A DNA stretch of 64,000 nt, from positions 186,001 to 250,000 of the forward strand of contig OZ025709.1 in NCBI GenBank assembly GCA_964019335.1, read 5' to 3'. The position numbers and the translations under genes were made by a program. The DNA comes from Diplonema japonicum. Taxonomy: Eukaryota > Protista > Euglenozoa: Diplonemea. This document shows, one piece after another, positions 1-64,000 of this stretch. The notes beneath the pieces are model-generated. The model had not been told where the DNA came from and ran no database searches. It saw only the letters and a program-made list of their open reading frames with translations. The first letter of the stretch is position 1; the number at the start of each line of letters is the position of its first letter.

Positions 1-380
1 AATAGAAATACGTTTAAATTGGACAAGTCGCATATCTGCGGCACCTCGGACCTTGTGTTCAAAGAACGGCCATAAGTGGTGAAAAAAAATAACCAGCCCA
101 CCCTGTACGCTGAATAAGCGCTGCTTGCCGAAACCATGGAACCTCCGGATAGCATGTGCCCTTTGCAAGAGTTGTTTCTCTCAAATGCTGCTCTACCACC
201 AAAGTTTGGGCGCGTCTGGGGCTGAAATGTAGGCCGCTTCGCGCTCCAGAAATGGGGTAGTGAAAATAATATAGGTACACACCCTCTAACTCCGCCCTCG
301 CCATTTTATTTTTGGTATTTGAACGAAAAGTTCAAATAATCGACTTTTTAGACGAAAAATAGCGGTCATTTATGGGTTAA
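1..380. mobile_element. Probable right end of a piggyBac-type element (left end outside window)
   Basis: Complex sequence ends abruptly in GGTCATTTATGGG-TTAA (GGG ends at 376, TTAA 377-380) before an A-tract. The reverse complement TTAA-CCCATAAATGACC resembles a piggyBac terminus. The partner TIR is not visible. Confidence 0.4.
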
Positions 381-468
381 GTAGAAAAAAAAAAAAAAAA
401 AGAAGAAAAAAAAAAGGTAGACATGGGGGAAAACGAAATTCGATCCTTTAACATGAATGTGACAAGTC

Positions 469-726
469 GAACATCGCTCCAGTGTACCCTAAGTACAAGG
501 GGTGGGGGTGTTTGTAGACAAACGACACATTGGAACCTGTGCGGTGCCACCTTTCAGACATGGCGTGGCTGGGTAGGCATCTTTTTCTTTTGCCGAAGCC
601 AAATGCAATCCATGTTACCCCCTGTTTTGAAAGGTCTGTTTGTACCTTCCCCGCCACATGGTTTGACACGCGTGACATGGGGAAGTGTCGTTACGCACCC
701 GGACCCGGCCAAAAGTCTTGCTGCCC
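469..726. repeat. Dispersed repeat, copy 1 (partner at 12990-13229)
   Basis: 469-534 is identical over 66 bp to 12990-13055. Blocks AGGCATCTTTTTCTTTTGCCGAAGCCAAATGC and GTCTTGCTGCCC are also shared, in the same order. Confidence 0.85.
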
Positions 727-1743
727 CAAACAAAACAAAACAACAAAACAAAAACAAAAATACGGCGCCACCTCTTTGAGATAAAATAAACTCAAATCGG
801 CATGCAGTGGAGGGACATCATATTGGCTCCGCGTAATAGCATGGGGGAATAGGAGATAGAAGCTGCAGGGGGGGGTTTTTTTTTTGTTTTGTTTTGTTCC
901 TTGAAAACCATAAAAGGAAAAAAAAGGGGGGGTTTTAATCGCAGTGCTAAAGGCCCGATAAGGGCTTTCTTTTACCAATCGGGTCTTTCTCAGAAAGCAC
1001 AGGAAAAGCATCAAAGAAACACAACAAAACATTTTTGAACATCGTTGAAGAAAAAGAACAAGAAAAGAAAACACAGAAGGGGAGGGGGGAGGTAAAGGGA
1101 GCGGCTGCTTCCCTTTCTCTTGGGTAGTTGTCTTTCTTCAAAATTCACTTTTTCATTGTATCATTTTTTTCTTAGGTTAAAAAAGAAAAAAGTAAAAGAG
1201 AATGTGCAATCGCGTCAAGACAGGAGAGGAAGTAAAACAAGAAAGAGAGGGAATCTAGCAAATTCTGAGAAATGGGAGAAATAATAAAAACTTGTGACTT
1301 GATTTTATTGGGTATGGGACCCGTGTTAAGCCTCAGAATAAAGAATAACAAATGTGACTTTTTTTTTCTTCTTTCTTTTGTATCGTTGTCAGTAAACAAA
1401 CAGAAAACTAGAAAAGTATTTTGTAAAGCCACGGAAGAATAAAATTTAAGAAAAGAAACAAAACAGGAAGCTCTTGTCAATCATAGCCATGCATTGCAGG
1501 TTACAAGACGCTCATAGGAAGAAGAAAAAATCGATTAATTCTACCTTGAACCCCCGTTTTTTTTATCAGTGGCCTCTTCTTCTCTTTTGTGTTTCTGCTT
1601 CTTCTTCATCTCACGATGGAGACCATCCATTTTACGAAGAGACGAAGGAAGAGTAAAGGAGAGAAGAGAGGGGAAGAAGGGAGACAACATCATACACACA
1701 GTCAATAATATATAGTTAGGAGTGCAACATCAACTGGGGGTGC

Positions 1744-4056
1744 TTACACCTGCCTCTCGGAGGGGAGAGTCTTGCTTGTCTCTCCCATGGCCACTTCGTT
1801 GGCACCACCACCACCACCGTACTTGTTCTTCCACCACCACACACCAGCTGCCGCAATGATTGCCAGCACCAGTGCCACGCCCAGCACGATGAGCACAATG
1901 GCCAAGGTCTTCTTGTCGCCCCCATTGCCGCCAGCAGGAGACAGCGTGGGGGAAGTTGTTGCAGGTGTTGTTGTTGTTCCAGGAACAGAGGTGCCTGGCG
2001 CAGGGGTCGCAGGAGAGGCTGTGCGAGGTGCTTCTGTTGCTGGTGCAGTGGTACGGGGCGCTGGTGTTCTCGGTGAGGGTGTGGGTGGTGCTGGTGTGGA
2101 GGGAGCAGGGGTTGCAGGTGCAGGGGTACGCGGGGCGGGTGTCGAAGGAGCAGGGGTGGGTGGGGCAGGGGTTGCAGGAGCAGGGGTGGGTGGTGCAGGG
2201 GTCGCAGGAGCAGGAGTGGGTGGTGCAGGGGTCATTGGAGCCACAGTGGGCTCCGCAGTGGGAGGTGCAAGGGTCCCGTTCCACACCTCAATCACAGACA
2301 TCCCCACCTCTGCCATGTATGCCAGATTCCCCATCACAGCGATGCCATTGAACGCTGACTTGCTGTACCCGTCGATGAGGGTGGGTGCCGAAGGGTTGCT
2401 CACATCAACCAGCTGCAATCCCTCGCTCCCAGAGATGAGTGCAATCTCCCCCACCACCTTCACCCCCGTCGCTTGGGGCGTCGCGAAATTCCCGACGATG
2501 GACGGCGCCGATGGGGTGCTCACATCGACTATGGTCAGGCCTGTACGACCCGCAACATAAATAGTGGTCCCGCTCCCTGTCACCCCTTGTGAGGTGCCGG
2601 TTCTCACGTTGCTGATGAGCATGGGGGCAGAAGGAGTTCCCACATCGATCAGGGTCAAGCCCCTGCTGCTTACCACATAGGCCGTCGTCCCTGACACAAG
2701 CACCCCGTTGCAGCGTGAAAGGTCGTACTTGCCCACACGCTTGATGTTGGAAGGGCTGCTGACGTCGAGCACTTCAAAACCATCCGAGTGCGTCCCCACA
2801 TAGGCCACAGTCCCAATCACATCCATAGAGAGGGCACAGTATTGATACTTCCCATTGGTTTCGTACGTCCCCAGAACCCTCGGCTGGTGAGGGGTGCTCA
2901 CATCGAAGACGAAGAAGTACCGGCAGGAGGCCACGTACACAGTGCTCCCAACCACCTGCACGGCCTTGGCCCATGTGGCTTCTCCATAGGAGCCCACCAC
3001 TGTCGGGGCAAGTGGGTTGCTGATGTCCACCACTCGCAAGACTGTCTTGTCACCGACAATGTATGCAAAGTCCCCAGAAACAGCAACGCCCCTTGTAAAA
3101 CCACCAGGAGGCTTGAACTCTCCCAGCAGCGTGGGGTTGGAAGTGGTCCTCACGTCCAGCACCTCGATCCCGTTGCTGGCAACGTAAGCCACGCCGCCCT
3201 CAACCTGCACCAGACGGTTCTGCGTTGCAACGCGCTCGCCGAGGAGCAACGGGGGGTCACTGCTCACATCCACAATCGAAAAGCCTCTTTTACTGCTCCC
3301 AACGCCGTTGCAGGCCAGGTACGCCGTGTGGTTCGCAACGTAGATATCCACTGTGATGACGTGCTTGAACTCCAACTTGAAGGAAGGGGACGAGGGGTCC
3401 GCCACATCGAAGATCATGAAGCCGACCCCCGTAGCCAGGTAGGCGGTGTCGTCGTCGACAAAGATGTTCCCTGTATGGAAGCTCACGTTGGTGTCCACAG
3501 AGCCGAGCAGGACAGGGGAAGAAGGGTTGCTGAAGTCGATGATGTTGAGGTCACGGGTAGCACCGTTTGACCCGTTAGATGCAGTGGTGTAGACTGTGGT
3601 GTCCACAACGAAGAGGCTTTCAGCGAAGCTCTCATTGTACTTGCCAAGGAGCTCGGGGGTTGTGGGGTCGGCCACATCGATTGCAAAGACATCACCCAGA
3701 TTGGACCGCAGGTAGGCAACACCCCCGGACACCTGCACCCCGATGCAAGGCTCCGAGTACTGCCCCACCACAGACCCCTTCTGTATGATCTGAAGCCCAG
3801 ATCCACGATCCGCCACGTAAACAACGTCCCCTGCCACGTCAACACCTCTTGCCCCTCCACCGGTCTCCACTCTCCACAGCTCCTTCGTTTCATCGGGTTT
3901 CTTCACATCCACTGCAACCAGACCAGAGGCCCCAGCAGCGGTATAAGCAGTTCCTCCCACAACCTTCAAGCCATAAATGACGTCTACCGCCTTTGTCTGC
4001 CCCAACAGTGATAGTTCTGCTGCCACAGACACATAGAGAAGTGAAAGAAGCACCAT
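1744..4056 (-). CDS. LVIVD-repeat beta-propeller type I membrane protein with Pro/Thr/Ala mucin-like stalk, paralog A (770 aa)
   Basis: Signal-like MVLLSLLYVSVAA (same start as paralog B); about 13 repeats of V.G..AYV....GL.I.DVS.PS.P..LG.Y; PTPAP stalk; TM helix TLAIVLIVLGVALVLAIIAAAGVWWW; short cytoplasmic tail. Confidence 0.9.
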   Translation of the reverse strand: MVLLSLLYVSVAAELSLLGQTKAVDVIYGLKVVGGTAYTAAGASGLVAVDVKKPDETKELWRVETGGGARGVDVAGDVVYVADRGSGLQIIQKGSVVGQYSEPCIGVQVSGGVAYLRSNLGDVFAIDVADPTTPELLGKYNESFAESLFVVDTTVYTTASNGSNGATRDLNIIDFSNPSSPVLLGSVDTNVSFHTGNIFVDDDTAYLATGVGFMIFDVADPSSPSFKLEFKHVITVDIYVANHTAYLACNGVGSSKRGFSIVDVSSDPPLLLGERVATQNRLVQVEGGVAYVASNGIEVLDVRTTSNPTLLGEFKPPGGFTRGVAVSGDFAYIVGDKTVLRVVDISNPLAPTVVGSYGEATWAKAVQVVGSTVYVASCRYFFVFDVSTPHQPRVLGTYETNGKYQYCALSMDVIGTVAYVGTHSDGFEVLDVSSPSNIKRVGKYDLSRCNGVLVSGTTAYVVSSRGLTLIDVGTPSAPMLISNVRTGTSQGVTGSGTTIYVAGRTGLTIVDVSTPSAPSIVGNFATPQATGVKVVGEIALISGSEGLQLVDVSNPSAPTLIDGYSKSAFNGIAVMGNLAYMAEVGMSVIEVWNGTLAPPTAEPTVAPMTPAPPTPAPATPAPPTPAPATPAPPTPAPSTPAPRTPAPATPAPSTPAPPTPSPRTPAPRTTAPATEAPRTASPATPAPGTSVPGTTTTPATTSPTLSPAGGNGGDKKTLAIVLIVLGVALVLAIIAAAGVWWWKNKYGGGGGANEVAMGETSKTLPSERQV

Positions 4057-5012
4057 ATTGGTTCTGAAGGGTGTTTTTCTTGTCTGTTGGATGCAAAGCA
4101 TGAAAAAGGAAGCGGGGGGGGGAGGGAGAAAGATAGGTTAGTTGGTAGAAAAGTCGAAAAAGTTTCCTGCACCATGGGACGCATTGGTTAGCAACGGCCC
4201 ACAAAGATAGGCTGGTAGGTTGAAGTCAGTAAGAATAAAATAAACCAAGTAAGTAGGTAAAAGAACAAATCAAAAGAAAGCTGCAGGGGTTCCTTGAAAA
4301 ACAGAAAAAGGAAATAAAATCGCAGTGCTTATCCGATAAAGGTCCCTCGGTCTCCCCTTTTGTATTGTTGGGGTCTTAACCACGGAAAAACACAGGAAAT
4401 GCTTTGAACAAAAAAAACAAAAAACATTACAATTTTCTTTTTATTACTCATTACAAGGTTTACGATATTCGTCATGAAAAACAAACCTTTGAGTTTCCAA
4501 TAAATTCGCACAACACTTCAGCGACAATATACGAAAATTCCCTGACGAAAAAAAAAAGGAAAAAAAAAAATACAAGCGTTTTTTGAGAATGCGAAAGAGA
4601 AAGGTTCAGGGCTGTGATGCTGGGTCCTTTTTCACTTCCGATTCGCGCTTCGACCACTTTAGGTCGCTTTATGGATTTTTTCGTCGAGTTTTCATTCTTG
4701 TATATGTTCGGTTAAAGTGCTGCTCTTTTTTTCTTTTTTCTTTTTGTTTCTTCTTTTTTTTCCCCTCTTTTTTTATCTTTTTATCTTGAAGAGCTAAAGT
4801 ATAATTTAAAGGGCCTTCGAGTTATCATTTCGAGTCCCGTTTATTAAAACTCTAGACACGAAAAAGGAAAAACAGAAAGGGGGGGAGGGGGGGGCGGGAA
4901 AGAGAGTGCCAGTTGCTTCCCTTTCTCCTCTCTGGGTGGTAGATCATATAGTTGCACCCTCTTTTTTTTTTTTTTTTTTTTTTTCCTTTGGGTGAAAGAA
5001 CAAAAAAATAAT

Positions 5013-5313
5013 TCTTTATGACTATATGTCTTTGTTGTTCGGCGGCATTTTACTTTTTTGTTGTTCGCACGAGCAAAAAAGATTTTTTAAAAAGCTGAGA
5101 AAGTTTTTTGCTCGGCACAAGTTGCATATAGTTATAAAATCTTTTTTTTTGAAAGATAAATATTTGTAACAAAAAAAAAAATCTTTATGACTATATGTCT
5201 TTGTTGTTCGCACGAGCAAAAAAGGTTTTTTAAAAAGCTGCGAAAGTTTTTTGCTCGGCACAAGTTGCATATAGTTATAAAATCATTTTTTTTGAAAGAT
5301 AGATATTTGTAAC
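5013..5313. mobile_element. Head-to-tail dimer of a small (about 130-170 bp) element with terminal/subterminal inverted repeat
   Basis: Units start at 5013 and 5182. TTTATGACTATATG pairs with CATATAGTTATAAA (13/14). Internal hairpin GAGCAAAAAA...TTTTTTGCTC. Absent from the paralogous flank near 1150-1220. Confidence 0.55.
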
Positions 5314-5909
5314 AAAAAAAAAAAAAAAAAAGATTAAGAAGGTGCAATAGAGACAGGGGAGGAAGGAAAAAAAACAAGAAGGTACCAAAACTAAGGAAAA
5401 TGGGAGAAACGAGAGAATAAACAAATAAACAAAGCGTGACTTTCACTTCACCACTTGTCAACAAACAAAAATGAATTTAAACAAAAAATCAATTCTTCGT
5501 GACTACGTCATTTTGAAAGATAAATGCTACAATAGAAGAAAAAAAAAATATATATATGAGTTAAAGGAGGTCGGTTGTGAGACGCCCCAGGGATTTTAAA
5601 ATAGTTCCATTTTGAAGAATACAATAAAAAAAAAGAAACAAAATAGCAGCCAATGATTGCAAGTTACACCTAAGAGTCCTCTGGGAGTCGAAGGGAAGAA
5701 GCAAAAGACATTGGACCTCTATTTCTTTTTATCAGTGGCTTCCTCTCCCCTTTTGTGTTTCTTCTTCTTGATCCCACAACGAGACCATCCATTTTACGAA
5801 GTTTCGATGGACGAAGAAGAGAGGAAAGGTGAGAAGAGGGGGAGACACAACATCATACACACAGTCAATAATATATAGTTAGGAGGAGTGCAACATCAAC
5901 TGGGGGTGC

Positions 5910-8204
5910 TTACACCTGCCTCTCGGAGGGGAGAGTCTTGCTTGTCTCTCCCATGGCCACTTCGTTGGCACCACCACCACCACCGTACTTGTTCTTCCAC
6001 CACCACACACCAGCTGCCATACTGATTACCAGCACCAGTGCCACGCCCAGCACGATGAGCACAATGGCCAAGGTCTTCTTGTCGCCCCCATTGCCGCCAG
6101 CAGGAGACAGCGTGGGGGAAGTTGTTGCAGGTGTTGTTGTTGTTCCAGGAACAGAGGTGCCTGGCGCAGGGGTCGCAGGAGAGGCTGTGCGAGGTGCTTC
6201 TGTTGCTGGTGCAGTGGTACGGGGCGCTGGTGTTCTCGGTGAGGGTGTGGGTGGTGCTGGTGTGGAGGGAGCAGGGGTTGCAGGTGCAGGGGTACGCGGG
6301 GCGGGTGTCGAAGGAGCAGGGGTGGGTGGGGCAGGGGTTGCAGGAGCAGGGGTGGGTGGTGCAGGGGTCGCAGGAGCAGGAGTGGGTGGTGCAGGGGTCA
6401 TTGGAGCCACAGTGGGCTCCGCAGTGGGAGGTGCAAGGGTCCCGTTCCACACCTCAATCACAGACATCCCCACCTCTGCCATGTATGCCAGATTCCCCAT
6501 CACAGCGATGCCATTGAACGCTGACTTGCTGTACCCGTCGATGAGGGTGGGTGCCGAAGGGTTGCTCACATCAACCAGCTGCAATCCCTCGCTCCCAGAG
6601 ATGAGTGCAATCTCCCCCACCACCTTCACCCCCGTCGCTTGGGGCGTCGCGAAATTCCCGACGATGGACGGCGCCGATGGGGTGCTCACATCGACTATGG
6701 TCAGGCCTGTACGACCCGCAACATAAATAGTGGTCCCGCTCCCTGTCACCCCTTGTGAGGTGCCGGTTCTCACGTTGCTGATGAGCATGGGGGCAGAAGG
6801 AGTTCCCACATCGATCAGGGTCAAGCCATCGATGTTTACCACATAGGCCGTCGTCCCTGACACAAACACCCCGGAAGACGTAAGACTGTACTTGCCCACA
6901 CGCTTGATGTTGGAAGGGCTGCTGACGTCGAGCACTTCAAAACCATCCGAGTGCGTCCCCACATAGGCCACAGTCCCAATCACATCCACAGAGGAGGCAC
7001 AGTATGTAAACATCCCATTGGTTCTGTACGTCCCCAGAACCCTCGGTTTTTGAGGGGTGCTCACATCGAAGACGAAGAAGTACCCGCAGGAGGCCACGTA
7101 CACAGTGCTCCCAACCACCTGCACGGCCCTAGCCCATGTGGTTCCTCCATAGGAGCCCACCACTGTCGGGGCAAGTGGGTTGCTGATGTCCACCACTCGC
7201 AAGACTGTCTTGTCACCGACAATGTATGCAAAGTCCCCAGAAACAGCAACGCCCCTTGTAAAACCACCAGGAGGCTTGAACTCTCCCAGCAGCGTGGGGT
7301 TGGAAGTGGTCCTCACGTCCAGCACCTCGATCCCGTTGCTGGCAACGTAAGCCACGCCGCCCTCAACCTGCACCAGACGGTTCTGCGTTGCAACGCGCTC
7401 GCCGAGGAGCAACGGGGGGTCACTGCTCACATCCACAATCGAAAAGCCTCTAGTATTACTGTTCAGGTACGCCGTGTGGTTCGCAACGTAGATATTCGAC
7501 GCGAAGTCGGAGTCGTACCTGGACCTGAAGGAAGGGGACGAGGGGTCCGCCACATCGAAGATCAGGAAGCTGACCCCCGTAGCCAGGTAGGCGGTGTCGT
7601 CGTCGACAAAGGTGTTCCCTATAAGGTAAGTCAAGTTGGTGTCCACAGAGCCGAGCAGGACAGGGGAAGAAGGGTTGCTGAAGTCGATGATGTTGAGGTC
7701 ACGGGTAGCACCGTTTGACCCGTTAGATGCAGTGGTGTAGACTGTGGTGTCCACAACGAAGAGGCTTTCAGCGAAGCTCTCATTGTACTTGCCAAGGAGC
7801 TCGGGGGTTGTGGGGTCGGCCACATCGATTGCAAAGACATCACCCAGATTGGACCGCAGGTAGGCAACACCCCCGGACACCTGCACCCCGATGCAAGGCT
7901 CCGAGTACTGCCCCACCACAGACCCCTTCTGTATGATCTGAAGCCCAGATCCACGATCCGCCACGTAAACAACGTCCCCTGCCACGTCAACACCTCTTGC
8001 CCCTCCACCGGTCTCCACTCTCCACAGCTCCTTCGTTTCATCGGGTTTCTTCACATCCACTGCAACCAGACCAGAGGCCCCAGCAGCGGTATAAGCAGTT
8101 CCTCCCACAACCTTCAAGCCATAAATGACGTCTACCGCCTTTGTCTGCCCCAACAGTGATAGTTCTGCTGCCACAGACACATAGAGAAGTGAAAGAAGCA
8201 CCAT
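5910..8204 (-). CDS. LVIVD-repeat beta-propeller type I membrane protein, paralog B (764 aa)
   Basis: Same architecture as 1744-4056; identical except for about ten short patches. Confidence 0.9.
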   Translation of the reverse strand: MVLLSLLYVSVAAELSLLGQTKAVDVIYGLKVVGGTAYTAAGASGLVAVDVKKPDETKELWRVETGGGARGVDVAGDVVYVADRGSGLQIIQKGSVVGQYSEPCIGVQVSGGVAYLRSNLGDVFAIDVADPTTPELLGKYNESFAESLFVVDTTVYTTASNGSNGATRDLNIIDFSNPSSPVLLGSVDTNLTYLIGNTFVDDDTAYLATGVSFLIFDVADPSSPSFRSRYDSDFASNIYVANHTAYLNSNTRGFSIVDVSSDPPLLLGERVATQNRLVQVEGGVAYVASNGIEVLDVRTTSNPTLLGEFKPPGGFTRGVAVSGDFAYIVGDKTVLRVVDISNPLAPTVVGSYGGTTWARAVQVVGSTVYVASCGYFFVFDVSTPQKPRVLGTYRTNGMFTYCASSVDVIGTVAYVGTHSDGFEVLDVSSPSNIKRVGKYSLTSSGVFVSGTTAYVVNIDGLTLIDVGTPSAPMLISNVRTGTSQGVTGSGTTIYVAGRTGLTIVDVSTPSAPSIVGNFATPQATGVKVVGEIALISGSEGLQLVDVSNPSAPTLIDGYSKSAFNGIAVMGNLAYMAEVGMSVIEVWNGTLAPPTAEPTVAPMTPAPPTPAPATPAPPTPAPATPAPPTPAPSTPAPRTPAPATPAPSTPAPPTPSPRTPAPRTTAPATEAPRTASPATPAPGTSVPGTTTTPATTSPTLSPAGGNGGDKKTLAIVLIVLGVALVLVISMAAGVWWWKNKYGGGGGANEVAMGETSKTLPSERQV

Positions 8205-8849
8205 ATCGGTTCTGAAGGGTGTTTTTTCTTCTTCTTTCCGGAATCAAAAGAGCGTATGAATAAGAAAGGGGGAAACCCCCCTAAGAAAGGGAGGATAAAT
8301 GCTACTTTTTTACTCGTAGGGTAAGCCCCTCAGCCGCATTACGGTAATTTGGTTAGTCACAAGAGGCTTAAGACAGCTGAGGGTGGGGGGGCCTGCATGT
8401 GGAGATGGGGGAAAGGAGAATAAAAAAGAATTTATTTCTTGATTTATTTCTTGTTTTCTTCTCCCTCCCCCAGCCACATGCTACCTAAGAAACGAGGGGG
8501 GGGGAGGGGGAGAGAAAAAACAAAGCGAAAAGGACAATCAAAGGATACCGACAGGTACGTTTTTTTTTTTTTTTTTTTTTTTTATTTTTTTTATTCCTAC
8601 TACCTTTTTCATTGTACGTGCTGTGTTGTTCAAATTGCTCATACAAAAAAGAGGAAGAAAAAAACGTTGTTCGTACCCTGTAGTGAAAAAAAAAAAAAAA
8701 TTCACTATGATAGGAACGAAGTGGTTAGCAACGGCCCGCCAAAAAAAAGAAGAAAAAAAAAACATTTCCTTTTCTAGTTTTATCTTTCCTCACACCCACC
8801 CCTGCCCACCCCGTTCCTTTGTTACACCTCTTTTTCTCTTCCTTTCTAT

Positions 8850-10502
8850 CTAATTCTCAGGCGTCACTGTAAAAGTAATAAGATACTTAGGGCATGACCG
8901 GTAGTTACCGTAAACCAGATAAAAGTGACCATCTTTCTCAACAGTCTCATGACGAAGATCTGAAGGTGGAACAGCAGTGTGAAGTGTGGTATGCGAGGAA
9001 ACGGTTTCAAGGGAAGGCGCTCCTGCGGCACCAGCAGACGATAACTTCCCAGCGTACACATCAGCAAGGAAGATCTGTTGCGTACCTTCACTGGTAGAGT
9101 AAGCACTGTCTGCGACACCTGCCGCTGTTGAAGTAAAGTGTGAAGCAGCACCCCAAGACGTGGAGGCAAAAAAGTTTTTGTCAAACCCCTGCCTGCATAT
9201 GACCTCCGGTTTCGTTACTTGACAACTATAAAACCATTCACACAATGTGTCGCTGCCAAGCTTCGCTCTTAAGGTACTGTTGTGGACTGCCTCTATCTTC
9301 ACCACTGCAGATCGTTTCACAGTAGCGAAGAGGCCCAGCAGCTTCTCCTTCTCGTCCCCGGTAACCTCCTCCAAACGGTACCCTTTCTCCGTTTGGCACG
9401 CCTTGCAGGTATTCTCCTCCGATGTGTTCAGCTTCGCACATTCTTCGCAGTTCCAGTCCCCTGGACGTTTTGGTACCACCTCCATGGTATGTCCGTCTCT
9501 GTTGGGCCTTGCGTCTCCGCACCTCCGGCATGATGGATTCCTCCCGAAGTTGCTCTCGGTACACTTTCTGCAGTTCCAGTTGTACCCCGTGCGTGCTGTC
9601 GGGGCAATCTCTCCGGGTGTCGGGGCCGACGGTTGTGGTAGCTTGGCGTTCCCGCATTTCCTGCACACGATGTTCCTTCCGAAGTTGTGCTCGCCGCAAG
9701 GACATTCCCAGTCGCCAGGTTTCACAGTGACTTGAGCTGTTGCAGGCCCAGGTCGTGGGTTCCCGCATTTTCTGCATGTGGTGTTCCTTCCGAAGTTGTG
9801 CTCGGAACAAGTGCATCTCCAGTCACCCGGTTTCATTACAGCTTGAGCTGTTGCGGGTCCGGGTCGTGGGTTCCCGCATTTTCTGCATGTGGTGTTCCTT
9901 TCGAAGTTGTGCTCGGAGCAAGAGCATCTCCAGTCACCCGGTTTCATCGTGACTTGAGCTCCAGGTCGTGGGGTTCTGCATTTTCTGCACACGGTGTTTC
10001 TTCCGAAGTTGTGCTCAGAGCAAGGACATTCCCAGTCACCCGGTTTCATCGGGATTTGAGCTGTTGCGGGCCCAGGTCGTGGGCCGCCACACTTTCTGCA
10101 TATGACGTTCCTTCCGAAGTTGTGCTCAGAGCAAGAACATTCCCAGTCACCCGGTTTCATCGGGGTTTGAGCTGTTGCAAGTCCAGGTCGTGGGCCGCCA
10201 CACTTTCTGCATGTGACGTTCCTTCCGAAGTTGTGCTCGGAGCAAGGACATTCCCAGTCACCGGGTTTCACCGTGACTTGAGCTGTTGCAGGTCCAGGTC
10301 GTGGCCCTCCACACTTTCTGCATATAGCGTTCCTTCCGAAGTTGTGCTCAGTGCAGACGCATCTCCAGTCACCTTGCCTCATCACCTGGTGGGCAGGGGC
10401 GGGTCTAGCAGGTCCGGGCCGTGGGACCCCGCACTTCCTGCACGCATCGTTCCTTCCGAAGTTGTGTTCGCCACAGCAGCAGTTCCAGTCATTCTGGTTC
10501 AT
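8850..10502 (-). CDS. Protein with ten RanBP2-type zinc fingers and a C-terminal degenerate PARP-like domain
   Basis: Eight DWxCxCxEHNFxRNxxCRKC repeats plus two CxxC variants. C-terminal motifs WFYSC..ICRQGFD, WGAASHF, IFLADVYAG and CPKYLITF align with the PARP12/13-type catalytic fold. Confidence 0.85.
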   Translation of the reverse strand: MNQNDWNCCCGEHNFGRNDACRKCGVPRPGPARPAPAHQVMRQGDWRCVCTEHNFGRNAICRKCGGPRPGPATAQVTVKPGDWECPCSEHNFGRNVTCRKCGGPRPGLATAQTPMKPGDWECSCSEHNFGRNVICRKCGGPRPGPATAQIPMKPGDWECPCSEHNFGRNTVCRKCRTPRPGAQVTMKPGDWRCSCSEHNFERNTTCRKCGNPRPGPATAQAVMKPGDWRCTCSEHNFGRNTTCRKCGNPRPGPATAQVTVKPGDWECPCGEHNFGRNIVCRKCGNAKLPQPSAPTPGEIAPTARTGYNWNCRKCTESNFGRNPSCRRCGDARPNRDGHTMEVVPKRPGDWNCEECAKLNTSEENTCKACQTEKGYRLEEVTGDEKEKLLGLFATVKRSAVVKIEAVHNSTLRAKLGSDTLCEWFYSCQVTKPEVICRQGFDKNFFASTSWGAASHFTSTAAGVADSAYSTSEGTQQIFLADVYAGKLSSAGAAGAPSLETVSSHTTLHTAVPPSDLRHETVEKDGHFYLVYGNYRSCPKYLITFTVTPEN

Positions 10503-10934
10503 GCTTTTTTTTTTTTTTTTTTTTTTTTTTTTTCGGAAACCTTTTGATGCAATTTTGTTTCTTTGTTCTCACCAAAAAACGAAAACATCATCAGATACAA
10601 AGACGGGGTCAGCTCGATAGGGCCGCACGGCATAAAGGCAGCAGCCCTGCCTCCGACTTCTTTTAAATAAAGCAGCGCGACTGGAGCCATCCCCGGTCGC
10701 GTTCCGCTCCTTCAACAGAAAACTGAATTTTCTCGATGAACCGTCATATCAACCTGCCAACCCACGACATTGGGTTATTCTGAACAAATCAGACATAACT
10801 TGTGTTTTGGTGTGTGTTGCTGGATGTGTTGATTTTCCAAAAGCAGTACGCTTATAATTCTAGCTTTTAACCAGCACTCCCCATGCGGCTACAGTTTCAA
10901 CATTCGGTTTAAACACGCAAACTGAGAACCTTCT

Positions 10935-11894
10935 TCAAACAAGCAGGAACAAGTTGTGGTTGATGAGTGCTGTGCGGTATGCCCGGAGCACCGCAGGGGT
11001 CCTGGACTCTGGAGGGATCGTTTTGAAAAGACGCACAACCTTGTCCCGACAAGAGGGTACGGTGCTGTAGAGATACAGCAAGGCCTCGCAGTGGCGGTGC
11101 GAATCAACAGCAGCGGCGAGACGGTGGGCCTCCGCAACCTTCGCATAGCCAGGGTAAGGAGAGGTGATGAGATAGCTAATCAGGTGCGGGACGCACCGTA
11201 TCATAGGAAGAGAATGCGAGGTAATTTCCCGCAGGGCTTGGGGGTACTGCCCTGTGGACACAAGCGCCTTGAAGCGAGAGAAGAGAAGCTTTCTATCAGG
11301 ATTAGAAACAGAGTACTGCGCGTAGTTTATGTCCACCAGTTCTACGTCATGCAGTGTGGTGCAGCGTCGGTACAGGGCCGTCGCAAGGCTGTTGGTGTAG
11401 TCCTTCCCTCTTGTTATGATATATTGTATGACAATGGAAAGGCCTTCTTGAACGTTGTCGCAGGCAGGTAAAATACTGACGACTAAAGGTGTACCGGGGT
11501 CTTCGACCTCGCGAAAGATTAGTTTTGCTGCGACCTTTTCGTTGTGCTGCATGAGCTGCCTGACGGCCACTGTGTGGGTGTGGACGGTGGGGGAGAGGTT
11601 CAGATCTTTCATGGTTTGCAGTCTCCTTTCTAGGTCGTATAAGGATTTGCAGGATTTTAGCAGGGCATTGATGACAAAGATGTTTTCTTGAACACCGTCC
11701 TCATGCATCCAGTCCTCCACTGTGCGCATGGACTCTATGTCCCCCGACCTGCCTAGGCTTGCCAGCGTCGCACCGTACGCAGCTACGCCAACGTTTCCCT
11801 TCCCCCTGTGGCGGTAGTTGTGCAGTGCCTCCACCTGGTCGCTTGTCAGCCGTTTCACGTATTTTGTGAAGGTTACTTCGCGGGGGCATCGCAT
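10935..11894 (-). CDS. Pentatricopeptide-repeat-like protein (319 aa), possibly organellar RNA binding
   Basis: ATG follows an A-tract at 11894; the upstream ORF extension is homopolymer read-through. PPR-like motifs AAYGATLASLGRSGDIESM..WMHEDGVQENIFVINALL and MKDLNLSPTVHTHTVAV. Confidence 0.7.
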   Translation of the reverse strand: MRCPREVTFTKYVKRLTSDQVEALHNYRHRGKGNVGVAAYGATLASLGRSGDIESMRTVEDWMHEDGVQENIFVINALLKSCKSLYDLERRLQTMKDLNLSPTVHTHTVAVRQLMQHNEKVAAKLIFREVEDPGTPLVVSILPACDNVQEGLSIVIQYIITRGKDYTNSLATALYRRCTTLHDVELVDINYAQYSVSNPDRKLLFSRFKALVSTGQYPQALREITSHSLPMIRCVPHLISYLITSPYPGYAKVAEAHRLAAAVDSHRHCEALLYLYSTVPSCRDKVVRLFKTIPPESRTPAVLRAYRTALINHNLFLLV

Positions 11895-11964
11895 TTTTTT
11901 TTGTTTTTGTTTTTTTTTTTTTTTTCCCGCTTTAAAAAAATTTTTTCTTGTATAGAAATAACCA

Positions 11965-12000
<36 letters not shown>

Positions 12001-12841
12001 CCAGGTAAGAGAAACGATGGGACCAAAAAAAAAAAAAAAAAAGAGGCATTTAAAGAAAAAAATGGGGGGAGGAGAGGGAAGATTATATTTACCCAACAAA
12101 AAAAAAAATTACCGGCTACTTTTTTTTTTTTTTTTTTCTTTCTTTCTTGAGTCACTCACTGCTGCTTTTTTTTTTTTTTGGAGCATTTGGCTTACACGAC
12201 AATGATTCTCTCATCACTCTTTTTGACTTTTTGGTTGTTCTTTTTTTTCTCTTTTTTTTTTTCTTTCTCTTTTTGGTGATAAACTACAGATTTTTTTATT
12301 TATGATGGCCCCGAGCAGTGTAAATTATGAGGCTGTGATGAAAATGGCAGTCGGAAAAGTGGGATCAATTTAGGCTTAAAAACCGGAGGAAACTCGTTTT
12401 TTTTTTCCTTTTTTTTCTTCCCTTCTAGTTTTTGGGTTTGACAAGAAGAAATACCTGAAAATTGGAGGTTCTCCGGGCTTTTGACCGCTCCACCAGCTCT
12501 TTTAAGCGCGTAGTAAGTAAAAAAAAAAAATAAAAATAAAAAAAACAAGAAGAAAGTTAACTTTAATAAAAGAAAAAAAAGGGGGGGGTAACCTTACCCC
12601 CCCCAAAAGAAAGTACTAAAAATTCACTTATTTACCTTCAAAAAAAAAACGTCGAAAAACTCACTTAATACTGCCAAAAATGGGGTTCTAAGGCTGAGCA
12701 GGGCTGTAAATAATAGCTTAGAACGAAGAAAAAAAAGGGGGGGGAAAGGGGTGCATTTTTTTTTTTTTTTTTGCCTTCTGGCTTCAATGCCTGCCCTTCT
12801 TTGCGCACAAGACGATTTCCACCCCCCAGACCTCGAAAATC

Positions 12842-12884
<43 letters not shown>

Positions 12885-12989
12885 GTATTAAGTGAATTAC
12901 CCTATAAAAGGGTATGAAAGAGGAGGGATGGTAAGAGGGGAGGGGAGACGCACCTCTATTTACTTCAAAAACGAAAGAAAATTCGGGCT

Positions 12990-13229
12990 GAACATCGCTC
13001 CAGTGTACCCTAAGTACAAGGGGTGGGGGTGTTTGTAGACAAACGACACATTGGAGTGGGTTCCAACCTGTGCGGCACCACCTCCCAGACACGGCGTGCC
13101 TGGTCCCCGTTTCCTCGCGGTAGGGGGGGGGAGGCATCTTTTTCTTTTGCCGAAGCCAAATGCGATCCATTTTTGAAAGGTTTGCCTTATTCCTGTCTCT
13201 GCCGAGCACCGTCAAAGGTCTTGCTGCCC
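12990..13229. repeat. Dispersed repeat, copy 2 (partner at 469-726)
   Basis: 66-bp perfect identity plus collinear blocks shared with 469-726. Confidence 0.85.
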
Positions 13230-13601
13230 TTTGAAAAAAGAAGAATGACCTTTGTTGCTTCTCAACCGCTATGTTTAAGAAACAGTAATGTAATGGTCAT
13301 CAAGGGAAGGGGGAGATAGGAAGGTAAAATACACGGGAGGCTGTGGCACAACATACAGATCACGAAAAAAAACACGGGGGGGGGGGGGGGGTGAGTTTAA
13401 TAGTAACTAATTTAGAAAATAAATAAAAAAGAAGAAAGAAGAAAGAAGAAAAGACAGGACAGGACACCCCCTTTTTTTTTAAAAAAAATAGTTTCACCCC
13501 ATCAACTTGCAGTTAAACACCAGACCATAAATGTCTTCAAATCGATTTTATAATTTTTTTTTTTAAATCCTCCCCCATCCCTTTGTTCAAAATTGCATTC
13601 T

Positions 13602-13632
<31 letters not shown>

Positions 13633-13875
13633 CTTTTGTCAATATCATTTCTGACAACAGCAACAACAACAACAAAAAAAAAAATATCTTTGAAGGGAAC
13701 CTGCAGTATGTGACAAGATCGCCTAAAAAAAAAAACTTTATTGATTGTTGGGAGCGCTCCGTTTTATACGCATGGCCGGTATTCTTTTTTTTTACCCCCC
13801 CTTTTTTTTTAACCGAATAATATAATTCATCCCCGTCCCTATAACAATTAGTTTGTTTTACTAGCTTCACCCCGT

Positions 13876-16872
13876 TCAAGTACTTTTTTTGGACACTTGC
13901 CTCTCCACAAGCCTGGTCTCCAGCTCCGAGACCTTTAACTGCGCTTCCGAAAGCGCTTTCTTGATATCAACTGTGGAGACTAATTCCTCCTCAGGCTGCT
14001 TAAGGACCTCCAAAACAGGGCTGGGTGGCGTTACCTTATTAAGCCTTGCTTCCAAAGCAGAAAGACGGCTCTCAAGAACAGTAAAGGACGAAGTACTGGC
14101 AGGGGCTGGCTGACCACGACACCGCTTGACGTGTACCGCAAGGCTTTGCTGATTGACAGCACGGTACCCACAAGTGAGGCAGGTGCTGGAGGTAGTTCGA
14201 GGGGTCTTTTTGGAGTGGTGGTGCCGACGCAGATTTTCTCTCGCAGCACCAAGGGCGGCCTCGACTCCTTTACGCTTCTCAGCAAGCTCCTCGGTTTCCT
14301 TGTCGTGCTCCTTTGCGCGAAGGACCGCGCATATGCCGATGTGCTTTTCGACCACTCGTGCGGAATAGCTTCTTTCGCAGTGTTTGCATTTCACCTTTGC
14401 TAACGATTCTCGTTTCGTGGCGGGTGGGTCGTGTTTGATATCGTCGAGGGTTCCTTCGGAGCATCTCCTGCCGCCCGGTCGTTTATCCTTTGCCTCCTCC
14501 GGCTGCCGTTGATCCGAGATGTTGAACACGGGGCGTTTTTTCAGCTTCCCCTTCTTGCAGATCCCTTCGTGGACGGAGATCCTTGTGGCGTCGAACATCC
14601 TCCCGCAGCTCTCGCACTTCACACGCTGCGTGGCCTGCGGGGGGACCGGTGGGTGCTTGGCACTTTCTTCCACTGCAACACACTTCGCACACGCAGATGT
14701 CACTGCGTCGCAAAGACCACCGCACTCTTTACAGTACCGCACAACGGGGCGTAGCGGGGGTTGTGGTTTCCTCTCTTCCTCGTCTTTAGGAGGTGGCTGC
14801 GGCTGCGGTGGTGCCGGCGGCTCTGGAAGCGGTGGGCTTTCGGAACACTTCATACATAACGACACAACCAGCCCAGGCTCGCAGGGCTCGCCACATTGCG
14901 CACACTGCGAGATTTGTGTTTCAAGTGGTTGTGTAGAGGGCTCCGTGTGGATGCTGTCCTGTCCATCTACATCCAACTGCACGCAATCTTTGCAAAACTT
15001 CATCATGTGGTGTTGGTGTCCAGGTAGGGGTTCGAAGATGGTGTCACAGAGTTCGCACTTGACGCCTGGGGTGCCTTGAGAGGCTTGCTCAGAAAGCTCC
15101 GTCTGGACGCAGTTTCTGCACAGCTTGGTGACGTGGCCGAAGATTCTCGAAACCTCGAACACCCGTTTGCAGCGTTCGCAGTCCACGCGAGTCATTGATT
15201 GGTCGGACTGCCGCCCGCCTTCAAGGGACTGCTCTGACAGCTCTGTTTGCACGCAGTCCCTGCAGAAGCGTGTTGCGTGGCCAAGGGCCCGTGAGGCCTC
15301 GAAGCCCCGTCCGCATCGTTCGCAGGTCACACGCGTCGTGGCGCTGTTCGAAGAGGCCTCGCACGGGTCTTTGGTTTCTTCAGACCGCTCCGTCAGGATG
15401 CAGTCTTTGCAGAACCGTGAACCCCGTCCCTTGAGACCCCTTGCGCACCGCTCGCAGTTGACCTGCACGTCCTCGTCGCACGCATCGGCTTGCATGCAAG
15501 TCCTGCAGAATTTTGTAACTCGTCCGAAGACCCGTGAAGCTTCAAACAACTGCCCGCACCATTCGCACCGTTTGCGCATCATGGTCTGGTCGGGGGGGGT
15601 AGGTGAGTGCGTCCTGCTGTCTGGGTCGCTTTGTTCGGGTGGATAACTATCTGACTGGACGCAGTCGCTGCAACGCTTAGCAACGCAGCCCGATTGTCTC
15701 GAGGTTTCGAACGCCCGCCCGCATCGCTCGCAGTCCGCACACACTGTGCTTTGGTCGCCGCTGTTCGAGCCTTGCGTGTGGTCTTGGCATGGTTTTGACG
15801 CGTCACCCAGGAGCCCCCGCCCGCACGGTTCGCCGCCTTGCTCCGTTTGGACGCAGTCCTTGCAGAGCCGCGTAGCGTGGCCGAAGGCCCGGGAGGCCTC
15901 GAACTCTCGCCCGCACTGCTCGCAGGTCGCACAGGTCATCGCCGTGCTGCCTGTGCTTCGTTCGGATAGTTCAGCCCGTGCGCAGTCTTCACAGTGTTTC
16001 AAACCGAGCCTCATACCAGACAAACCACATCGTTCGCAGTTAGTGAGCTTGCTGCTCTGCCCCTCCTCAACACCGTGCCCGCATTCTTTACAAAACCTCG
16101 CAAGGTGGTCGAAGATAGACCCGCAATGCTGGCAGGCAACGGATAGGAGCATGGGTTGCTTGTGTAGCTCGGCTCCACAGTCTTTACAGAACTTCGCGTT
16201 GGTTCTATCGGTGGTGGCGAGGCACTTCACGCAGGTGAGGGTGGTGCCGGACCCGTAGGGGGGGATGGGGACAAGGGGTTGCTGCTGCTCGTCAGAATCA
16301 TCGATTTCCTGGACGACTAAAGCAGCAGTGGCATCGCCACAGAGGGAGTCAAACACGAGCCCTGCGCGGGACGGGGCGGAGAGATCGATCTCAGAGTCGA
16401 GCGATGTTGCGGAAGAGCAGCAAGAGAGGGAATGGGCAGACGGCGTTGCTGGCATAGGGACGACGGCTAACCCGCCTGCGGACCATTGCCTGTCGTCGCT
16501 TTCCTCGTACTGGACGATGTCTTCTAGGGGCGTGGTAGGGGTGCCAGTCTTGAAGAGAATAGGTGTTGTGAGCACAGACCCGCAGTCGTTGCATGCTCTC
16601 ACAGACCCGCAGTATTCGACAGCTTTGCATGACGGGCAGCTCCGTCCCTCCGATGTGCCTCCGCTGGCGGACATTTTTCGAACGGCGTTCTGAGCCCCGC
16701 CGACGACTGCACCCTCGACCCGTGCCTTGCTGTGGCACTGGCTCATGTGCCGCAGCAACACATTATGCATGAAGTGCTCCCCACATCTGTCACAGGGAAC
16801 CGATTCAACAATGTTGTTGTTGTTGCTGTCTGCAGCTGCGGTGTCATCTTGCGCAGGCGATGGCTCCGCCAT
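13876..16872 (-). CDS. Multi-zinc-ribbon (CxxC..CxxC) protein with C2HC fingers and C-terminal coiled coil
   Basis: More than a dozen CxxC-xn-CxxC units (CERCGRxFExSRxxGHxTRFCxDC), C2HC fingers (e.g. CESCGRMF..HEGIC) and a heptad-like tail. Start taken at MAEPSP after the A-tract. Confidence 0.85.
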   Translation of the reverse strand: MAEPSPAQDDTAAADSNNNNIVESVPCDRCGEHFMHNVLLRHMSQCHSKARVEGAVVGGAQNAVRKMSASGGTSEGRSCPSCKAVEYCGSVRACNDCGSVLTTPILFKTGTPTTPLEDIVQYEESDDRQWSAGGLAVVPMPATPSAHSLSCCSSATSLDSEIDLSAPSRAGLVFDSLCGDATAALVVQEIDDSDEQQQPLVPIPPYGSGTTLTCVKCLATTDRTNAKFCKDCGAELHKQPMLLSVACQHCGSIFDHLARFCKECGHGVEEGQSSKLTNCERCGLSGMRLGLKHCEDCARAELSERSTGSTAMTCATCEQCGREFEASRAFGHATRLCKDCVQTEQGGEPCGRGLLGDASKPCQDHTQGSNSGDQSTVCADCERCGRAFETSRQSGCVAKRCSDCVQSDSYPPEQSDPDSRTHSPTPPDQTMMRKRCEWCGQLFEASRVFGRVTKFCRTCMQADACDEDVQVNCERCARGLKGRGSRFCKDCILTERSEETKDPCEASSNSATTRVTCERCGRGFEASRALGHATRFCRDCVQTELSEQSLEGGRQSDQSMTRVDCERCKRVFEVSRIFGHVTKLCRNCVQTELSEQASQGTPGVKCELCDTIFEPLPGHQHHMMKFCKDCVQLDVDGQDSIHTEPSTQPLETQISQCAQCGEPCEPGLVVSLCMKCSESPPLPEPPAPPQPQPPPKDEEERKPQPPLRPVVRYCKECGGLCDAVTSACAKCVAVEESAKHPPVPPQATQRVKCESCGRMFDATRISVHEGICKKGKLKKRPVFNISDQRQPEEAKDKRPGGRRCSEGTLDDIKHDPPATKRESLAKVKCKHCERSYSARVVEKHIGICAVLRAKEHDKETEELAEKRKGVEAALGAARENLRRHHHSKKTPRTTSSTCLTCGYRAVNQQSLAVHVKRCRGQPAPASTSSFTVLESRLSALEARLNKVTPPSPVLEVLKQPEEELVSTVDIKKALSEAQLKVSELETRLVERQVSKKST

Positions 16873-16986
16873 TATGACATTCTCTTTTTTTTTTTTCTTT
16901 TTTTTTTCCCTCACGCTGTATGAATAGGTTATAAGGGGGTCTATCCACACTTTTCATTTTTTTTAAAAAAAAAAAAAAAAAGAGAA

Positions 16987-17427
16987 TCACACAGGGTGAT
17001 CTATGTTCTCTGCAGGCATTCTCTCCCCTTGGCGAACGCTCACAGAAGCTTTGGAGACAAGTTGCAGCAGCTGTACTTGGAATAAGAATATCAACACATC
17101 CACCGAAAAGATTCTCAGAGCCGTCACGGTGTCTTCCGACCGAAAAAAGGAGACAATCGGGTGCCCCGAGCCTTCAGACGTTGCCAGCAGGTACCGCAGG
17201 AAAGCGATGAACCCCGGAAGGGTGACAGCAGCGAGAAGGAATGTGTTCACCTTTTCAATGCTATACAAAGTCTTCAGCGGCTCCGCCACCACTATCTGCA
17301 TGAACATGCACCTGCACCCCAATGTAAACAAACTTCCGTTTAAAAAGTAGCTGAAGACGGCTTCCACCGCTAGTATCTGGGAAACAACATTCACTTTCTC
17401 ATCTTTCGGTTTCAGGGTTAGCTTCAT
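16987..17427 (-). CDS. Small membrane protein, DUF1746 / Dsc4-N-like
   Basis: Hydrophobic segments; SYFLNGSLFTLGCRCMFMQ and SVDVLIFLFQ resemble the DUF1746 pattern as recalled. Start MKLTLKP at 17427. Confidence 0.5.
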   Translation of the reverse strand: MKLTLKPKDEKVNVVSQILAVEAVFSYFLNGSLFTLGCRCMFMQIVVAEPLKTLYSIEKVNTFLLAAVTLPGFIAFLRYLLATSEGSGHPIVSFFRSEDTVTALRIFSVDVLIFLFQVQLLQLVSKASVSVRQGERMPAENIDHPV

Positions 17428-17996
17428 AAAAAGGACCCTGAGTGGCGGTTTTTTCTTTTTTTTTTTTTTTCTTTTATGAAAGGCGAAGAAGGCAAAGAAG
17501 AAGAAACAAAAAAGATAAAGCACAAAAAGAAAAAAGGAGGGAATAAAAAAAAATTCGATTTTTAAAATTTTTTAAAAAAAGGGGGGAGGAGGGGGGGGGT
17601 ACAAGTGAACGGGGGTTCGACAAACAACAACATGGAGGGGAAAGAAAGAAAGAAAAAAAAGGCCGGGGGGGGGGGGGGGCAAAAGAGAAAAAAAAAGAGA
17701 AACCAAGGCACTGCTCTAGATTTTCATAAGGTGGGTGGAAGGCAGGGGGAGGAGGAGGAGGGGCGTCGGGAACTATTTATTCTTTTTTTTTTTTAAAAAA
17801 AATACCTCTCCTCTCTTTTTTTTATTTTTTGTTCTTCTTTTTTTTTTTTCTTAACTCTTAAAAAAAAAAAGAATTTTACAACACGGAGTGAGGGAGGGAG
17901 AGAAGCGGGAGGGAAAAACATGGGGTTTAAAAAAAAAAAAATACATACAAAAAAAAAAAAAAAAAAAAAAACCTCTCCCCCCCTCTCCCCCGCTTT

Positions 17997-20873
17997 CTAA
18001 CACCTTTCGAAGTTTGCACTATGAATCACCGACCCCGATCGTTGTCGTGAACGTGAAGAACGCCTGTGTGCGTGTGTTGCAAAAAAAAAAAAAAAACTTT
18101 TTTTTTTCCCATACTTTTTCTTAGGGCTTTTCTTCTTCTTCCTTGCAGGGCTGGGGGTGTTCATATGTTTCAAACCAGTAACATGCGGAGAAGGCCGAGC
18201 ACGCAGGGGAGACTGGTAAGGAGGTGCAACGGGCAACGCAGCACCAGAGTCCCACGACGCCCTTTTACGTAACGAAGAGCAGGTGTGAAACTGGTGATGT
18301 GAATGCGGAACAGAACGAGACCGAGACCTCGAGACAGATCGGGAGGCGGACCTGGGCCTTGGAGAGGCTCTTCTAGGCGGAGACACATTCATGATTTTTT
18401 TGGGAGATTTCGTTCGTACGTCACGTTCCTTCTCGATGTCCAAAGATCTGATGAGGTGCTCAACAAGCTCCGTGTCTGTGAGCTGCCTTGAATCGAATCT
18501 AAACCGCACATTTCTCATGTCTTCTGTTGCAGCTCTGATGGAACAAATTCCCTCCACTGGAACACCGGCAACATGTGTCACCCGTCGCCCGACGAATTTC
18601 TCCCCACCACATACGCTCGCAGGCGCGCCTCTGACGACCTCTATCAAAATGTTCCCCCGCCACGTCATCCCCAATATTTCTCCTATTTTTTTGTGAACCA
18701 GCAACTCATCGTCCTTCCCGTCGTCGTCGTTGGTGTTGTTGTTCTTAAGAGGTGTTGTACTGTTGGATGGGACCCACTCTCTTGGGGAGTCCAACGCGGG
18801 TTCGGAATTCCATGCTGCGGGGATGTGTATGCTCTGGGTGCGCTGTTGCAGGACCTTTTCCTTTGGTTGCGAAAGGCTCGTCGCGGAACCAACAAGCGAC
18901 ACATCAGGAACAGCCATTGATGGTTGTTCCACTTGTCGCTCCTCCTTTTGCGTTATCGTAGCTGATGACGGAGTCAACGACACTTCCTTAGCTTGCGACA
19001 CGCTCGACGATTTTTCGATCAACAGGGGCGGTGACGTCCCTGGTAGGCTCGCGGAGGGAGGCGTGGCCGTTGCTTCACTAGGAGGCTGTGTTCTCAGCGG
19101 TGTCAGCTCCCCGACAGCGTCATTCTGCGGAATCCAATCCCTCGGCGAATCGATAAACGCCCGACCGTTCTGCTGATGAAAATGCAAATCGGGTGTTTTT
19201 TCCGAATACGGCGACCTCGGTAAATCAAGATTCGTGATTTTCTGATCGTACGCATCACGCGGCGAGGCAAGCGGTTTCTCGTTTCCACCACCAGTGTGAT
19301 AAGATCCAGGGTAGTGGCGACACACATTCGGCGGTCGTGAACGAAGGGGGGAATGCCATTCCGACTGGTTCGGAGGCAGCGGGGACAATTTCTGACTAAC
19401 ACTGCTGATCAAGCTGTCCCTCTCGCGAGGGGTGTGTAACGGCGTTCGTTCCGGCCTAACCGGCGGCGTGCTGTCCGCCCGCATAACAGACTTCACATCA
19501 TCATACGTTAATAAATTGGGCAGTAACCTCGACACCTCCCACCTGTTCTCTTTTGGGTAAAACACATAACACGTGCACTCTGATAAAACCGGAAGCACAA
19601 TAGCATCTTTCCCAGGAAGGTGTACAGCGGGCACCGACGACATAGGTGTGGGAGCTCCGTGAAGATCAGGTATGTGCGACCATTCCCCTCCACCAGTAAG
19701 GTTCAGCGTCCAACAATCGCCGAGCTGAGTAGAAGCCTGTTCACCAGACCATATGAAAAGCCCGCTGGAAAACGATGCTGCCGAGTGCAACGCGCGTGGG
19801 TAGGGTACGGTTAGTTCCGACGGTTTGTACGCCTTCTCCGCTGTGGTGTACTCGGAATGAGGAATCGGTTTGTACCCAAACGGCGTTTCGCTGCCAGAAC
19901 GAGATTCGATGACGACTACCTCCCCTGTCTCTTTTATCTGGTACCGCTTATTGAGGTCCTTCATCTCGAGAAGCTTGCTTCTTGGTAGGGTGTCACCCGG
20001 AACGATCTTCGCAGCGGGAATTGTTCGTGCGTAGTTTGCCGGGAACCATCCTTTTTCCTCGGGTCGTACGAACCCGCGGTACCATCCCTTCATTTTGTGC
20101 TGGATGTCTTTTCCAGATAAGACGGATATTATATCACCCTGAGCGATGGGAATTTGTTCGTTTCGCTTGTCGGTGGATGGTTTCGGGGTGAACGTGTGCA
20201 TGGCTTCCATGACTTCAACACGGTCGGAGATGTCCTCGTACGAGATGACCCGACCCTCCCCAGTGGTGACGTTGTAAAAATAAAGCTTGTTTGAGCTTTG
20301 TTCGCTTCCGTTGATTCCTCCAAACACGATTACATAAGCAGAGGCATCTGTTACCCAAGGGACCATAGATAGTCCCCATAACGGGCTAAAATTTGGGACG
20401 TCCGAAGCGGTCCAGATCAAGGTTTCAAGATCTAACATGTGAATTTTCGATGTGATTTGGGTGTCGCCAAGAGGGTAGCCGCCAAATACAAAAAGTTTTC
20501 CTTGAACAACTGAAGAGGCGTGATAGCATCGGCTTGGAGGGACTTGTCCAGTTGTGGATGTTAACCGCCATTCCATGGTGGATAGGTTCAGAACTGGGAG
20601 GCAGTACCGTTGTTCAGAAGTGACTACTTTAACCAAGCCTTGGACGATGTACATTTCACCCTTGTAGACATCTGCCGTGTGGTAGGCTTGTTCTGTTGGT
20701 GTTTCGCCTTTTGTTTCAACTTCTCTAATACCGCCTTCGCCTGTTGAAATGTTTATTAAGTACACGCTCTTTATCAGCGTTTTCAGATCCCGTCGCATGC
20801 CGCCGAAAACGACTACTTTCCCCTCCCATTCTACCCCGGAGTACCCCTCAAGCTGTAGCTCTTTTGGTGCCAT
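17997..20873 (-). CDS. Kelch-repeat protein with inserted SH3 domain, low-complexity middle and PDZ-like domain; join(18115..20873,17997..18063)
   Basis: Kelch motifs (VVFGG, PPSRCYHAS..LFVFGG, PRALHSA), SH3 (EAMHTF..QGDIISV..GWYRG..GWFPANY), PDZ-like LGMTWRG..GAPA..VGRRVTHVAGVPV; 51-nt intron near the 3' end. Confidence 0.85.
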   Translation of the reverse strand: MAPKELQLEGYSGVEWEGKVVVFGGMRRDLKTLIKSVYLINISTGEGGIREVETKGETPTEQAYHTADVYKGEMYIVQGLVKVVTSEQRYCLPVLNLSTMEWRLTSTTGQVPPSRCYHASSVVQGKLFVFGGYPLGDTQITSKIHMLDLETLIWTASDVPNFSPLWGLSMVPWVTDASAYVIVFGGINGSEQSSNKLYFYNVTTGEGRVISYEDISDRVEVMEAMHTFTPKPSTDKRNEQIPIAQGDIISVLSGKDIQHKMKGWYRGFVRPEEKGWFPANYARTIPAAKIVPGDTLPRSKLLEMKDLNKRYQIKETGEVVVIESRSGSETPFGYKPIPHSEYTTAEKAYKPSELTVPYPRALHSAASFSSGLFIWSGEQASTQLGDCWTLNLTGGGEWSHIPDLHGAPTPMSSVPAVHLPGKDAIVLPVLSECTCYVFYPKENRWEVSRLLPNLLTYDDVKSVMRADSTPPVRPERTPLHTPRERDSLISSVSQKLSPLPPNQSEWHSPLRSRPPNVCRHYPGSYHTGGGNEKPLASPRDAYDQKITNLDLPRSPYSEKTPDLHFHQQNGRAFIDSPRDWIPQNDAVGELTPLRTQPPSEATATPPSASLPGTSPPLLIEKSSSVSQAKEVSLTPSSATITQKEERQVEQPSMAVPDVSLVGSATSLSQPKEKVLQQRTQSIHIPAAWNSEPALDSPREWVPSNSTTPLKNNNTNDDDGKDDELLVHKKIGEILGMTWRGNILIEVVRGAPASVCGGEKFVGRRVTHVAGVPVEGICSIRAATEDMRNVRFRFDSRQLTDTELVEHLIRSLDIEKERDVRTKSPKKIMNVSPPRRASPRPRSASRSVSRSRSRSVPHSHHQFHTCSSLRKRASWDSGAALPVAPPYQSPLRARPSPHVTGLKHMNTPSPARKKKKSPKKKYGKKKSFFFFFATHAHRRSSRSRQRSGSVIHSANFERC
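18064..18114 (-). other. Predicted spliceosomal intron, 51 nt (GTATGG...CACAG), in frame
   Basis: Removes YGKKKSFFFFFATHAH homopolymer read-through. Donor is identical to those of the MMPL introns. Confidence 0.75.
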
Positions 20874-21190
20874 TTTCTTTTTTTTTTTTTTTTTTTTATT
20901 ATTTCTTTCTTATTGCATTGTTTTCTTCTTTTTTTTTCTCGAGAGAGGGGGGGGGGGGGGGGGGCTTTTTCCTGTGTTGAATTTTTAAAAAAAAAGGGGG
21001 GGTTTAAGTTTACGCGTTTGGTTTGGTTTTTCAAAAAAAAATATATATAAAGGGGGTATAAAAACGACATGAAAAATGTAAAAAAAGAGAGAGAGAGGGA
21101 AAAAAAAAAAAGAAATCGGGCAGTCAAAGGAAGGTTCTGCGGTTAAAGGTTAGTAAGAATGCAACAGAAAATAAAATAAAATAAAAAGGG

Positions 21191-21234
<44 letters not shown>

Positions 21235-21443
21235 GTGTGCTTTTTTTTTTGTTTTTTTTTTCTTGTTTAAAAAATTCTTTTTTTTTTTATATTTCTCTCT
21301 CTGGTTTCTTCCTTGCTCAAGGACAAGGGGGAATAAAATAAAAAAAATAAAAAAAAATAAAAAATAAAAAAAGATGAAAAGGAACGGCTTCGTCCCGGGA
21401 AACACTTTTCTTTCCCCCCCCCCTTCCCTTCTCCGCTTCTAGT

Positions 21444-21517
21444 TCACGCGTGTGTAGCCTCCCGAATAGTACTTTTCACTTTACTAGCCAAATGTTCAGA
21501 TGTCTGAGCGAGTTCCA

Positions 21518-21560
<43 letters not shown>

Positions 21561-24480
21561 CCTCCCCTTTTTCCCAAACCTTTGCGGCCTCAATCAGCTC
21601 CTTCAAAACCTTCTCCCGAATCTTGAGCGACTCTTCGTTTAAAGCATCGAGTTTCTCCAGTGGTTTCTCTGCTGCTGTACCGGTTGCCCTCCCCACCACA
21701 AGCTCCCCAACGGCCATATAAGTCGGTTTCTCTTCTGTCCCCGAACCCTCAAAACAAGTATTCACCCGTGTGAACACAACACGGGGCTTTTCACTAACTT
21801 TCGAATCCACCGTCCAAGTACATCCAACAATTTTAGAAACGGGAGAGGACGACGAGACAGGGAGAAGATCAGAAATCGAAGTCTCTGAAAGGTACCCGCT
21901 GCTGAGATCAGAACAAGCATCTTCGTCCGATTCATCTTTCTCAGCCGAAGCAGGTTTATCCTCGTCGCAAATTTCACATTTTGGCCGCCTATCTGCGTTG
22001 TAGTAAGTACAAGCTGGACAAGCCCAATGGTCGGCGGGGATGTGGGGCTTATCAGGAGCAGCTTCGTCATCTAAATCGGATCCAAACAAGTCGAATCCGA
22101 GAGACGAGGAGTCTGAACTCGCTTCGCACGTTTTTTCTACAGGTTTTTCCTCTCCTTTTTTTTTTTCTTCTTCTTCTTCGTCGTCATCGTCGTCGAACAG
22201 CCCTGCTCCATACACCTCGGACTCATCGTCGTAAGCGTCCGTTAAAATCCTCTCCTTAACCGTATCATCTTCCTCGGCAAGGTCTGCCCAGTCCATGAAC
22301 ATTTCGCTTCCAACGAGACCGCCCTCGCATTTTGGAACGCTGCCTTTTGTGGGATGTGTTGGTACACCGATTTTCCGGATTTCAGAACAGTGGACTTCCT
22401 CGGGAGAAGGAAGTGCTTCCGATCGTGTGAACCTAACCAAGTATCGGTTTGGCTTTGCGCAGCATTTCACGATGATTGCAGGATGGGCGGTCCCGTGGGT
22501 ATAACGCGCGTGAACTGCCTCGCCCGGTGAGAATTTTGGAAGAGCGGACGGTTTAGAACAGTCATCAGAATGAACTTCCGGCTCGTCAGACATTCGATGA
22601 GATGCTGATGAAATTACATCACCCGTGTCGAGGGCAACATGGTACTGAGAATGCAGCAACACGGACTTAACAACACCTGGATGGCACACCATCCCATCGT
22701 ATTCTACTAAAACCCTGTTCCCGGTGGACCACGGCTTCACCGGTTTCAACGTTTCTGTATCAGCGCATGTTATCCTAACGTTCTTTGGTGAAATGGATAC
22801 GGTGAGTCTTTTAGGGTCGCTTTCGAATATGACGCCGACGAGGCCTGATTTTTCGATGCGGTGTACGATGGCAGGGGCGAAATGGTGCTTTCCCTTCGGG
22901 ACAGCATGGACTTGATCCGCCGTGCAAAATTTTAGTTTTGTCCCGACGAAGCTGGTGCACCATGAAAGATTTTCCGGAGGGCATAACATTGTTTCCCCGT
23001 CGCATGTGGTGCATTGGTATAACCCTGAAGGGTTCAATCCTGTTGTCGTCCCTCGTTTACACGACGATTTTGAAATCCGGATAACGACATTCTGCTCGCC
23101 GTCTGATGGGGGAATCGTTTTCGTTTTTTCCGGTTTTGGTGAATCCACGGGTTTCGGTGGTACCACCGGTTCCGCGAAGTCGTCGCTTCCAGTGGTGAGG
23201 AATGGTGGGAGGGGTTTGTGTTCGGATAGAAAACCTTCCGGTTTATCCTTCCCCGCCATTTCCCACAAATCGCCGGTGAAAGATGTTTTGTCCGCATCGG
23301 TGTAAGTAGGCATGAATATGTACTTGCAATTGTTTTTCTCGCAAAATTTATCCATGTTGTCGACTAGCTTCTTGTTCGTTTTGTACTTCTCATGAAGGAC
23401 GATGAGATCGATGTTTTCTGCGAGACGGAGCTCTCCGTGGATTTGCACCTCTTTGTAATTGTGAACGACGTCGCTCTTATGCCACAAACGCATTCTGTTC
23501 GCGACTTCCAGAACCCTTTGCAACTCCTGATCAGAATATTTGTTCAACACATGTGCGTGATATTCACAAGAAGCGATCTGCGCGTCTGTACATGACGAAT
23601 CCTTGTCTGCGAAGGACGTCCTTAAACGGCATCCCTTCAACACGATATAACTATCACCGTAAGATGTCGCCGAGGATATCCCCCTTGGATCGTTAACTAT
23701 GTTGAGACATCCGTATTTTGGACGTTGGTGTGCAACTGCTTTTGAATAGTCTTTGTTGAAAATTCTGTCTTCCCAGCCGGCTCGTGAACCTGTTTCGGAA
23801 AAGTCTAAGGTCCCGCGGCTTATCTTTGTTTCGAATTGGTTACGGTAGTGTGTGTCTTTTAAAAACTTTTCCATTCGACCGTCGGCGTCGAAGGGGACAT
23901 GGATGATGATTGGTGCTTCGTCGCGGATCCACAAAAGTAGTTTTTGTAGGTGGTCTTCCGTCCATTTCGAGCTGGTTCCTTTGATGGACAGCTTGCAAAC
24001 TTTTTCCCGAAGGTTGTTCAGAACTTTTTCATGGCTTGCTTTTGCTTTTTTGACAAAGTTTGAGATAGCTTGTTTTTGAAGTGAGTCACAGTAGGTTTCC
24101 ACAGCTTCGAGCTCGTCGCGTGGTGGGAGGAAGAGTTTGGAGCGTTCGACTCTCGCTTTTTTTTTGCTGTCGAATCCAGCTGTTGGGTGTTCCTCGTATA
24201 GTTTTGAATGAAACGCGTGGCTGTCTGCAAAATACCCTTCATCCTCGTGAGGAGTTTCCTCTCCTTTGTTAAAAGTGCGCAGTGCAACTGTAAGCTCTGG
24301 ATCCACCACATCCATGAAACTCTCCTTTGCACCTCTAGAAACGCTTCCTAGGTCTGAGAAGGCGGCGTCATCGCGAAAAACCAATTTCCCGGCGCGAATT
24401 TTTTTCTGCTCTGCTTCGTTTTGCTCCCCTTTGCTGCACCCTATTACATACTCTTTCCATATGTCATCGAGGGATGTCAT
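21444..24480 (-). CDS. DUF3626-like domain + three Tudor/Agenet-like domains + NZF zinc finger (991 aa); join(21580..24480,21444..21518)
   Basis: YRNQFET, RPKYGCLN, YGDSYIVLK, YKEVQIHG (DUF3626 pattern); Tudor-like FSPGEAVHARY..HPAIIVK; WACPACTYYN..CEIC. Splicing replaces a poly-Lys tail with VELAQTSEHLASKVKSTIREATHA*. Confidence 0.8.
21519..21579 (-). other. Predicted spliceosomal intron, 61 nt (GTTTGG...poly(A)-AG)
   Basis: Phase-0 GT-AG pair around an A-run of about 40 nt; the spliced frame continues a helical, protein-like C-terminus. Confidence 0.8.
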
Positions 24481-24634
24481 GGTTGTTTTTTTTGTGTATT
24501 TTTTTTTTTTTTTTTTTTTTTTTAAAGTTTATTCTTTGTGTGTCAGAAATCGTCGTATGAGGGAAGGGTTTTCAAAAAAAAGAGAAAAAAAAAAGAGGGG
24601 AGATACTTCACAAGTGCGTTCAAGGGAGGGAAAA

Positions 24635-24672
<38 letters not shown>

Positions 24673-26201
24673 CCATTTAAGGGTACCTGCGATATGTGGC
24701 AGGACGCCTGAAAAAAAGGTCCTCGCAAAAAGCTGTCAAAAAATTCCATATTTTTTTATTGAAAAAAAAGAGGAGGAATACGAAAAAAAAAAAAAAAAAA
24801 GGAGGGGGAAAGAAATATGACAATGATAGCATGGGGGGAAAAAAAAGTGGTCAAGAGAATGGGGGGGAAGGAAAAAATGGAATCCAGCTCAGTAGCGATT
24901 TAAGAGTTCAAATAGGGGTCCTGACCCGCCATAAAGGGAGGGGAAAACAAAGAGATGAGATAAAGGAGGTTCCTGTCTTGGAACGTCCCCTTGTCTCTAC
25001 TTATCTACCCCAAACAAATAGAGCGTTGTTTCCCCCCCCCCCCTTTTTTTTGGAAGGAGAGAAAATCATAAAAAGAAAAAAGAGAAAAATAAGCTGGAAC
25101 ACAATACAACAAAAAAAAGAAAGGAAAAAAAAAGGGGGGGGGAATAAAAACCAACCTCAGCATGCAAACGGGAAAAAGAAAAGGAAAAAAAAAAAAAAAG
25201 AAATGAAAGGAAGAAAAAAAAATGTGTGGATTGCATACAAAAAAGTTGTTTTATATACCCCCCTTTTTTTCCCCAATTTTCCTTTGGGTTCCCTATTTTT
25301 TACCTTTTTTTTTACTTTTCTGGAGGATGGAGAAAAAGGGGAGGGGGACCGCACTGCGAAAAGAAAAAAAAAGGAGATTTCTTAAATTCTTCCCCCTAAA
25401 GCCCCAGACGGAGGAATAGAAAATAAACGAGGGAGGGGGGGGAGAAAAAAGGAAAATAATTTATTAAAGAGAACGATATGCCACAGGGAAGTAAAAGGAG
25501 GGGGGGTGAAAAAAAGGGGGGTAAAATTTTAACCCTTTCCTTCCCCTCATTCTTTTCACAACAAATCTTTAACAAAAAAAGGGGGGGGTTTCACGAAACG
25601 AGGTAAAAGCATATCAGAGAGAACAACTTTGGAACGAAATTGTCAAAGAAAAAAAGGGGGGGGGAGGGGTGAGAAGAAGAAGAAGAAGGTTCACGCACTG
25701 ATCCGTTGGCCTTCTTCTCACACCCTTTTTTTTTTTTTTTCTTCTTCGTTCCCCCCTCTTTTTTTTTTTTTTTTTTACTTAGTTCTTCAAGAATCACGCG
25801 TACATTTCTTTGGGTGGAGGGGGAGAGGGAGAGAAAAAAAATGGTGGAGAAACAAAAAAAAATACAGGGTGGGGGGGGGGGGGGGGGGGGGGAAAGGACT
25901 TTTGCAACAGCACAAAGATTACTCGATTTTTTTTTTCAGTTCGCTCTTTTTTTTTTTTTTAAAAGTGCGTCACGCGGAGACATTAATAGGGAAAAAATAG
26001 GCCTTTCTTTCCTAAATACAATTCAGGAATTCTTTTTTTTTTTTCTTTCTTCTTTCTTTCCTTTTTTTTTTTTTTTTTGCTTTTGTTTTTTCATTGAGCA
26101 TCCTTGCATCTTTTTGCTAGTGTGGGGGGGGGGGAGGTTTCAAAAAAAAGAAATGTGGGGGTAAATAGGAACAAGAGTATAAAAAAAAAAAAAAAAGTTT
26201 C

Positions 26202-29200
26202 TTAAATCCTGCTGTTGTTATTATCAGTACCATAATCAGTCGCTTCCTTTTGGCGCATGCTGACATCGTAGGTCTCCGGGTCGTCTATTTTTTTTTTTTT
26301 TTTTTTTTTTTTTTATTTCACTCTTCGTCATTTTCTTCACTCACTAGGGGCCTCATTATTTAACGCGAAATGGCCATTATTTAACGCGAAACGGCCATTA
26401 TTTAACGCGAAATCGCCATTATTTAACTAGTTAAATAATGAGATTTTGCAGTTAAATAATGGCCCTTCAGAGTGAAAAAATGGGTCTTGTCGTGGAAAAA
26501 AATGCACCCAACCCCTTGAAAAATTTTTTTGGGGTGGGGGTATTTTGACTATTTTTGGCCATCTGAGGCCATTCCAGCCCTTAAAAGTGGGAATAAGTGC
26601 CTTACTTCCCCTTTAAATGCCACGGCGAAATAGCTACCCTGTATTACCTTAGGAAAATCCCCAAAAAGCTGACCTGCGTGAAAAAAAACAGCAGTGAAAG
26701 CAGTGAAGAGTGAGTGACTCAAATGACGAAGAGTGAAATAAAACGACTTACTTGCCGCCAAATGAGCCATTATTTAACACTCGTTACCCGTTTTTTTGCA
26801 CTCGGGCCCTGCGGGCCCTCGTGCAAAAAATTCGGGAACTCGAGTTAAATAATGACTCATTATTTGTTGGCAATAAATAGTTATTATTTCACTCTTCGTC
26901 ATTTTCTTCACTCACTAGGGGCCTCATTATTTAACGCGAAATGGCCATTATTTAACGCGAAACGGCCATTATTTAACGCGAAATCGCCATTATTTAACTA
27001 GTTAAATAATGAGATTTTGCAGTTAAATAATGGCCCTTCAGAGTGGAAAAATGAGTCTCGCCGTGGAAAAAAATGCACCCAACCCCTTGAAAAAATTTTT
27101 TGGGGTGGGCGTATTTTGACTATTTTTGGCCATCTGAGGCCATTCCAGCCCTTAAAAGTGGGAATAAGTGCCTTACTTCCACTTTAAATGCCACGGCAAA
27201 ATAGCAACCCCATATTACCTTAGGAAACTCCCCAAAAAGGCTGACCTGCGTGAAAAAAAAACAGCAGTGAAAGCAGTGAAGAGTGAGTGACTCAAATGAC
27301 GAAGAGTGAAATAAAACGACTTACTTGCCGCCAAATGAGTCATTATTTGTTGGCAATAAATAGTTATTTTTTTTTTAAAGTACTCCCCCTTCCCATACTC
27401 TCAAGAATCTCAACACTGCTTCTGGCCATTGCAGGCCACCAGTTGTACTTCCCGAAGGGAGCCATCATGGTCGGGACAAGAACCGTCTTCACCACAAGAA
27501 CGTCAAAGAGAAGCGCCCAGAACATCGCGAAGGAGATCTGGTTCAAAATGGGAAGCCTGGCGAACATGTGCCCGATAAAGCTCACCGCCAGAATACACCC
27601 GGACACGATGTTCATCCAACCCGTCCCGATCAAGGCCATCTTCGTCGCCTCCTTCGTCGTCAGCTGGTGGTAGTGGTACCAATCATGCGCAGTGCTGATC
27701 AGGAACAACTCGTGGCACATCGACAACCCAATAATCAAGGGAACCGTGATTATAAAAACAAAGTAATGAACAGCACCATCACCTCCCTCCTTCGTCACAA
27801 ACGTCTGAAGTGCACTAATATCAGTCCAGTCAAGCGCCCCATGGCAATACGTCAACGAGGTGAAGCCAAGCGCGAAGACAATCGTCAAAAACGTAGTGAA
27901 GACCGCTCTAAGCCCAACCATGACGGACTTGGTACCCAACAATATAACGAGGAACCCGATGAGAACGAACACAGGCGACATCCACGACCAAGCATCATTG
28001 ATCCTCTGCACGGCATCGTGCGAGTTAACAGCAGACCCCGTCATGTACACCTTGGCCCCTGTCCCGTTGTTCCGCGAGTTGAAGTCATTCTGGAACACCT
28101 TGAAAGCGCTCACAAAATCGTACCCCTCAGGGCCCATAGGGTCAATTTGTGTCTTCATCTGCACAATAGTTGCGGTCAAAAACAAATTCTGTCCTGTTGG
28201 GTCGGTCGTGTCAAATGAGAACCCGGGAACGGTCTGACCTTCCTTGGGGGAATACCCAAATACACTAACACCCCTCCAAGCACAAGATGGAGAGTAATCA
28301 GTTGGCATGGGAGGCCTCATTGCAGGCGGGAGGAGAGAGTTCCAAGCGAACCACAACCCGCACTCCCTCTGCGAGGAGGAGTTGAAGGACGTGCCCATGA
28401 AGTTGTACGCACCGATGACACCCTCCTTCGAGAAGCTCTTGAGCTCCGACAGCTCCGACATCATCCCCAACGCGATACTGTTGAACTGCATCGTCTCAAT
28501 ATCGTCAAACTGCGGCGTCAACATGAACACGGGCACGTTGAAAACAGGGTGGATGCTGTTCTCGGGGGGGAAGCCCATGATCTTGAACTGCGTTGCCGCA
28601 CCGTTGCCGTAGTCCTCGAAGAGCCTCTCCGCGTTGTTCGTGAAGGTGTCCCTCCTTGGGAAGTACACTTCCAGAGAGTCCGTCTGCTTGGTGTGGTTCA
28701 AGAGAACAACGCCGAACGGGATGACGAGGATGATGATGATGGCAACAATGATAGCGTTCTGGAAGGTCTTCATCTGCGTCACCGACGCGTACCTGTGCCA
28801 CAGGGTGTCCTCGAGGTCCTTGTTCAGGTTGGGGACGATTGATGCACGGCCGCCGTCGGTGGTAGCTGCCTGTTGTCCGCCAAGCCTTGACCTCAGTGCC
28901 ACTGTCTCCCTTTCGTTCACTCCGAACAATTTCGTCCTTTTCGTTGCAGCCTCGAAGAATTCCGGGAAGCACAGCAACACCGCAGGTACAAGCATCACCG
29001 CCGCAAGGAACGCAGCAAATCCGCAAACAAGTATAGCCCAACCAAGACCCTTGACCTGGTCAACGTCAACAAGAGCGATGACAAGCGAGCACAGTGCAAG
29101 GGTCAGCTGCGACAGGGTGATGGTGGTCCCTGCGGTGGACAGCATACGCTGCACGGCTTCCTTGCAGTCCTCGCCTTCAAGAAGCGCCTCACGGAACCTG

Positions 29201-30237
29201 TTCAACAGGAACAAACAGTGCCCCACGGGGAGACCCACAACAAGCGATATCATAACGGGTGTCACAATGACATTCATCAGCACGTCATTAGCGATCTCGG
29301 CAACAATGGCCATGGAGATCAGGGTGGTGGCGAGGATGGCGAGAATGGGGAGGATCATGAGACGGATGTTCCTGAGAACGATCATGGCGAAGATGAGCGA
29401 GAGGGGGATGGCGATACCGTCGGCGAGGAGGAGATCGACAACAACAGTGTCCAAAATCTCATCGACACCAGCAGCGATACTGAACGGCTCGGCCTTCATC
29501 TTAAGCGGCTCAAGGAACGGCTTCGACAGGTTGGAAACCCTCGCGTTCAACCAGTCAGAAAACTTCTTCTCAACATCCGGGATCCCAATGTTCTCACCCT
29601 GAATCACAATGTTGATGATGGTGGAACGGTAACCCTTGCTTCTCGGCGCACGGAGATATTCCCCTGCGACAGGATCAAACTGGTTCAGCGTCCAGAATGC
29701 GTCAAAACCAGAAATTGTCTTGTTTTCAGCGCACTGTGGAAGAAGTACCTCATAACCTTCATTACACCACTCAAGGTACGCATCCTGGCGGAGTGCGAGG
29801 GTGAAGGCAGCGGTACCAGCAGCGAGTAAACCTCTTTCTTGCCAGTCAGACGGAAGAGAGTCAGGGGGACCACCTGGCATAAGGTTCCACGGAACGTTTA
29901 AGTCGGTGATGGGGTCGGATTCGTTAGCTTTGTTCTCGTCTTCCCACTGGATGGCAACCATCAGTACCGCCTCGCCAACCCTCTCAGGGTAGTATTTCTT
30001 GATGAAATCGCGAGAGTCCTCAGCCCATGTTCCATCGGGAGGGTTCCACTCCAGGTTCGTGCGCCCTGTCAGCGTAATGGCCCAGTTTATCGACACACAC
30101 ACAGCAATAAGCCACGTGGCTACTACCACATACTTCACCACGCTCCTGTCCAAAAGATCAACATAGGTAGTACTCACGAACCCTGCCCCACCTGTTGTCG
30201 GCATTGCACCGCTTCTCCGGAGGTCATCTTGTGTCAT
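26202..30237 (-). CDS. MMPL/RND-superfamily multi-pass membrane protein, paralog 1 (973 aa); join(27399..30237,26202..26284)
   Basis: LFLLNRFREAL..AVQRMLSTAGTTITLS and DVLVVKTVLVP..GKYNWWP are MMPL-type motifs. Start MTQDDLRR after an A-tract aligns with paralog 2. Terminal exon NDPETYDVSMRQKEATDYGTDNNNSRI* joins in frame. Confidence 0.85.
26285..27398 (-). other. Predicted intron, 1114 nt (GTATGG...poly(A)-TAG): a 60-nt intron plus a 1054-bp insertion
   Basis: Phase 1 with the same donor as the paralog-2 intron. Subtracting the inserted dimer leaves 60 nt, the typical intron size in this window. Confidence 0.8.
26314..27367. mobile_element. Head-to-tail dimer (571 + 483 bp) of a non-autonomous element with terminal/subterminal IR and hairpin, tentatively Crypton-like
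   Basis: Perfect 20-bp IR TATTTCACTCTTCGTCATTT (26314) / AAATGACGAAGAGTGAAATA (26721); 21-bp tandem CATTATTTAACGCGAAANNGC; long hairpin 26768-26854 in unit 1 only; inserted in a T-run without a clear TSD. Confidence 0.7.
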
Positions 30238-31537
30238 TTTCTTTTTTTTTCTTTTTTTTTCTTTCCCCCTTTTTTTTTTTTCCGAGAATTGTGGTGTGTT
30301 GGAAAAAAGAAAAAGTAAATTAAAAAAATAGGGAAAAAAAAAAAAAAGAAAATAGAAGAAGACTAGAGGAGGGGGAGTAAAAAAAAAGGGGGGGGAGAGG
30401 AGAAAAAAAAAATGAATCGTGTTAAGGGTCCCCCCATCATCACTTTTTTTTGCTGGCAAAAAGAAACCTGTGACATGCACAGATTCTTCTACTTTTGACT
30501 GGCTTCGGGGGAGTAGGCCCGGGAGTGGTTTTTTTTTTCTTTTTTTTTTTTTTTGGGTGCGTATATAAAATATATCTTTGTCCTTTTTTTTTTTTTTTTC
30601 CCGCTCCTCATTCTGCGACTGGGCGGAAAGAAAATCAAAAAAGAAAACTGTGTTCTCCCCCCTTTCCGCAGCCCAAGTACGGGGGGAGGGGGTTCTTTGA
30701 GCACTTTTTGAAAAGGGTAAAAGACAGGTCTTTACTTGCTTCAAGAAAACGAACAAAAAGAGGGTGGCGAGAACGAAAGGGAGGAGGAAAAAAAAAAAAA
30801 AAAAGGACTACTTAACCCAGAAGATGGGGGGTTCGCACCAAATTTGCATCATACATGGGATGGAGGAAAATTAAAAAAAAAAAAAAAAAAAAAAAGAAGA
30901 GACATGTTAAAAAAGGGGGGGAAGGAAGGCGGGAGGGGTATTTTTTTTTGTTTTCCTTTTCCTTCCACCCCTTCAAAAAGCAGAGACAATATTTTCCCTT
31001 AGGGAAAAAAAATAAGGAGAGTGAGAGGGGGGGGGGGGGGGGGGGGGGGGGGGAGTCTTCTGTTCTTTATGAGTTCTGGAAAAAAAAAATGGAAAAGATT
31101 TAGCTTAATAAATGTCCAACAAATTAATTTCCGCCCCGTGGTTGTGGGGGCCGTAGTGGCTCACAGGCCGACCTTAGCTGCAACTTTTTTTTTTTCCCAC
31201 CAAAAGTATTCCAAAAAAAAAAAAAAAAAAAACGAACTCATAAAGAAAAATAAAAAAACGTGAGCAATTTAATTTTTTTTCATCATTTCATCATTTCTTT
31301 ATTAGGCACATTTTTTTTTTTTTTCTTCTTTTTTTTTCTTTCTTTTTTTTTTTTTTGTTTTTTAGACCCGTTCTTCCAACATTCTTTGAGCACTGTAATC
31401 GCTTAGAAAAAAAGCAGTCAAAGAAAGGTGAGGCGGGACCAAGGGAAAGGGAAAAGAGGGGGAGGGTAGCGAACTGAGATCGCTTGTTGGGAAAGGGGAA
31501 AGAAAGATGCAAAAGAAGAAGGGGAAAGCAAGAGGGG

Positions 31538-31571
<34 letters not shown>

Positions 31572-32310
31572 TGACACAGAAGAAGGGGGGTGCACGCGAA
31601 TCAACAACACATTTAACCAGTTTTTTTGGGGGGGGGGTCAAATACAAAAAACCTGGTCTATCAGACCCCCCTTTTCTTCTATTTTCTTCCGACTTTTTTA
31701 ATTATTTTATTTTGCCTTCACTCCTTACTCAGTTGCTCTAGATTTCCGTAAATGGGCATATGTGTGTTTCTTTTTTTCTTTTTTCTTTTTTTTTCAAAGT
31801 GTAAGGGAGATGATTACAAAACTTCAGCAGGCGCAAGCAGCTTGCGCCACCTAAGGGTAACTTACCTTCGGAAAAGAAGAAATATGAAGAGAAAATAAAT
31901 TTAAAAAAAAAAAAATAGAAAAGCCATCCCGGCACAGACACAAGCGCGGAGTTACATACAAGCAAATAAGAAAGATGGCTTTTTAGCTATTTTTTTTTCT
32001 CTCCTCTATTCCTTTTTTTTTTTTTTTTTTTTTTTTGAAAGGTTTAACTGGAAATGATGAGGGTGAGGGGCTATGGGGAAAGAGAAAAGAAAAAGAAAAA
32101 GAAAAGAAAAAGAAAAAAAACGGGGAGGGGGGTGGGGTGAGTTCAAATGGAAAAAAAAATTAAAAAAGAGGAAAAACTCACCCCGGATACACGCTGAGTG
32201 AAACTACGAGGACTTTTTTTTTTTTTGAAGTTTTTTTTTGTTGTTGTTGTTGTCACACGCACATTTTTTTTTTTTTTTTATAGCTTTGCCCTTTTTTTTT
32301 TTTTTTTTTT

Positions 32311-35230
32311 TTAAACAACAGGGTTGGTCTGACTGTCCGTCGGTTGGAGGGCCACTTTTTTTTTATTTTTATTTTTTTATTTTTTTTTTTTTTTCTCGTT
32401 CATCCATACCTTCATCTCCTTCCTCTTCAACGGCCTCGGAAATCTCGTAGGGCGCGTTCCTGGCCATTGCAGGCCACCAGTTGTACTTCCCGAAGGGAGC
32501 CATCATGGTCGGGACAAGAACCGTCTTCACCACAAGAACGTCAAAGAGAAGCGCCCAGAACATCGCGAAGGAGATCTGGTTCAAAATGGGAAGCCTGGCG
32601 AACATGTGCCCGATAAAGCTCACCGCCAGAATACACCCGGACACGATGTTCATCCAACCCGTCCCGATCAAGGCCATCTTCGTCGCCTCCTTCGTCGTCA
32701 GCTGGTGGTAGTGGTACCAATCATGCGCAGTGCTGATCAGGAACAACTCGTGGCACATCGACAACCCAATAATCAAGGGAACCGTGATCACAAAAACAAG
32801 GTAATGAACACCACCATCGAAACTAGAAATAGCGTTCAAACCAGTCCAGTCAAGCGCCCCATGGCAATACGTCAACGAGGTGAAGCCAAGCGCGAAGACA
32901 ATCGTCAAAAACGTGGTGAAGACCGCTCTAAGCCCAACCATGACGGACTTGGTACCCAACAATATGACGACGAACCCGATGAGAACGAACACAGGCGACA
33001 TCCACGACCAAGCATCACTGACCCTCTGCACGGCATCCTTCGAGTACACTGGCATGCCTACCATGTAAAGATCAGGTTTGTTAGGGTCGTTTCTGAACTC
33101 GGTCTGAGTAGCCCTGAAGTTCTCGATGACATCTCTGCCCTTAACGCTGAGCGGGTCCACACGGGTGGAAACCGACAACCATGAAGCTGACACATTGAGG
33201 CTTGTCACGAGCGGGAGCACATTACTGCCATACGTGTTAGCAACAGCACCCCTCCACAAGCAGTTGTACTTACCGCCGAGAAGCGGGCTCGGATCAGGAC
33301 CCGGGTTGGGCCCCTGTCCTGTGATAAACAACACGTACCCTCCGAACCAGTTCGTGCAGACAGCCTGCGAGACTTCGTTCAGCGGTTGATCGTTGTAGTT
33401 CCACGCTCCTGTCAACAAGGCTGTTCTTCCGCCCTCTGTTCTGTTCATAGACTGTGTCAGTTCCCCCGACAGGTAGTTCCACGGAGAGTTCTCCGTACCC
33501 GTGGTGCTTAGGACAAACGCGCCATCCTTCGGGACCGCCGCGATCTTCATGGTCGAGACGGCGCCGATGCCGTACTGGGAGAAGAGCCTCTCCGCGGTTT
33601 TTGTGAAGGAGTCCCTCCTCGGGAGGTAGATGGTGAAGGAGTCGTTGGTGTCGGTGCCGTTGTTCAGAACAACGCCGAACGGGATGACGAGGATGATGAT
33701 GATGGCGACGATGATAGCGTTCTGGAAGGTCTTCATCTGCGTCACCGACGCGTACCTGTGCCACAGGGTGTCCTCGAGGTCCTTGTTCAACTGCGGGGCA
33801 ACGGACGCGTGCGCGTCTGTCCCGTACTGAGGGGTCTTTTGCATCCTGGAAGCGAGAGCGACTGTCTGCCTCTCGCTCACTCCGAACACAGCTGTTCTTT
33901 GTGTAGCCTGCTCGAAGTAGTCAGGGAAGCACAACAACACCGCAGGTACAAGCGAAACAGCAGCCAAGAACGCTACAACAACACAGATCAGCATGGCCCA
34001 ACCAAGACCCTCTACCTGGTCAACGTCAACAAGAGCGATAACGAACGAGCACAGTGCAAGGGTCAGCTGCGACAGGGTGATGGTGGTCCCTGCGGTGGAC
34101 AGCATACGCTGCACGGCTTCCTTGCAGTCCTCGCCTTCAAGAAGCGCCTCACGGAACCTGTTCAACAGGAACAAACAGTGCCCCACGGGGAGACCCACAA
34201 CAAGCGATATCATAACGGGTGTTACAATGACATTTGTCATAACATTCTCCGCAATTCCTGCAACAATGGCCATGGAGATCAGGGTGGTGGCGAGGATGGC
34301 GAGAATGGGGAGGATCATGAGACGGATGTTCCTGAGAACGATCATGGCGAAGATGAGCGAGAGGGGGATGGCGATACCGTCGGCGAGGAGGAGATCGACA
34401 ACAACAGTGTCCAGGATCTGATCGATACCTCCTTGGATGCTGAAGACGTCAACCTGCATGTTGATGGGCGTGAAGAACAAAGGACGCAGCTCGCCAAGCA
34501 CATCCTTCAAGTAATCGTTGAACTCCTTGTCCCTGTTGTCAAGACCGAGATTGTCGTTCTGGAAGTTGATCATAATAATGGACGAACGACCGCCATACTC
34601 TGCCATGGGCGCCTTCAACGTTGAAGCAGCTGTTTCATCATACTTGGCAATTGCCCAGTAAGCGGAGAAAAGTGTGATACGGTTGCCGCGATCGCCCTTA
34701 AGGCAGTTCGGAGAGAGGAACACCGCGGTCATCTGCGCGGTTTCAGCCGCTGAAACGTTACACCAATCTTGGTACACTCGCTGCCGGAGAGCTTCCGTGA
34801 AATCTTTGGTACCTGCCTCGGTGTGGGTAATACCACCGTATGTGTAGTTGTCCATGTTCAGAGTGTCAAAGGGCACGTTGACTTGAGTGATATCGGCAGC
34901 GTGATTGAGGTCCTCCCACTCCATAGCGATTAGGAAGACTGACATTCCGTTTTCTTGAGGGAAGTGTTTTACGAACTCGGATCTGTCCCCGGAGGAGGTG
35001 CTGTCCTTGGGCGGGTTCCACTTCAGGGTGGTTCTCCCTGGGAGCCTCCACGCCCATCCTGCGCAGATCCCAGTGACGATGAGCCATGTCGCCAGCATCG
35101 CGTATTTCACTGGCGCCATGTCAAGCAGGTTAACATACGAGGATGATACCACACCTGCTCCACCTGTCATAGGCATTCCACTTCTTCGGACACTGGGTGC
35201 CCTTGCCGGGCTGGTTTCTGGGGAAGTCAT
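32311..35230 (-). CDS. MMPL/RND-superfamily multi-pass membrane protein, paralog 2 (954 aa); join(32410..35230,32311..32354)
   Basis: Same motifs as paralog 1; spliced terminal exon VALQPTDSQTNPVV*. Confidence 0.88.
32355..32409 (-). other. Predicted intron, 55 nt (GTATGG...A-rich-AAG)
   Basis: Phase 1; removes MDEREKKKKIKK* read-through. Confidence 0.8.
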
Positions 35231-35330
35231 ATTTTTTTTTTTTTAAAATCCTTGTGATGAGGGAGGGGGGGGGGGGGGGGTTTAAAGGAAGCGAGGGGGG
35301 ATATGACGTGTAGAAAAAAAAAATGAAATC

Positions 35331-35367
<37 letters not shown>

Positions 35368-35624
35368 AAAGAAAGAAAGAAGAAGAAAGAGAAAACGTCA
35401 CAAAAAAAAAAGAGAAGGAAAAAGAGAAAAAAAAAACATATGTAATAACAAAAAAAAAAATAGAAGAAAAAAAAAATACTCTTTATTTAAAAGGAAAAGC
35501 AACACTGTCCACGCTAAAAAAAAAGTGATAAAAAAAATGGCCTAAGATTTCGATTTTCTTTTTTTTTTCCCTCCTCGTCTGGCGCAGGTTTTCGAGGGGT
35601 TTTCATTTTTAAAAATCACAAATA

Positions 35625-35659
<35 letters not shown>

Positions 35660-36501
35660 CCGTCTTGGTAGGTTTAGAATGAAAAATCAAAAAGAAACCC
35701 GAGATTTTAACAGAAATTAAGTTGTCACTTTAGCTGGACGGCGTGCCAAAGAAGGGAAAAAAAGAACGAGAAAGTGCGATGAAGGGAGGATTCTTCTTAA
35801 TTTTTTTTTAAAAAAAAAAAAAAATAAGGGACAACATTTCTTCTTCTTTTTTTTTTTTTTTTTCATCTCAATTTCTTTCTTTGCTGCTTATAAGATGGCG
35901 ACTTGGAAGAGATAGAGAGAAAAAAGAAGAAAAAAAAAAAAGAAGGGCATGATTGAGGAGAAATGTAAGATATGAGCTCGTCCGGAGAAAATGCCCACAT
36001 TCCTTTTTTTTGGGGGGGGGAAGAGAGTTTAGATTTCTTTCTTGCTTTGAATGTTTCAGCAAAAAGAGGAAGATAAACCAAGGGCGGCGGCGGCAGCATT
36101 GCAACCATGTATTTTTGGAGAATAAAAAGAAAAAAAAAAAAAAAAAAAAAAAAAACGAACAGCGTGCATTCCAGCTCATTTTATCACGCGCAAGCCTTAA
36201 TCATCGGCCTGCGCACAAAAAAAAACTGGGTGCGGGATTACTTACTTTTTTTTTTTTCTTTCTTTCTTTTTTTTCTTTCCCCTACAGTACCAAGGCAGCT
36301 CATGTAAACATTTATATTAGGGAGGGAAGGGGTTTCTTTTTTTTTCTTTTCTTTCTTTTTTTTTTTTTCTCGCATGAACAAGAAAAAAAACAATATATCG
36401 AGGTCATAGGTCTTTTTGTATCGATGAATTGTTACTGCTAAAAAGAGCAGTGGTAGCATTGTTGGGCTCATCCTTCTACAGGTTAATCCCGGCTGTGCAC
36501 A

Positions 36502-36542
<41 letters not shown>

Positions 36543-36552
36543 CTTCCTTCTT

Positions 36553-39500
36553 CTACTGCTTCTTACTGAAGTGAGATAGGTAGCAAGGGTTGCAAACACG
36601 AAGCGGGTCGTCCGGGTTCAGCCTTGCAAGTATCGTTTTCTGCGGCGAACATTCAGCACAAACTATGGCGCAACACGACCAACAGGACTTCTTGGGCCGC
36701 AAGATAGAGAATCTTGAAGAGCAAACGTAACAAGACACAGAGTGCGCCTCATCAGGGGGCGCATGCTCCGGGTTCTGCAACATGTCCGCAGCAATAGTCA
36801 TTGTAGCATTTCTCAGAGTGTCATAACACCTGGGGCACACTTTCCCCTTCACACCGGGTGAAAGGTAGTACTCTGTACTGGTGCACTGCCTGCAGTGTAG
36901 AAACCCGCACCCTTTGCAATGCGTTGATTTGTTCAGTTTTGTGAAGCTTTTGCTGCAGTACTGGCAACCCGACGTGCTCTGTTTCGTTGCTAGCTGTGGT
37001 ACCCCTGCTAGCATTCCGTCAAGGGCACCAGCACCAGTTTCACGATGGTGGTCTCTAGCAAGACGGGTGATATCTGCTACCCATCCGTCACGGTCGCCAG
37101 CTTCTGCGCCTCCTTGTAAAGGTTTTGCGACGAAACTCTGTACGGTGTTCATTATTGTAAAGCTGTCCCTGTCTTCGTTGAACGAGGCCTTTGCGTGGAG
37201 CAACGGGTACACCCGTTTGAAGTACAGCTTCCCGAACGCCATCTCCTTGCAGCAGAGAAGGATATCCGAGAAGAGGAAAAACCGAAGCTTTCTCCAATCG
37301 GTCTTCCCCTGTTTCAACAGCAGCCCGGACCGCAACAACTTCCTCCCGGGCTTTGTGATAATAGGTTTGTTGGGCCCGACAAACCGTTCCTGCAAATTGT
37401 GTATCATAAACTCATGCTCGCGATGCTCCGGCTGGTAATCATGGTCAAGGTAGGACCCTGTCCCAAGTGTGACGGTGTCGTCGAAGGAAGTGTTTGTCCC
37501 ATGGGGGGATGACTCCCTGCCTTCTAAAAGGTACGAGGAGACCTTTCTACGGACCATGCTGTCGGTTCTGTTCCATGATCGCTTGAAGGCCATCATGGTG
37601 TCGTCGAGAGTGTCGGTGCCCTGCAGGTCTCCTCCATTGGCCATGGATGTCATCGTGTTGTTGAGAGACTGCCCTATTTGTGTTTCCCCATCTTCCATGA
37701 GACGTGGTGTTGCAAGCGATCCCATCTTCTCCGCTCTTTGTGTTGTCCGGGTCTCGTTGTTATACTGTATTTCCGTGCGTGCCTCGGGGCTGTCGTGCTG
37801 TCTGTTTAAAAGCTGTTCTCTCTCGGCGGCTAGGCCTTCAAAACATATGTTGCAGACCTGAACCATCGCTTTCTCGTCGATATGCGGTAAATAAAACTTA
37901 TGCAGCGAGCATTCCCTGCATATGACACACCCGCAATGATAACAGTGATGCCGTCTTCTTAACAGATTGAACACCTTGTCGCAGACCATGCATGATGTGG
38001 CTGATTTGGTGTCGACCCAGACCGGTGCCAATGGTTGGAGTAGCAACGCAGGGTTTTCCCGGCGGATGGCGTCGGACGCTGCGAGCACCGCTGTCGCCCA
38101 TTCAATTTTTATCTCGGGGGTGGGGGCGGACACGATGAAGCTGACCTTCGGCGATTTAATCATCCACGCGTTCTTAAGATTCGACTGGTCCTCCATGTCC
38201 TGTAGATCAACCTGTTCCACCGCTATGACGCTTTTGCACTTGTGGGACGACGCTAGCGTGTGGATCAGAACATCGTTGAAGAGGTAGAACCGGTGTGGTT
38301 TCTTCGAACCGTCCTTTAGTACCTTTGTCAGAAGACCCGATTTCAGGACTTTTCTCCCGTCTTGGAGTAGTTTGAACTGCGCGACGTCTCCGTCGAAGAT
38401 GATCTGGGCCGCGAGCTCCTTCAGCTTCTCGTAGTTGTGCCGCATTGTTATGGACTGGTCGACCACCTTGGCAAAGCTCTGTACCCTGGCAATGCCTTCC
38501 GCGACTCTTTGCGCCAGCGGGCCGTTGTGTGTGTCTTTGCACGGCAACAGTTTCAACGTTTGCTGGAGTAGCAGGGAGTACCGCATCATTCTCTGGATCG
38601 GTGTGATGAGAAGGTCGGAGAGGTCCAGCCCTAGTGTGTCGCCCGACGCTTGCATTTCGTCGCAAATCTTGTTGAACCAAACCTTCGTTTTTAATTTTTT
38701 ATGTGATGCAAGCGAATCTTCGAAATTGTTGACATATTGAGTATAAGCCGATCGCATGATGGGGACAACGAGTTGAAGGAGCTCTCCGATGTCTGACGAG
38801 TCTTCCAGAATTGAAAGTCCCAAGGGTTTGCAGAATTGATCTTTCGATAGCCCGCGGACCTTCTGCCCATTGGTTATGATCCTGAAGATGGAGCTGGCTT
38901 CCTCCTCAATGAAGTTCAAAGATATCGCAAACACCGTGAACTCGTCTTGGTCGATGAGACCGTTACGGTCGTTGTCTATGGTGTCGAAGACAGCTCGGGC
39001 CTCGCCGCGCCTCATCACCGCCTTACACCATCGGGTGAACAGCATATCGGCGGTGATATTGATCAGTTCCACGATATTTATGAATCCGTCTGAGTCGGAA
39101 TCGACTTGTTGGAAAAGCCTTGCGGTGGCTTCTTTTGAAAAAAGAATTACTTTTCTTGAGAACGCCCAGAACTCCGACTTTGAGACCTGCGAGTCATTGT
39201 TCGTGTCGAGAACCTGGAACACCTCCCTCGCACCACCACGGGCTGCAATTTGATCTTTGAAAACCTTCATTAAAAGCTGCAGCTCATCAACAGATCGTCG
39301 CTTTGCTAATATCTCTGCGAATACGGTTTCGGGTTCCAAGGGGGAGTACGTGCTGTGGCCGTACCAATCAATGATCCAGCCAGCGGCTGCAATACGGTTT
39401 TGGTAGTCGACATGCTTTGTTAAAACGCTTAACACTGTGGTGTGGATTCGAAGCAGCGACGGGACATTTCCGAACAGCACGGCTGTCTCCGTGGCCTTGG

Positions 39501-40734
39501 TGTCGTCGCGGACCGCCAACGGGTGGATCATTGCTTGGTACTGTGAAATGATACCCAGCTGTGTCACGTAAGTCTTTTCAGTTTGAACAAATTCCGCAGT
39601 GGCGAGAGACATTTGCCCGTCCTGCGTGACGGGTTCGTGATGCCGTACCCGCCATCTTCTAAGCAGCTGAACGATTTGATGGAAGTCGGTTTGGTGAGTC
39701 CGTCTGTATTTTCTTGAGAACCACCCGGACTCGACGGCGATCCTGACAATTTTCCAGCACTCCATTCCTGTCAAAACGCGTCTCGAATTCTTCTTGGCCG
39801 CCAGTACCGTTTTGATAAACCGTTTCCGATCGGTGTGAGTTTTGACCACGTGGTACCCCTTGTGCGTCATACCCGTTCGAATGTTCCGAAGGTTCTTTTT
39901 TAAAAACTTCCACCGCCTCCCCGCGGTTGTGAGCGCTTCGTCGCTTGAGTCAGAATCTTCGTTACTACTGTCGGAGAAGTCATCATCGCTGTTCTTTTCA
40001 ACAGGTTTGACCTGGATGTCGGGTACTGGGACGGAAAGAGGAGGCGGTGCGATCGGTTTAGGAATTGGAGCTGAGGAACCCCACACTGGAGTTGATGTGG
40101 TTTCAACACTTGGAACAACGTTTAGATCGGTGAACGACACCCGCCTTTGCCGTGGGGACAGCGATGTTGGAGATTCCGGCATCAACAAAGCGTTCGACGA
40201 ATTATTGTTGATTTTAAACACCGACGTCACGAGCGACAGAACAGAGCTTTCCGGGGCGCGTAAAGGGGTGGGTACAGATGGTCGGGCAGGGGGTGGTTCC
40301 TCTCGTGTGCACCATTGAGGTACATCGATTTCGCCACCAACATCAAGCTCAATAGTGAATATACCTTTACCAGGGTTTCGTTTAAGTATGGTTCCTTCTG
40401 AACCGGGCATTGCTGTGACATTCCCGTCACTTCCTGACACGGAGTGGAGGATGGTGACTCTGCTTCGTCCGACTCTGATACCGTTCCTGTTGCCTCCGGA
40501 TCCTTTTCCTCTGTGCACGCCGACCGTGTGGGTCTTGTCGTGTTTTTCGATGGGAGGGGCGCCGCGGAGGCGGCCTTTGAACGATCGTTTCTCGACCCCG
40601 AAGTGCGGTTCGCCTTCTATCGTTGCCAAGGGGAACATGCTCTTGCTCGGCCGCATGGACTTTGACGCGAGCATCCATGCGGCCTCGTCGACGTGGACGG
40701 GCCGCCCTCCAGCTGAGAAAGAAGTTGTCGCCAT
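36553..40734 (-). CDS. FGD-like RhoGEF: DH (split by EF-hands)-PH-FYVE-PH-FYVE-FYVE
   Basis: EFVQTEKTYV, LFGNV and LLITPIQRMMRYSLLL (DH); DTNNDSQVSKSE, DSDSDGFINIVE, DNDRNGLIDQDE (EF-hands); FYLFNDVL and FFLFSDIL (PH); RRRHHCYHCG and two degenerate FYVE domains. Confidence 0.9.
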   Translation of the reverse strand: MATTSFSAGGRPVHVDEAAWMLASKSMRPSKSMFPLATIEGEPHFGVEKRSFKGRLRGAPPIEKHDKTHTVGVHRGKGSGGNRNGIRVGRSRVTILHSVSGSDGNVTAMPGSEGTILKRNPGKGIFTIELDVGGEIDVPQWCTREEPPPARPSVPTPLRAPESSVLSLVTSVFKINNNSSNALLMPESPTSLSPRQRRVSFTDLNVVPSVETTSTPVWGSSAPIPKPIAPPPLSVPVPDIQVKPVEKNSDDDFSDSSNEDSDSSDEALTTAGRRWKFLKKNLRNIRTGMTHKGYHVVKTHTDRKRFIKTVLAAKKNSRRVLTGMECWKIVRIAVESGWFSRKYRRTHQTDFHQIVQLLRRWRVRHHEPVTQDGQMSLATAEFVQTEKTYVTQLGIISQYQAMIHPLAVRDDTKATETAVLFGNVPSLLRIHTTVLSVLTKHVDYQNRIAAAGWIIDWYGHSTYSPLEPETVFAEILAKRRSVDELQLLMKVFKDQIAARGGAREVFQVLDTNNDSQVSKSEFWAFSRKVILFSKEATARLFQQVDSDSDGFINIVELINITADMLFTRWCKAVMRRGEARAVFDTIDNDRNGLIDQDEFTVFAISLNFIEEEASSIFRIITNGQKVRGLSKDQFCKPLGLSILEDSSDIGELLQLVVPIMRSAYTQYVNNFEDSLASHKKLKTKVWFNKICDEMQASGDTLGLDLSDLLITPIQRMMRYSLLLQQTLKLLPCKDTHNGPLAQRVAEGIARVQSFAKVVDQSITMRHNYEKLKELAAQIIFDGDVAQFKLLQDGRKVLKSGLLTKVLKDGSKKPHRFYLFNDVLIHTLASSHKCKSVIAVEQVDLQDMEDQSNLKNAWMIKSPKVSFIVSAPTPEIKIEWATAVLAASDAIRRENPALLLQPLAPVWVDTKSATSCMVCDKVFNLLRRRHHCYHCGCVICRECSLHKFYLPHIDEKAMVQVCNICFEGLAAEREQLLNRQHDSPEARTEIQYNNETRTTQRAEKMGSLATPRLMEDGETQIGQSLNNTMTSMANGGDLQGTDTLDDTMMAFKRSWNRTDSMVRRKVSSYLLEGRESSPHGTNTSFDDTVTLGTGSYLDHDYQPEHREHEFMIHNLQERFVGPNKPIITKPGRKLLRSGLLLKQGKTDWRKLRFFLFSDILLCCKEMAFGKLYFKRVYPLLHAKASFNEDRDSFTIMNTVQSFVAKPLQGGAEAGDRDGWVADITRLARDHHRETGAGALDGMLAGVPQLATKQSTSGCQYCSKSFTKLNKSTHCKGCGFLHCRQCTSTEYYLSPGVKGKVCPRCYDTLRNATMTIAADMLQNPEHAPPDEAHSVSCYVCSSRFSILRPKKSCWSCCAIVCAECSPQKTILARLNPDDPLRVCNPCYLSHFSKKQ

Positions 40735-40778
40735 TTGTTTTTTCATTCACATTTTTTTTTTTTTTTCTTGTTTGTTTT

Positions 40779-40809
<31 letters not shown>

Positions 40810-40810
40810 A

Positions 40811-41276
40811 CCATCTACCAACGGACCATTTTTGCCCACCAGGGGGGTAAATTTTCAAAACTTCAAAAAAAAACTATTTTAGCGCAACGCCGGCTATATG
40901 CCCCGGAAATGCCTCCAGATGTCCCAATTCTAGAGAGAGGGTGCCCACAGCAGGGCCCACCCCCACAACATTGTCAAAAATATCGTTCCTGATATAGGGA
41001 TGAGCAATCAGTGCTACCATCACTCATAATGTCCTCTTTTGGCCTCTTTCTGGGTGCCCTTTTTTGAAGTGATTTTTAAGGGTAAATTTGGGCTGGTGTT
41101 TTTTTTTTATTTATTCATTTTCTTGCAAAGTTAGGGCAGCATTTAGTTTATATTTTTCATATTTTCCGCGCAGTACCCCGGATGCGGGAAGTGGCCAAAC
41201 TGTATTGCATTGAAAGCCCTTTGCGCAAAAGATTTTTTTTCAAGTCGTCTATATATAGACGCTCGTTGGTAGATGG
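40811..41276. mobile_element. piggyBac-type MITE (466 bp)
   Basis: Perfect 13-bp TIR CCATCTACCAACG, TTAA on both sides (40807-40810, 41277-41280), subterminal palindrome CGTCTATATATAGACG, no transposase ORF. Confidence 0.9.
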
Positions 41277-41695
41277 TTAATTCAAGTTTCTGAACAAGAA
41301 AAAAAAATTTCAGTCAGTATGCCGGCAGGAGGGCCGAAATTTTTTTGCCATGACAGAAATGGGCAGGTGTCCGCAGGGCACTTGGTACTTCCTGCGTGGC
41401 CATTGTGCACTGCAGATGGGAAGGTGTGAATTCTGAATACTTTCTGGAAATCATCCGGTGGGTCTTTCTCAGGGAAATCTAAGATTTTCTTATTCTTGTA
41501 GAAATAATAGACTGCGTTTAGCTCCTAGGCTGACGGTCCAAATAAAAAAAAAAAGGAAAAAAAAAAAAAAAGAGAAAAAAAAAAAAAAAAAAGGGAATTG
41601 GTACACTTGTCAAGAAGAAGGAAATGTGATGTCTTACTGAAACAACTAGGAACAAAAACAACAAAAAGAGAAGAAAAAAAAAAAGAGAAAAGGAC

Positions 41696-41772
41696 TTACT
41701 CCTGCTTCCACGACTTGCGGGTCTTCCTGGTGGTCAAACGGTTGAGCCTCAGGGCCTTGGCAACCATAGCCT

Positions 41773-41806
<34 letters not shown>

Positions 41807-42117
41807 CTTGAGAAAAAAAAGCATACCGTCTTCAGGTCCTTGCGGCCCTTGGTCTTCAGACCGCGGGACTTCTTCACGCTCCTGGTGAAGGACTTCTTGC
41901 CCCTGGTCACGACGATGCCGGCGGCGGAAAGCTCCATACCAGTGGCGTTCTTGTGGGCCACACCACTGTACTTGAAGGTGCTCTTGGCGGTGAGGTTCAA
42001 GGGCTCGGCGGAGAGAGCGATCCTGTTGGCACCACGGCCGATCCTCTGCTTCCTCAGGAAGGCGTTGTTACCCTTCACGATCCTCCAGATAAGGTCAGAC
42101 GAAGCCTGGGCCGACAT
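41696..42117 (-). CDS. RPL28: 60S ribosomal protein L28e, copy 1 (121 aa); join(41827..42117,41696..41770)
   Basis: SSDLIWRIVKGNNAFLRK..SAEPLNLTAKSTFKYSG..RKDLK. A 56-nt intron (41771-41826, GTATGC...poly(A)-CAG) restores AMVAKALRL...KQE*. Confidence 0.92.
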
Positions 42118-42244
42118 TTTTTTTTTTTCTCTTTTCTTCTTTTTTTTTCCTTTTTTTTTGTTTCCCCAGGTTCCGATGAACAAGCAAAAAAAAAAAAAAA
42201 AATAAATATGAAGAAAAAAAAATTCTGATCACAAGACGACCTGT

Positions 42245-42657
42245 TTACTCCTGCTTCCACGACTTGCGGGTCTTCCTGGTGGTCAGGCGGTTGAGCCTCA
42301 GGGCCTTGGCAACCATAGCCTGGGGTGTTTGTGACAGTTATGTAAAAAATAATAAATGGTTCATACCGTCTTCAGGTCCTTGCGGCCCTTGGTCTTCAGA
42401 CCGCGGGACTTCTTCACGCTCCTTGTGAAGGACTTCTTGCCCCTGGTCACGACGATGCCGGCGGCGGAGAGCTCCATACCAGTGGCGTTCTTGTGGGCCA
42501 CACCACTGTACTTGAAGGTGCTCTTGGCGGTGAGGTTCAAGGGCTCGGCGGAGAGAGCGATCCTGTTGGCACCACGGCCGATCCTCTGCTTCCTCAGGAA
42601 GGCGTTGTTACCCTTCACGATCCTCCAGATAAGGTCAGACGAAGCCTGGGCCGACAT
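42245..42657 (-). CDS. RPL28: 60S ribosomal protein L28e, copy 2 (121 aa); join(42367..42657,42245..42319)
   Basis: Same protein; 47-nt intron 42320-42366 (GTATGA...CCCCAG) at the identical position. Confidence 0.92.
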
Positions 42658-42829
42658 TTTTGAGTATGTAGAAGTTGGGCAGGTATTCTGTGAAAGGTAT
42701 TCTTTAAAGTGCGGAAAACGAGATGCTGGGATATAGAAAAAAAAAAAGAAAAAAAAAAATAGAGTAAATTGACTATGGGACGCTTTGTATTATTTCTTTC
42801 TTTTTCTTTTTTTTTTTTTTTTTTTTTCT

Positions 42830-44236
42830 TCACTCTGTCGTCTTCATGAGCATTTCAACTTTCCCGTTGCTCCGGATGAGAACAGTGCCAGCACCGTTTC
42901 CATGGCCTTGGTAGTTGGATGATGAGAAGACGGTGATGACCTGGTTACTTTGCGATACACGGAGACCCGCTCGCTTCTCCTGGTGCGCCCGGATCATTAG
43001 AGAGAGCCCGTACGAAGAGAGAAACTGCTCCACGGCGACGGCGGAGAAAACAATTGAGGTCCCGCCCCGTTCAGAGGGCCCGAACCCATGATCGTCCAAT
43101 TCTGCCGCAGAGCCCCGTACAGGGTCTGACCACAGGAGGTCGTACGCAGCAAGCCATTGGTTAATGCCAGCTTCTGTTTGGGTGTATGGCTCAACATTCG
43201 CGAAGAGAGATGGGAACCTCGTGAACAAAGGATCTCTCAGGATCTGCATTCGATCCGCCTGGTCTTTATTAACCCGTGGGATTCCACCGTGTGCGCAAAA
43301 GACTTTCCCCCCAACGATCCCGCATAACGGAAGAACCGTGAATATTTTGCAGACCTCGTCGAAAACTTCAGCGCCTTCCGCGTGCCCGTACAACATCAAG
43401 CATTGCTTCTTGAAACTTCCCTCGCCGTAATGATTTGTGTCACCGCACACCGCCGGGTCCTCGTGGTTACCACGGAGTAGCACAACACCGCCAGGGGATA
43501 GAATCTTCAGGGAAACCAACAGCAAGAAACACTGTAAAGAATACGGCCCTCTATCAACATAATCCCCCAGGCACACCAACCTGTAAGGGCACAACGTGAC
43601 ATCGAACGGGATCAGCTCCGTGAGGAAATAGTTCAAATCCTTGAAGTTTCCGTGGATATCCCCGAAGATCCATGCGTCTGATTCGATATCTACGAGAACA
43701 GGTTCTTTTGAGAAAATTGCCACAGCAGCCGATGTGAGCTGACAGATTTCGCGTGGGCTAGGAGGGTGTTGGGTGAAACAGTTGTTTGTGGCGTCGAAAG
43801 AACTCTGTAGTAATTCGATGACATCCATCGCCAGTTCCTGCCCGGGGGACGGAGGAGGCATTCTGTTTCTCGGGTTTGGTAAAGAGTTAGGGGTCACTAT
43901 CGATTTGTGGATGAACATCTTCCCGTCGTCGTGGATCGTGTTTCTTTTTTCCGGTGTGCTTACATCCGCGATGGGTGCGCCGTTCGGCTTCAGCACTGGA
44001 GTGTCCGGGGCATCCTCGCTGTCTTGGCTCCCCGCCTCCGCGATTTTCTTGGCCACCTCTTCTATACCTACCACCGCCACCCCGCCTTCTCTCATTGCAC
44101 AATGCACCATTTTCCCGACCTCGTAAAACTTCCGTTTGCCGCTCCGTTTGCGTATCGCGGGATCGGCTGCGCTTTGCAGCGGGATGGGCGCTGCTATGGG
44201 GGAAGGTGGTGGGCAGTCCCCCCGGCGGGGTTTCAT
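42830..44236 (-). CDS. PPP-family serine/threonine protein phosphatase
   Basis: GDIHG, GDYVDRG, LRGNHE, HGG, DLLWSDP, IRAHQ, TVFSSSNY. Confidence 0.93.
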   Translation of the reverse strand: MKPRRGDCPPPSPIAAPIPLQSAADPAIRKRSGKRKFYEVGKMVHCAMREGGVAVVGIEEVAKKIAEAGSQDSEDAPDTPVLKPNGAPIADVSTPEKRNTIHDDGKMFIHKSIVTPNSLPNPRNRMPPPSPGQELAMDVIELLQSSFDATNNCFTQHPPSPREICQLTSAAVAIFSKEPVLVDIESDAWIFGDIHGNFKDLNYFLTELIPFDVTLCPYRLVCLGDYVDRGPYSLQCFLLLVSLKILSPGGVVLLRGNHEDPAVCGDTNHYGEGSFKKQCLMLYGHAEGAEVFDEVCKIFTVLPLCGIVGGKVFCAHGGIPRVNKDQADRMQILRDPLFTRFPSLFANVEPYTQTEAGINQWLAAYDLLWSDPVRGSAAELDDHGFGPSERGGTSIVFSAVAVEQFLSSYGLSLMIRAHQEKRAGLRVSQSNQVITVFSSSNYQGHGNGAGTVLIRSNGKVEMLMKTTE

Positions 44237-44265
44237 TTTTTTTTTTTTTTTTTCCCTGAGTTTTT

Positions 44266-44296
<31 letters not shown>

Positions 44297-44562
44297 CGTT
44301 GACACTTAACGCCATGAGGGGATTGTGACAGGGAATTTTGGCAAGGCGAGCGGCGACATTTTTTTTTGGAATGAAGAATTTTAGAATCCCTCGGCCTGAC
44401 AAATTCCCGGACGCTGGGAAAAACGGACATTTGCCACACCTTGTCATCTTACAGTATAATAGGAATAAAGAAAAAGGGCTAGGGAAGGCGGAAAGGGGGG
44501 GGGGGGGTTCTTTTTTCCACTTCTTTTTTTTTTTTTTTTTCTCCTTCCCCGATTCTCATTCT

Positions 44563-45897
44563 TTAACTATCCTCGGAACCTGATGTAGACTCCTCCTCAT
44601 CATTGTCGTCATCGTCCATATCCCCAACATCGACCTTCACAGTGTAGAAAGGGTTGTCATCATGCTGCATCTCAAAACTTTTCTCAACCTCAGTACCGCA
44701 GTCGCTGAGCTGGAGGTATTTCAGAGACGTGACGTGCGGAAGCGAATCCTCTAAAACAAGAAATCCCTGATGCCCAATAGGATTCCCACTGAGATCTATT
44801 TTAAGGAGTTTACAGCTAGGGTCGGTGATGGTAGAGGCGATGTCAAGACACCCTTTGGCGGTGATCAAATTACTGGAAATATCTATGCATCGAAGGGAAG
44901 AAGGAGCTTCGAGAATGCTTGCAAGAAGCACGCACAACCCATCGTCGCCGATTAAGTTTCCGGAGAGGTAGAGAGATGTGAGTCCTTGGCAGCCGACGAG
45001 GAGCTTTGAAAGTTGAACAGTTCCAGGGACGTTGAGTCTGTTGTCTTTTAAAGACAGTGATCGCAGGTTGTCCCCGAGTAAACATGTTGGTTCGACAGAA
45101 TCAAGCCCATGCGCTCCGTTTGCACCAAGGCCTAGATGTGTTATATGCGGTGAAAAGTGAAGCGCTGACAGAATTGTTCCGACGCCCTCGCCTGTCAATC
45201 TGTTGTGGTTCACGTCCAACATGCGAAGGGACGTCAGTCCTCGCATCACTTCTGTCAGGTACGGACAAGCCTCTGGCGTTAATCGGTTCCAATCCAGTGT
45301 TATCTGTGTTAAACATCTCGCGTTTATGAAACCTTGTGACAGCGGGATCAGATCGATGTCTGACATCCACATGTCCGACAGCGATGCAACGCGTAGCGAA
45401 GGCGATCGACAGAGTTCTGAAAGGCTTTCGAAAAATTGCAAGTTTGGTTGTGCTACGCTGCCGTCGAGTGTCAGAGTGTCGATTTCTATCGAGGGCTTTT
45501 TGGATATTGATGCGATGATCTTTTGGAGGTGTTCGGGGTTTGCCTTCGTGTGGGTGAGGTCCAAGGTGTCCAAGGAGTCCAATAACCCGTCCTCGATCCA
45601 TTTTGAGAAAACTGTGCAGTTTTCCTCGCTCATGTCGCATTCCGACATATCCACTGTCGTTACCTCTTCTAGTTCAGACTTGACGAGATTTTCCAATCCG
45701 TCGCCGGAGCACCCGGCTGCATCCAGCAGGTCGTCTTCTATTGTGGGCATCCGTTTCTTCACTTTTCTCTTCTTCCGGTTTTCCTCCAGCTTCCCGATCT
45801 TCTCTTGGAACACTTGGAACTGTTCGTCCAGCAACGTGTCCACAGATTTTCGCACTCGCCGATGGGGGGGGATGTAATTGCTGTCATATCCTGACAT
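44563..45897 (-). CDS. Leucine-rich repeat protein (ribonuclease-inhibitor-like)
   Basis: 28-residue LxxLxLxxNxIGxxG repeats; acidic tail. Confidence 0.88.
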   Translation of the reverse strand: MSGYDSNYIPPHRRVRKSVDTLLDEQFQVFQEKIGKLEENRKKRKVKKRMPTIEDDLLDAAGCSGDGLENLVKSELEEVTTVDMSECDMSEENCTVFSKWIEDGLLDSLDTLDLTHTKANPEHLQKIIASISKKPSIEIDTLTLDGSVAQPNLQFFESLSELCRSPSLRVASLSDMWMSDIDLIPLSQGFINARCLTQITLDWNRLTPEACPYLTEVMRGLTSLRMLDVNHNRLTGEGVGTILSALHFSPHITHLGLGANGAHGLDSVEPTCLLGDNLRSLSLKDNRLNVPGTVQLSKLLVGCQGLTSLYLSGNLIGDDGLCVLLASILEAPSSLRCIDISSNLITAKGCLDIASTITDPSCKLLKIDLSGNPIGHQGFLVLEDSLPHVTSLKYLQLSDCGTEVEKSFEMQHDDNPFYTVKVDVGDMDDDDNDEEESTSGSEDS

Positions 45898-46171
45898 TTT
45901 TTTTTTGTGCCCCTGCCTTTTTATGAGAATTTAAAGAAGAAAAAAGAATAGAGGGAAAAGAAAGCGGTTTTTTTTTTTTTAACAACGAGTGGTGGGGTGT
46001 GGTTTACAGGAAATGAACAATGAAAAAAAAAAAGAAAGAAAAAGAAACCATTTCTCTCTTCTTAATATTTGGCAAGTCGAACAAAAGAAGCAAAAAAAAA
46101 GGGGGGGGAGAGAAAAAAGAAACAAAGATTTAACAAGATAAAAAACCCCCTTTTTTTTGGTAAAAATAATT

Positions 46172-49100
46172 CTATTTCTCAGCGCATGTAAGACAGACCT
46201 TCCGCCTTGTTCTCCCGCTCCAACCCATGTCCACAAGAGGGACTTCGTGTTCGGTGCAAACCTTGCAGCAGATGTACCCGCACTTGGAGCAGTGTGGCTT
46301 GATTTGGGTCCGCGAGATGTCCTTTTCACAACAGTGGCAGTAGCGTGACTTGACACCTGTTGAAGGCTGCCAAACCTCCTGTTTGCAGGTAGTACAGCAC
46401 CATCTTGGAGGAGGGAACCCGTAGGAAACATTGCACTTCAAGCAGTTGGGAGGGTAAAAGTCGCAGTTTTGCTTCTTGCGGTATTTTTCCTGAGTGTCTG
46501 CGACCAGTTGTTCCCCGAGGTCCCAGACTTTTATCCCTCGTTTAGCGTGGTGGTAGAATTTCTGGTCCGAACCCAAAACAGGTTTCAGCTTCCACTTCCC
46601 CTTCTCCATGGCCGTCTGTATAAGGGACGATACGTTGAGCTTCATAACCCGGTTCTCAGCCTTCCTCAACCTCTTTTTTTCGTCCTCCTCGATTCTCTGC
46701 AGATCCCTCGCGATAATCGACTCCAAGGCGGCTTTGAACACAGGGTTCAGAACAGGTAATTTCGCGGCTTCAGGGTATCCGGTTGCCTTTCTGGTCAGCT
46801 TTGAAATTTCATGCTCAACATGCCAGGTTGATTGTTTCAAGGCTTTGTTCACGTAATACCCTTTTGTGTGTTTTTTCCATTCTTTTAGATGGGCCAGTTT
46901 CTGCGAGATGGTCAGCTCTCCCTTGGCGATCTCCTTTGCGGGATCCCTCACTTTCTTCCCGGTGCGAATGTGGACAAAACCGTTTGCAATTTCCCTCCAT
47001 TCCTTCAGCTTCTCAACTATTTTGTCATTAACTACCAAGACCCCACATGACTCCAGGTCACAACAAGCACACTCTGCAAGATTCTCTTCATTATACCTCT
47101 TAAGCAGCGCGTCTCTGCTGATCTTGCCGTGGTTCTTCGGTAGGGCTACCGACGGTGTTGGTGCGATTATGTCCGGCGATGAAATGAAGCCCAAAGCCGA
47201 ACCCGAACCGAGGCTTTTGACAAAATCAAGATGATCTGTTTTGGAAGGGCTTTGGATGAACTCCAGGGCGGTGCTGCTTTCCGCTTTTAAAGATGCGATG
47301 TACTTCAGGCATTCCAGGTTGCCTTGCACACCACCCAACTTCATGACTTGGACGATCTTCGTTTTTTGCGTTTCATCGGAGTCCTGGGGCGTGTGGAGTT
47401 CGTTTTCGATGCAAAGACGAGTGACTTCCGCTTGTTCGTCAAGGGCTTGCTTTAGTGCGATGTATTTTGAAACGTCTTCGCTGGTCTCAAGGCGAGTCTC
47501 GAAGGCGGCTAGGCATTCGTTCTGGGCAGCGTGGGTCAGGGACACTGCCTGCGACACTGTTGCCGGGCTGGCGCCTGCTGTGAGCTGCTCGACCATGGCT
47601 GTTCTTTTACCGTCTTTCGAGTCCTGCAGCTCCATTTCTTCTGCGATGTGCTTCATCACATCTTCTTTACGCACCCCCGCCGCCCACTCCTTCTCTCCGA
47701 TGAAGTCCAACGCGCTCACGCCGTCCCCAAGCTCCTTCACATACTCCAAATACACCATCCCTTCGTCACCTGCAACAAACGACAGCGCCGAGGCCCCTTC
47801 CTTCATGCCCCTCACGTGGTCGAGGTGCTCTTGGCTAGCAGTTCTATTTTCGTTGTCACCTGCAACAAATGCAAGCGCCGATTTACCGCTCTTCAAGCCC
47901 TTGAGAAAATCCAAGTAAGCCTGTGCTGGAGTTTCATTCTCTGCGGCCTTGGGAAGGATAGCAGGTTCTTCCTTCTCTTCTGTAAATTCATCTTTGTCAT
48001 CCGTCGCGCTCGCGCTCAGTGTTCCCCCGACTTCAATCTGCGCTTCTTGAACAAGGATGGGCTTCGGTTCAGAGATGTCAACGTCCTCGCCAAGCAAGTG
48101 CCTCAGACCCTTGTTGTCACCTTCCTTTGACACAGCCTCAAGGTATGCTGTTGCTGACACATTCTCTTCAACCTGTGCAGTTGGCACCTCGGGCTTAGCT
48201 TCCTCTACAACATTTTGCTCAGGAACGGCAGGTGTAGGTGGCTGTGGAATGTCCCTCGCAGGAACGGCAGGAACAGCTATGGACACCGGTTCAGAGATGT
48301 CGGTGTCTTCTCCAAGCAGATGTCTCAAACCCTTGTTGTCACCTTCCTTCGCTACGGCCTCAAGGTACTCCGTGGGCGATACATGTTGCATCTCAAGCTC
48401 AGAGATGTCGACGTCCTCACCAAGCAAGTGTCGCAGCGCCCTGCCGTCGCTCTCCTTTGCCATTGCCTCAAGGTATGCTGTTGAGGGCTCGTGGTGTACC
48501 GCCGAACGCAGGGGAACTTCGGATTGCATAAAAGCCGCTTCTTTGACTTCATCGCCTGCGACAAACGTAAGAGCCGACTCCCCTTCCTTCATGTCCTTCA
48601 CGTGGTCGAGGTGCGCCTGGTCTTGTTCAAGCGGTTTGTCGTCTTGAACAGGCACTTGAATAACCTTCTCAACAACTTCTTTCTGGTCAATAAGAACAGG
48701 TTTCGGTTCAGAGATGTCGATGTCCTCGCCAAGAAGATGCTTCAGACCCTTGTTGTCACCTTCCTTTGACACAGCCTCAAGGTATGCTGTTGTTGATTCT
48801 TCACGCACCTCCTCCTTGATGGGTAGAACAGCTTCTTCTTCAGCTTTTTCTTCGACAGGGAGGGCTACTAATTCCGGTTCAGGGGCTTTTGCCTCAGCAG
48901 GGACCTTTACAGCAGCAGCAACTGGAACAGGAACATCGTCGCCCGCAATGAATGTCAGAGCAGTCTTGCCTTCTTTAGTACTCTTCAGGAAGTCCAAGTA
49001 TGTGTGTCCTTGTTCTTCGGGTACAACAGGTGTCTCCTTCTCCACCACAAGAGCCTCCGTCTTTACATCCTTGGGAAGAACGGCAGGTACTTCCTCCTCT

Positions 49101-52100
49101 TTCAGAACAGGTTTCGGTTCAGAGATGTCGATGTCCTCGCCAAGAAGATGCCTCAGACCCTTGTTGTCACCTTCCTTTGACACAGCCTCAAGGTATGCTG
49201 TTGTTGATTCTTCACGCACCTCCTCCTTGATGGGTAGAACAGCTTTTTCTTCGACAGGGAGGGCTACTAATTCCGGTTCAGGGGCTTTTGCCTCAGCAGG
49301 GGCCTTTACAGCAGCAGCAACTGGAACAGGAACATCGTCGCCCGCAATGAATGTCAGAGCAGTCTTGCCTTCTTTAGTACTCTTCAGGAAGTCCAAGTAT
49401 GTGTGTCCTTGTTCTTCGGGTACAACAGGTGTCTCCTTCTCCACCACAAGAGCCTCCGTCTTTACATCCTTGGGAAGAACGGCAGGTACTTCCTCCTCTT
49501 TCAGAACAGGTTTAGGTTCAGAGATGTCGATGTCCTCATCAAGCAGATGCCTCAGACCCTTGTTGTCACCTTCTTTTGACACAGCCTCAAGGTATGCTGT
49601 TGTTGACTCCTCAACAGCCTGTTCCCCTTTTACGGTTTGATCCACAATCTGGGCTGTGGGAATATCTTTTGCCGTCTCAGCAATTGATGCCTTCACAGCA
49701 ACAGGAACATCGGCGCTTGCAACGAATGTGAGTGCAGACCTACCCTCCTTAGTGCTCTTCAGGAAGTCCAAGTAAGCAAGTCCCTGTTCTGTTGTAGGCA
49801 CGACGGGTGCTGTTTCTTTCTCTCCGACAACCTCAGGAACAATAACAGGTACTTCCTTTTCTTTTGTAGACTCGGGAATCGGTTGAGAGATATCAGTGTC
49901 TTCACCAATGAGGTTTCTCAAACCCTTGTTATCACCCTCTTTCGCCATGGCCTCAAGGTGCTCTGTGCTCGATGCCTTCGGTGCGGCAGACATCTTCTCG
50001 TGAACGACAGGAACGGAAATAGGTTTTGGTTCAGAGATGTCAACGTCCTCGCCAAGCAAGTGTCTCAGACCCTTGTTGTCACCTTCCTTTGACACAGCCT
50101 CAAGGTATGCTGTTGCTGACTCCAAGTATTCTTCTTCTTGTGGAAGGGGTTCACCCAAAAGGAAAGAGAGTGATGTGGTGTACGGCTTCAAGCTTTCGAC
50201 ATGGCCAAGCCAAGGGAGGGATGAGAGGGCGCTCTCGCATTCGAAGTCAAGGGTTTCTTTACTATCGCGCAGAATGTTTTTAATCGTAAGAGTCTTCTCT
50301 TCAATGGTGGTGGTTGCTTTGGACAGCTCTTCCCGAATGCTTTCTCTGGCGATGTCTTCCTGTTGTTTGACTAGGTTCTGCAGTGAAGTTAGAACGGATG
50401 GTGCAACACCAAGTCTCTCCCGCTCTTCATCATGCAGGAGAGTAGCGATGCAGGCTCTATGCATGGTTGTGGTGAGTTCCTGTGCTTCCCTTTCAAAGCG
50501 CTCCTGATCAATGCCTTGCTCGAGAGAGGCGAGAAGCTCGCGTCTAGCCGCAGACTCTTCCCTGAGCAGCTCCTGGATGACCGCCTTCTCCTTCTCTGTG
50601 GTGCAGATGCGCCCTTCACTGATGAACTTCAATGCGTCGCCGCCGCCAATGCAGCGGACGTACTCCAACCACTTATCTTTTTTTTCGCTGTCCGTTCCCT
50701 TGCTTCCGAGTAGGAACTCCAATGCGCTCCTCCCGCTCCTGATCTTTGCAACGTACTCCAGGTAGCTCCCGCTATCCTCCTTCGCGAAAGCAACATCGCC
50801 CTGGTTCTTTTCGAGCTTTGCTTCCGTCACCTTGGTGTCTTTTTCAGGAACGGCAACAGGCTTCGGTTCAGAGATGTCGACATCTTCGCCAAGCAGATGC
50901 CTCAGACCCTTGTTGTCACCTTCCTTCGCCATGGCTTCAAGGTATGCTGTTGCCGAATCCTGCACAATTGGCTCGCGTCTTGCTTCTTCCGCAACCTTTG
51001 GTTCAGAGATGTTGACGTCCTCATCAAGCAAGTGCCTCAGGCCCTTGGTAGCTGTTGCTGTCTCTCCTGTTGGCTCTCCGGAAATAGCAGGCACTTCCTT
51101 CTCGATAGATAGAACAGGCTGAGCTGCTAGTTCTTTCTTAGGTACTTGTGCTTCAGTAGGGACCTTCGCAGCAACAGGAACATCGTCGCCCGCAATGAAT
51201 GTCAGAGCAGTCTTGCCTTCTTTAGTACTCTTCAGGAAGTCCAAGTATGCGTGTCCTTGTTTCTCGGATGGAGGCTTAGGCAGGGCCTCCTCGGGCGCAA
51301 CAGGTGTCTCCTTCTGCAGCACAGGAGCCTCCGTCGCAACCTTGGGAAGGACGGCAGGTACTTCTTTCTCGTTCATAACAGGTTCAGAGATGTCGATGTT
51401 CTCGCCAAGAAGATGCCTCAGACCCTTGTTGTCACCTTCCTTTGCCATTGCCTCAAGGTATGCTGTTGTTGGCTCTTTGGAAATGTGCTTCCCGAAAGGC
51501 TGCACTGCCTCAGGAACTTCTCTCACGGAGATAGGGACATCATCGCCAACAATGAAGGTAAGCGCAGACCTACCCTCCTTCAAACTCTTCACGTGATCAA
51601 GGTGTGAAAGGCCTTCCGGTGCAATTGGCTTAGGCATCTCTGACTCGTTGACAAATGGAGCGGGTGGCTTCGGGGTGTCTTTCATAGGAAAGACAGGAAC
51701 GGCAGGCTTCGGTTCAGAGATGTCGATGTCTTCGCCAAGCAAGTGCCTCAAGCCCTTGTTGTCACCTTCCTTTGACACAGCCTCAAGGTATGCCGTTGCT
51801 GATTCTTCCGGTTGGACTGTTTTTTTTTCAACAGGCTGAGTGATGGCAAACTCCGCTTCAGGTGCCTTCACAGCCACAGGGACATCGTCGCTTGCAATGA
51901 ATGATAGAGCCGACCTACCCTCCTTAGTGCTCTTCAGGAAGTCCAAGTAAGCAAGTCCCTGTTCTGCTGTAGGCAGGACGGGTGTTGTTTCTTTCTCTCT
52001 GACAATCTCAGGAACAACGGCAGGCATTTCCTTCTCAGATGGGGTTGCAGTCTCCTTCTCCACCACAGGTGTTTCCTTTTCAACAACCTTGGGAAGGATG

Positions 52101-53947
52101 GCAGGTACTTCCTTCTCAGATGGAGGTGCATCCTTCTCTACCACAGGAGCTTCCGTTTCAGCAACCTTGGGAAGGACAGGTTTCGGTTCAGAGATATCAA
52201 CATCCTCGCCAAGTAGATGCCTCAGACCCTTGTTGTCACCTTCCTTTGACACAGCCTCAAGGTATGCTGTTGTTGATTCTTCACGCACCTCCTCCTTGAT
52301 GGGTAGTTCAGCTTCTTCTTCGACAGGGAGGGCTACTAATTCCGATTCAGGGGCTTTTGCCTCAGCAGGGGCCTTTACAGCAGCAGCAACTGGAACAGGA
52401 ACATCGTCGCCCGCAATGAATGCCAGAGCAGTCTTGCCTTCTTTAGTACTCTTCAGGAATTCCAAGTATGCGTGTCCTTGTTCTTCGGGTACAACAGGTG
52501 TCTCCTTCTCCACCACAAGAGCCTCCGTCTTTACATCCTTGGGAAGAACGGCAGGTACTTCCTCCTCTTTCAGAACAGGTTTAGGTTCAGAGATGTCGAT
52601 GTCCTCGCCAAGAAGATGCCTCAGACCCTTGTTGTCACCTTCCTTTGACACAGCTTCAAGGTAAGCTGTGCCTTCCTCGATCCTTACTTCTTTTTCGGCA
52701 GCTTGAACAGCTGGCAGGTCGCTGATCTCCTCCGCTGGTGCGGGTGCGGCCCTCTCAAAAACAGGAACATCGTCGCCTGCGACGAATGTGAGTGCAGACC
52801 TGCCCTCTTTGAGGCTTTTTAGGTAGTTCAGGTGGGCCAAGGTCTCAGGAGGTGATACAACCTTCGGTTCCTCTGGTTCTTGCATGGCATCCTCAATCAC
52901 CTGTGGGATGTCTTTCGGGGTGACGGGAACAGCAACAACAGGCTTCGGTTCCGAGATGTCATCCTTATTGCCACCTTCCTCCGCCGTCGCCTCAATGATA
53001 GCTGCTGTCGGCTCCTCGGGAACCACCTTCTTCTCAACAGGCTGTGTCACAGGCTCTGCTTTGGGGACCTCCTTAACTGCAACATCATCGCCCGCGATGA
53101 AAGTTAACGCAGACTTGCCCTCCTTTAAACTCTTCACGTGAGCAAGATGCGCAAGGTCAGCATCTGTTTCTGTGGGCTGTTTGGGTACTGTTTCATCCGT
53201 GGCAGGTGCGGGTTGTGGGGTATCTATAATTACAGGCGGTTCTTCGGGCTTCTTTGCTTTCTCGATGGTGTCTTTTACAACGGCTGGTTCATCGGGCTTT
53301 TCATCCACGATCACTCTTTCTTTCGGTGTTTCTTCTTTTACTTCTTCGGTGACAGGGGGGGGCACAGGAACGGGAGATACAGGAAGGTCGAGAAGAGTGT
53401 CCCAAAAACGAGGGACAGCGTCGTCTAATGAGGCACGGAGAGAGGATAGGGCGGCGGGCAGAGTGAGATGGCCTGATTGGTGGCGCTGTATGGTGTCTTC
53501 GAGGTGTTTGGAGAACCACGACGTGATGACGGGTGGGTGGGTCTTGGACTTGATCCAAGAAGATACTTTGCCTGAAACATCTTCGAGGGTTACCAACCTC
53601 GCGCGGGCTTTATCTTTCTTGTATGTGGGCGAAAGAGACAGAGGGGTTCCATCCATATCTAAGTCCATTCTGGACAACGTACCCAAACCATACGTCTTGC
53701 GCCTGAACACGATCTTCGCGCCGTTCTTCACGCCAATCTCTCCCAGCGTCTTGTTCAGTTGCAACGGTACGAAAACACCGCTTTTGTTCACACGCCCAGC
53801 CTCGACTGCAGGGTAGCCCACGTGGCCTATTTTACTCAACACTGTCTTGATCACATCCTCAGCCGTCTCGTCCCTGCCTACCCCTATCACGCGCTCCTTT
53901 TCGATTAAGTTGTCGCCAGGGTGCGACCCTACTATTTTTATCAACAT
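46172..53947 (-). CDS. 2591-aa repeat protein: ubiquitin-like N-terminus, about 30 helical repeats of two types in P/E/V/K/A-rich linkers, WW-like motifs, C-terminal FYVE-like finger
   Basis: Uninterrupted ORF. LQLNKTLGEIGVKNGAKIVF (Ubl-like); repeats YLEAVSKEGDNKGLRHLLGEDxDISEP and YLDFLKSTKEGKTALTFIAGDD; KPHCSKCGYICCKVC..RKVCLTC. Confidence 0.88.
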   Translation of the reverse strand: MLIKIVGSHPGDNLIEKERVIGVGRDETAEDVIKTVLSKIGHVGYPAVEAGRVNKSGVFVPLQLNKTLGEIGVKNGAKIVFRRKTYGLGTLSRMDLDMDGTPLSLSPTYKKDKARARLVTLEDVSGKVSSWIKSKTHPPVITSWFSKHLEDTIQRHQSGHLTLPAALSSLRASLDDAVPRFWDTLLDLPVSPVPVPPPVTEEVKEETPKERVIVDEKPDEPAVVKDTIEKAKKPEEPPVIIDTPQPAPATDETVPKQPTETDADLAHLAHVKSLKEGKSALTFIAGDDVAVKEVPKAEPVTQPVEKKVVPEEPTAAIIEATAEEGGNKDDISEPKPVVAVPVTPKDIPQVIEDAMQEPEEPKVVSPPETLAHLNYLKSLKEGRSALTFVAGDDVPVFERAAPAPAEEISDLPAVQAAEKEVRIEEGTAYLEAVSKEGDNKGLRHLLGEDIDISEPKPVLKEEEVPAVLPKDVKTEALVVEKETPVVPEEQGHAYLEFLKSTKEGKTALAFIAGDDVPVPVAAAVKAPAEAKAPESELVALPVEEEAELPIKEEVREESTTAYLEAVSKEGDNKGLRHLLGEDVDISEPKPVLPKVAETEAPVVEKDAPPSEKEVPAILPKVVEKETPVVEKETATPSEKEMPAVVPEIVREKETTPVLPTAEQGLAYLDFLKSTKEGRSALSFIASDDVPVAVKAPEAEFAITQPVEKKTVQPEESATAYLEAVSKEGDNKGLRHLLGEDIDISEPKPAVPVFPMKDTPKPPAPFVNESEMPKPIAPEGLSHLDHVKSLKEGRSALTFIVGDDVPISVREVPEAVQPFGKHISKEPTTAYLEAMAKEGDNKGLRHLLGENIDISEPVMNEKEVPAVLPKVATEAPVLQKETPVAPEEALPKPPSEKQGHAYLDFLKSTKEGKTALTFIAGDDVPVAAKVPTEAQVPKKELAAQPVLSIEKEVPAISGEPTGETATATKGLRHLLDEDVNISEPKVAEEARREPIVQDSATAYLEAMAKEGDNKGLRHLLGEDVDISEPKPVAVPEKDTKVTEAKLEKNQGDVAFAKEDSGSYLEYVAKIRSGRSALEFLLGSKGTDSEKKDKWLEYVRCIGGGDALKFISEGRICTTEKEKAVIQELLREESAARRELLASLEQGIDQERFEREAQELTTTMHRACIATLLHDEERERLGVAPSVLTSLQNLVKQQEDIARESIREELSKATTTIEEKTLTIKNILRDSKETLDFECESALSSLPWLGHVESLKPYTTSLSFLLGEPLPQEEEYLESATAYLEAVSKEGDNKGLRHLLGEDVDISEPKPISVPVVHEKMSAAPKASSTEHLEAMAKEGDNKGLRNLIGEDTDISQPIPESTKEKEVPVIVPEVVGEKETAPVVPTTEQGLAYLDFLKSTKEGRSALTFVASADVPVAVKASIAETAKDIPTAQIVDQTVKGEQAVEESTTAYLEAVSKEGDNKGLRHLLDEDIDISEPKPVLKEEEVPAVLPKDVKTEALVVEKETPVVPEEQGHTYLDFLKSTKEGKTALTFIAGDDVPVPVAAAVKAPAEAKAPEPELVALPVEEKAVLPIKEEVREESTTAYLEAVSKEGDNKGLRHLLGEDIDISEPKPVLKEEEVPAVLPKDVKTEALVVEKETPVVPEEQGHTYLDFLKSTKEGKTALTFIAGDDVPVPVAAAVKVPAEAKAPEPELVALPVEEKAEEEAVLPIKEEVREESTTAYLEAVSKEGDNKGLKHLLGEDIDISEPKPVLIDQKEVVEKVIQVPVQDDKPLEQDQAHLDHVKDMKEGESALTFVAGDEVKEAAFMQSEVPLRSAVHHEPSTAYLEAMAKESDGRALRHLLGEDVDISELEMQHVSPTEYLEAVAKEGDNKGLRHLLGEDTDISEPVSIAVPAVPARDIPQPPTPAVPEQNVVEEAKPEVPTAQVEENVSATAYLEAVSKEGDNKGLRHLLGEDVDISEPKPILVQEAQIEVGGTLSASATDDKDEFTEEKEEPAILPKAAENETPAQAYLDFLKGLKSGKSALAFVAGDNENRTASQEHLDHVRGMKEGASALSFVAGDEGMVYLEYVKELGDGVSALDFIGEKEWAAGVRKEDVMKHIAEEMELQDSKDGKRTAMVEQLTAGASPATVSQAVSLTHAAQNECLAAFETRLETSEDVSKYIALKQALDEQAEVTRLCIENELHTPQDSDETQKTKIVQVMKLGGVQGNLECLKYIASLKAESSTALEFIQSPSKTDHLDFVKSLGSGSALGFISSPDIIAPTPSVALPKNHGKISRDALLKRYNEENLAECACCDLESCGVLVVNDKIVEKLKEWREIANGFVHIRTGKKVRDPAKEIAKGELTISQKLAHLKEWKKHTKGYYVNKALKQSTWHVEHEISKLTRKATGYPEAAKLPVLNPVFKAALESIIARDLQRIEEDEKKRLRKAENRVMKLNVSSLIQTAMEKGKWKLKPVLGSDQKFYHHAKRGIKVWDLGEQLVADTQEKYRKKQNCDFYPPNCLKCNVSYGFPPPRWCCTTCKQEVWQPSTGVKSRYCHCCEKDISRTQIKPHCSKCGYICCKVCTEHEVPLVDMGWSGRTRRKVCLTCAEK

Positions 53948-54654
53948 TTTTTTTGTACAATGGGCGGAGGGGGAAGAAAGATAAGATTAACAACAATGGG
54001 GAATCTAGGGAAGTGTATAACCTATTTTTTTCTGGGGGGGGAGTAAAAGACGGCAAGAACTGAGAAGCACAATAGAAGGAAAAAAAAAGAACTGGGTCCA
54101 AAGTACGAAGGATATAATAGTGGAGGGGGGATATAAAAAGATGTCTCTCTCTCTTAATAAAAATCCTACTTTTTTTTTTTTCTTTTTTTCGCGCATGCTA
54201 GCGGATAATATAGCTGTGGTTCGGAGGGGGTTAATCTCAGAACCTGCTAGGGAAAAAAAAATCACCTAACTGCGCTGCCAAACGAAATAGTTTAGTTAAT
54301 AGGGTGAAGTAGCTCGTTGACTGCCCTCTTTAGCGAAAACTAAAGGAGAGAAAAAAAAAAGTAGAAGAAACGCTAAGGATCAGAGGGAAGCAGTACCACC
54401 CCTAAACGAACACGCGCATTGCAACACGTAGTCAAGCACCCAGTCTGGAAGGAGGAGAACACACTTGCCTAATTATGATAACGGAGTTGGGGAAGACAAA
54501 AAAAAATCTACGGTGAGGGGGTATGATAACAAAATGAATCTTAGTCATTCCCCTCCCTTCATTTAAAGTTTATTTGCGATCACGAAAATAAAAGAGTAGG
54601 GGGGAATGAAACGAAATAGGGCAGTCTGATAAAAGAGATTAAGAATAGAAAAAA

Positions 54655-54727
54655 CTCCCCCTGTTGGGTTCGAACCAACGACCTGCAGGTTAACAGCCTG
54701 ACGCGCTACCGACTGCGCCAAGGGGGA
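54655..54727 (-). tRNA. tRNA-Asn (GTT)
   Basis: Cloverleaf: TCCCCCT/AGGGGGA acceptor, GCGC D-stem, CTGTTAA anticodon loop, GTTGG-TTCGAAC-CCAAC T-arm, G discriminator. T-run terminator directly 3' and TATATA about 25-30 nt upstream. Confidence 0.96.
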
Positions 54728-54846
54728 TTGCGATCTTCGCAGGCGGTATTGATATATATGTCTACATTCTCAGAAGTTGCGACACCAAAGACAAATTTGT
54801 CTTTGGTTTTCTAAACGAGATTCCCTTTTCTTCTCATTTTTTTTTT

Positions 54847-56215
54847 GAGAAAAACTACAAACACGACAACCAAATGAAAATTTTCCACCGTTCAAGCAAC
54901 CCGAATTTCATTTTCCACCAAACACGGAAACCCAATTTCGTTTTTCCACCAAAAATGATACCCTAATTTCGATTTCCACCAAACACAGAAACCCAATTTC
55001 AATTTTCCACCGTTCCCTGTAAACCATCAAAATTTTCCTTTAGGAAACCTAATTTCGAATTTCCACCAAACACGGAACCTTTCGCATTTTCGTTTTTTTG
55101 ACAATAGGAATAAATGATTAGGCAAAAGGAAAAAAAAGGGGGGGGGTGAATGACTCTACACTATGACACTACGTTAGCTGGGTCTGCTTCAGCTCAGAAG
55201 AGCACTTCTAGGAGTCTGCGGCTGTGTCCCCTCTCCTTCGCTCAGTTTCCTCTTATCCCAACGAGGGTCTCCCAGTTCTTGAGTTACAACGGGGGGCTTG
55301 AGGTTATCTTCACACAGGACCCTGACAGAAGGCGGGCGGGGGGTGGCGAAATACATTAAACGCCAAGCGGCGACCCGCAAACACTTGGGAAGGAGATCCA
55401 AGTGGTTCTTGTGCCCCGCGGGCCACAGCACAAATGTGGACGCAGGGTGTTTTCAACACATCCAACCCTGCAGCACACTCAACCCCCCCCGACACCACTC
55501 AGAGAAAGAGACTGTGGCCCTTTGAGCAGAACCCAAGGCCCACCTACGTTGTGTGCTTGCCACTTTCGAAACTGTGGCTTGCGTCATTCTTGGTGGAGAC
55601 AGCGGCGCAAATCCGCATGTTGCAATTGCCAACAGGGAAAGAAATGGTGGCACGGTTGTTTTTTCTGACGCTCTGCTTGGCTCTGCGTTCGTCAAACCCA
55701 AACAGGGCCACCGCCGTCCCCACAATTGTGGCGAAGACGGTGTCCTTGGCCAGGGGGTTAGAACGCCGTGCAACGTGGTTGTGAATAAGGAAGAAGGCGA
55801 AATAAATCAAAGAAGGCTGTGGTAAGTAGTGATAAAGGTTTGGAGTCAGTCAAGTAAAGGACAGTGGAAGGTGGAAAAACTTTTCGAGGATACCGTGGTG
55901 GTGGAAATAATTTTCGAAGTTACCGTGGAAGGTGGAAAAAGCCTTGGTGGTTACCGTGGATGGTGGGAATTAATTTTCGAGGTTACCGTGGATGGTGGAA
56001 ATATGCCGCCAAGTTGCCGTGGTTGGTGGATTTCAAAAGTGGTTACCGTGGATGGTGGACAAAATATTTTGAAAACGTGTTTGGTGGATATGAAATTGCA
56101 AGTTTCCGTGAACAATAGAGAAATATATTCGAGTTACCGTGGACAAAGGGCAAAAAACAGATTACAGAGTTTGGTGGAAAATCAAAATTCGCTTGTCGTG
56201 TTTGTAGCTTTTCTC
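54847..56215 (-). mobile_element. Non-autonomous Mutator-like element with repeat-built long TIRs and a decayed SWIM transposase fragment
   Basis: TIR GAGAAAA(A/G)CTACAAACACGACAA; subterminal arrays of TTTCCACC (left) and GGTGGA (right); T-runs on both flanks; internal frameshifted KTPCVHICAV...LLPKCLRVAAWRLMY. Confidence 0.82.
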
Positions 56216-56336
56216 TTTTTTTTTTTTTTTTTTGACACAAACACCCCCCCGTCTTTTTCTTTTCAAAATCTTCCAAAAAACAAAAAAAAGAAGAAAAAAA
56301 AAAAATGATCTGATCTATAATCTTCCCTTCCCCACC

Positions 56337-57290
56337 CTATAACATCTGTATCTCTCCCCTGCGCCTCTCCGCGATTTTTCGCTTCAGCTGTTCATACACC
56401 GTGTAAGATATCGCGGCTGACGGGGCGACCTTGAGAAGCGATGGTATAAAGCCCGAGTAAAGGCCTCTAATACCGTGGGAAGAGTAGGTTTGCCGGAAAC
56501 AATCGACAGGACCGCTGAAGAGGATAGGCCGATCCAGAGTCATGCCCTGCGCTTGAAGCCGGATGCGCACCACTCCAAGAGGGTACGTACAGGACTGCGC
56601 GATGATAGAGGAGACCATTCCTGCAGCAAGCAGAAAGTTCCACGTGGGAGGGTGCCCGACACTTGCAGTGTACTTATTTTTCACTGTTTCAAAGATCATA
56701 AGGTCCAATCCTGAGTAAGGGATCACCCCTATAATGCTTATCCCAAGTCCTTTATACATGGCCCTCCAGCCTTCATATCTCAGCATTCTTGTAACAACAT
56801 GGCCGAGCATTCCTCCATATTTCGGGTCATGACGGTAAACACCGGTCTCGGAGGCAGCGAGCCTGGTTTTAATTACGTCTAAGGGGTATACTAGGGCTTG
56901 TCCTGCCATGCCTGCGGCGGCGCCTGCGCAGAATTGGTTTGATAGATTTTGTGTGTCGCCGGAGCGTGGTTTGAGGGTTTCGAAAATCGCGAACTTCAGG
57001 GACAGTTCCGGCATCACTTTCAACACGTTTGTGAAGTTGCCTCGCCAAAAGGCTGTCGCGCCTCCTTCTCGATATATCATCCTTAGCCCGCCCACTACGC
57101 CTGCTGAGCGGCTAGATAGTTTTACCTTTTGCGTGCCTCTGAATGCATCCCGCAGAGCCATCAGGGTTTTCAACCTGTCCAACGGTGCTGTACAGCTCCT
57201 GCTCACCGCTCCCGCCACCATGCCGCATGTTACAATTTCGGAGAGTGGTGGCTTGCTTCTTACTTTTAACTCGTCATCTTCTTGTGCCAT
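56337..57290 (-). CDS. Mitochondrial carrier (SLC25), ATP-Mg/Pi-carrier-like without EF-hands
   Basis: Three repeats with PLDRLKT, PLDVIKTRL and PLGVVRIRLQ; FWRGNFTNVLKVMPE; LLKVAPSAAISYTVYE. Confidence 0.92.
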   Translation of the reverse strand: MAQEDDELKVRSKPPLSEIVTCGMVAGAVSRSCTAPLDRLKTLMALRDAFRGTQKVKLSSRSAGVVGGLRMIYREGGATAFWRGNFTNVLKVMPELSLKFAIFETLKPRSGDTQNLSNQFCAGAAAGMAGQALVYPLDVIKTRLAASETGVYRHDPKYGGMLGHVVTRMLRYEGWRAMYKGLGISIIGVIPYSGLDLMIFETVKNKYTASVGHPPTWNFLLAAGMVSSIIAQSCTYPLGVVRIRLQAQGMTLDRPILFSGPVDCFRQTYSSHGIRGLYSGFIPSLLKVAPSAAISYTVYEQLKRKIAERRRGEIQML

Positions 57291-57851
57291 TTCCTTTTTT
57301 TAGGGTAGGATGGGATAAGAAAGAAAAATAAAAGGATAAAAAATAAAAAACAAAGTGGGTAACAAAGTGGCTTTATTTAAAAAAAAAAGAAAAAAAGAAG
57401 AAAAAAAAGAAAAAAAAAAGCTGTGGGGGATAGAAAAAAAAATAATAAATAAATAAAAAAGAAGAAAAATATAAAAAAAAAAAAAACTTGTCCACTTAAC
57501 AGTACTTTTCACCCAGGGAACTACAAACCCCCTCCCCCTCATCGAGAAAAAAAAAAATGCACCTTGTTACCCTTCTTAAGGTGTTCTTATTTTTTTTTTT
57601 TTTTTTTTTTGTTTTGTTTTTTATTCTTTTTGTTAAAGCCATCGGACATAACCCAGAGAAAGGAAAAAGAGAAAAGAAAGAAAGAAAAAAAGGAGTGAGA
57701 CAGGAAAAGGAGTGAGAGTGTAGGGTGTGCGAGAATGCAGGGGGGGGAGGGGAGAGCTACATACACAAGACTGTACTCGTAAAATATTACAAAACCAGAA
57801 GAAGGGAAAAAGGAAAAAAGAAAGAAAAGAAGAAAAAGAAAACTGCTTCCT

Positions 57852-57882
<31 letters not shown>

Positions 57883-57939
57883 CTTACGGTTTCAATAGTT
57901 ACGGATACGGTGAAGAGAAAAAAAAGAAGCAGAAGGTAC

Positions 57940-57982
<43 letters not shown>

Positions 57983-58845
57983 ATGGTGGTGTGATTGTGC
58001 GAGTTTGTGTTTCAAAAAGGCTTTGATTGCAACACTAGGTGGCGTTAATGAGCGTGCAATGAATCACGAACTACTTACTTGATTACAGGGGGCGCTCCTC
58101 GGCCGAGCAGTAGCTTCTTCTACGTTCCGCGTCGTGTCCTTAATGCGTGCGGTGTGCTCAACCCTAGCCGGGGCGTCCCGGGTAACCAAGATTCTGCGCT
58201 CGTGCAGTTTGCTGCCTGTTCGTCACCCTGAGCATCTGCGTTACGTTCTTCCACTCGGGCGCTACCGGTGATGACCGACGAGGAGGTCAACAGCGAACAA
58301 CACATCTGATGTACTTCTTATATTTTCATGTTATCCCCACCACCTTCTCTCTAAAAAAAAAAAAAAAAATAGAGTCGAGGGACTCGTTCTTGCGAAGGGG
58401 AGAACAAATATATGAGTTAAAGGAGGCCGGTATTGGCGGCGCCCTACACCGGCCTCCGCCCAACAAAGAAATCCTAACTAACACCAAGAGAAAAGAAAAG
58501 AAATAAAAAGGAAAAAAAAAAAAAAGGAGCAAGTGACGGGGGAATGGACACATACGCCAGTGTGGTAAGGGTGAGGGAGATCTCTCTCTTTCTTCAATCT
58601 CTCCTCCCGCCCTCTCTTCAATCCCTACACCTTTTACCACAACTTTCTTTCTTACTACCTTTTTTAAAACCCAACACAAACTTAACTAACAGACATCAGA
58701 GGAGGCAGAGAGGGGAGCTACAAGTAAAAAAAAAAAAAAAAAAAAAGAAGGCCGCACCACAAGAGAGAACCTGCAACTAGCGTTCTCTGCTTCTGTGGCG
58801 GTGGTGAGGTATCCCCCCACACACACTCCTTTCCTCTTCCCGCCA

Positions 58846-58877
<32 letters not shown>

Positions 58878-59456
58878 TTTCTACCCTCTTCTCCGAGAGA
58901 GCGAAAATATAAAAAAAAAAAAAATGAAGGGGAAAAAACAAAGTAAAGGAAGACACAATACAGATGGACGGAAACTTATTCTGTTTTTTTTTTTTTTTTT
59001 GCATTTGCTAATGTATCTCCTGAGTATGGTACAAAAAAAAGGGGGGGGGGAGTATGTGCGGGCAGAAGGGGAGAGGGGGAAAGAAAAAAAAAATACACAT
59101 TTTTGTTTTTTTTTTTTCACACGCGAGAACCACAGCACAATCTCCTGAGGTTTTTTCTTTTTTTTCTTTTTTTTTTCTTTTTTTTGAATGAGAACTACTA
59201 AGTCACCCCTCTCTCTTTTTTTCTTTCCTTTTTCTTTCCTCATTTTTTTTTTTTTTTTAAACTACATCCATCCTCTTCCTTCTACCCTTCGACCCCTTTG
59301 CCTCATCTCCCCCCCCTTTTTTTTTCTTCCCTGTGTTTGTCTTTTTTTTTTTTTTTTTTAAGGCGGCATGGGATAGAAGAAAAATAAATAAATAAACCAC
59401 CCTTTGAAATGTCAAAGCAAACTCCAGACTTTCTTGCCTTGCAAAAGAAGAAGGAG

Positions 59457-59487
<31 letters not shown>

Positions 59488-59688
59488 CTTTTAGATCAGC
59501 AGGGAACCCAAACACTTAGAGAGGTGTTGTGTGTTATTTCTTGATCACCAAAACGGGAAAAATGGAGTGCTTTCTTTTGTGTGAAAAGGGAAGGGAGGGG
59601 GGGGGAAACCCCCCAGGACCCCCTCCCCCCCTTTCAAACATAACATTAAAATAAGCTATAAAATCTGCGCTTGCAACATGCGGCACCG

Positions 59689-59722
<34 letters not shown>

Positions 59723-60831
59723 AACGTTTTACCCGCCCCCTTTTTTTCTTCGTTCTTTCATTTCTTTCTCATTTCAAGACGAGGGGGGTCAAAGGCGTTT
59801 CGAAAGTGAGCACAGGGGGGGTACTAAGCCTCCCTCCTGAGTGCACAAAATCTACTTCTTTTTTTTTTTCTGTTCTCCCCCTCTCTACCCCTCACTCTTT
59901 CTTTTCCCCAAGTGTTAAATATAGTAAAGAGAAATATACTAGGCAGGCCGACCGAAGAATAGTTCTTTTTGGGGATATAATTGACTTCGCCCCCCCTCCC
60001 CCACCACAAAAAATGGAAAAATAAACAAGCACTGTAAAACAAAAACAAAAACAAAAACAAAAACAAAAAAAAATTCGTCGTCCGGCATTAATTCTTTTTT
60101 CTTTTTTCTTTTTTTGAGCAGCTAGCTCAAACCTTTACGGCGCAGACACCCGTTGTGCCTAGGTGGATCCCTTCGTGGGAAGCCCTTCCTCGGGACACAA
60201 GCTCTGTATCACAGGCCCTCCACCTCTAAAAAAGCCGAGAATTTATTTTTTAAGGATTTAAGACAAGAACAGATAGAACCACAAGCTGGCAATTTTTTTT
60301 TTTTTTTTTTTTTTTTTTGTTTCTACAGTAAAAAATCGAGAAATGATAAAATATGCCTCCACGGACTGAGACAAAGGGTAGGGAGGAAACAGGTAAACAG
60401 GTAAAACGAAGAAAAGCAAAAGAACCAACCCAAATGAGAAGAGGGGGGGGGGGGGACATGAGGACTTTTTTTTCCATTTTTTTTATTTCTTTTTGTTTTC
60501 TTCCCTTTCTCGTATTGCACACATCAAACAGGGGGGGGGGGGGGGTAGAAGTGGGAAGGGCAAAAAAAGAAGAACAAGAAAATATGGTACACTTTTTTTT
60601 TTTTTTTTTTAAATTTCTCATTTCTTTTTTTTTCCCTTTTCTGTTTTTTGCCACTTCTTTGATATGGTACACTTTTTTTTTTTTTTTTTTTCCTTCTTCT
60701 TTCTTACAAAGGGGAGAAAAAAAAAGGGGGGAACAGGGAAACGAAACAAAAAAAAAAACAAAAAAAAGCACGAACACACTATCTCAATCTAGCTCTCGGT
60801 TTTTTTTCTTCTTTTTTTTTTTTCTTTCCCC

Positions 60832-61632
60832 TTAAAAATCACAAACTTCCATAGGGGGTGATATCGAGTCTAGCTTCAATTCAGCACCCATCGGTTTTCT
60901 CTGATATCTATTCTCGGAGAAGCATTGAGAACAAGCCACGTTCACCGGCAGTATTTTTTTCTTGGGGGTAGTGACATCTAGGATATTTTTGAGGGGGTTA
61001 AGAGACCGACTAGGCGGAACCGTTCCCACTAGATCTTCATTTTCCAGACTTTGATCCAAAGGCGCTTCATTGTCAAAACCTGACAAATCTAGATATGACC
61101 GGATCCGAACCGGGAAGCCACCGGCCATATCATCCAAACCTGAAACACTAATACTTTTACTGAATAATGGGCTTGATGGGCCCGCACCCATATATTCCCC
61201 GCTAACACATGGGTGTGCTAGCAGCCGGGAGAAATCGTCACTGCTCTGCAATTTCGGAAACGAGCAAATCACATTCTCGCCGGTTGTGCCTTGAAAAGGA
61301 AATGTGAGTGTATAAAATTTTTTTCTCCCCCCCCCCATACCTTTTTCTGCCAGGATGCTTTCAATCTCAGACCCTGCCAAAGCTTTAGGTGTCCCCGGCT
61401 CCGACAAATCAATCTAAAAAAAGAAAAAAGAAATAGAGATTTTTTTTTTTTTTTTTTATAATACCTGATATTTTGCTATCTTTACCAAAGGGGTAGGTGC
61501 ATATATAGCTGAGCCTTCCTCGTAGGAAGCTTCCTCCGAAACGGCTTGGCCTGCTCCAGTCCTGCTAGGTACTCTTGCAGGAATTGTAACTGGGGATGAC
61601 GGCAGCACAAGCGTAGCTAGACCTCCAGACAT
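60832..61632 (-). CDS. Hypothetical protein (249 aa); join(61465..61632,60832..61413)
   Basis: ATG at 61632 opens a 56-codon exon. A 51-nt intron (61414-61464, GTATTA...TTTTAG) joins it in frame to the 60832-61407 ORF. Confidence 0.7.
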
Positions 61633-61894
61633 TTTGTATTATTAAAGGGATTTTTTTTTTTTTGGAGGGAAAGAGAATGGAAGGGGGAAGATAGCAGCAA
61701 GAATTAAAAGGGAGAAATAATAAATAAAAAAAAGGAGAGAGATGGCAAGGTATTTTGTTTATATTGTTGCGATGAATGAGCCTCTTAAGAAAAAAATATA
61801 ATTAGGGTAGGGAAAGGGGGGGGGGGGGGGGGGGGGAGGATGCTTTTGTGATCACGATGTGTTTGCCAACCTGAAGTGAAAGTTATTATTTTTT

Positions 61895-63218
61895 GAGAAA
61901 ACTTCTAACTTGACCCCTAAGTTCGAGAAATGCTCAAAATCCACCCCCTTAGTTTGAGAAATGTTCAAGGTCTATCTTTAAGGAGGAAAAAGTTTCTGAT
62001 CCGGTCCCCAAGGTTTCTTAAATCTCTGTGTAGTACCCCAAATCTTCAAAAAAACTCATACTCACCCCTAAGTTTTAAAATGCGTGAATTCGGTCCCCTT
62101 AGTTTCATAAATGCTCAAAGTAGACCCCCTTGGTTTTCAAAATGTTCAAATCCGGACCCCTTAGTTTCGGAAATACACAACCTGGGCCCCCGATGTTTCA
62201 TAAATGCTCAACATTTTTTCACCCCAACATTTCCTACAGCTCTTTTCCCCATCATTATATCACAAAAACCAATCCTGGCTTTCTTTTTTTTTTTTTTTTT
62301 TATTTATAGTTTGATGAAGAAGTGGCAGAGTACCTGAGAGCCATTGACCCCACCAAATGGGCTGACTTGCACTTCCCCACCTGCTGTTTTGGAGTTTACA
62401 CCGACGGGAAGCACCAAGTCGACCTCAGAGGGACGTTCATCGTTGGCGCTAAAGCAGAGCTGCTCTTGCCCTCTCTTCAGGAGAGAAGGGCTTCCTTGCG
62501 CGCATCTCTGTACAGCCTGCTCAAAAGAGAGCATCGATGTCCTTGGCATGGTTGCCCCATTTCTTCGATATGGCTTTCATCGGCTTGCATACGCGGGTAT
62601 CCTCCAGCCCAAAATACCTGGGCCGAAGACGGCACTTTACCGCCCATTTTCAAGAAAGGTGTAGGGAGGAAAAAGAAGAGGATCCCCAGCAAGAGCGAAA
62701 GGAAGAATGCCTGCAGTCGTTGCGGTGTTCTTGGCCACAAAACTTCGGCGTGCACCAACTCTCCTGATCCTCCAAGAAGAAGCAAAGGTTTTCTTTCAAA
62801 TGCTGTAATCTTTTACACAGAAAGACACCTTCGACGCAGCCCTCTAAGAAGTAGCCTTGGTTACCCGGGCTGTCTTTTTCTTTTCCTTTCAAGTTGCCTA
62901 TTGTTAAGGAACATGCATGCGCACAACCTTGTTGAGCATTAATGAAACATAGGGGACCCAATCGGGTTATTCATGAAACTAAGGGGGGGTTTTTTGAGCA
63001 TTTTGAAAACTAAGGGGTTGACTTTGAGCGGTTTCCCACCGTAGGGGCCTAGTTAGGGCATTTGAAAACCTGAGGGGGCGGACTTTGAACACTTTGGAAA
63101 CTTAGGGGGCGGGATTTGAGCGTTTTGAAGACTTAGGGGGTGGACTTTGAGCATTTTGGAAACCTAGGGGTCGGAATTTGAGCGGTTCAGAAACTTAGGG
63201 GTCGAGTTAGGACTCTAG
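61895..63218 (+). mobile_element. Internally deleted Mutator (MuDR) element
   Basis: 9-bp TSD TTATTTTTT (61886-61894, 63219-63227); inverted arrays of about 30-bp CCCCTTAGTTT..AAATGCTCAAA; frameshifted transposase pieces YLRAIDPTKW..FGVYT, SWIM CSC..GLPCAH and zinc knuckle CSRCGVLGHKTSAC. Confidence 0.88.
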
Positions 63219-63390
63219 TTATTTTTTTTATTGAAACAAGAAACAGAAGTTTAAAAAAAAAATAAAAAAATACATTCACAAAAAAAAAGGGGGGAAAAAA
63301 CAAAACAAAAAAGAAAGAGAGAAAAAAGGCGATGTTTAAGGGCAAATCCGACTTGAGGACCACCCTTAAAAAAAGATCTAGTTTAAGAAA

Positions 63391-64000
63391 TCACCACACC
63401 CGTTGGGGCCCTGTAAACACCGGGGACCCAGCATCCACAAACATATCGGGACAAGATAAGGCAAGGCATCTCAGCAGGCTCTTTGTTGCTATCGTTGTAG
63501 CTTCCTGGGGCACGACACCTTGCTGCTGCCTTCTTGCAGGAGAAACATCGCTGGAACCACAGTTTGAGCCTGCAAGATGCTGAAACGCTTGGAGGCCCGC
63601 GTTAAAAAAAGCAAGCGAGGCAGCCCTGCGATGCGGAGCAGCAGTGTATTTATACAGCAAGGACAAGAGCGTCACAAAAGGAAAAGTAGGTTCAGACCAA
63701 GTCCCTGAAGGGAGCGATGCCACTGTGTGCTTAACGACATCATCAAGCAGCAGGTTGATGACAGAAGGAGGAAGGTGAAAAGAGTGCGAAAGCTGGGAGT
63801 GAACCGATACCGCGGTAAGGTAACCCGAGATGGCACCGAAACGTATTGTCCCAGGGTTTTGTATCTCCTCGTACTCTTCGAATATTCTTCTCAGCACCAC
63901 CAAGTCACCGTGGGTGAGCTTGAAACACCGCTCCGCCCTGGGGCGTTCCCTCCGTCTCCACTCTGCTTCTGCCCCGTACCAAACATCATGACCTCCACCA
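63391..64000 (-). CDS. Hypothetical protein, 3' part (start outside window)
   Basis: The frame of ORF 63391-63903 stays open to the window edge; coding-like composition without homopolymers. Confidence 0.7.
   Translation of the reverse strand, partial: GGGHDVWYGAEAEWRRRERPRAERCFKLTHGDLVVLRRIFEEYEEIQNPGTIRFGAISGYLTAVSVHSQLSHSFHLPPSVINLLLDDVVKHTVASLPSGTWSEPTFPFVTLLSLLYKYTAAPHRRAASLAFFNAGLQAFQHLAGSNCGSSDVSPARRQQQGVVPQEATTIATKSLLRCLALSCPDMFVDAGSPVFTGPQRVW

What the first reader, a model, noticed from the sequence alone, without database searches (positions are those of the whole stretch)
17997..42657. Mini-introns sit just before the stop codon of otherwise intronless genes
Seen: six of seven predicted GT-AG introns leave only 44-83 coding nt downstream (Kelch 67, DUF3626 75, MMPL1 83, MMPL2 44, RPL28 75 twice). 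Four of these genes have about 2.8-2.9 kb of unbroken ORF upstream. Sizes are tightly 47-61 nt (MMPL1 is 60 nt after removing an insertion). Established: intron-poor eukaryotes usually keep 5'-biased introns because RT-mediated loss removes 3' ones, so this is the reverse. Inference: a terminal intron may be kept to couple cis-splicing to 3'-end formation or downstream trans-splicing in a polycistron, or to switch C-termini. Caveat: the paralog pairs reduce this to about four independent positions.
Basis: partly seen in the sequence, partly recalled or inferred. Interest (0 to 1): 0.8.

Follow-up and report, generated by a model that had tools for sequence, protein, structure and literature searches.

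The report
Introns parked just before stop codons
In this stretch of the marine protist Diplonema japonicum, six genes carry their only intron 44-83 bases before the stop codon, the reverse of the usual front-loaded pattern, and these introns are likely old survivors left at the gene edge after the rest were erased; whether the whole genome does this is untested.

Summary
The window is Diplonema japonicum nuclear DNA. All six introns lie at the stated places on the minus strand. The predicted spliced proteins match database proteins across every junction: RPL28 and Kelch exactly, both MMPLs at all but one residue, DUF3626 over its last 880 residues. One RPL28 junction is seen in sequencing contigs; the other RPL28 copy is not separately shown. 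The introns themselves are ordinary D. japonicum GT-AG introns (PMC12621601). Their position is not ordinary: 6 of 8 predicted introns (4 of 6 independent sites) lie within 83 nt of the stop, P about 4e-4 under uniform placement, a post-hoc test on one window. The RPL28 intron recurs in another diplonemid genome. Best reading: survivors of mRNA-templated intron loss. A 3' bias is published for the ciliate Fabrea salina; I found none for diplonemids, but a key supplement was unreadable. No genome-wide test was possible. The scan had not noted this elsewhere.

The parts
17997..20873 (-). Kelch-repeat gene, 941 aa, two exons; last exon 67 nt
18064..18114 (-). 51-nt phase-2 intron, in frame and without a stop, spliced in the transcript-derived protein
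   Evidence: spliced translation = P0035; unspliced 958-aa form not in collection
21444..24480 (-). DUF3626 / RanBP-zinc-finger gene, 991 aa; last exon 75 nt
21519..21579 (-). 61-nt phase-0 intron, GTTTGG donor, pure A run before AG
   Evidence: P0047 carries the spliced C-terminus
26202..30237 (-). MMPL-family transporter gene 1, 973 aa; last exon 83 nt
26285..27398 (-). 1114-nt phase-1 intron, enlarged by a repeat insertion
   Evidence: P0011 matches the spliced end
26310..27372 (.). two tandem copies (spacing about 572 nt, about 97% alike) of a high-copy repeat with internal inverted repeats, inside the MMPL1 intron
   Evidence: contig depth 98,589 versus 20-120 on flanking genes in X3
32311..35230 (-). 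MMPL-family transporter gene 2, 954 aa; last exon 44 nt
32355..32409 (-). 55-nt phase-1 intron, A-rich
   Evidence: P0009 matches the spliced end
36553..40734 (-). FYVE/RhoGEF gene, 4.2-kb CDS with no intron (internal control)
   Evidence: X8 contigs tile 36556-40739 with 0 gaps
41696..42117 (-). RPL28 (eL28) copy b, 121 aa; last exon 75 nt
41771..41826 (-). 56-nt phase-0 intron; junction inferred, not separately seen
   Evidence: same site as copy a
42245..42657 (-). RPL28 (eL28) copy a, 121 aa; last exon 75 nt
42320..42366 (-). 47-nt phase-0 intron
   Evidence: 47-nt skip in runs X8 and X1; unspliced contig in X7
42688..42690 (-). likely spliced-leader trans-splice acceptor (CAG), 30 nt before the RPL28a ATG
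   Evidence: 24-nt loose end in X1 at 42688, CAG context; the label 'spliced leader' is recalled, not tested
61290..61340 (-). predicted 51-nt intron 458 nt before the stop of the 232-aa gene (counter-example, unverified, in frame)
   Evidence: sequence only
61414..61464 (-). predicted 51-nt intron 531 nt before the stop of the 232-aa gene (counter-example, unverified)
   Evidence: sequence only

Best explanation
These are real, ordinary spliceosomal introns of Diplonema japonicum that sit just before the stop codon, and they are likely old survivors of a process that erased introns further upstream by recombination with reverse-transcribed spliced mRNA. Shown: the introns, their removal, their clustering in this window, and an A or U run of 8 or more starting 0-86 nt after each of the six stops. 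Inferred: cDNA synthesis would often start at those runs (internal priming or poly(A) fold-back), so the cDNA edge would lie just past the stop; an intron within about 100 nt of that edge would have too short a homology arm to be converted away, while everything upstream would be swept clean. On this reading the position is a by-product of how introns are lost, not a processing signal.
For: Clustering: 4 of 6 independent sites within 83 nt of the stop, P = 4.1e-4 given gene lengths, 2.9e-5 against pooled CDS, 0.009 by a threshold-free Fisher test that includes both counter-examples. Donor-like words do not cluster there: 1 of 28 unused ones is within 100 nt of a stop. Age: ENA protein P0008 from another diplonemid genome (55% identical) reads into a 70-nt intron at the same codon and phase and then out of frame through exon 2 (20 of 27 residues compatible, 0 of 500 shuffles); exon 2 holds the conserved eL28 last helix, so it is not recruited UTR. 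Both MMPL paralogs have a phase-1 terminal intron and their duplication predates D. japonicum / D. ambulator (SH-aLRT 100, quick tree). A related ENA ORF (P0016) runs to the homologous C-terminus uninterrupted, consistent with a loss. Anchor is the stop, not the next gene. Precedent: 3'-terminal introns often escape mRNA-mediated loss and self-primed RT is one proposed cause (PMC2395259, passages); P. papillatum has over 2000 RT-domain proteins (PMC11613528, passages).
Against: No loss of an upstream intron was observed in any of these genes; their former presence is assumed. Outside diplonemids the MMPL hits were distant (23-27% identity) and, where named, bacterial, so that gene may have arrived intron-free and its intron would be a gain. 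Post-stop homopolymer runs are just as common in intronless genes (8 of 11 within 87 nt), so they do not discriminate. If cDNA starts at the true poly(A) tail and 3' UTRs are long (median about 800 nt in P. papillatum, PMC10161547), the edge would not be at the stop. MMPL1 and MMPL2 introns lie 7 and 16 codons past the last shared motif, so their homology is uncertain. The shuffle test on the second ENA RPL28 copy (P0006) was not significant (413 of 500), and P0013 has three donor-compatible spots in its last 60 residues, so its intron is only suggestive. One window, chosen after the pattern was seen.
Confidence: 0.37

Rival explanations
1. Local fluke. The introns are real but the genome as a whole has no strong 3' bias; a few old terminal introns and two tandem duplications happen to share one window.
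For: Only four independent terminal sites, one of them (RPL28) in a 366-nt CDS; two predicted introns in the 5' half of another gene; P rises to 0.012 with a 200-nt threshold; post-hoc choice. D. japonicum has multi-intron genes (eight introns in three tested genes, PMC12621601) and P. papillatum genes reach 20 introns (PMC10161547).
Against: Three unrelated 2.8-3.0 kb genes all fall in the last 3% (P = 2.3e-5); 28 kb of further CDS (11 genes minus none with an intron) adds no internal intron candidate that was confirmed; a 995-aa ENA ORF from another diplonemid (P0013) looks like the same one-long-exon anatomy.
Confidence: 0.28
2. Functional retention. A stop-proximal intron is kept because U1/spliceosome or exon-junction factors placed there help define the last exon, 3'-end formation or mRNA fate in a polycistronic, trans-spliced pre-mRNA.
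For: The narrow 44-83 nt band (SD 12 nt); the RPL28 intron persists in both tandem copies although their exons differ at only 4 of 366 nt and their introns are unrelated, and in another genus; 4 of 6 terminal introns have 90% or more A before AG whereas both 5'-half candidates are pyrimidine-rich; all genes are co-oriented and a likely SL acceptor is seen.
Against: 11 of 18 genes have no intron, three of them confirmed by exact transcript-derived proteins and one by contig tiling; distance to the next ATG varies tenfold; kinetoplastids run the same polycistronic processing with three cis introns per genome (PMC11613528); the A-rich acceptor is species-wide (PMC12621601).
Confidence: 0.18
3. 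Tolerance filter. Introns are gained or kept mainly where failed splicing is cheap, in the last 15-28 codons, because the unspliced mRNA still gives a nearly full-length protein.
For: Unspliced products are 958 vs 941, 994 vs 991, 957 vs 973 and 953 vs 954 aa for the four long genes; their tails align poorly between species; acceptors lack a pyrimidine tract and 0 of 8 introns have YTRAY; it would also cover a gain in a horizontally acquired MMPL.
Against: RPL28 retention removes or scrambles a conserved helix (98 aa for copy a); diplonemids keep UPF1, 2 and 3 (PMC11888146, passage), so upstream errors can be cleared by NMD; no retained isoform was found among the proteins returned.
Confidence: 0.17

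Closest known systems
Canonical GT-AG introns of Diplonema japonicum (Thakur et al. 2025, PMC12621601; parts 1-5 of 8 of the text read, supplements not available)
   Same: GTATG donor, A-rich instead of pyrimidine-rich 3' end, short length (published median 41 nt), rare YTRAY branch motif. These six are members.
   Different: That paper does not report position within genes ('stop codon', 'last exon', 'terminal exon', 'UTR' have 0 occurrences in the main text).
3'-enriched intron landscape of the ciliate Fabrea salina, and both-ends enrichment in Entodinium caudatum (PMC13685798, passages read)
   Same: Intron-poor protist with introns piled toward the 3' end, attributed to preferential loss of 5' or central introns.
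   Different: Those are genome-wide results in ciliates with 15-nt introns (Fabrea); here one window, 47-61 nt introns, a polycistronic SL trans-splicing euglenozoan, and an absolute 44-83 nt band before the stop.
Internal intron loss sparing the 3'-terminal intron in Cryptococcus; self-primed reverse transcription model (PMC2395259, passages read)
   Same: mRNA-templated loss that leaves the last intron in place is the mechanism proposed here.
   Different: Cryptococcus is intron-rich and still loses more toward the 3' end; the authors favour meiotic recombination over self-priming; losses were observed there and are only inferred here.
Paradiplonema (Diplonema) papillatum nuclear gene structure (Valach et al. 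2023, PMC10161547; sections 7 and 9 and passages read)
   Same: Co-oriented gene clusters, SL trans-splicing, GT-AG introns, transposons inside introns.
   Different: More introns (41% of genes, 1.6 per gene) and longer ones; no positional bias stated in the main text. Additional file 1, section 4 on introns was too large to read and may bear on this.

Membership tests
Canonical U2-type introns of Diplonemidae | GT...AG ends | tested here: met
   6 of 6
Canonical U2-type introns of Diplonemidae | GTATG donor consensus | tested here: met
   5 of 6; DUF3626 has GTTTGG
Canonical U2-type introns of Diplonemidae | A-rich tract before the acceptor (D. japonicum trait) | tested here: met
   4 of 6 have 90% or more A in the last 20 nt; the other two 30-40%
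Canonical U2-type introns of Diplonemidae | removed from the mRNA | tested here: met
   5 distinct proteins match across the junction; RPL28a junction in contigs; RPL28b not separately shown
Canonical U2-type introns of Diplonemidae | excised by the U2 spliceosome as a lariat | not testable with these tools
   inferred from PMC12621601
Non-canonical euglenozoan introns (Hemistasiidae, euglenids) | non GT-AG ends | tested here: not met
   all ends are GT-AG
3'-biased intron landscape (Fabrea salina type) | genome-wide enrichment of introns at 3' ends | not testable with these tools
   no whole genome held; met only within the window
3'-biased intron landscape (Fabrea salina type) | [quoted passage not shown] | not tested
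   no orthologous gene structures could be fetched (searches found nothing)
RT-mediated internal intron loss | exact loss of introns in orthologs with the terminal one spared | tested here: inconclusive
   shared terminal RPL28 intron in P0008; P0016 lacks the terminal MMPL intron, which is a terminal absence, not an internal one
Alternative C-terminus switch by intron retention | both spliced and retained forms expressed | tested here: inconclusive
   only spliced ends among returned proteins; unspliced Kelch absent; assemblies drop rare forms

The most novel reading that the evidence does not exclude
Diplonemidae keep a dedicated class of stop-proximal introns, one per gene, 45-85 nt before the stop, retained across genera because splicing there marks the end of the coding region for 3'-end formation or mRNA surveillance in polycistronic transcripts: a last stage of intron loss on the way to the nearly intron-free kinetoplastid state.
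Probability: 0.15. Interest if true: 0.82.

Novelty: new variant of a known kind. Interest (0 to 1): 0.52.

Why it matters
Intron-poor eukaryotes usually keep 5' introns, and that pattern is a main argument for reverse-transcription-mediated loss. A stop-anchored 3' pile-up in the sister group of the almost intron-free kinetoplastids would give a second, independent exception besides Fabrea salina and a direct test of whether cDNA edge geometry or RNA-processing function decides which introns survive. Kostygov et al. state that they could not determine the polarity of loss in kinetoplastids (PMC11613528). The test needs only the existing genome and RNA-seq. In practice, ORF-based gene calls in diplonemid genomes will give near-full-length proteins with wrong C-termini (P0006, P0008, probably P0013), which also matters for C-terminal tagging.

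Tried and rejected
No whole genome was held, so no genome-wide histogram. The look-up of sequencing runs listed no holder on record as RNA; X8 is treated as RNA-like only because it skips the intron where X3 and X7 do not. The second read-laying run, meant for the Kelch and DUF3626 junctions, returned nothing, so these rest on protein matches alone. In one search the joint table showed 15 of 101 rows, mostly from the repeat, so the MMPL and RPL28b junctions were not visible; that is not absence. Searches for diplonemid genomic DNA found nothing: RPL28 alignment in metagenome, genome and viral contigs and a repeat word in metagenome contigs. Exact look-up of 10 ORFs found 3; six misses in presumed intronless genes are uninformative (one residue or another start is enough) and the seventh was the unspliced Kelch. 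The Atlas gave no usable hit for exon 3 of the 232-aa gene, so its two introns stay unverified. A donor-like site at 22213 followed by an A run inside DUF3626 was rejected as an intron because P0047 keeps it. My shuffle statistic did not support P0006. The careful MMPL tree did not finish; the quick tree is used, and it has long bacterial branches. I recall that animal RPL28 has its last intron at the homologous codon, which would make this intron very ancient; one search found no paper and it is untested. Paper searches found no report of intron position bias in diplonemids; supplements of PMC12621601, Additional file 1 of PMC10161547, the figure in Additional file 9 of PMC11613528 and bioRxiv supplements could not be read. 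Rejected: sequencing or assembly artefact, non-canonical introns, and recruitment of UTR as exon 2 for RPL28.
Full report
Identity. All long ORFs lie on the minus strand, separated by A- and T-run-rich spacers. RPL28 exon 1 hits a 121-aa protein at 100% whose accessions are EukProt Diplonema japonicum; the next hits are D. ambulator, Rhynchopus euleeides and Lacrimia lanifica. The window is therefore nuclear DNA of a diplonemid, a group with co-oriented gene clusters and SL trans-splicing (PMC10161547, section 9). A 24-nt loose end in run X1 joins at a CAG 30 nt before the RPL28a start; I recognise it as the 3' end of the spliced leader from recall.

Observation. Splicing is supported independently of the prediction. 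The joined exons give RPL28 identical to P0001, MMPL1 identical to P0011 at 972 of 973 residues, MMPL2 identical to P0009 at 953 of 954 (names), Kelch identical to P0035 at 941 of 941, and DUF3626 identical to P0047 over its last 880 residues. P0047 comes from a library without names and has a frameshifted N-terminus. The Kelch case matters because its intron is in frame without a stop; the unspliced 958-aa form is not in the collection. Contigs of X8 and X1 skip exactly 47 nt at RPL28a, with GT-AG ends on the minus strand, while an X7 contig crosses the intron without a gap. RPL28b is not separately shown. Because the long proteins match end to end (DUF3626 over 880 of 991 residues), those genes have no other intron in the matched part.

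The introns are ordinary for the species. Thakur et al. report 10,131 RNA-supported introns in D. japonicum, 98.3% GT-AG, median 41 nt, GTATG donors, an A-rich tract before the acceptor and YTRAY in only 13.9% (PMC12621601). Here 5 of 6 have GTATG, 4 of 6 have at least 90% A in the last 20 nt and 0 of 8 have YTRAY. The MMPL1 intron is 1114 nt because two tandem copies of a high-copy repeat sit in it; it is still spliced.

Is the position more than chance? I tabulated 18 complete genes, 39,333 nt of CDS and 8 predicted introns, 0.20 per kb; a partial gene at the window edge and transposon remnants were left out. Two predicted introns in a 232-aa gene lie 458 and 531 nt from the stop and are unverified; I kept them as counter-examples. 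Collapsing paralogs gives 6 independent sites, 4 within 83 nt of the stop: P = 4.1e-4 given each gene's length, 2.9e-5 against pooled CDS, 1.2e-2 with a 200-nt threshold, and 0.009 by Fisher's method without a threshold. The three unrelated long genes alone give 2.3e-5. Unused donor-like words are spread through the CDS, 1 of 28 within 100 nt of a stop. These tests are post hoc and cover about 0.1% of a 62.3-Mb genome (size from the PMC13598402 abstract). Of the 11 genes without a predicted intron, three match transcript-derived proteins exactly and one is tiled by X8 contigs without gaps; the other seven are intronless by open frame only.

Age. Two ENA proteins from a 2.07-Mb contig of another diplonemid are RPL28 ORFs that diverge from the family right after the same codon, with residues compatible with a phase-0 GTATG. 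P0008 continues out of frame through exon 2 after an implied 70-nt intron (20 of 27 residues compatible with the R. euleeides tail, 0 of 500 shuffles); P0006 implies 50 nt but was not significant by that statistic. Exon 2 encodes the conserved last helix of eL28. The MMPL duplication predates the split from D. ambulator, both copies have a phase-1 terminal intron, though 7 and 16 codons past the last shared motif, and ENA protein P0013 ends in a donor-compatible spot followed by six phenylalanines, suggestive of a T-rich intron. P0016 runs to the homologous end unbroken. These points are read from proteins; I could not fetch the DNA.

Mechanism. The distance to the stop is tight (mean 70, SD 12 nt) and the distance to the next ATG is not (202-2117 nt). 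Most genes of the same cluster do without an intron. That argues against a needed role in cutting the polycistron, although poly(A) sites are unmapped. No second C-terminus was seen; P0027 pairs the MMPL2 start with the MMPL1 end, as expected from assembly across stretches where the paralogs are 100% identical. I favour edge-protected loss (0.37): cDNA from spliced mRNA converts genes to intronless form, and an intron close to the cDNA edge escapes. All six genes have an A or T run of 8 or more within 86 nt after the stop that could set that edge, but so do 8 of 11 intronless genes. Sparing of the 3'-terminal intron is documented in Cryptococcus (PMC2395259) and P. papillatum has over 2000 RT-domain proteins (PMC11613528). 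The losses themselves are inferred, and a possibly bacterial origin of MMPL would make its intron a gain. Rivals: local fluke (0.28), functional retention (0.18), tolerance of mis-splicing near the C-terminus (0.17).

Comparison and novelty. The introns are members of the known D. japonicum class. A 3'-enriched landscape is published for the ciliate Fabrea salina, and both-ends enrichment for Entodinium caudatum (PMC13685798, passages), so the pattern is not categorically new. Searches and the texts read gave no such statement for diplonemids, but the intron supplement of the P. papillatum genome paper and the supplements of PMC12621601 could not be read. Papers seen: PMC12621601 parts 1-5 of 8; PMC10161547 sections 7, 9, passages and one supplement part; PMC11888146 abstract and passages; passages only of PMC11613528, PMC13685798, PMC2395259, PMC2586383, PMC13598402, PMC12817076, PMC12699882, PMC8061765, PMC9004412 and two bioRxiv preprints (10.64898/2026.09.29.755400, 10.64898/2026.01.29.702485). 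Earlier scan notes held nothing on this pattern.

Verdict. A real and locally significant stop-proximal intron cluster in a diplonemid, with at least one intron shared across genera; genome-wide extent and cause remain open and are cheap to test. New variant of a known kind, interest 0.52.

Noticed in passing
window 41696-42657: The tandem RPL28 copies differ at 4 of 366 coding nt but have unrelated introns and flanks; another diplonemid contig also has two copies with different intron read-throughs.
   Followed up: partly
window 27399-30237 and 32410-35230: MMPL paralogs alternate between about 45% and 100% DNA identity; the last identical patch ends shortly before each terminal intron, suggesting gene conversion. 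Closest non-diplonemid hits are distant and, where named, bacterial.
   Followed up: partly
window 54847-56215: 1.37-kb element with 43-nt terminal inverted repeats and 31-nt subterminal repeat arrays, next to a tRNA-Asn(GTT) gene at 54655-54727.
   Followed up: no
window 61904-63210: Element with inverted arrays of 31-nt repeats around a plus-strand 210-codon frame with a CCHC-like motif, preceded by a T-run and AG; probably a decayed DNA transposon.
   Followed up: no
window 40810-41290: High-copy repeat between RPL28b and the FYVE gene (contig depth about 24,000 in X3).
   Followed up: no
window 21447-22131, protein P0049: A 431-aa database protein joins an unrelated N-terminus (RWD-like by eye) to the last 208 residues of DUF3626, with the spliced end, at a D/E-rich low-complexity stretch; probably an assembly chimera.
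   Followed up: no
window 61290-61464: The two predicted 5'-half introns have pyrimidine-rich 3' ends (75-95%), unlike four of the six terminal ones; the first could instead be a trans-splice acceptor.
   Followed up: partly
window 46172-53947: 2591-aa ORF without a predicted intron, built from many degenerate internal repeats, ending in a FYVE-like finger.
   Followed up: no
window 1744-8204: Tandem pair of LVIVD-repeat surface-type proteins, 96% identical in DNA, with a C-terminal hydrophobic segment.
   Followed up: no
window 12950-13200 and 480-640: A non-coding-looking sequence recurs at both places (seen by eye).
   Followed up: no
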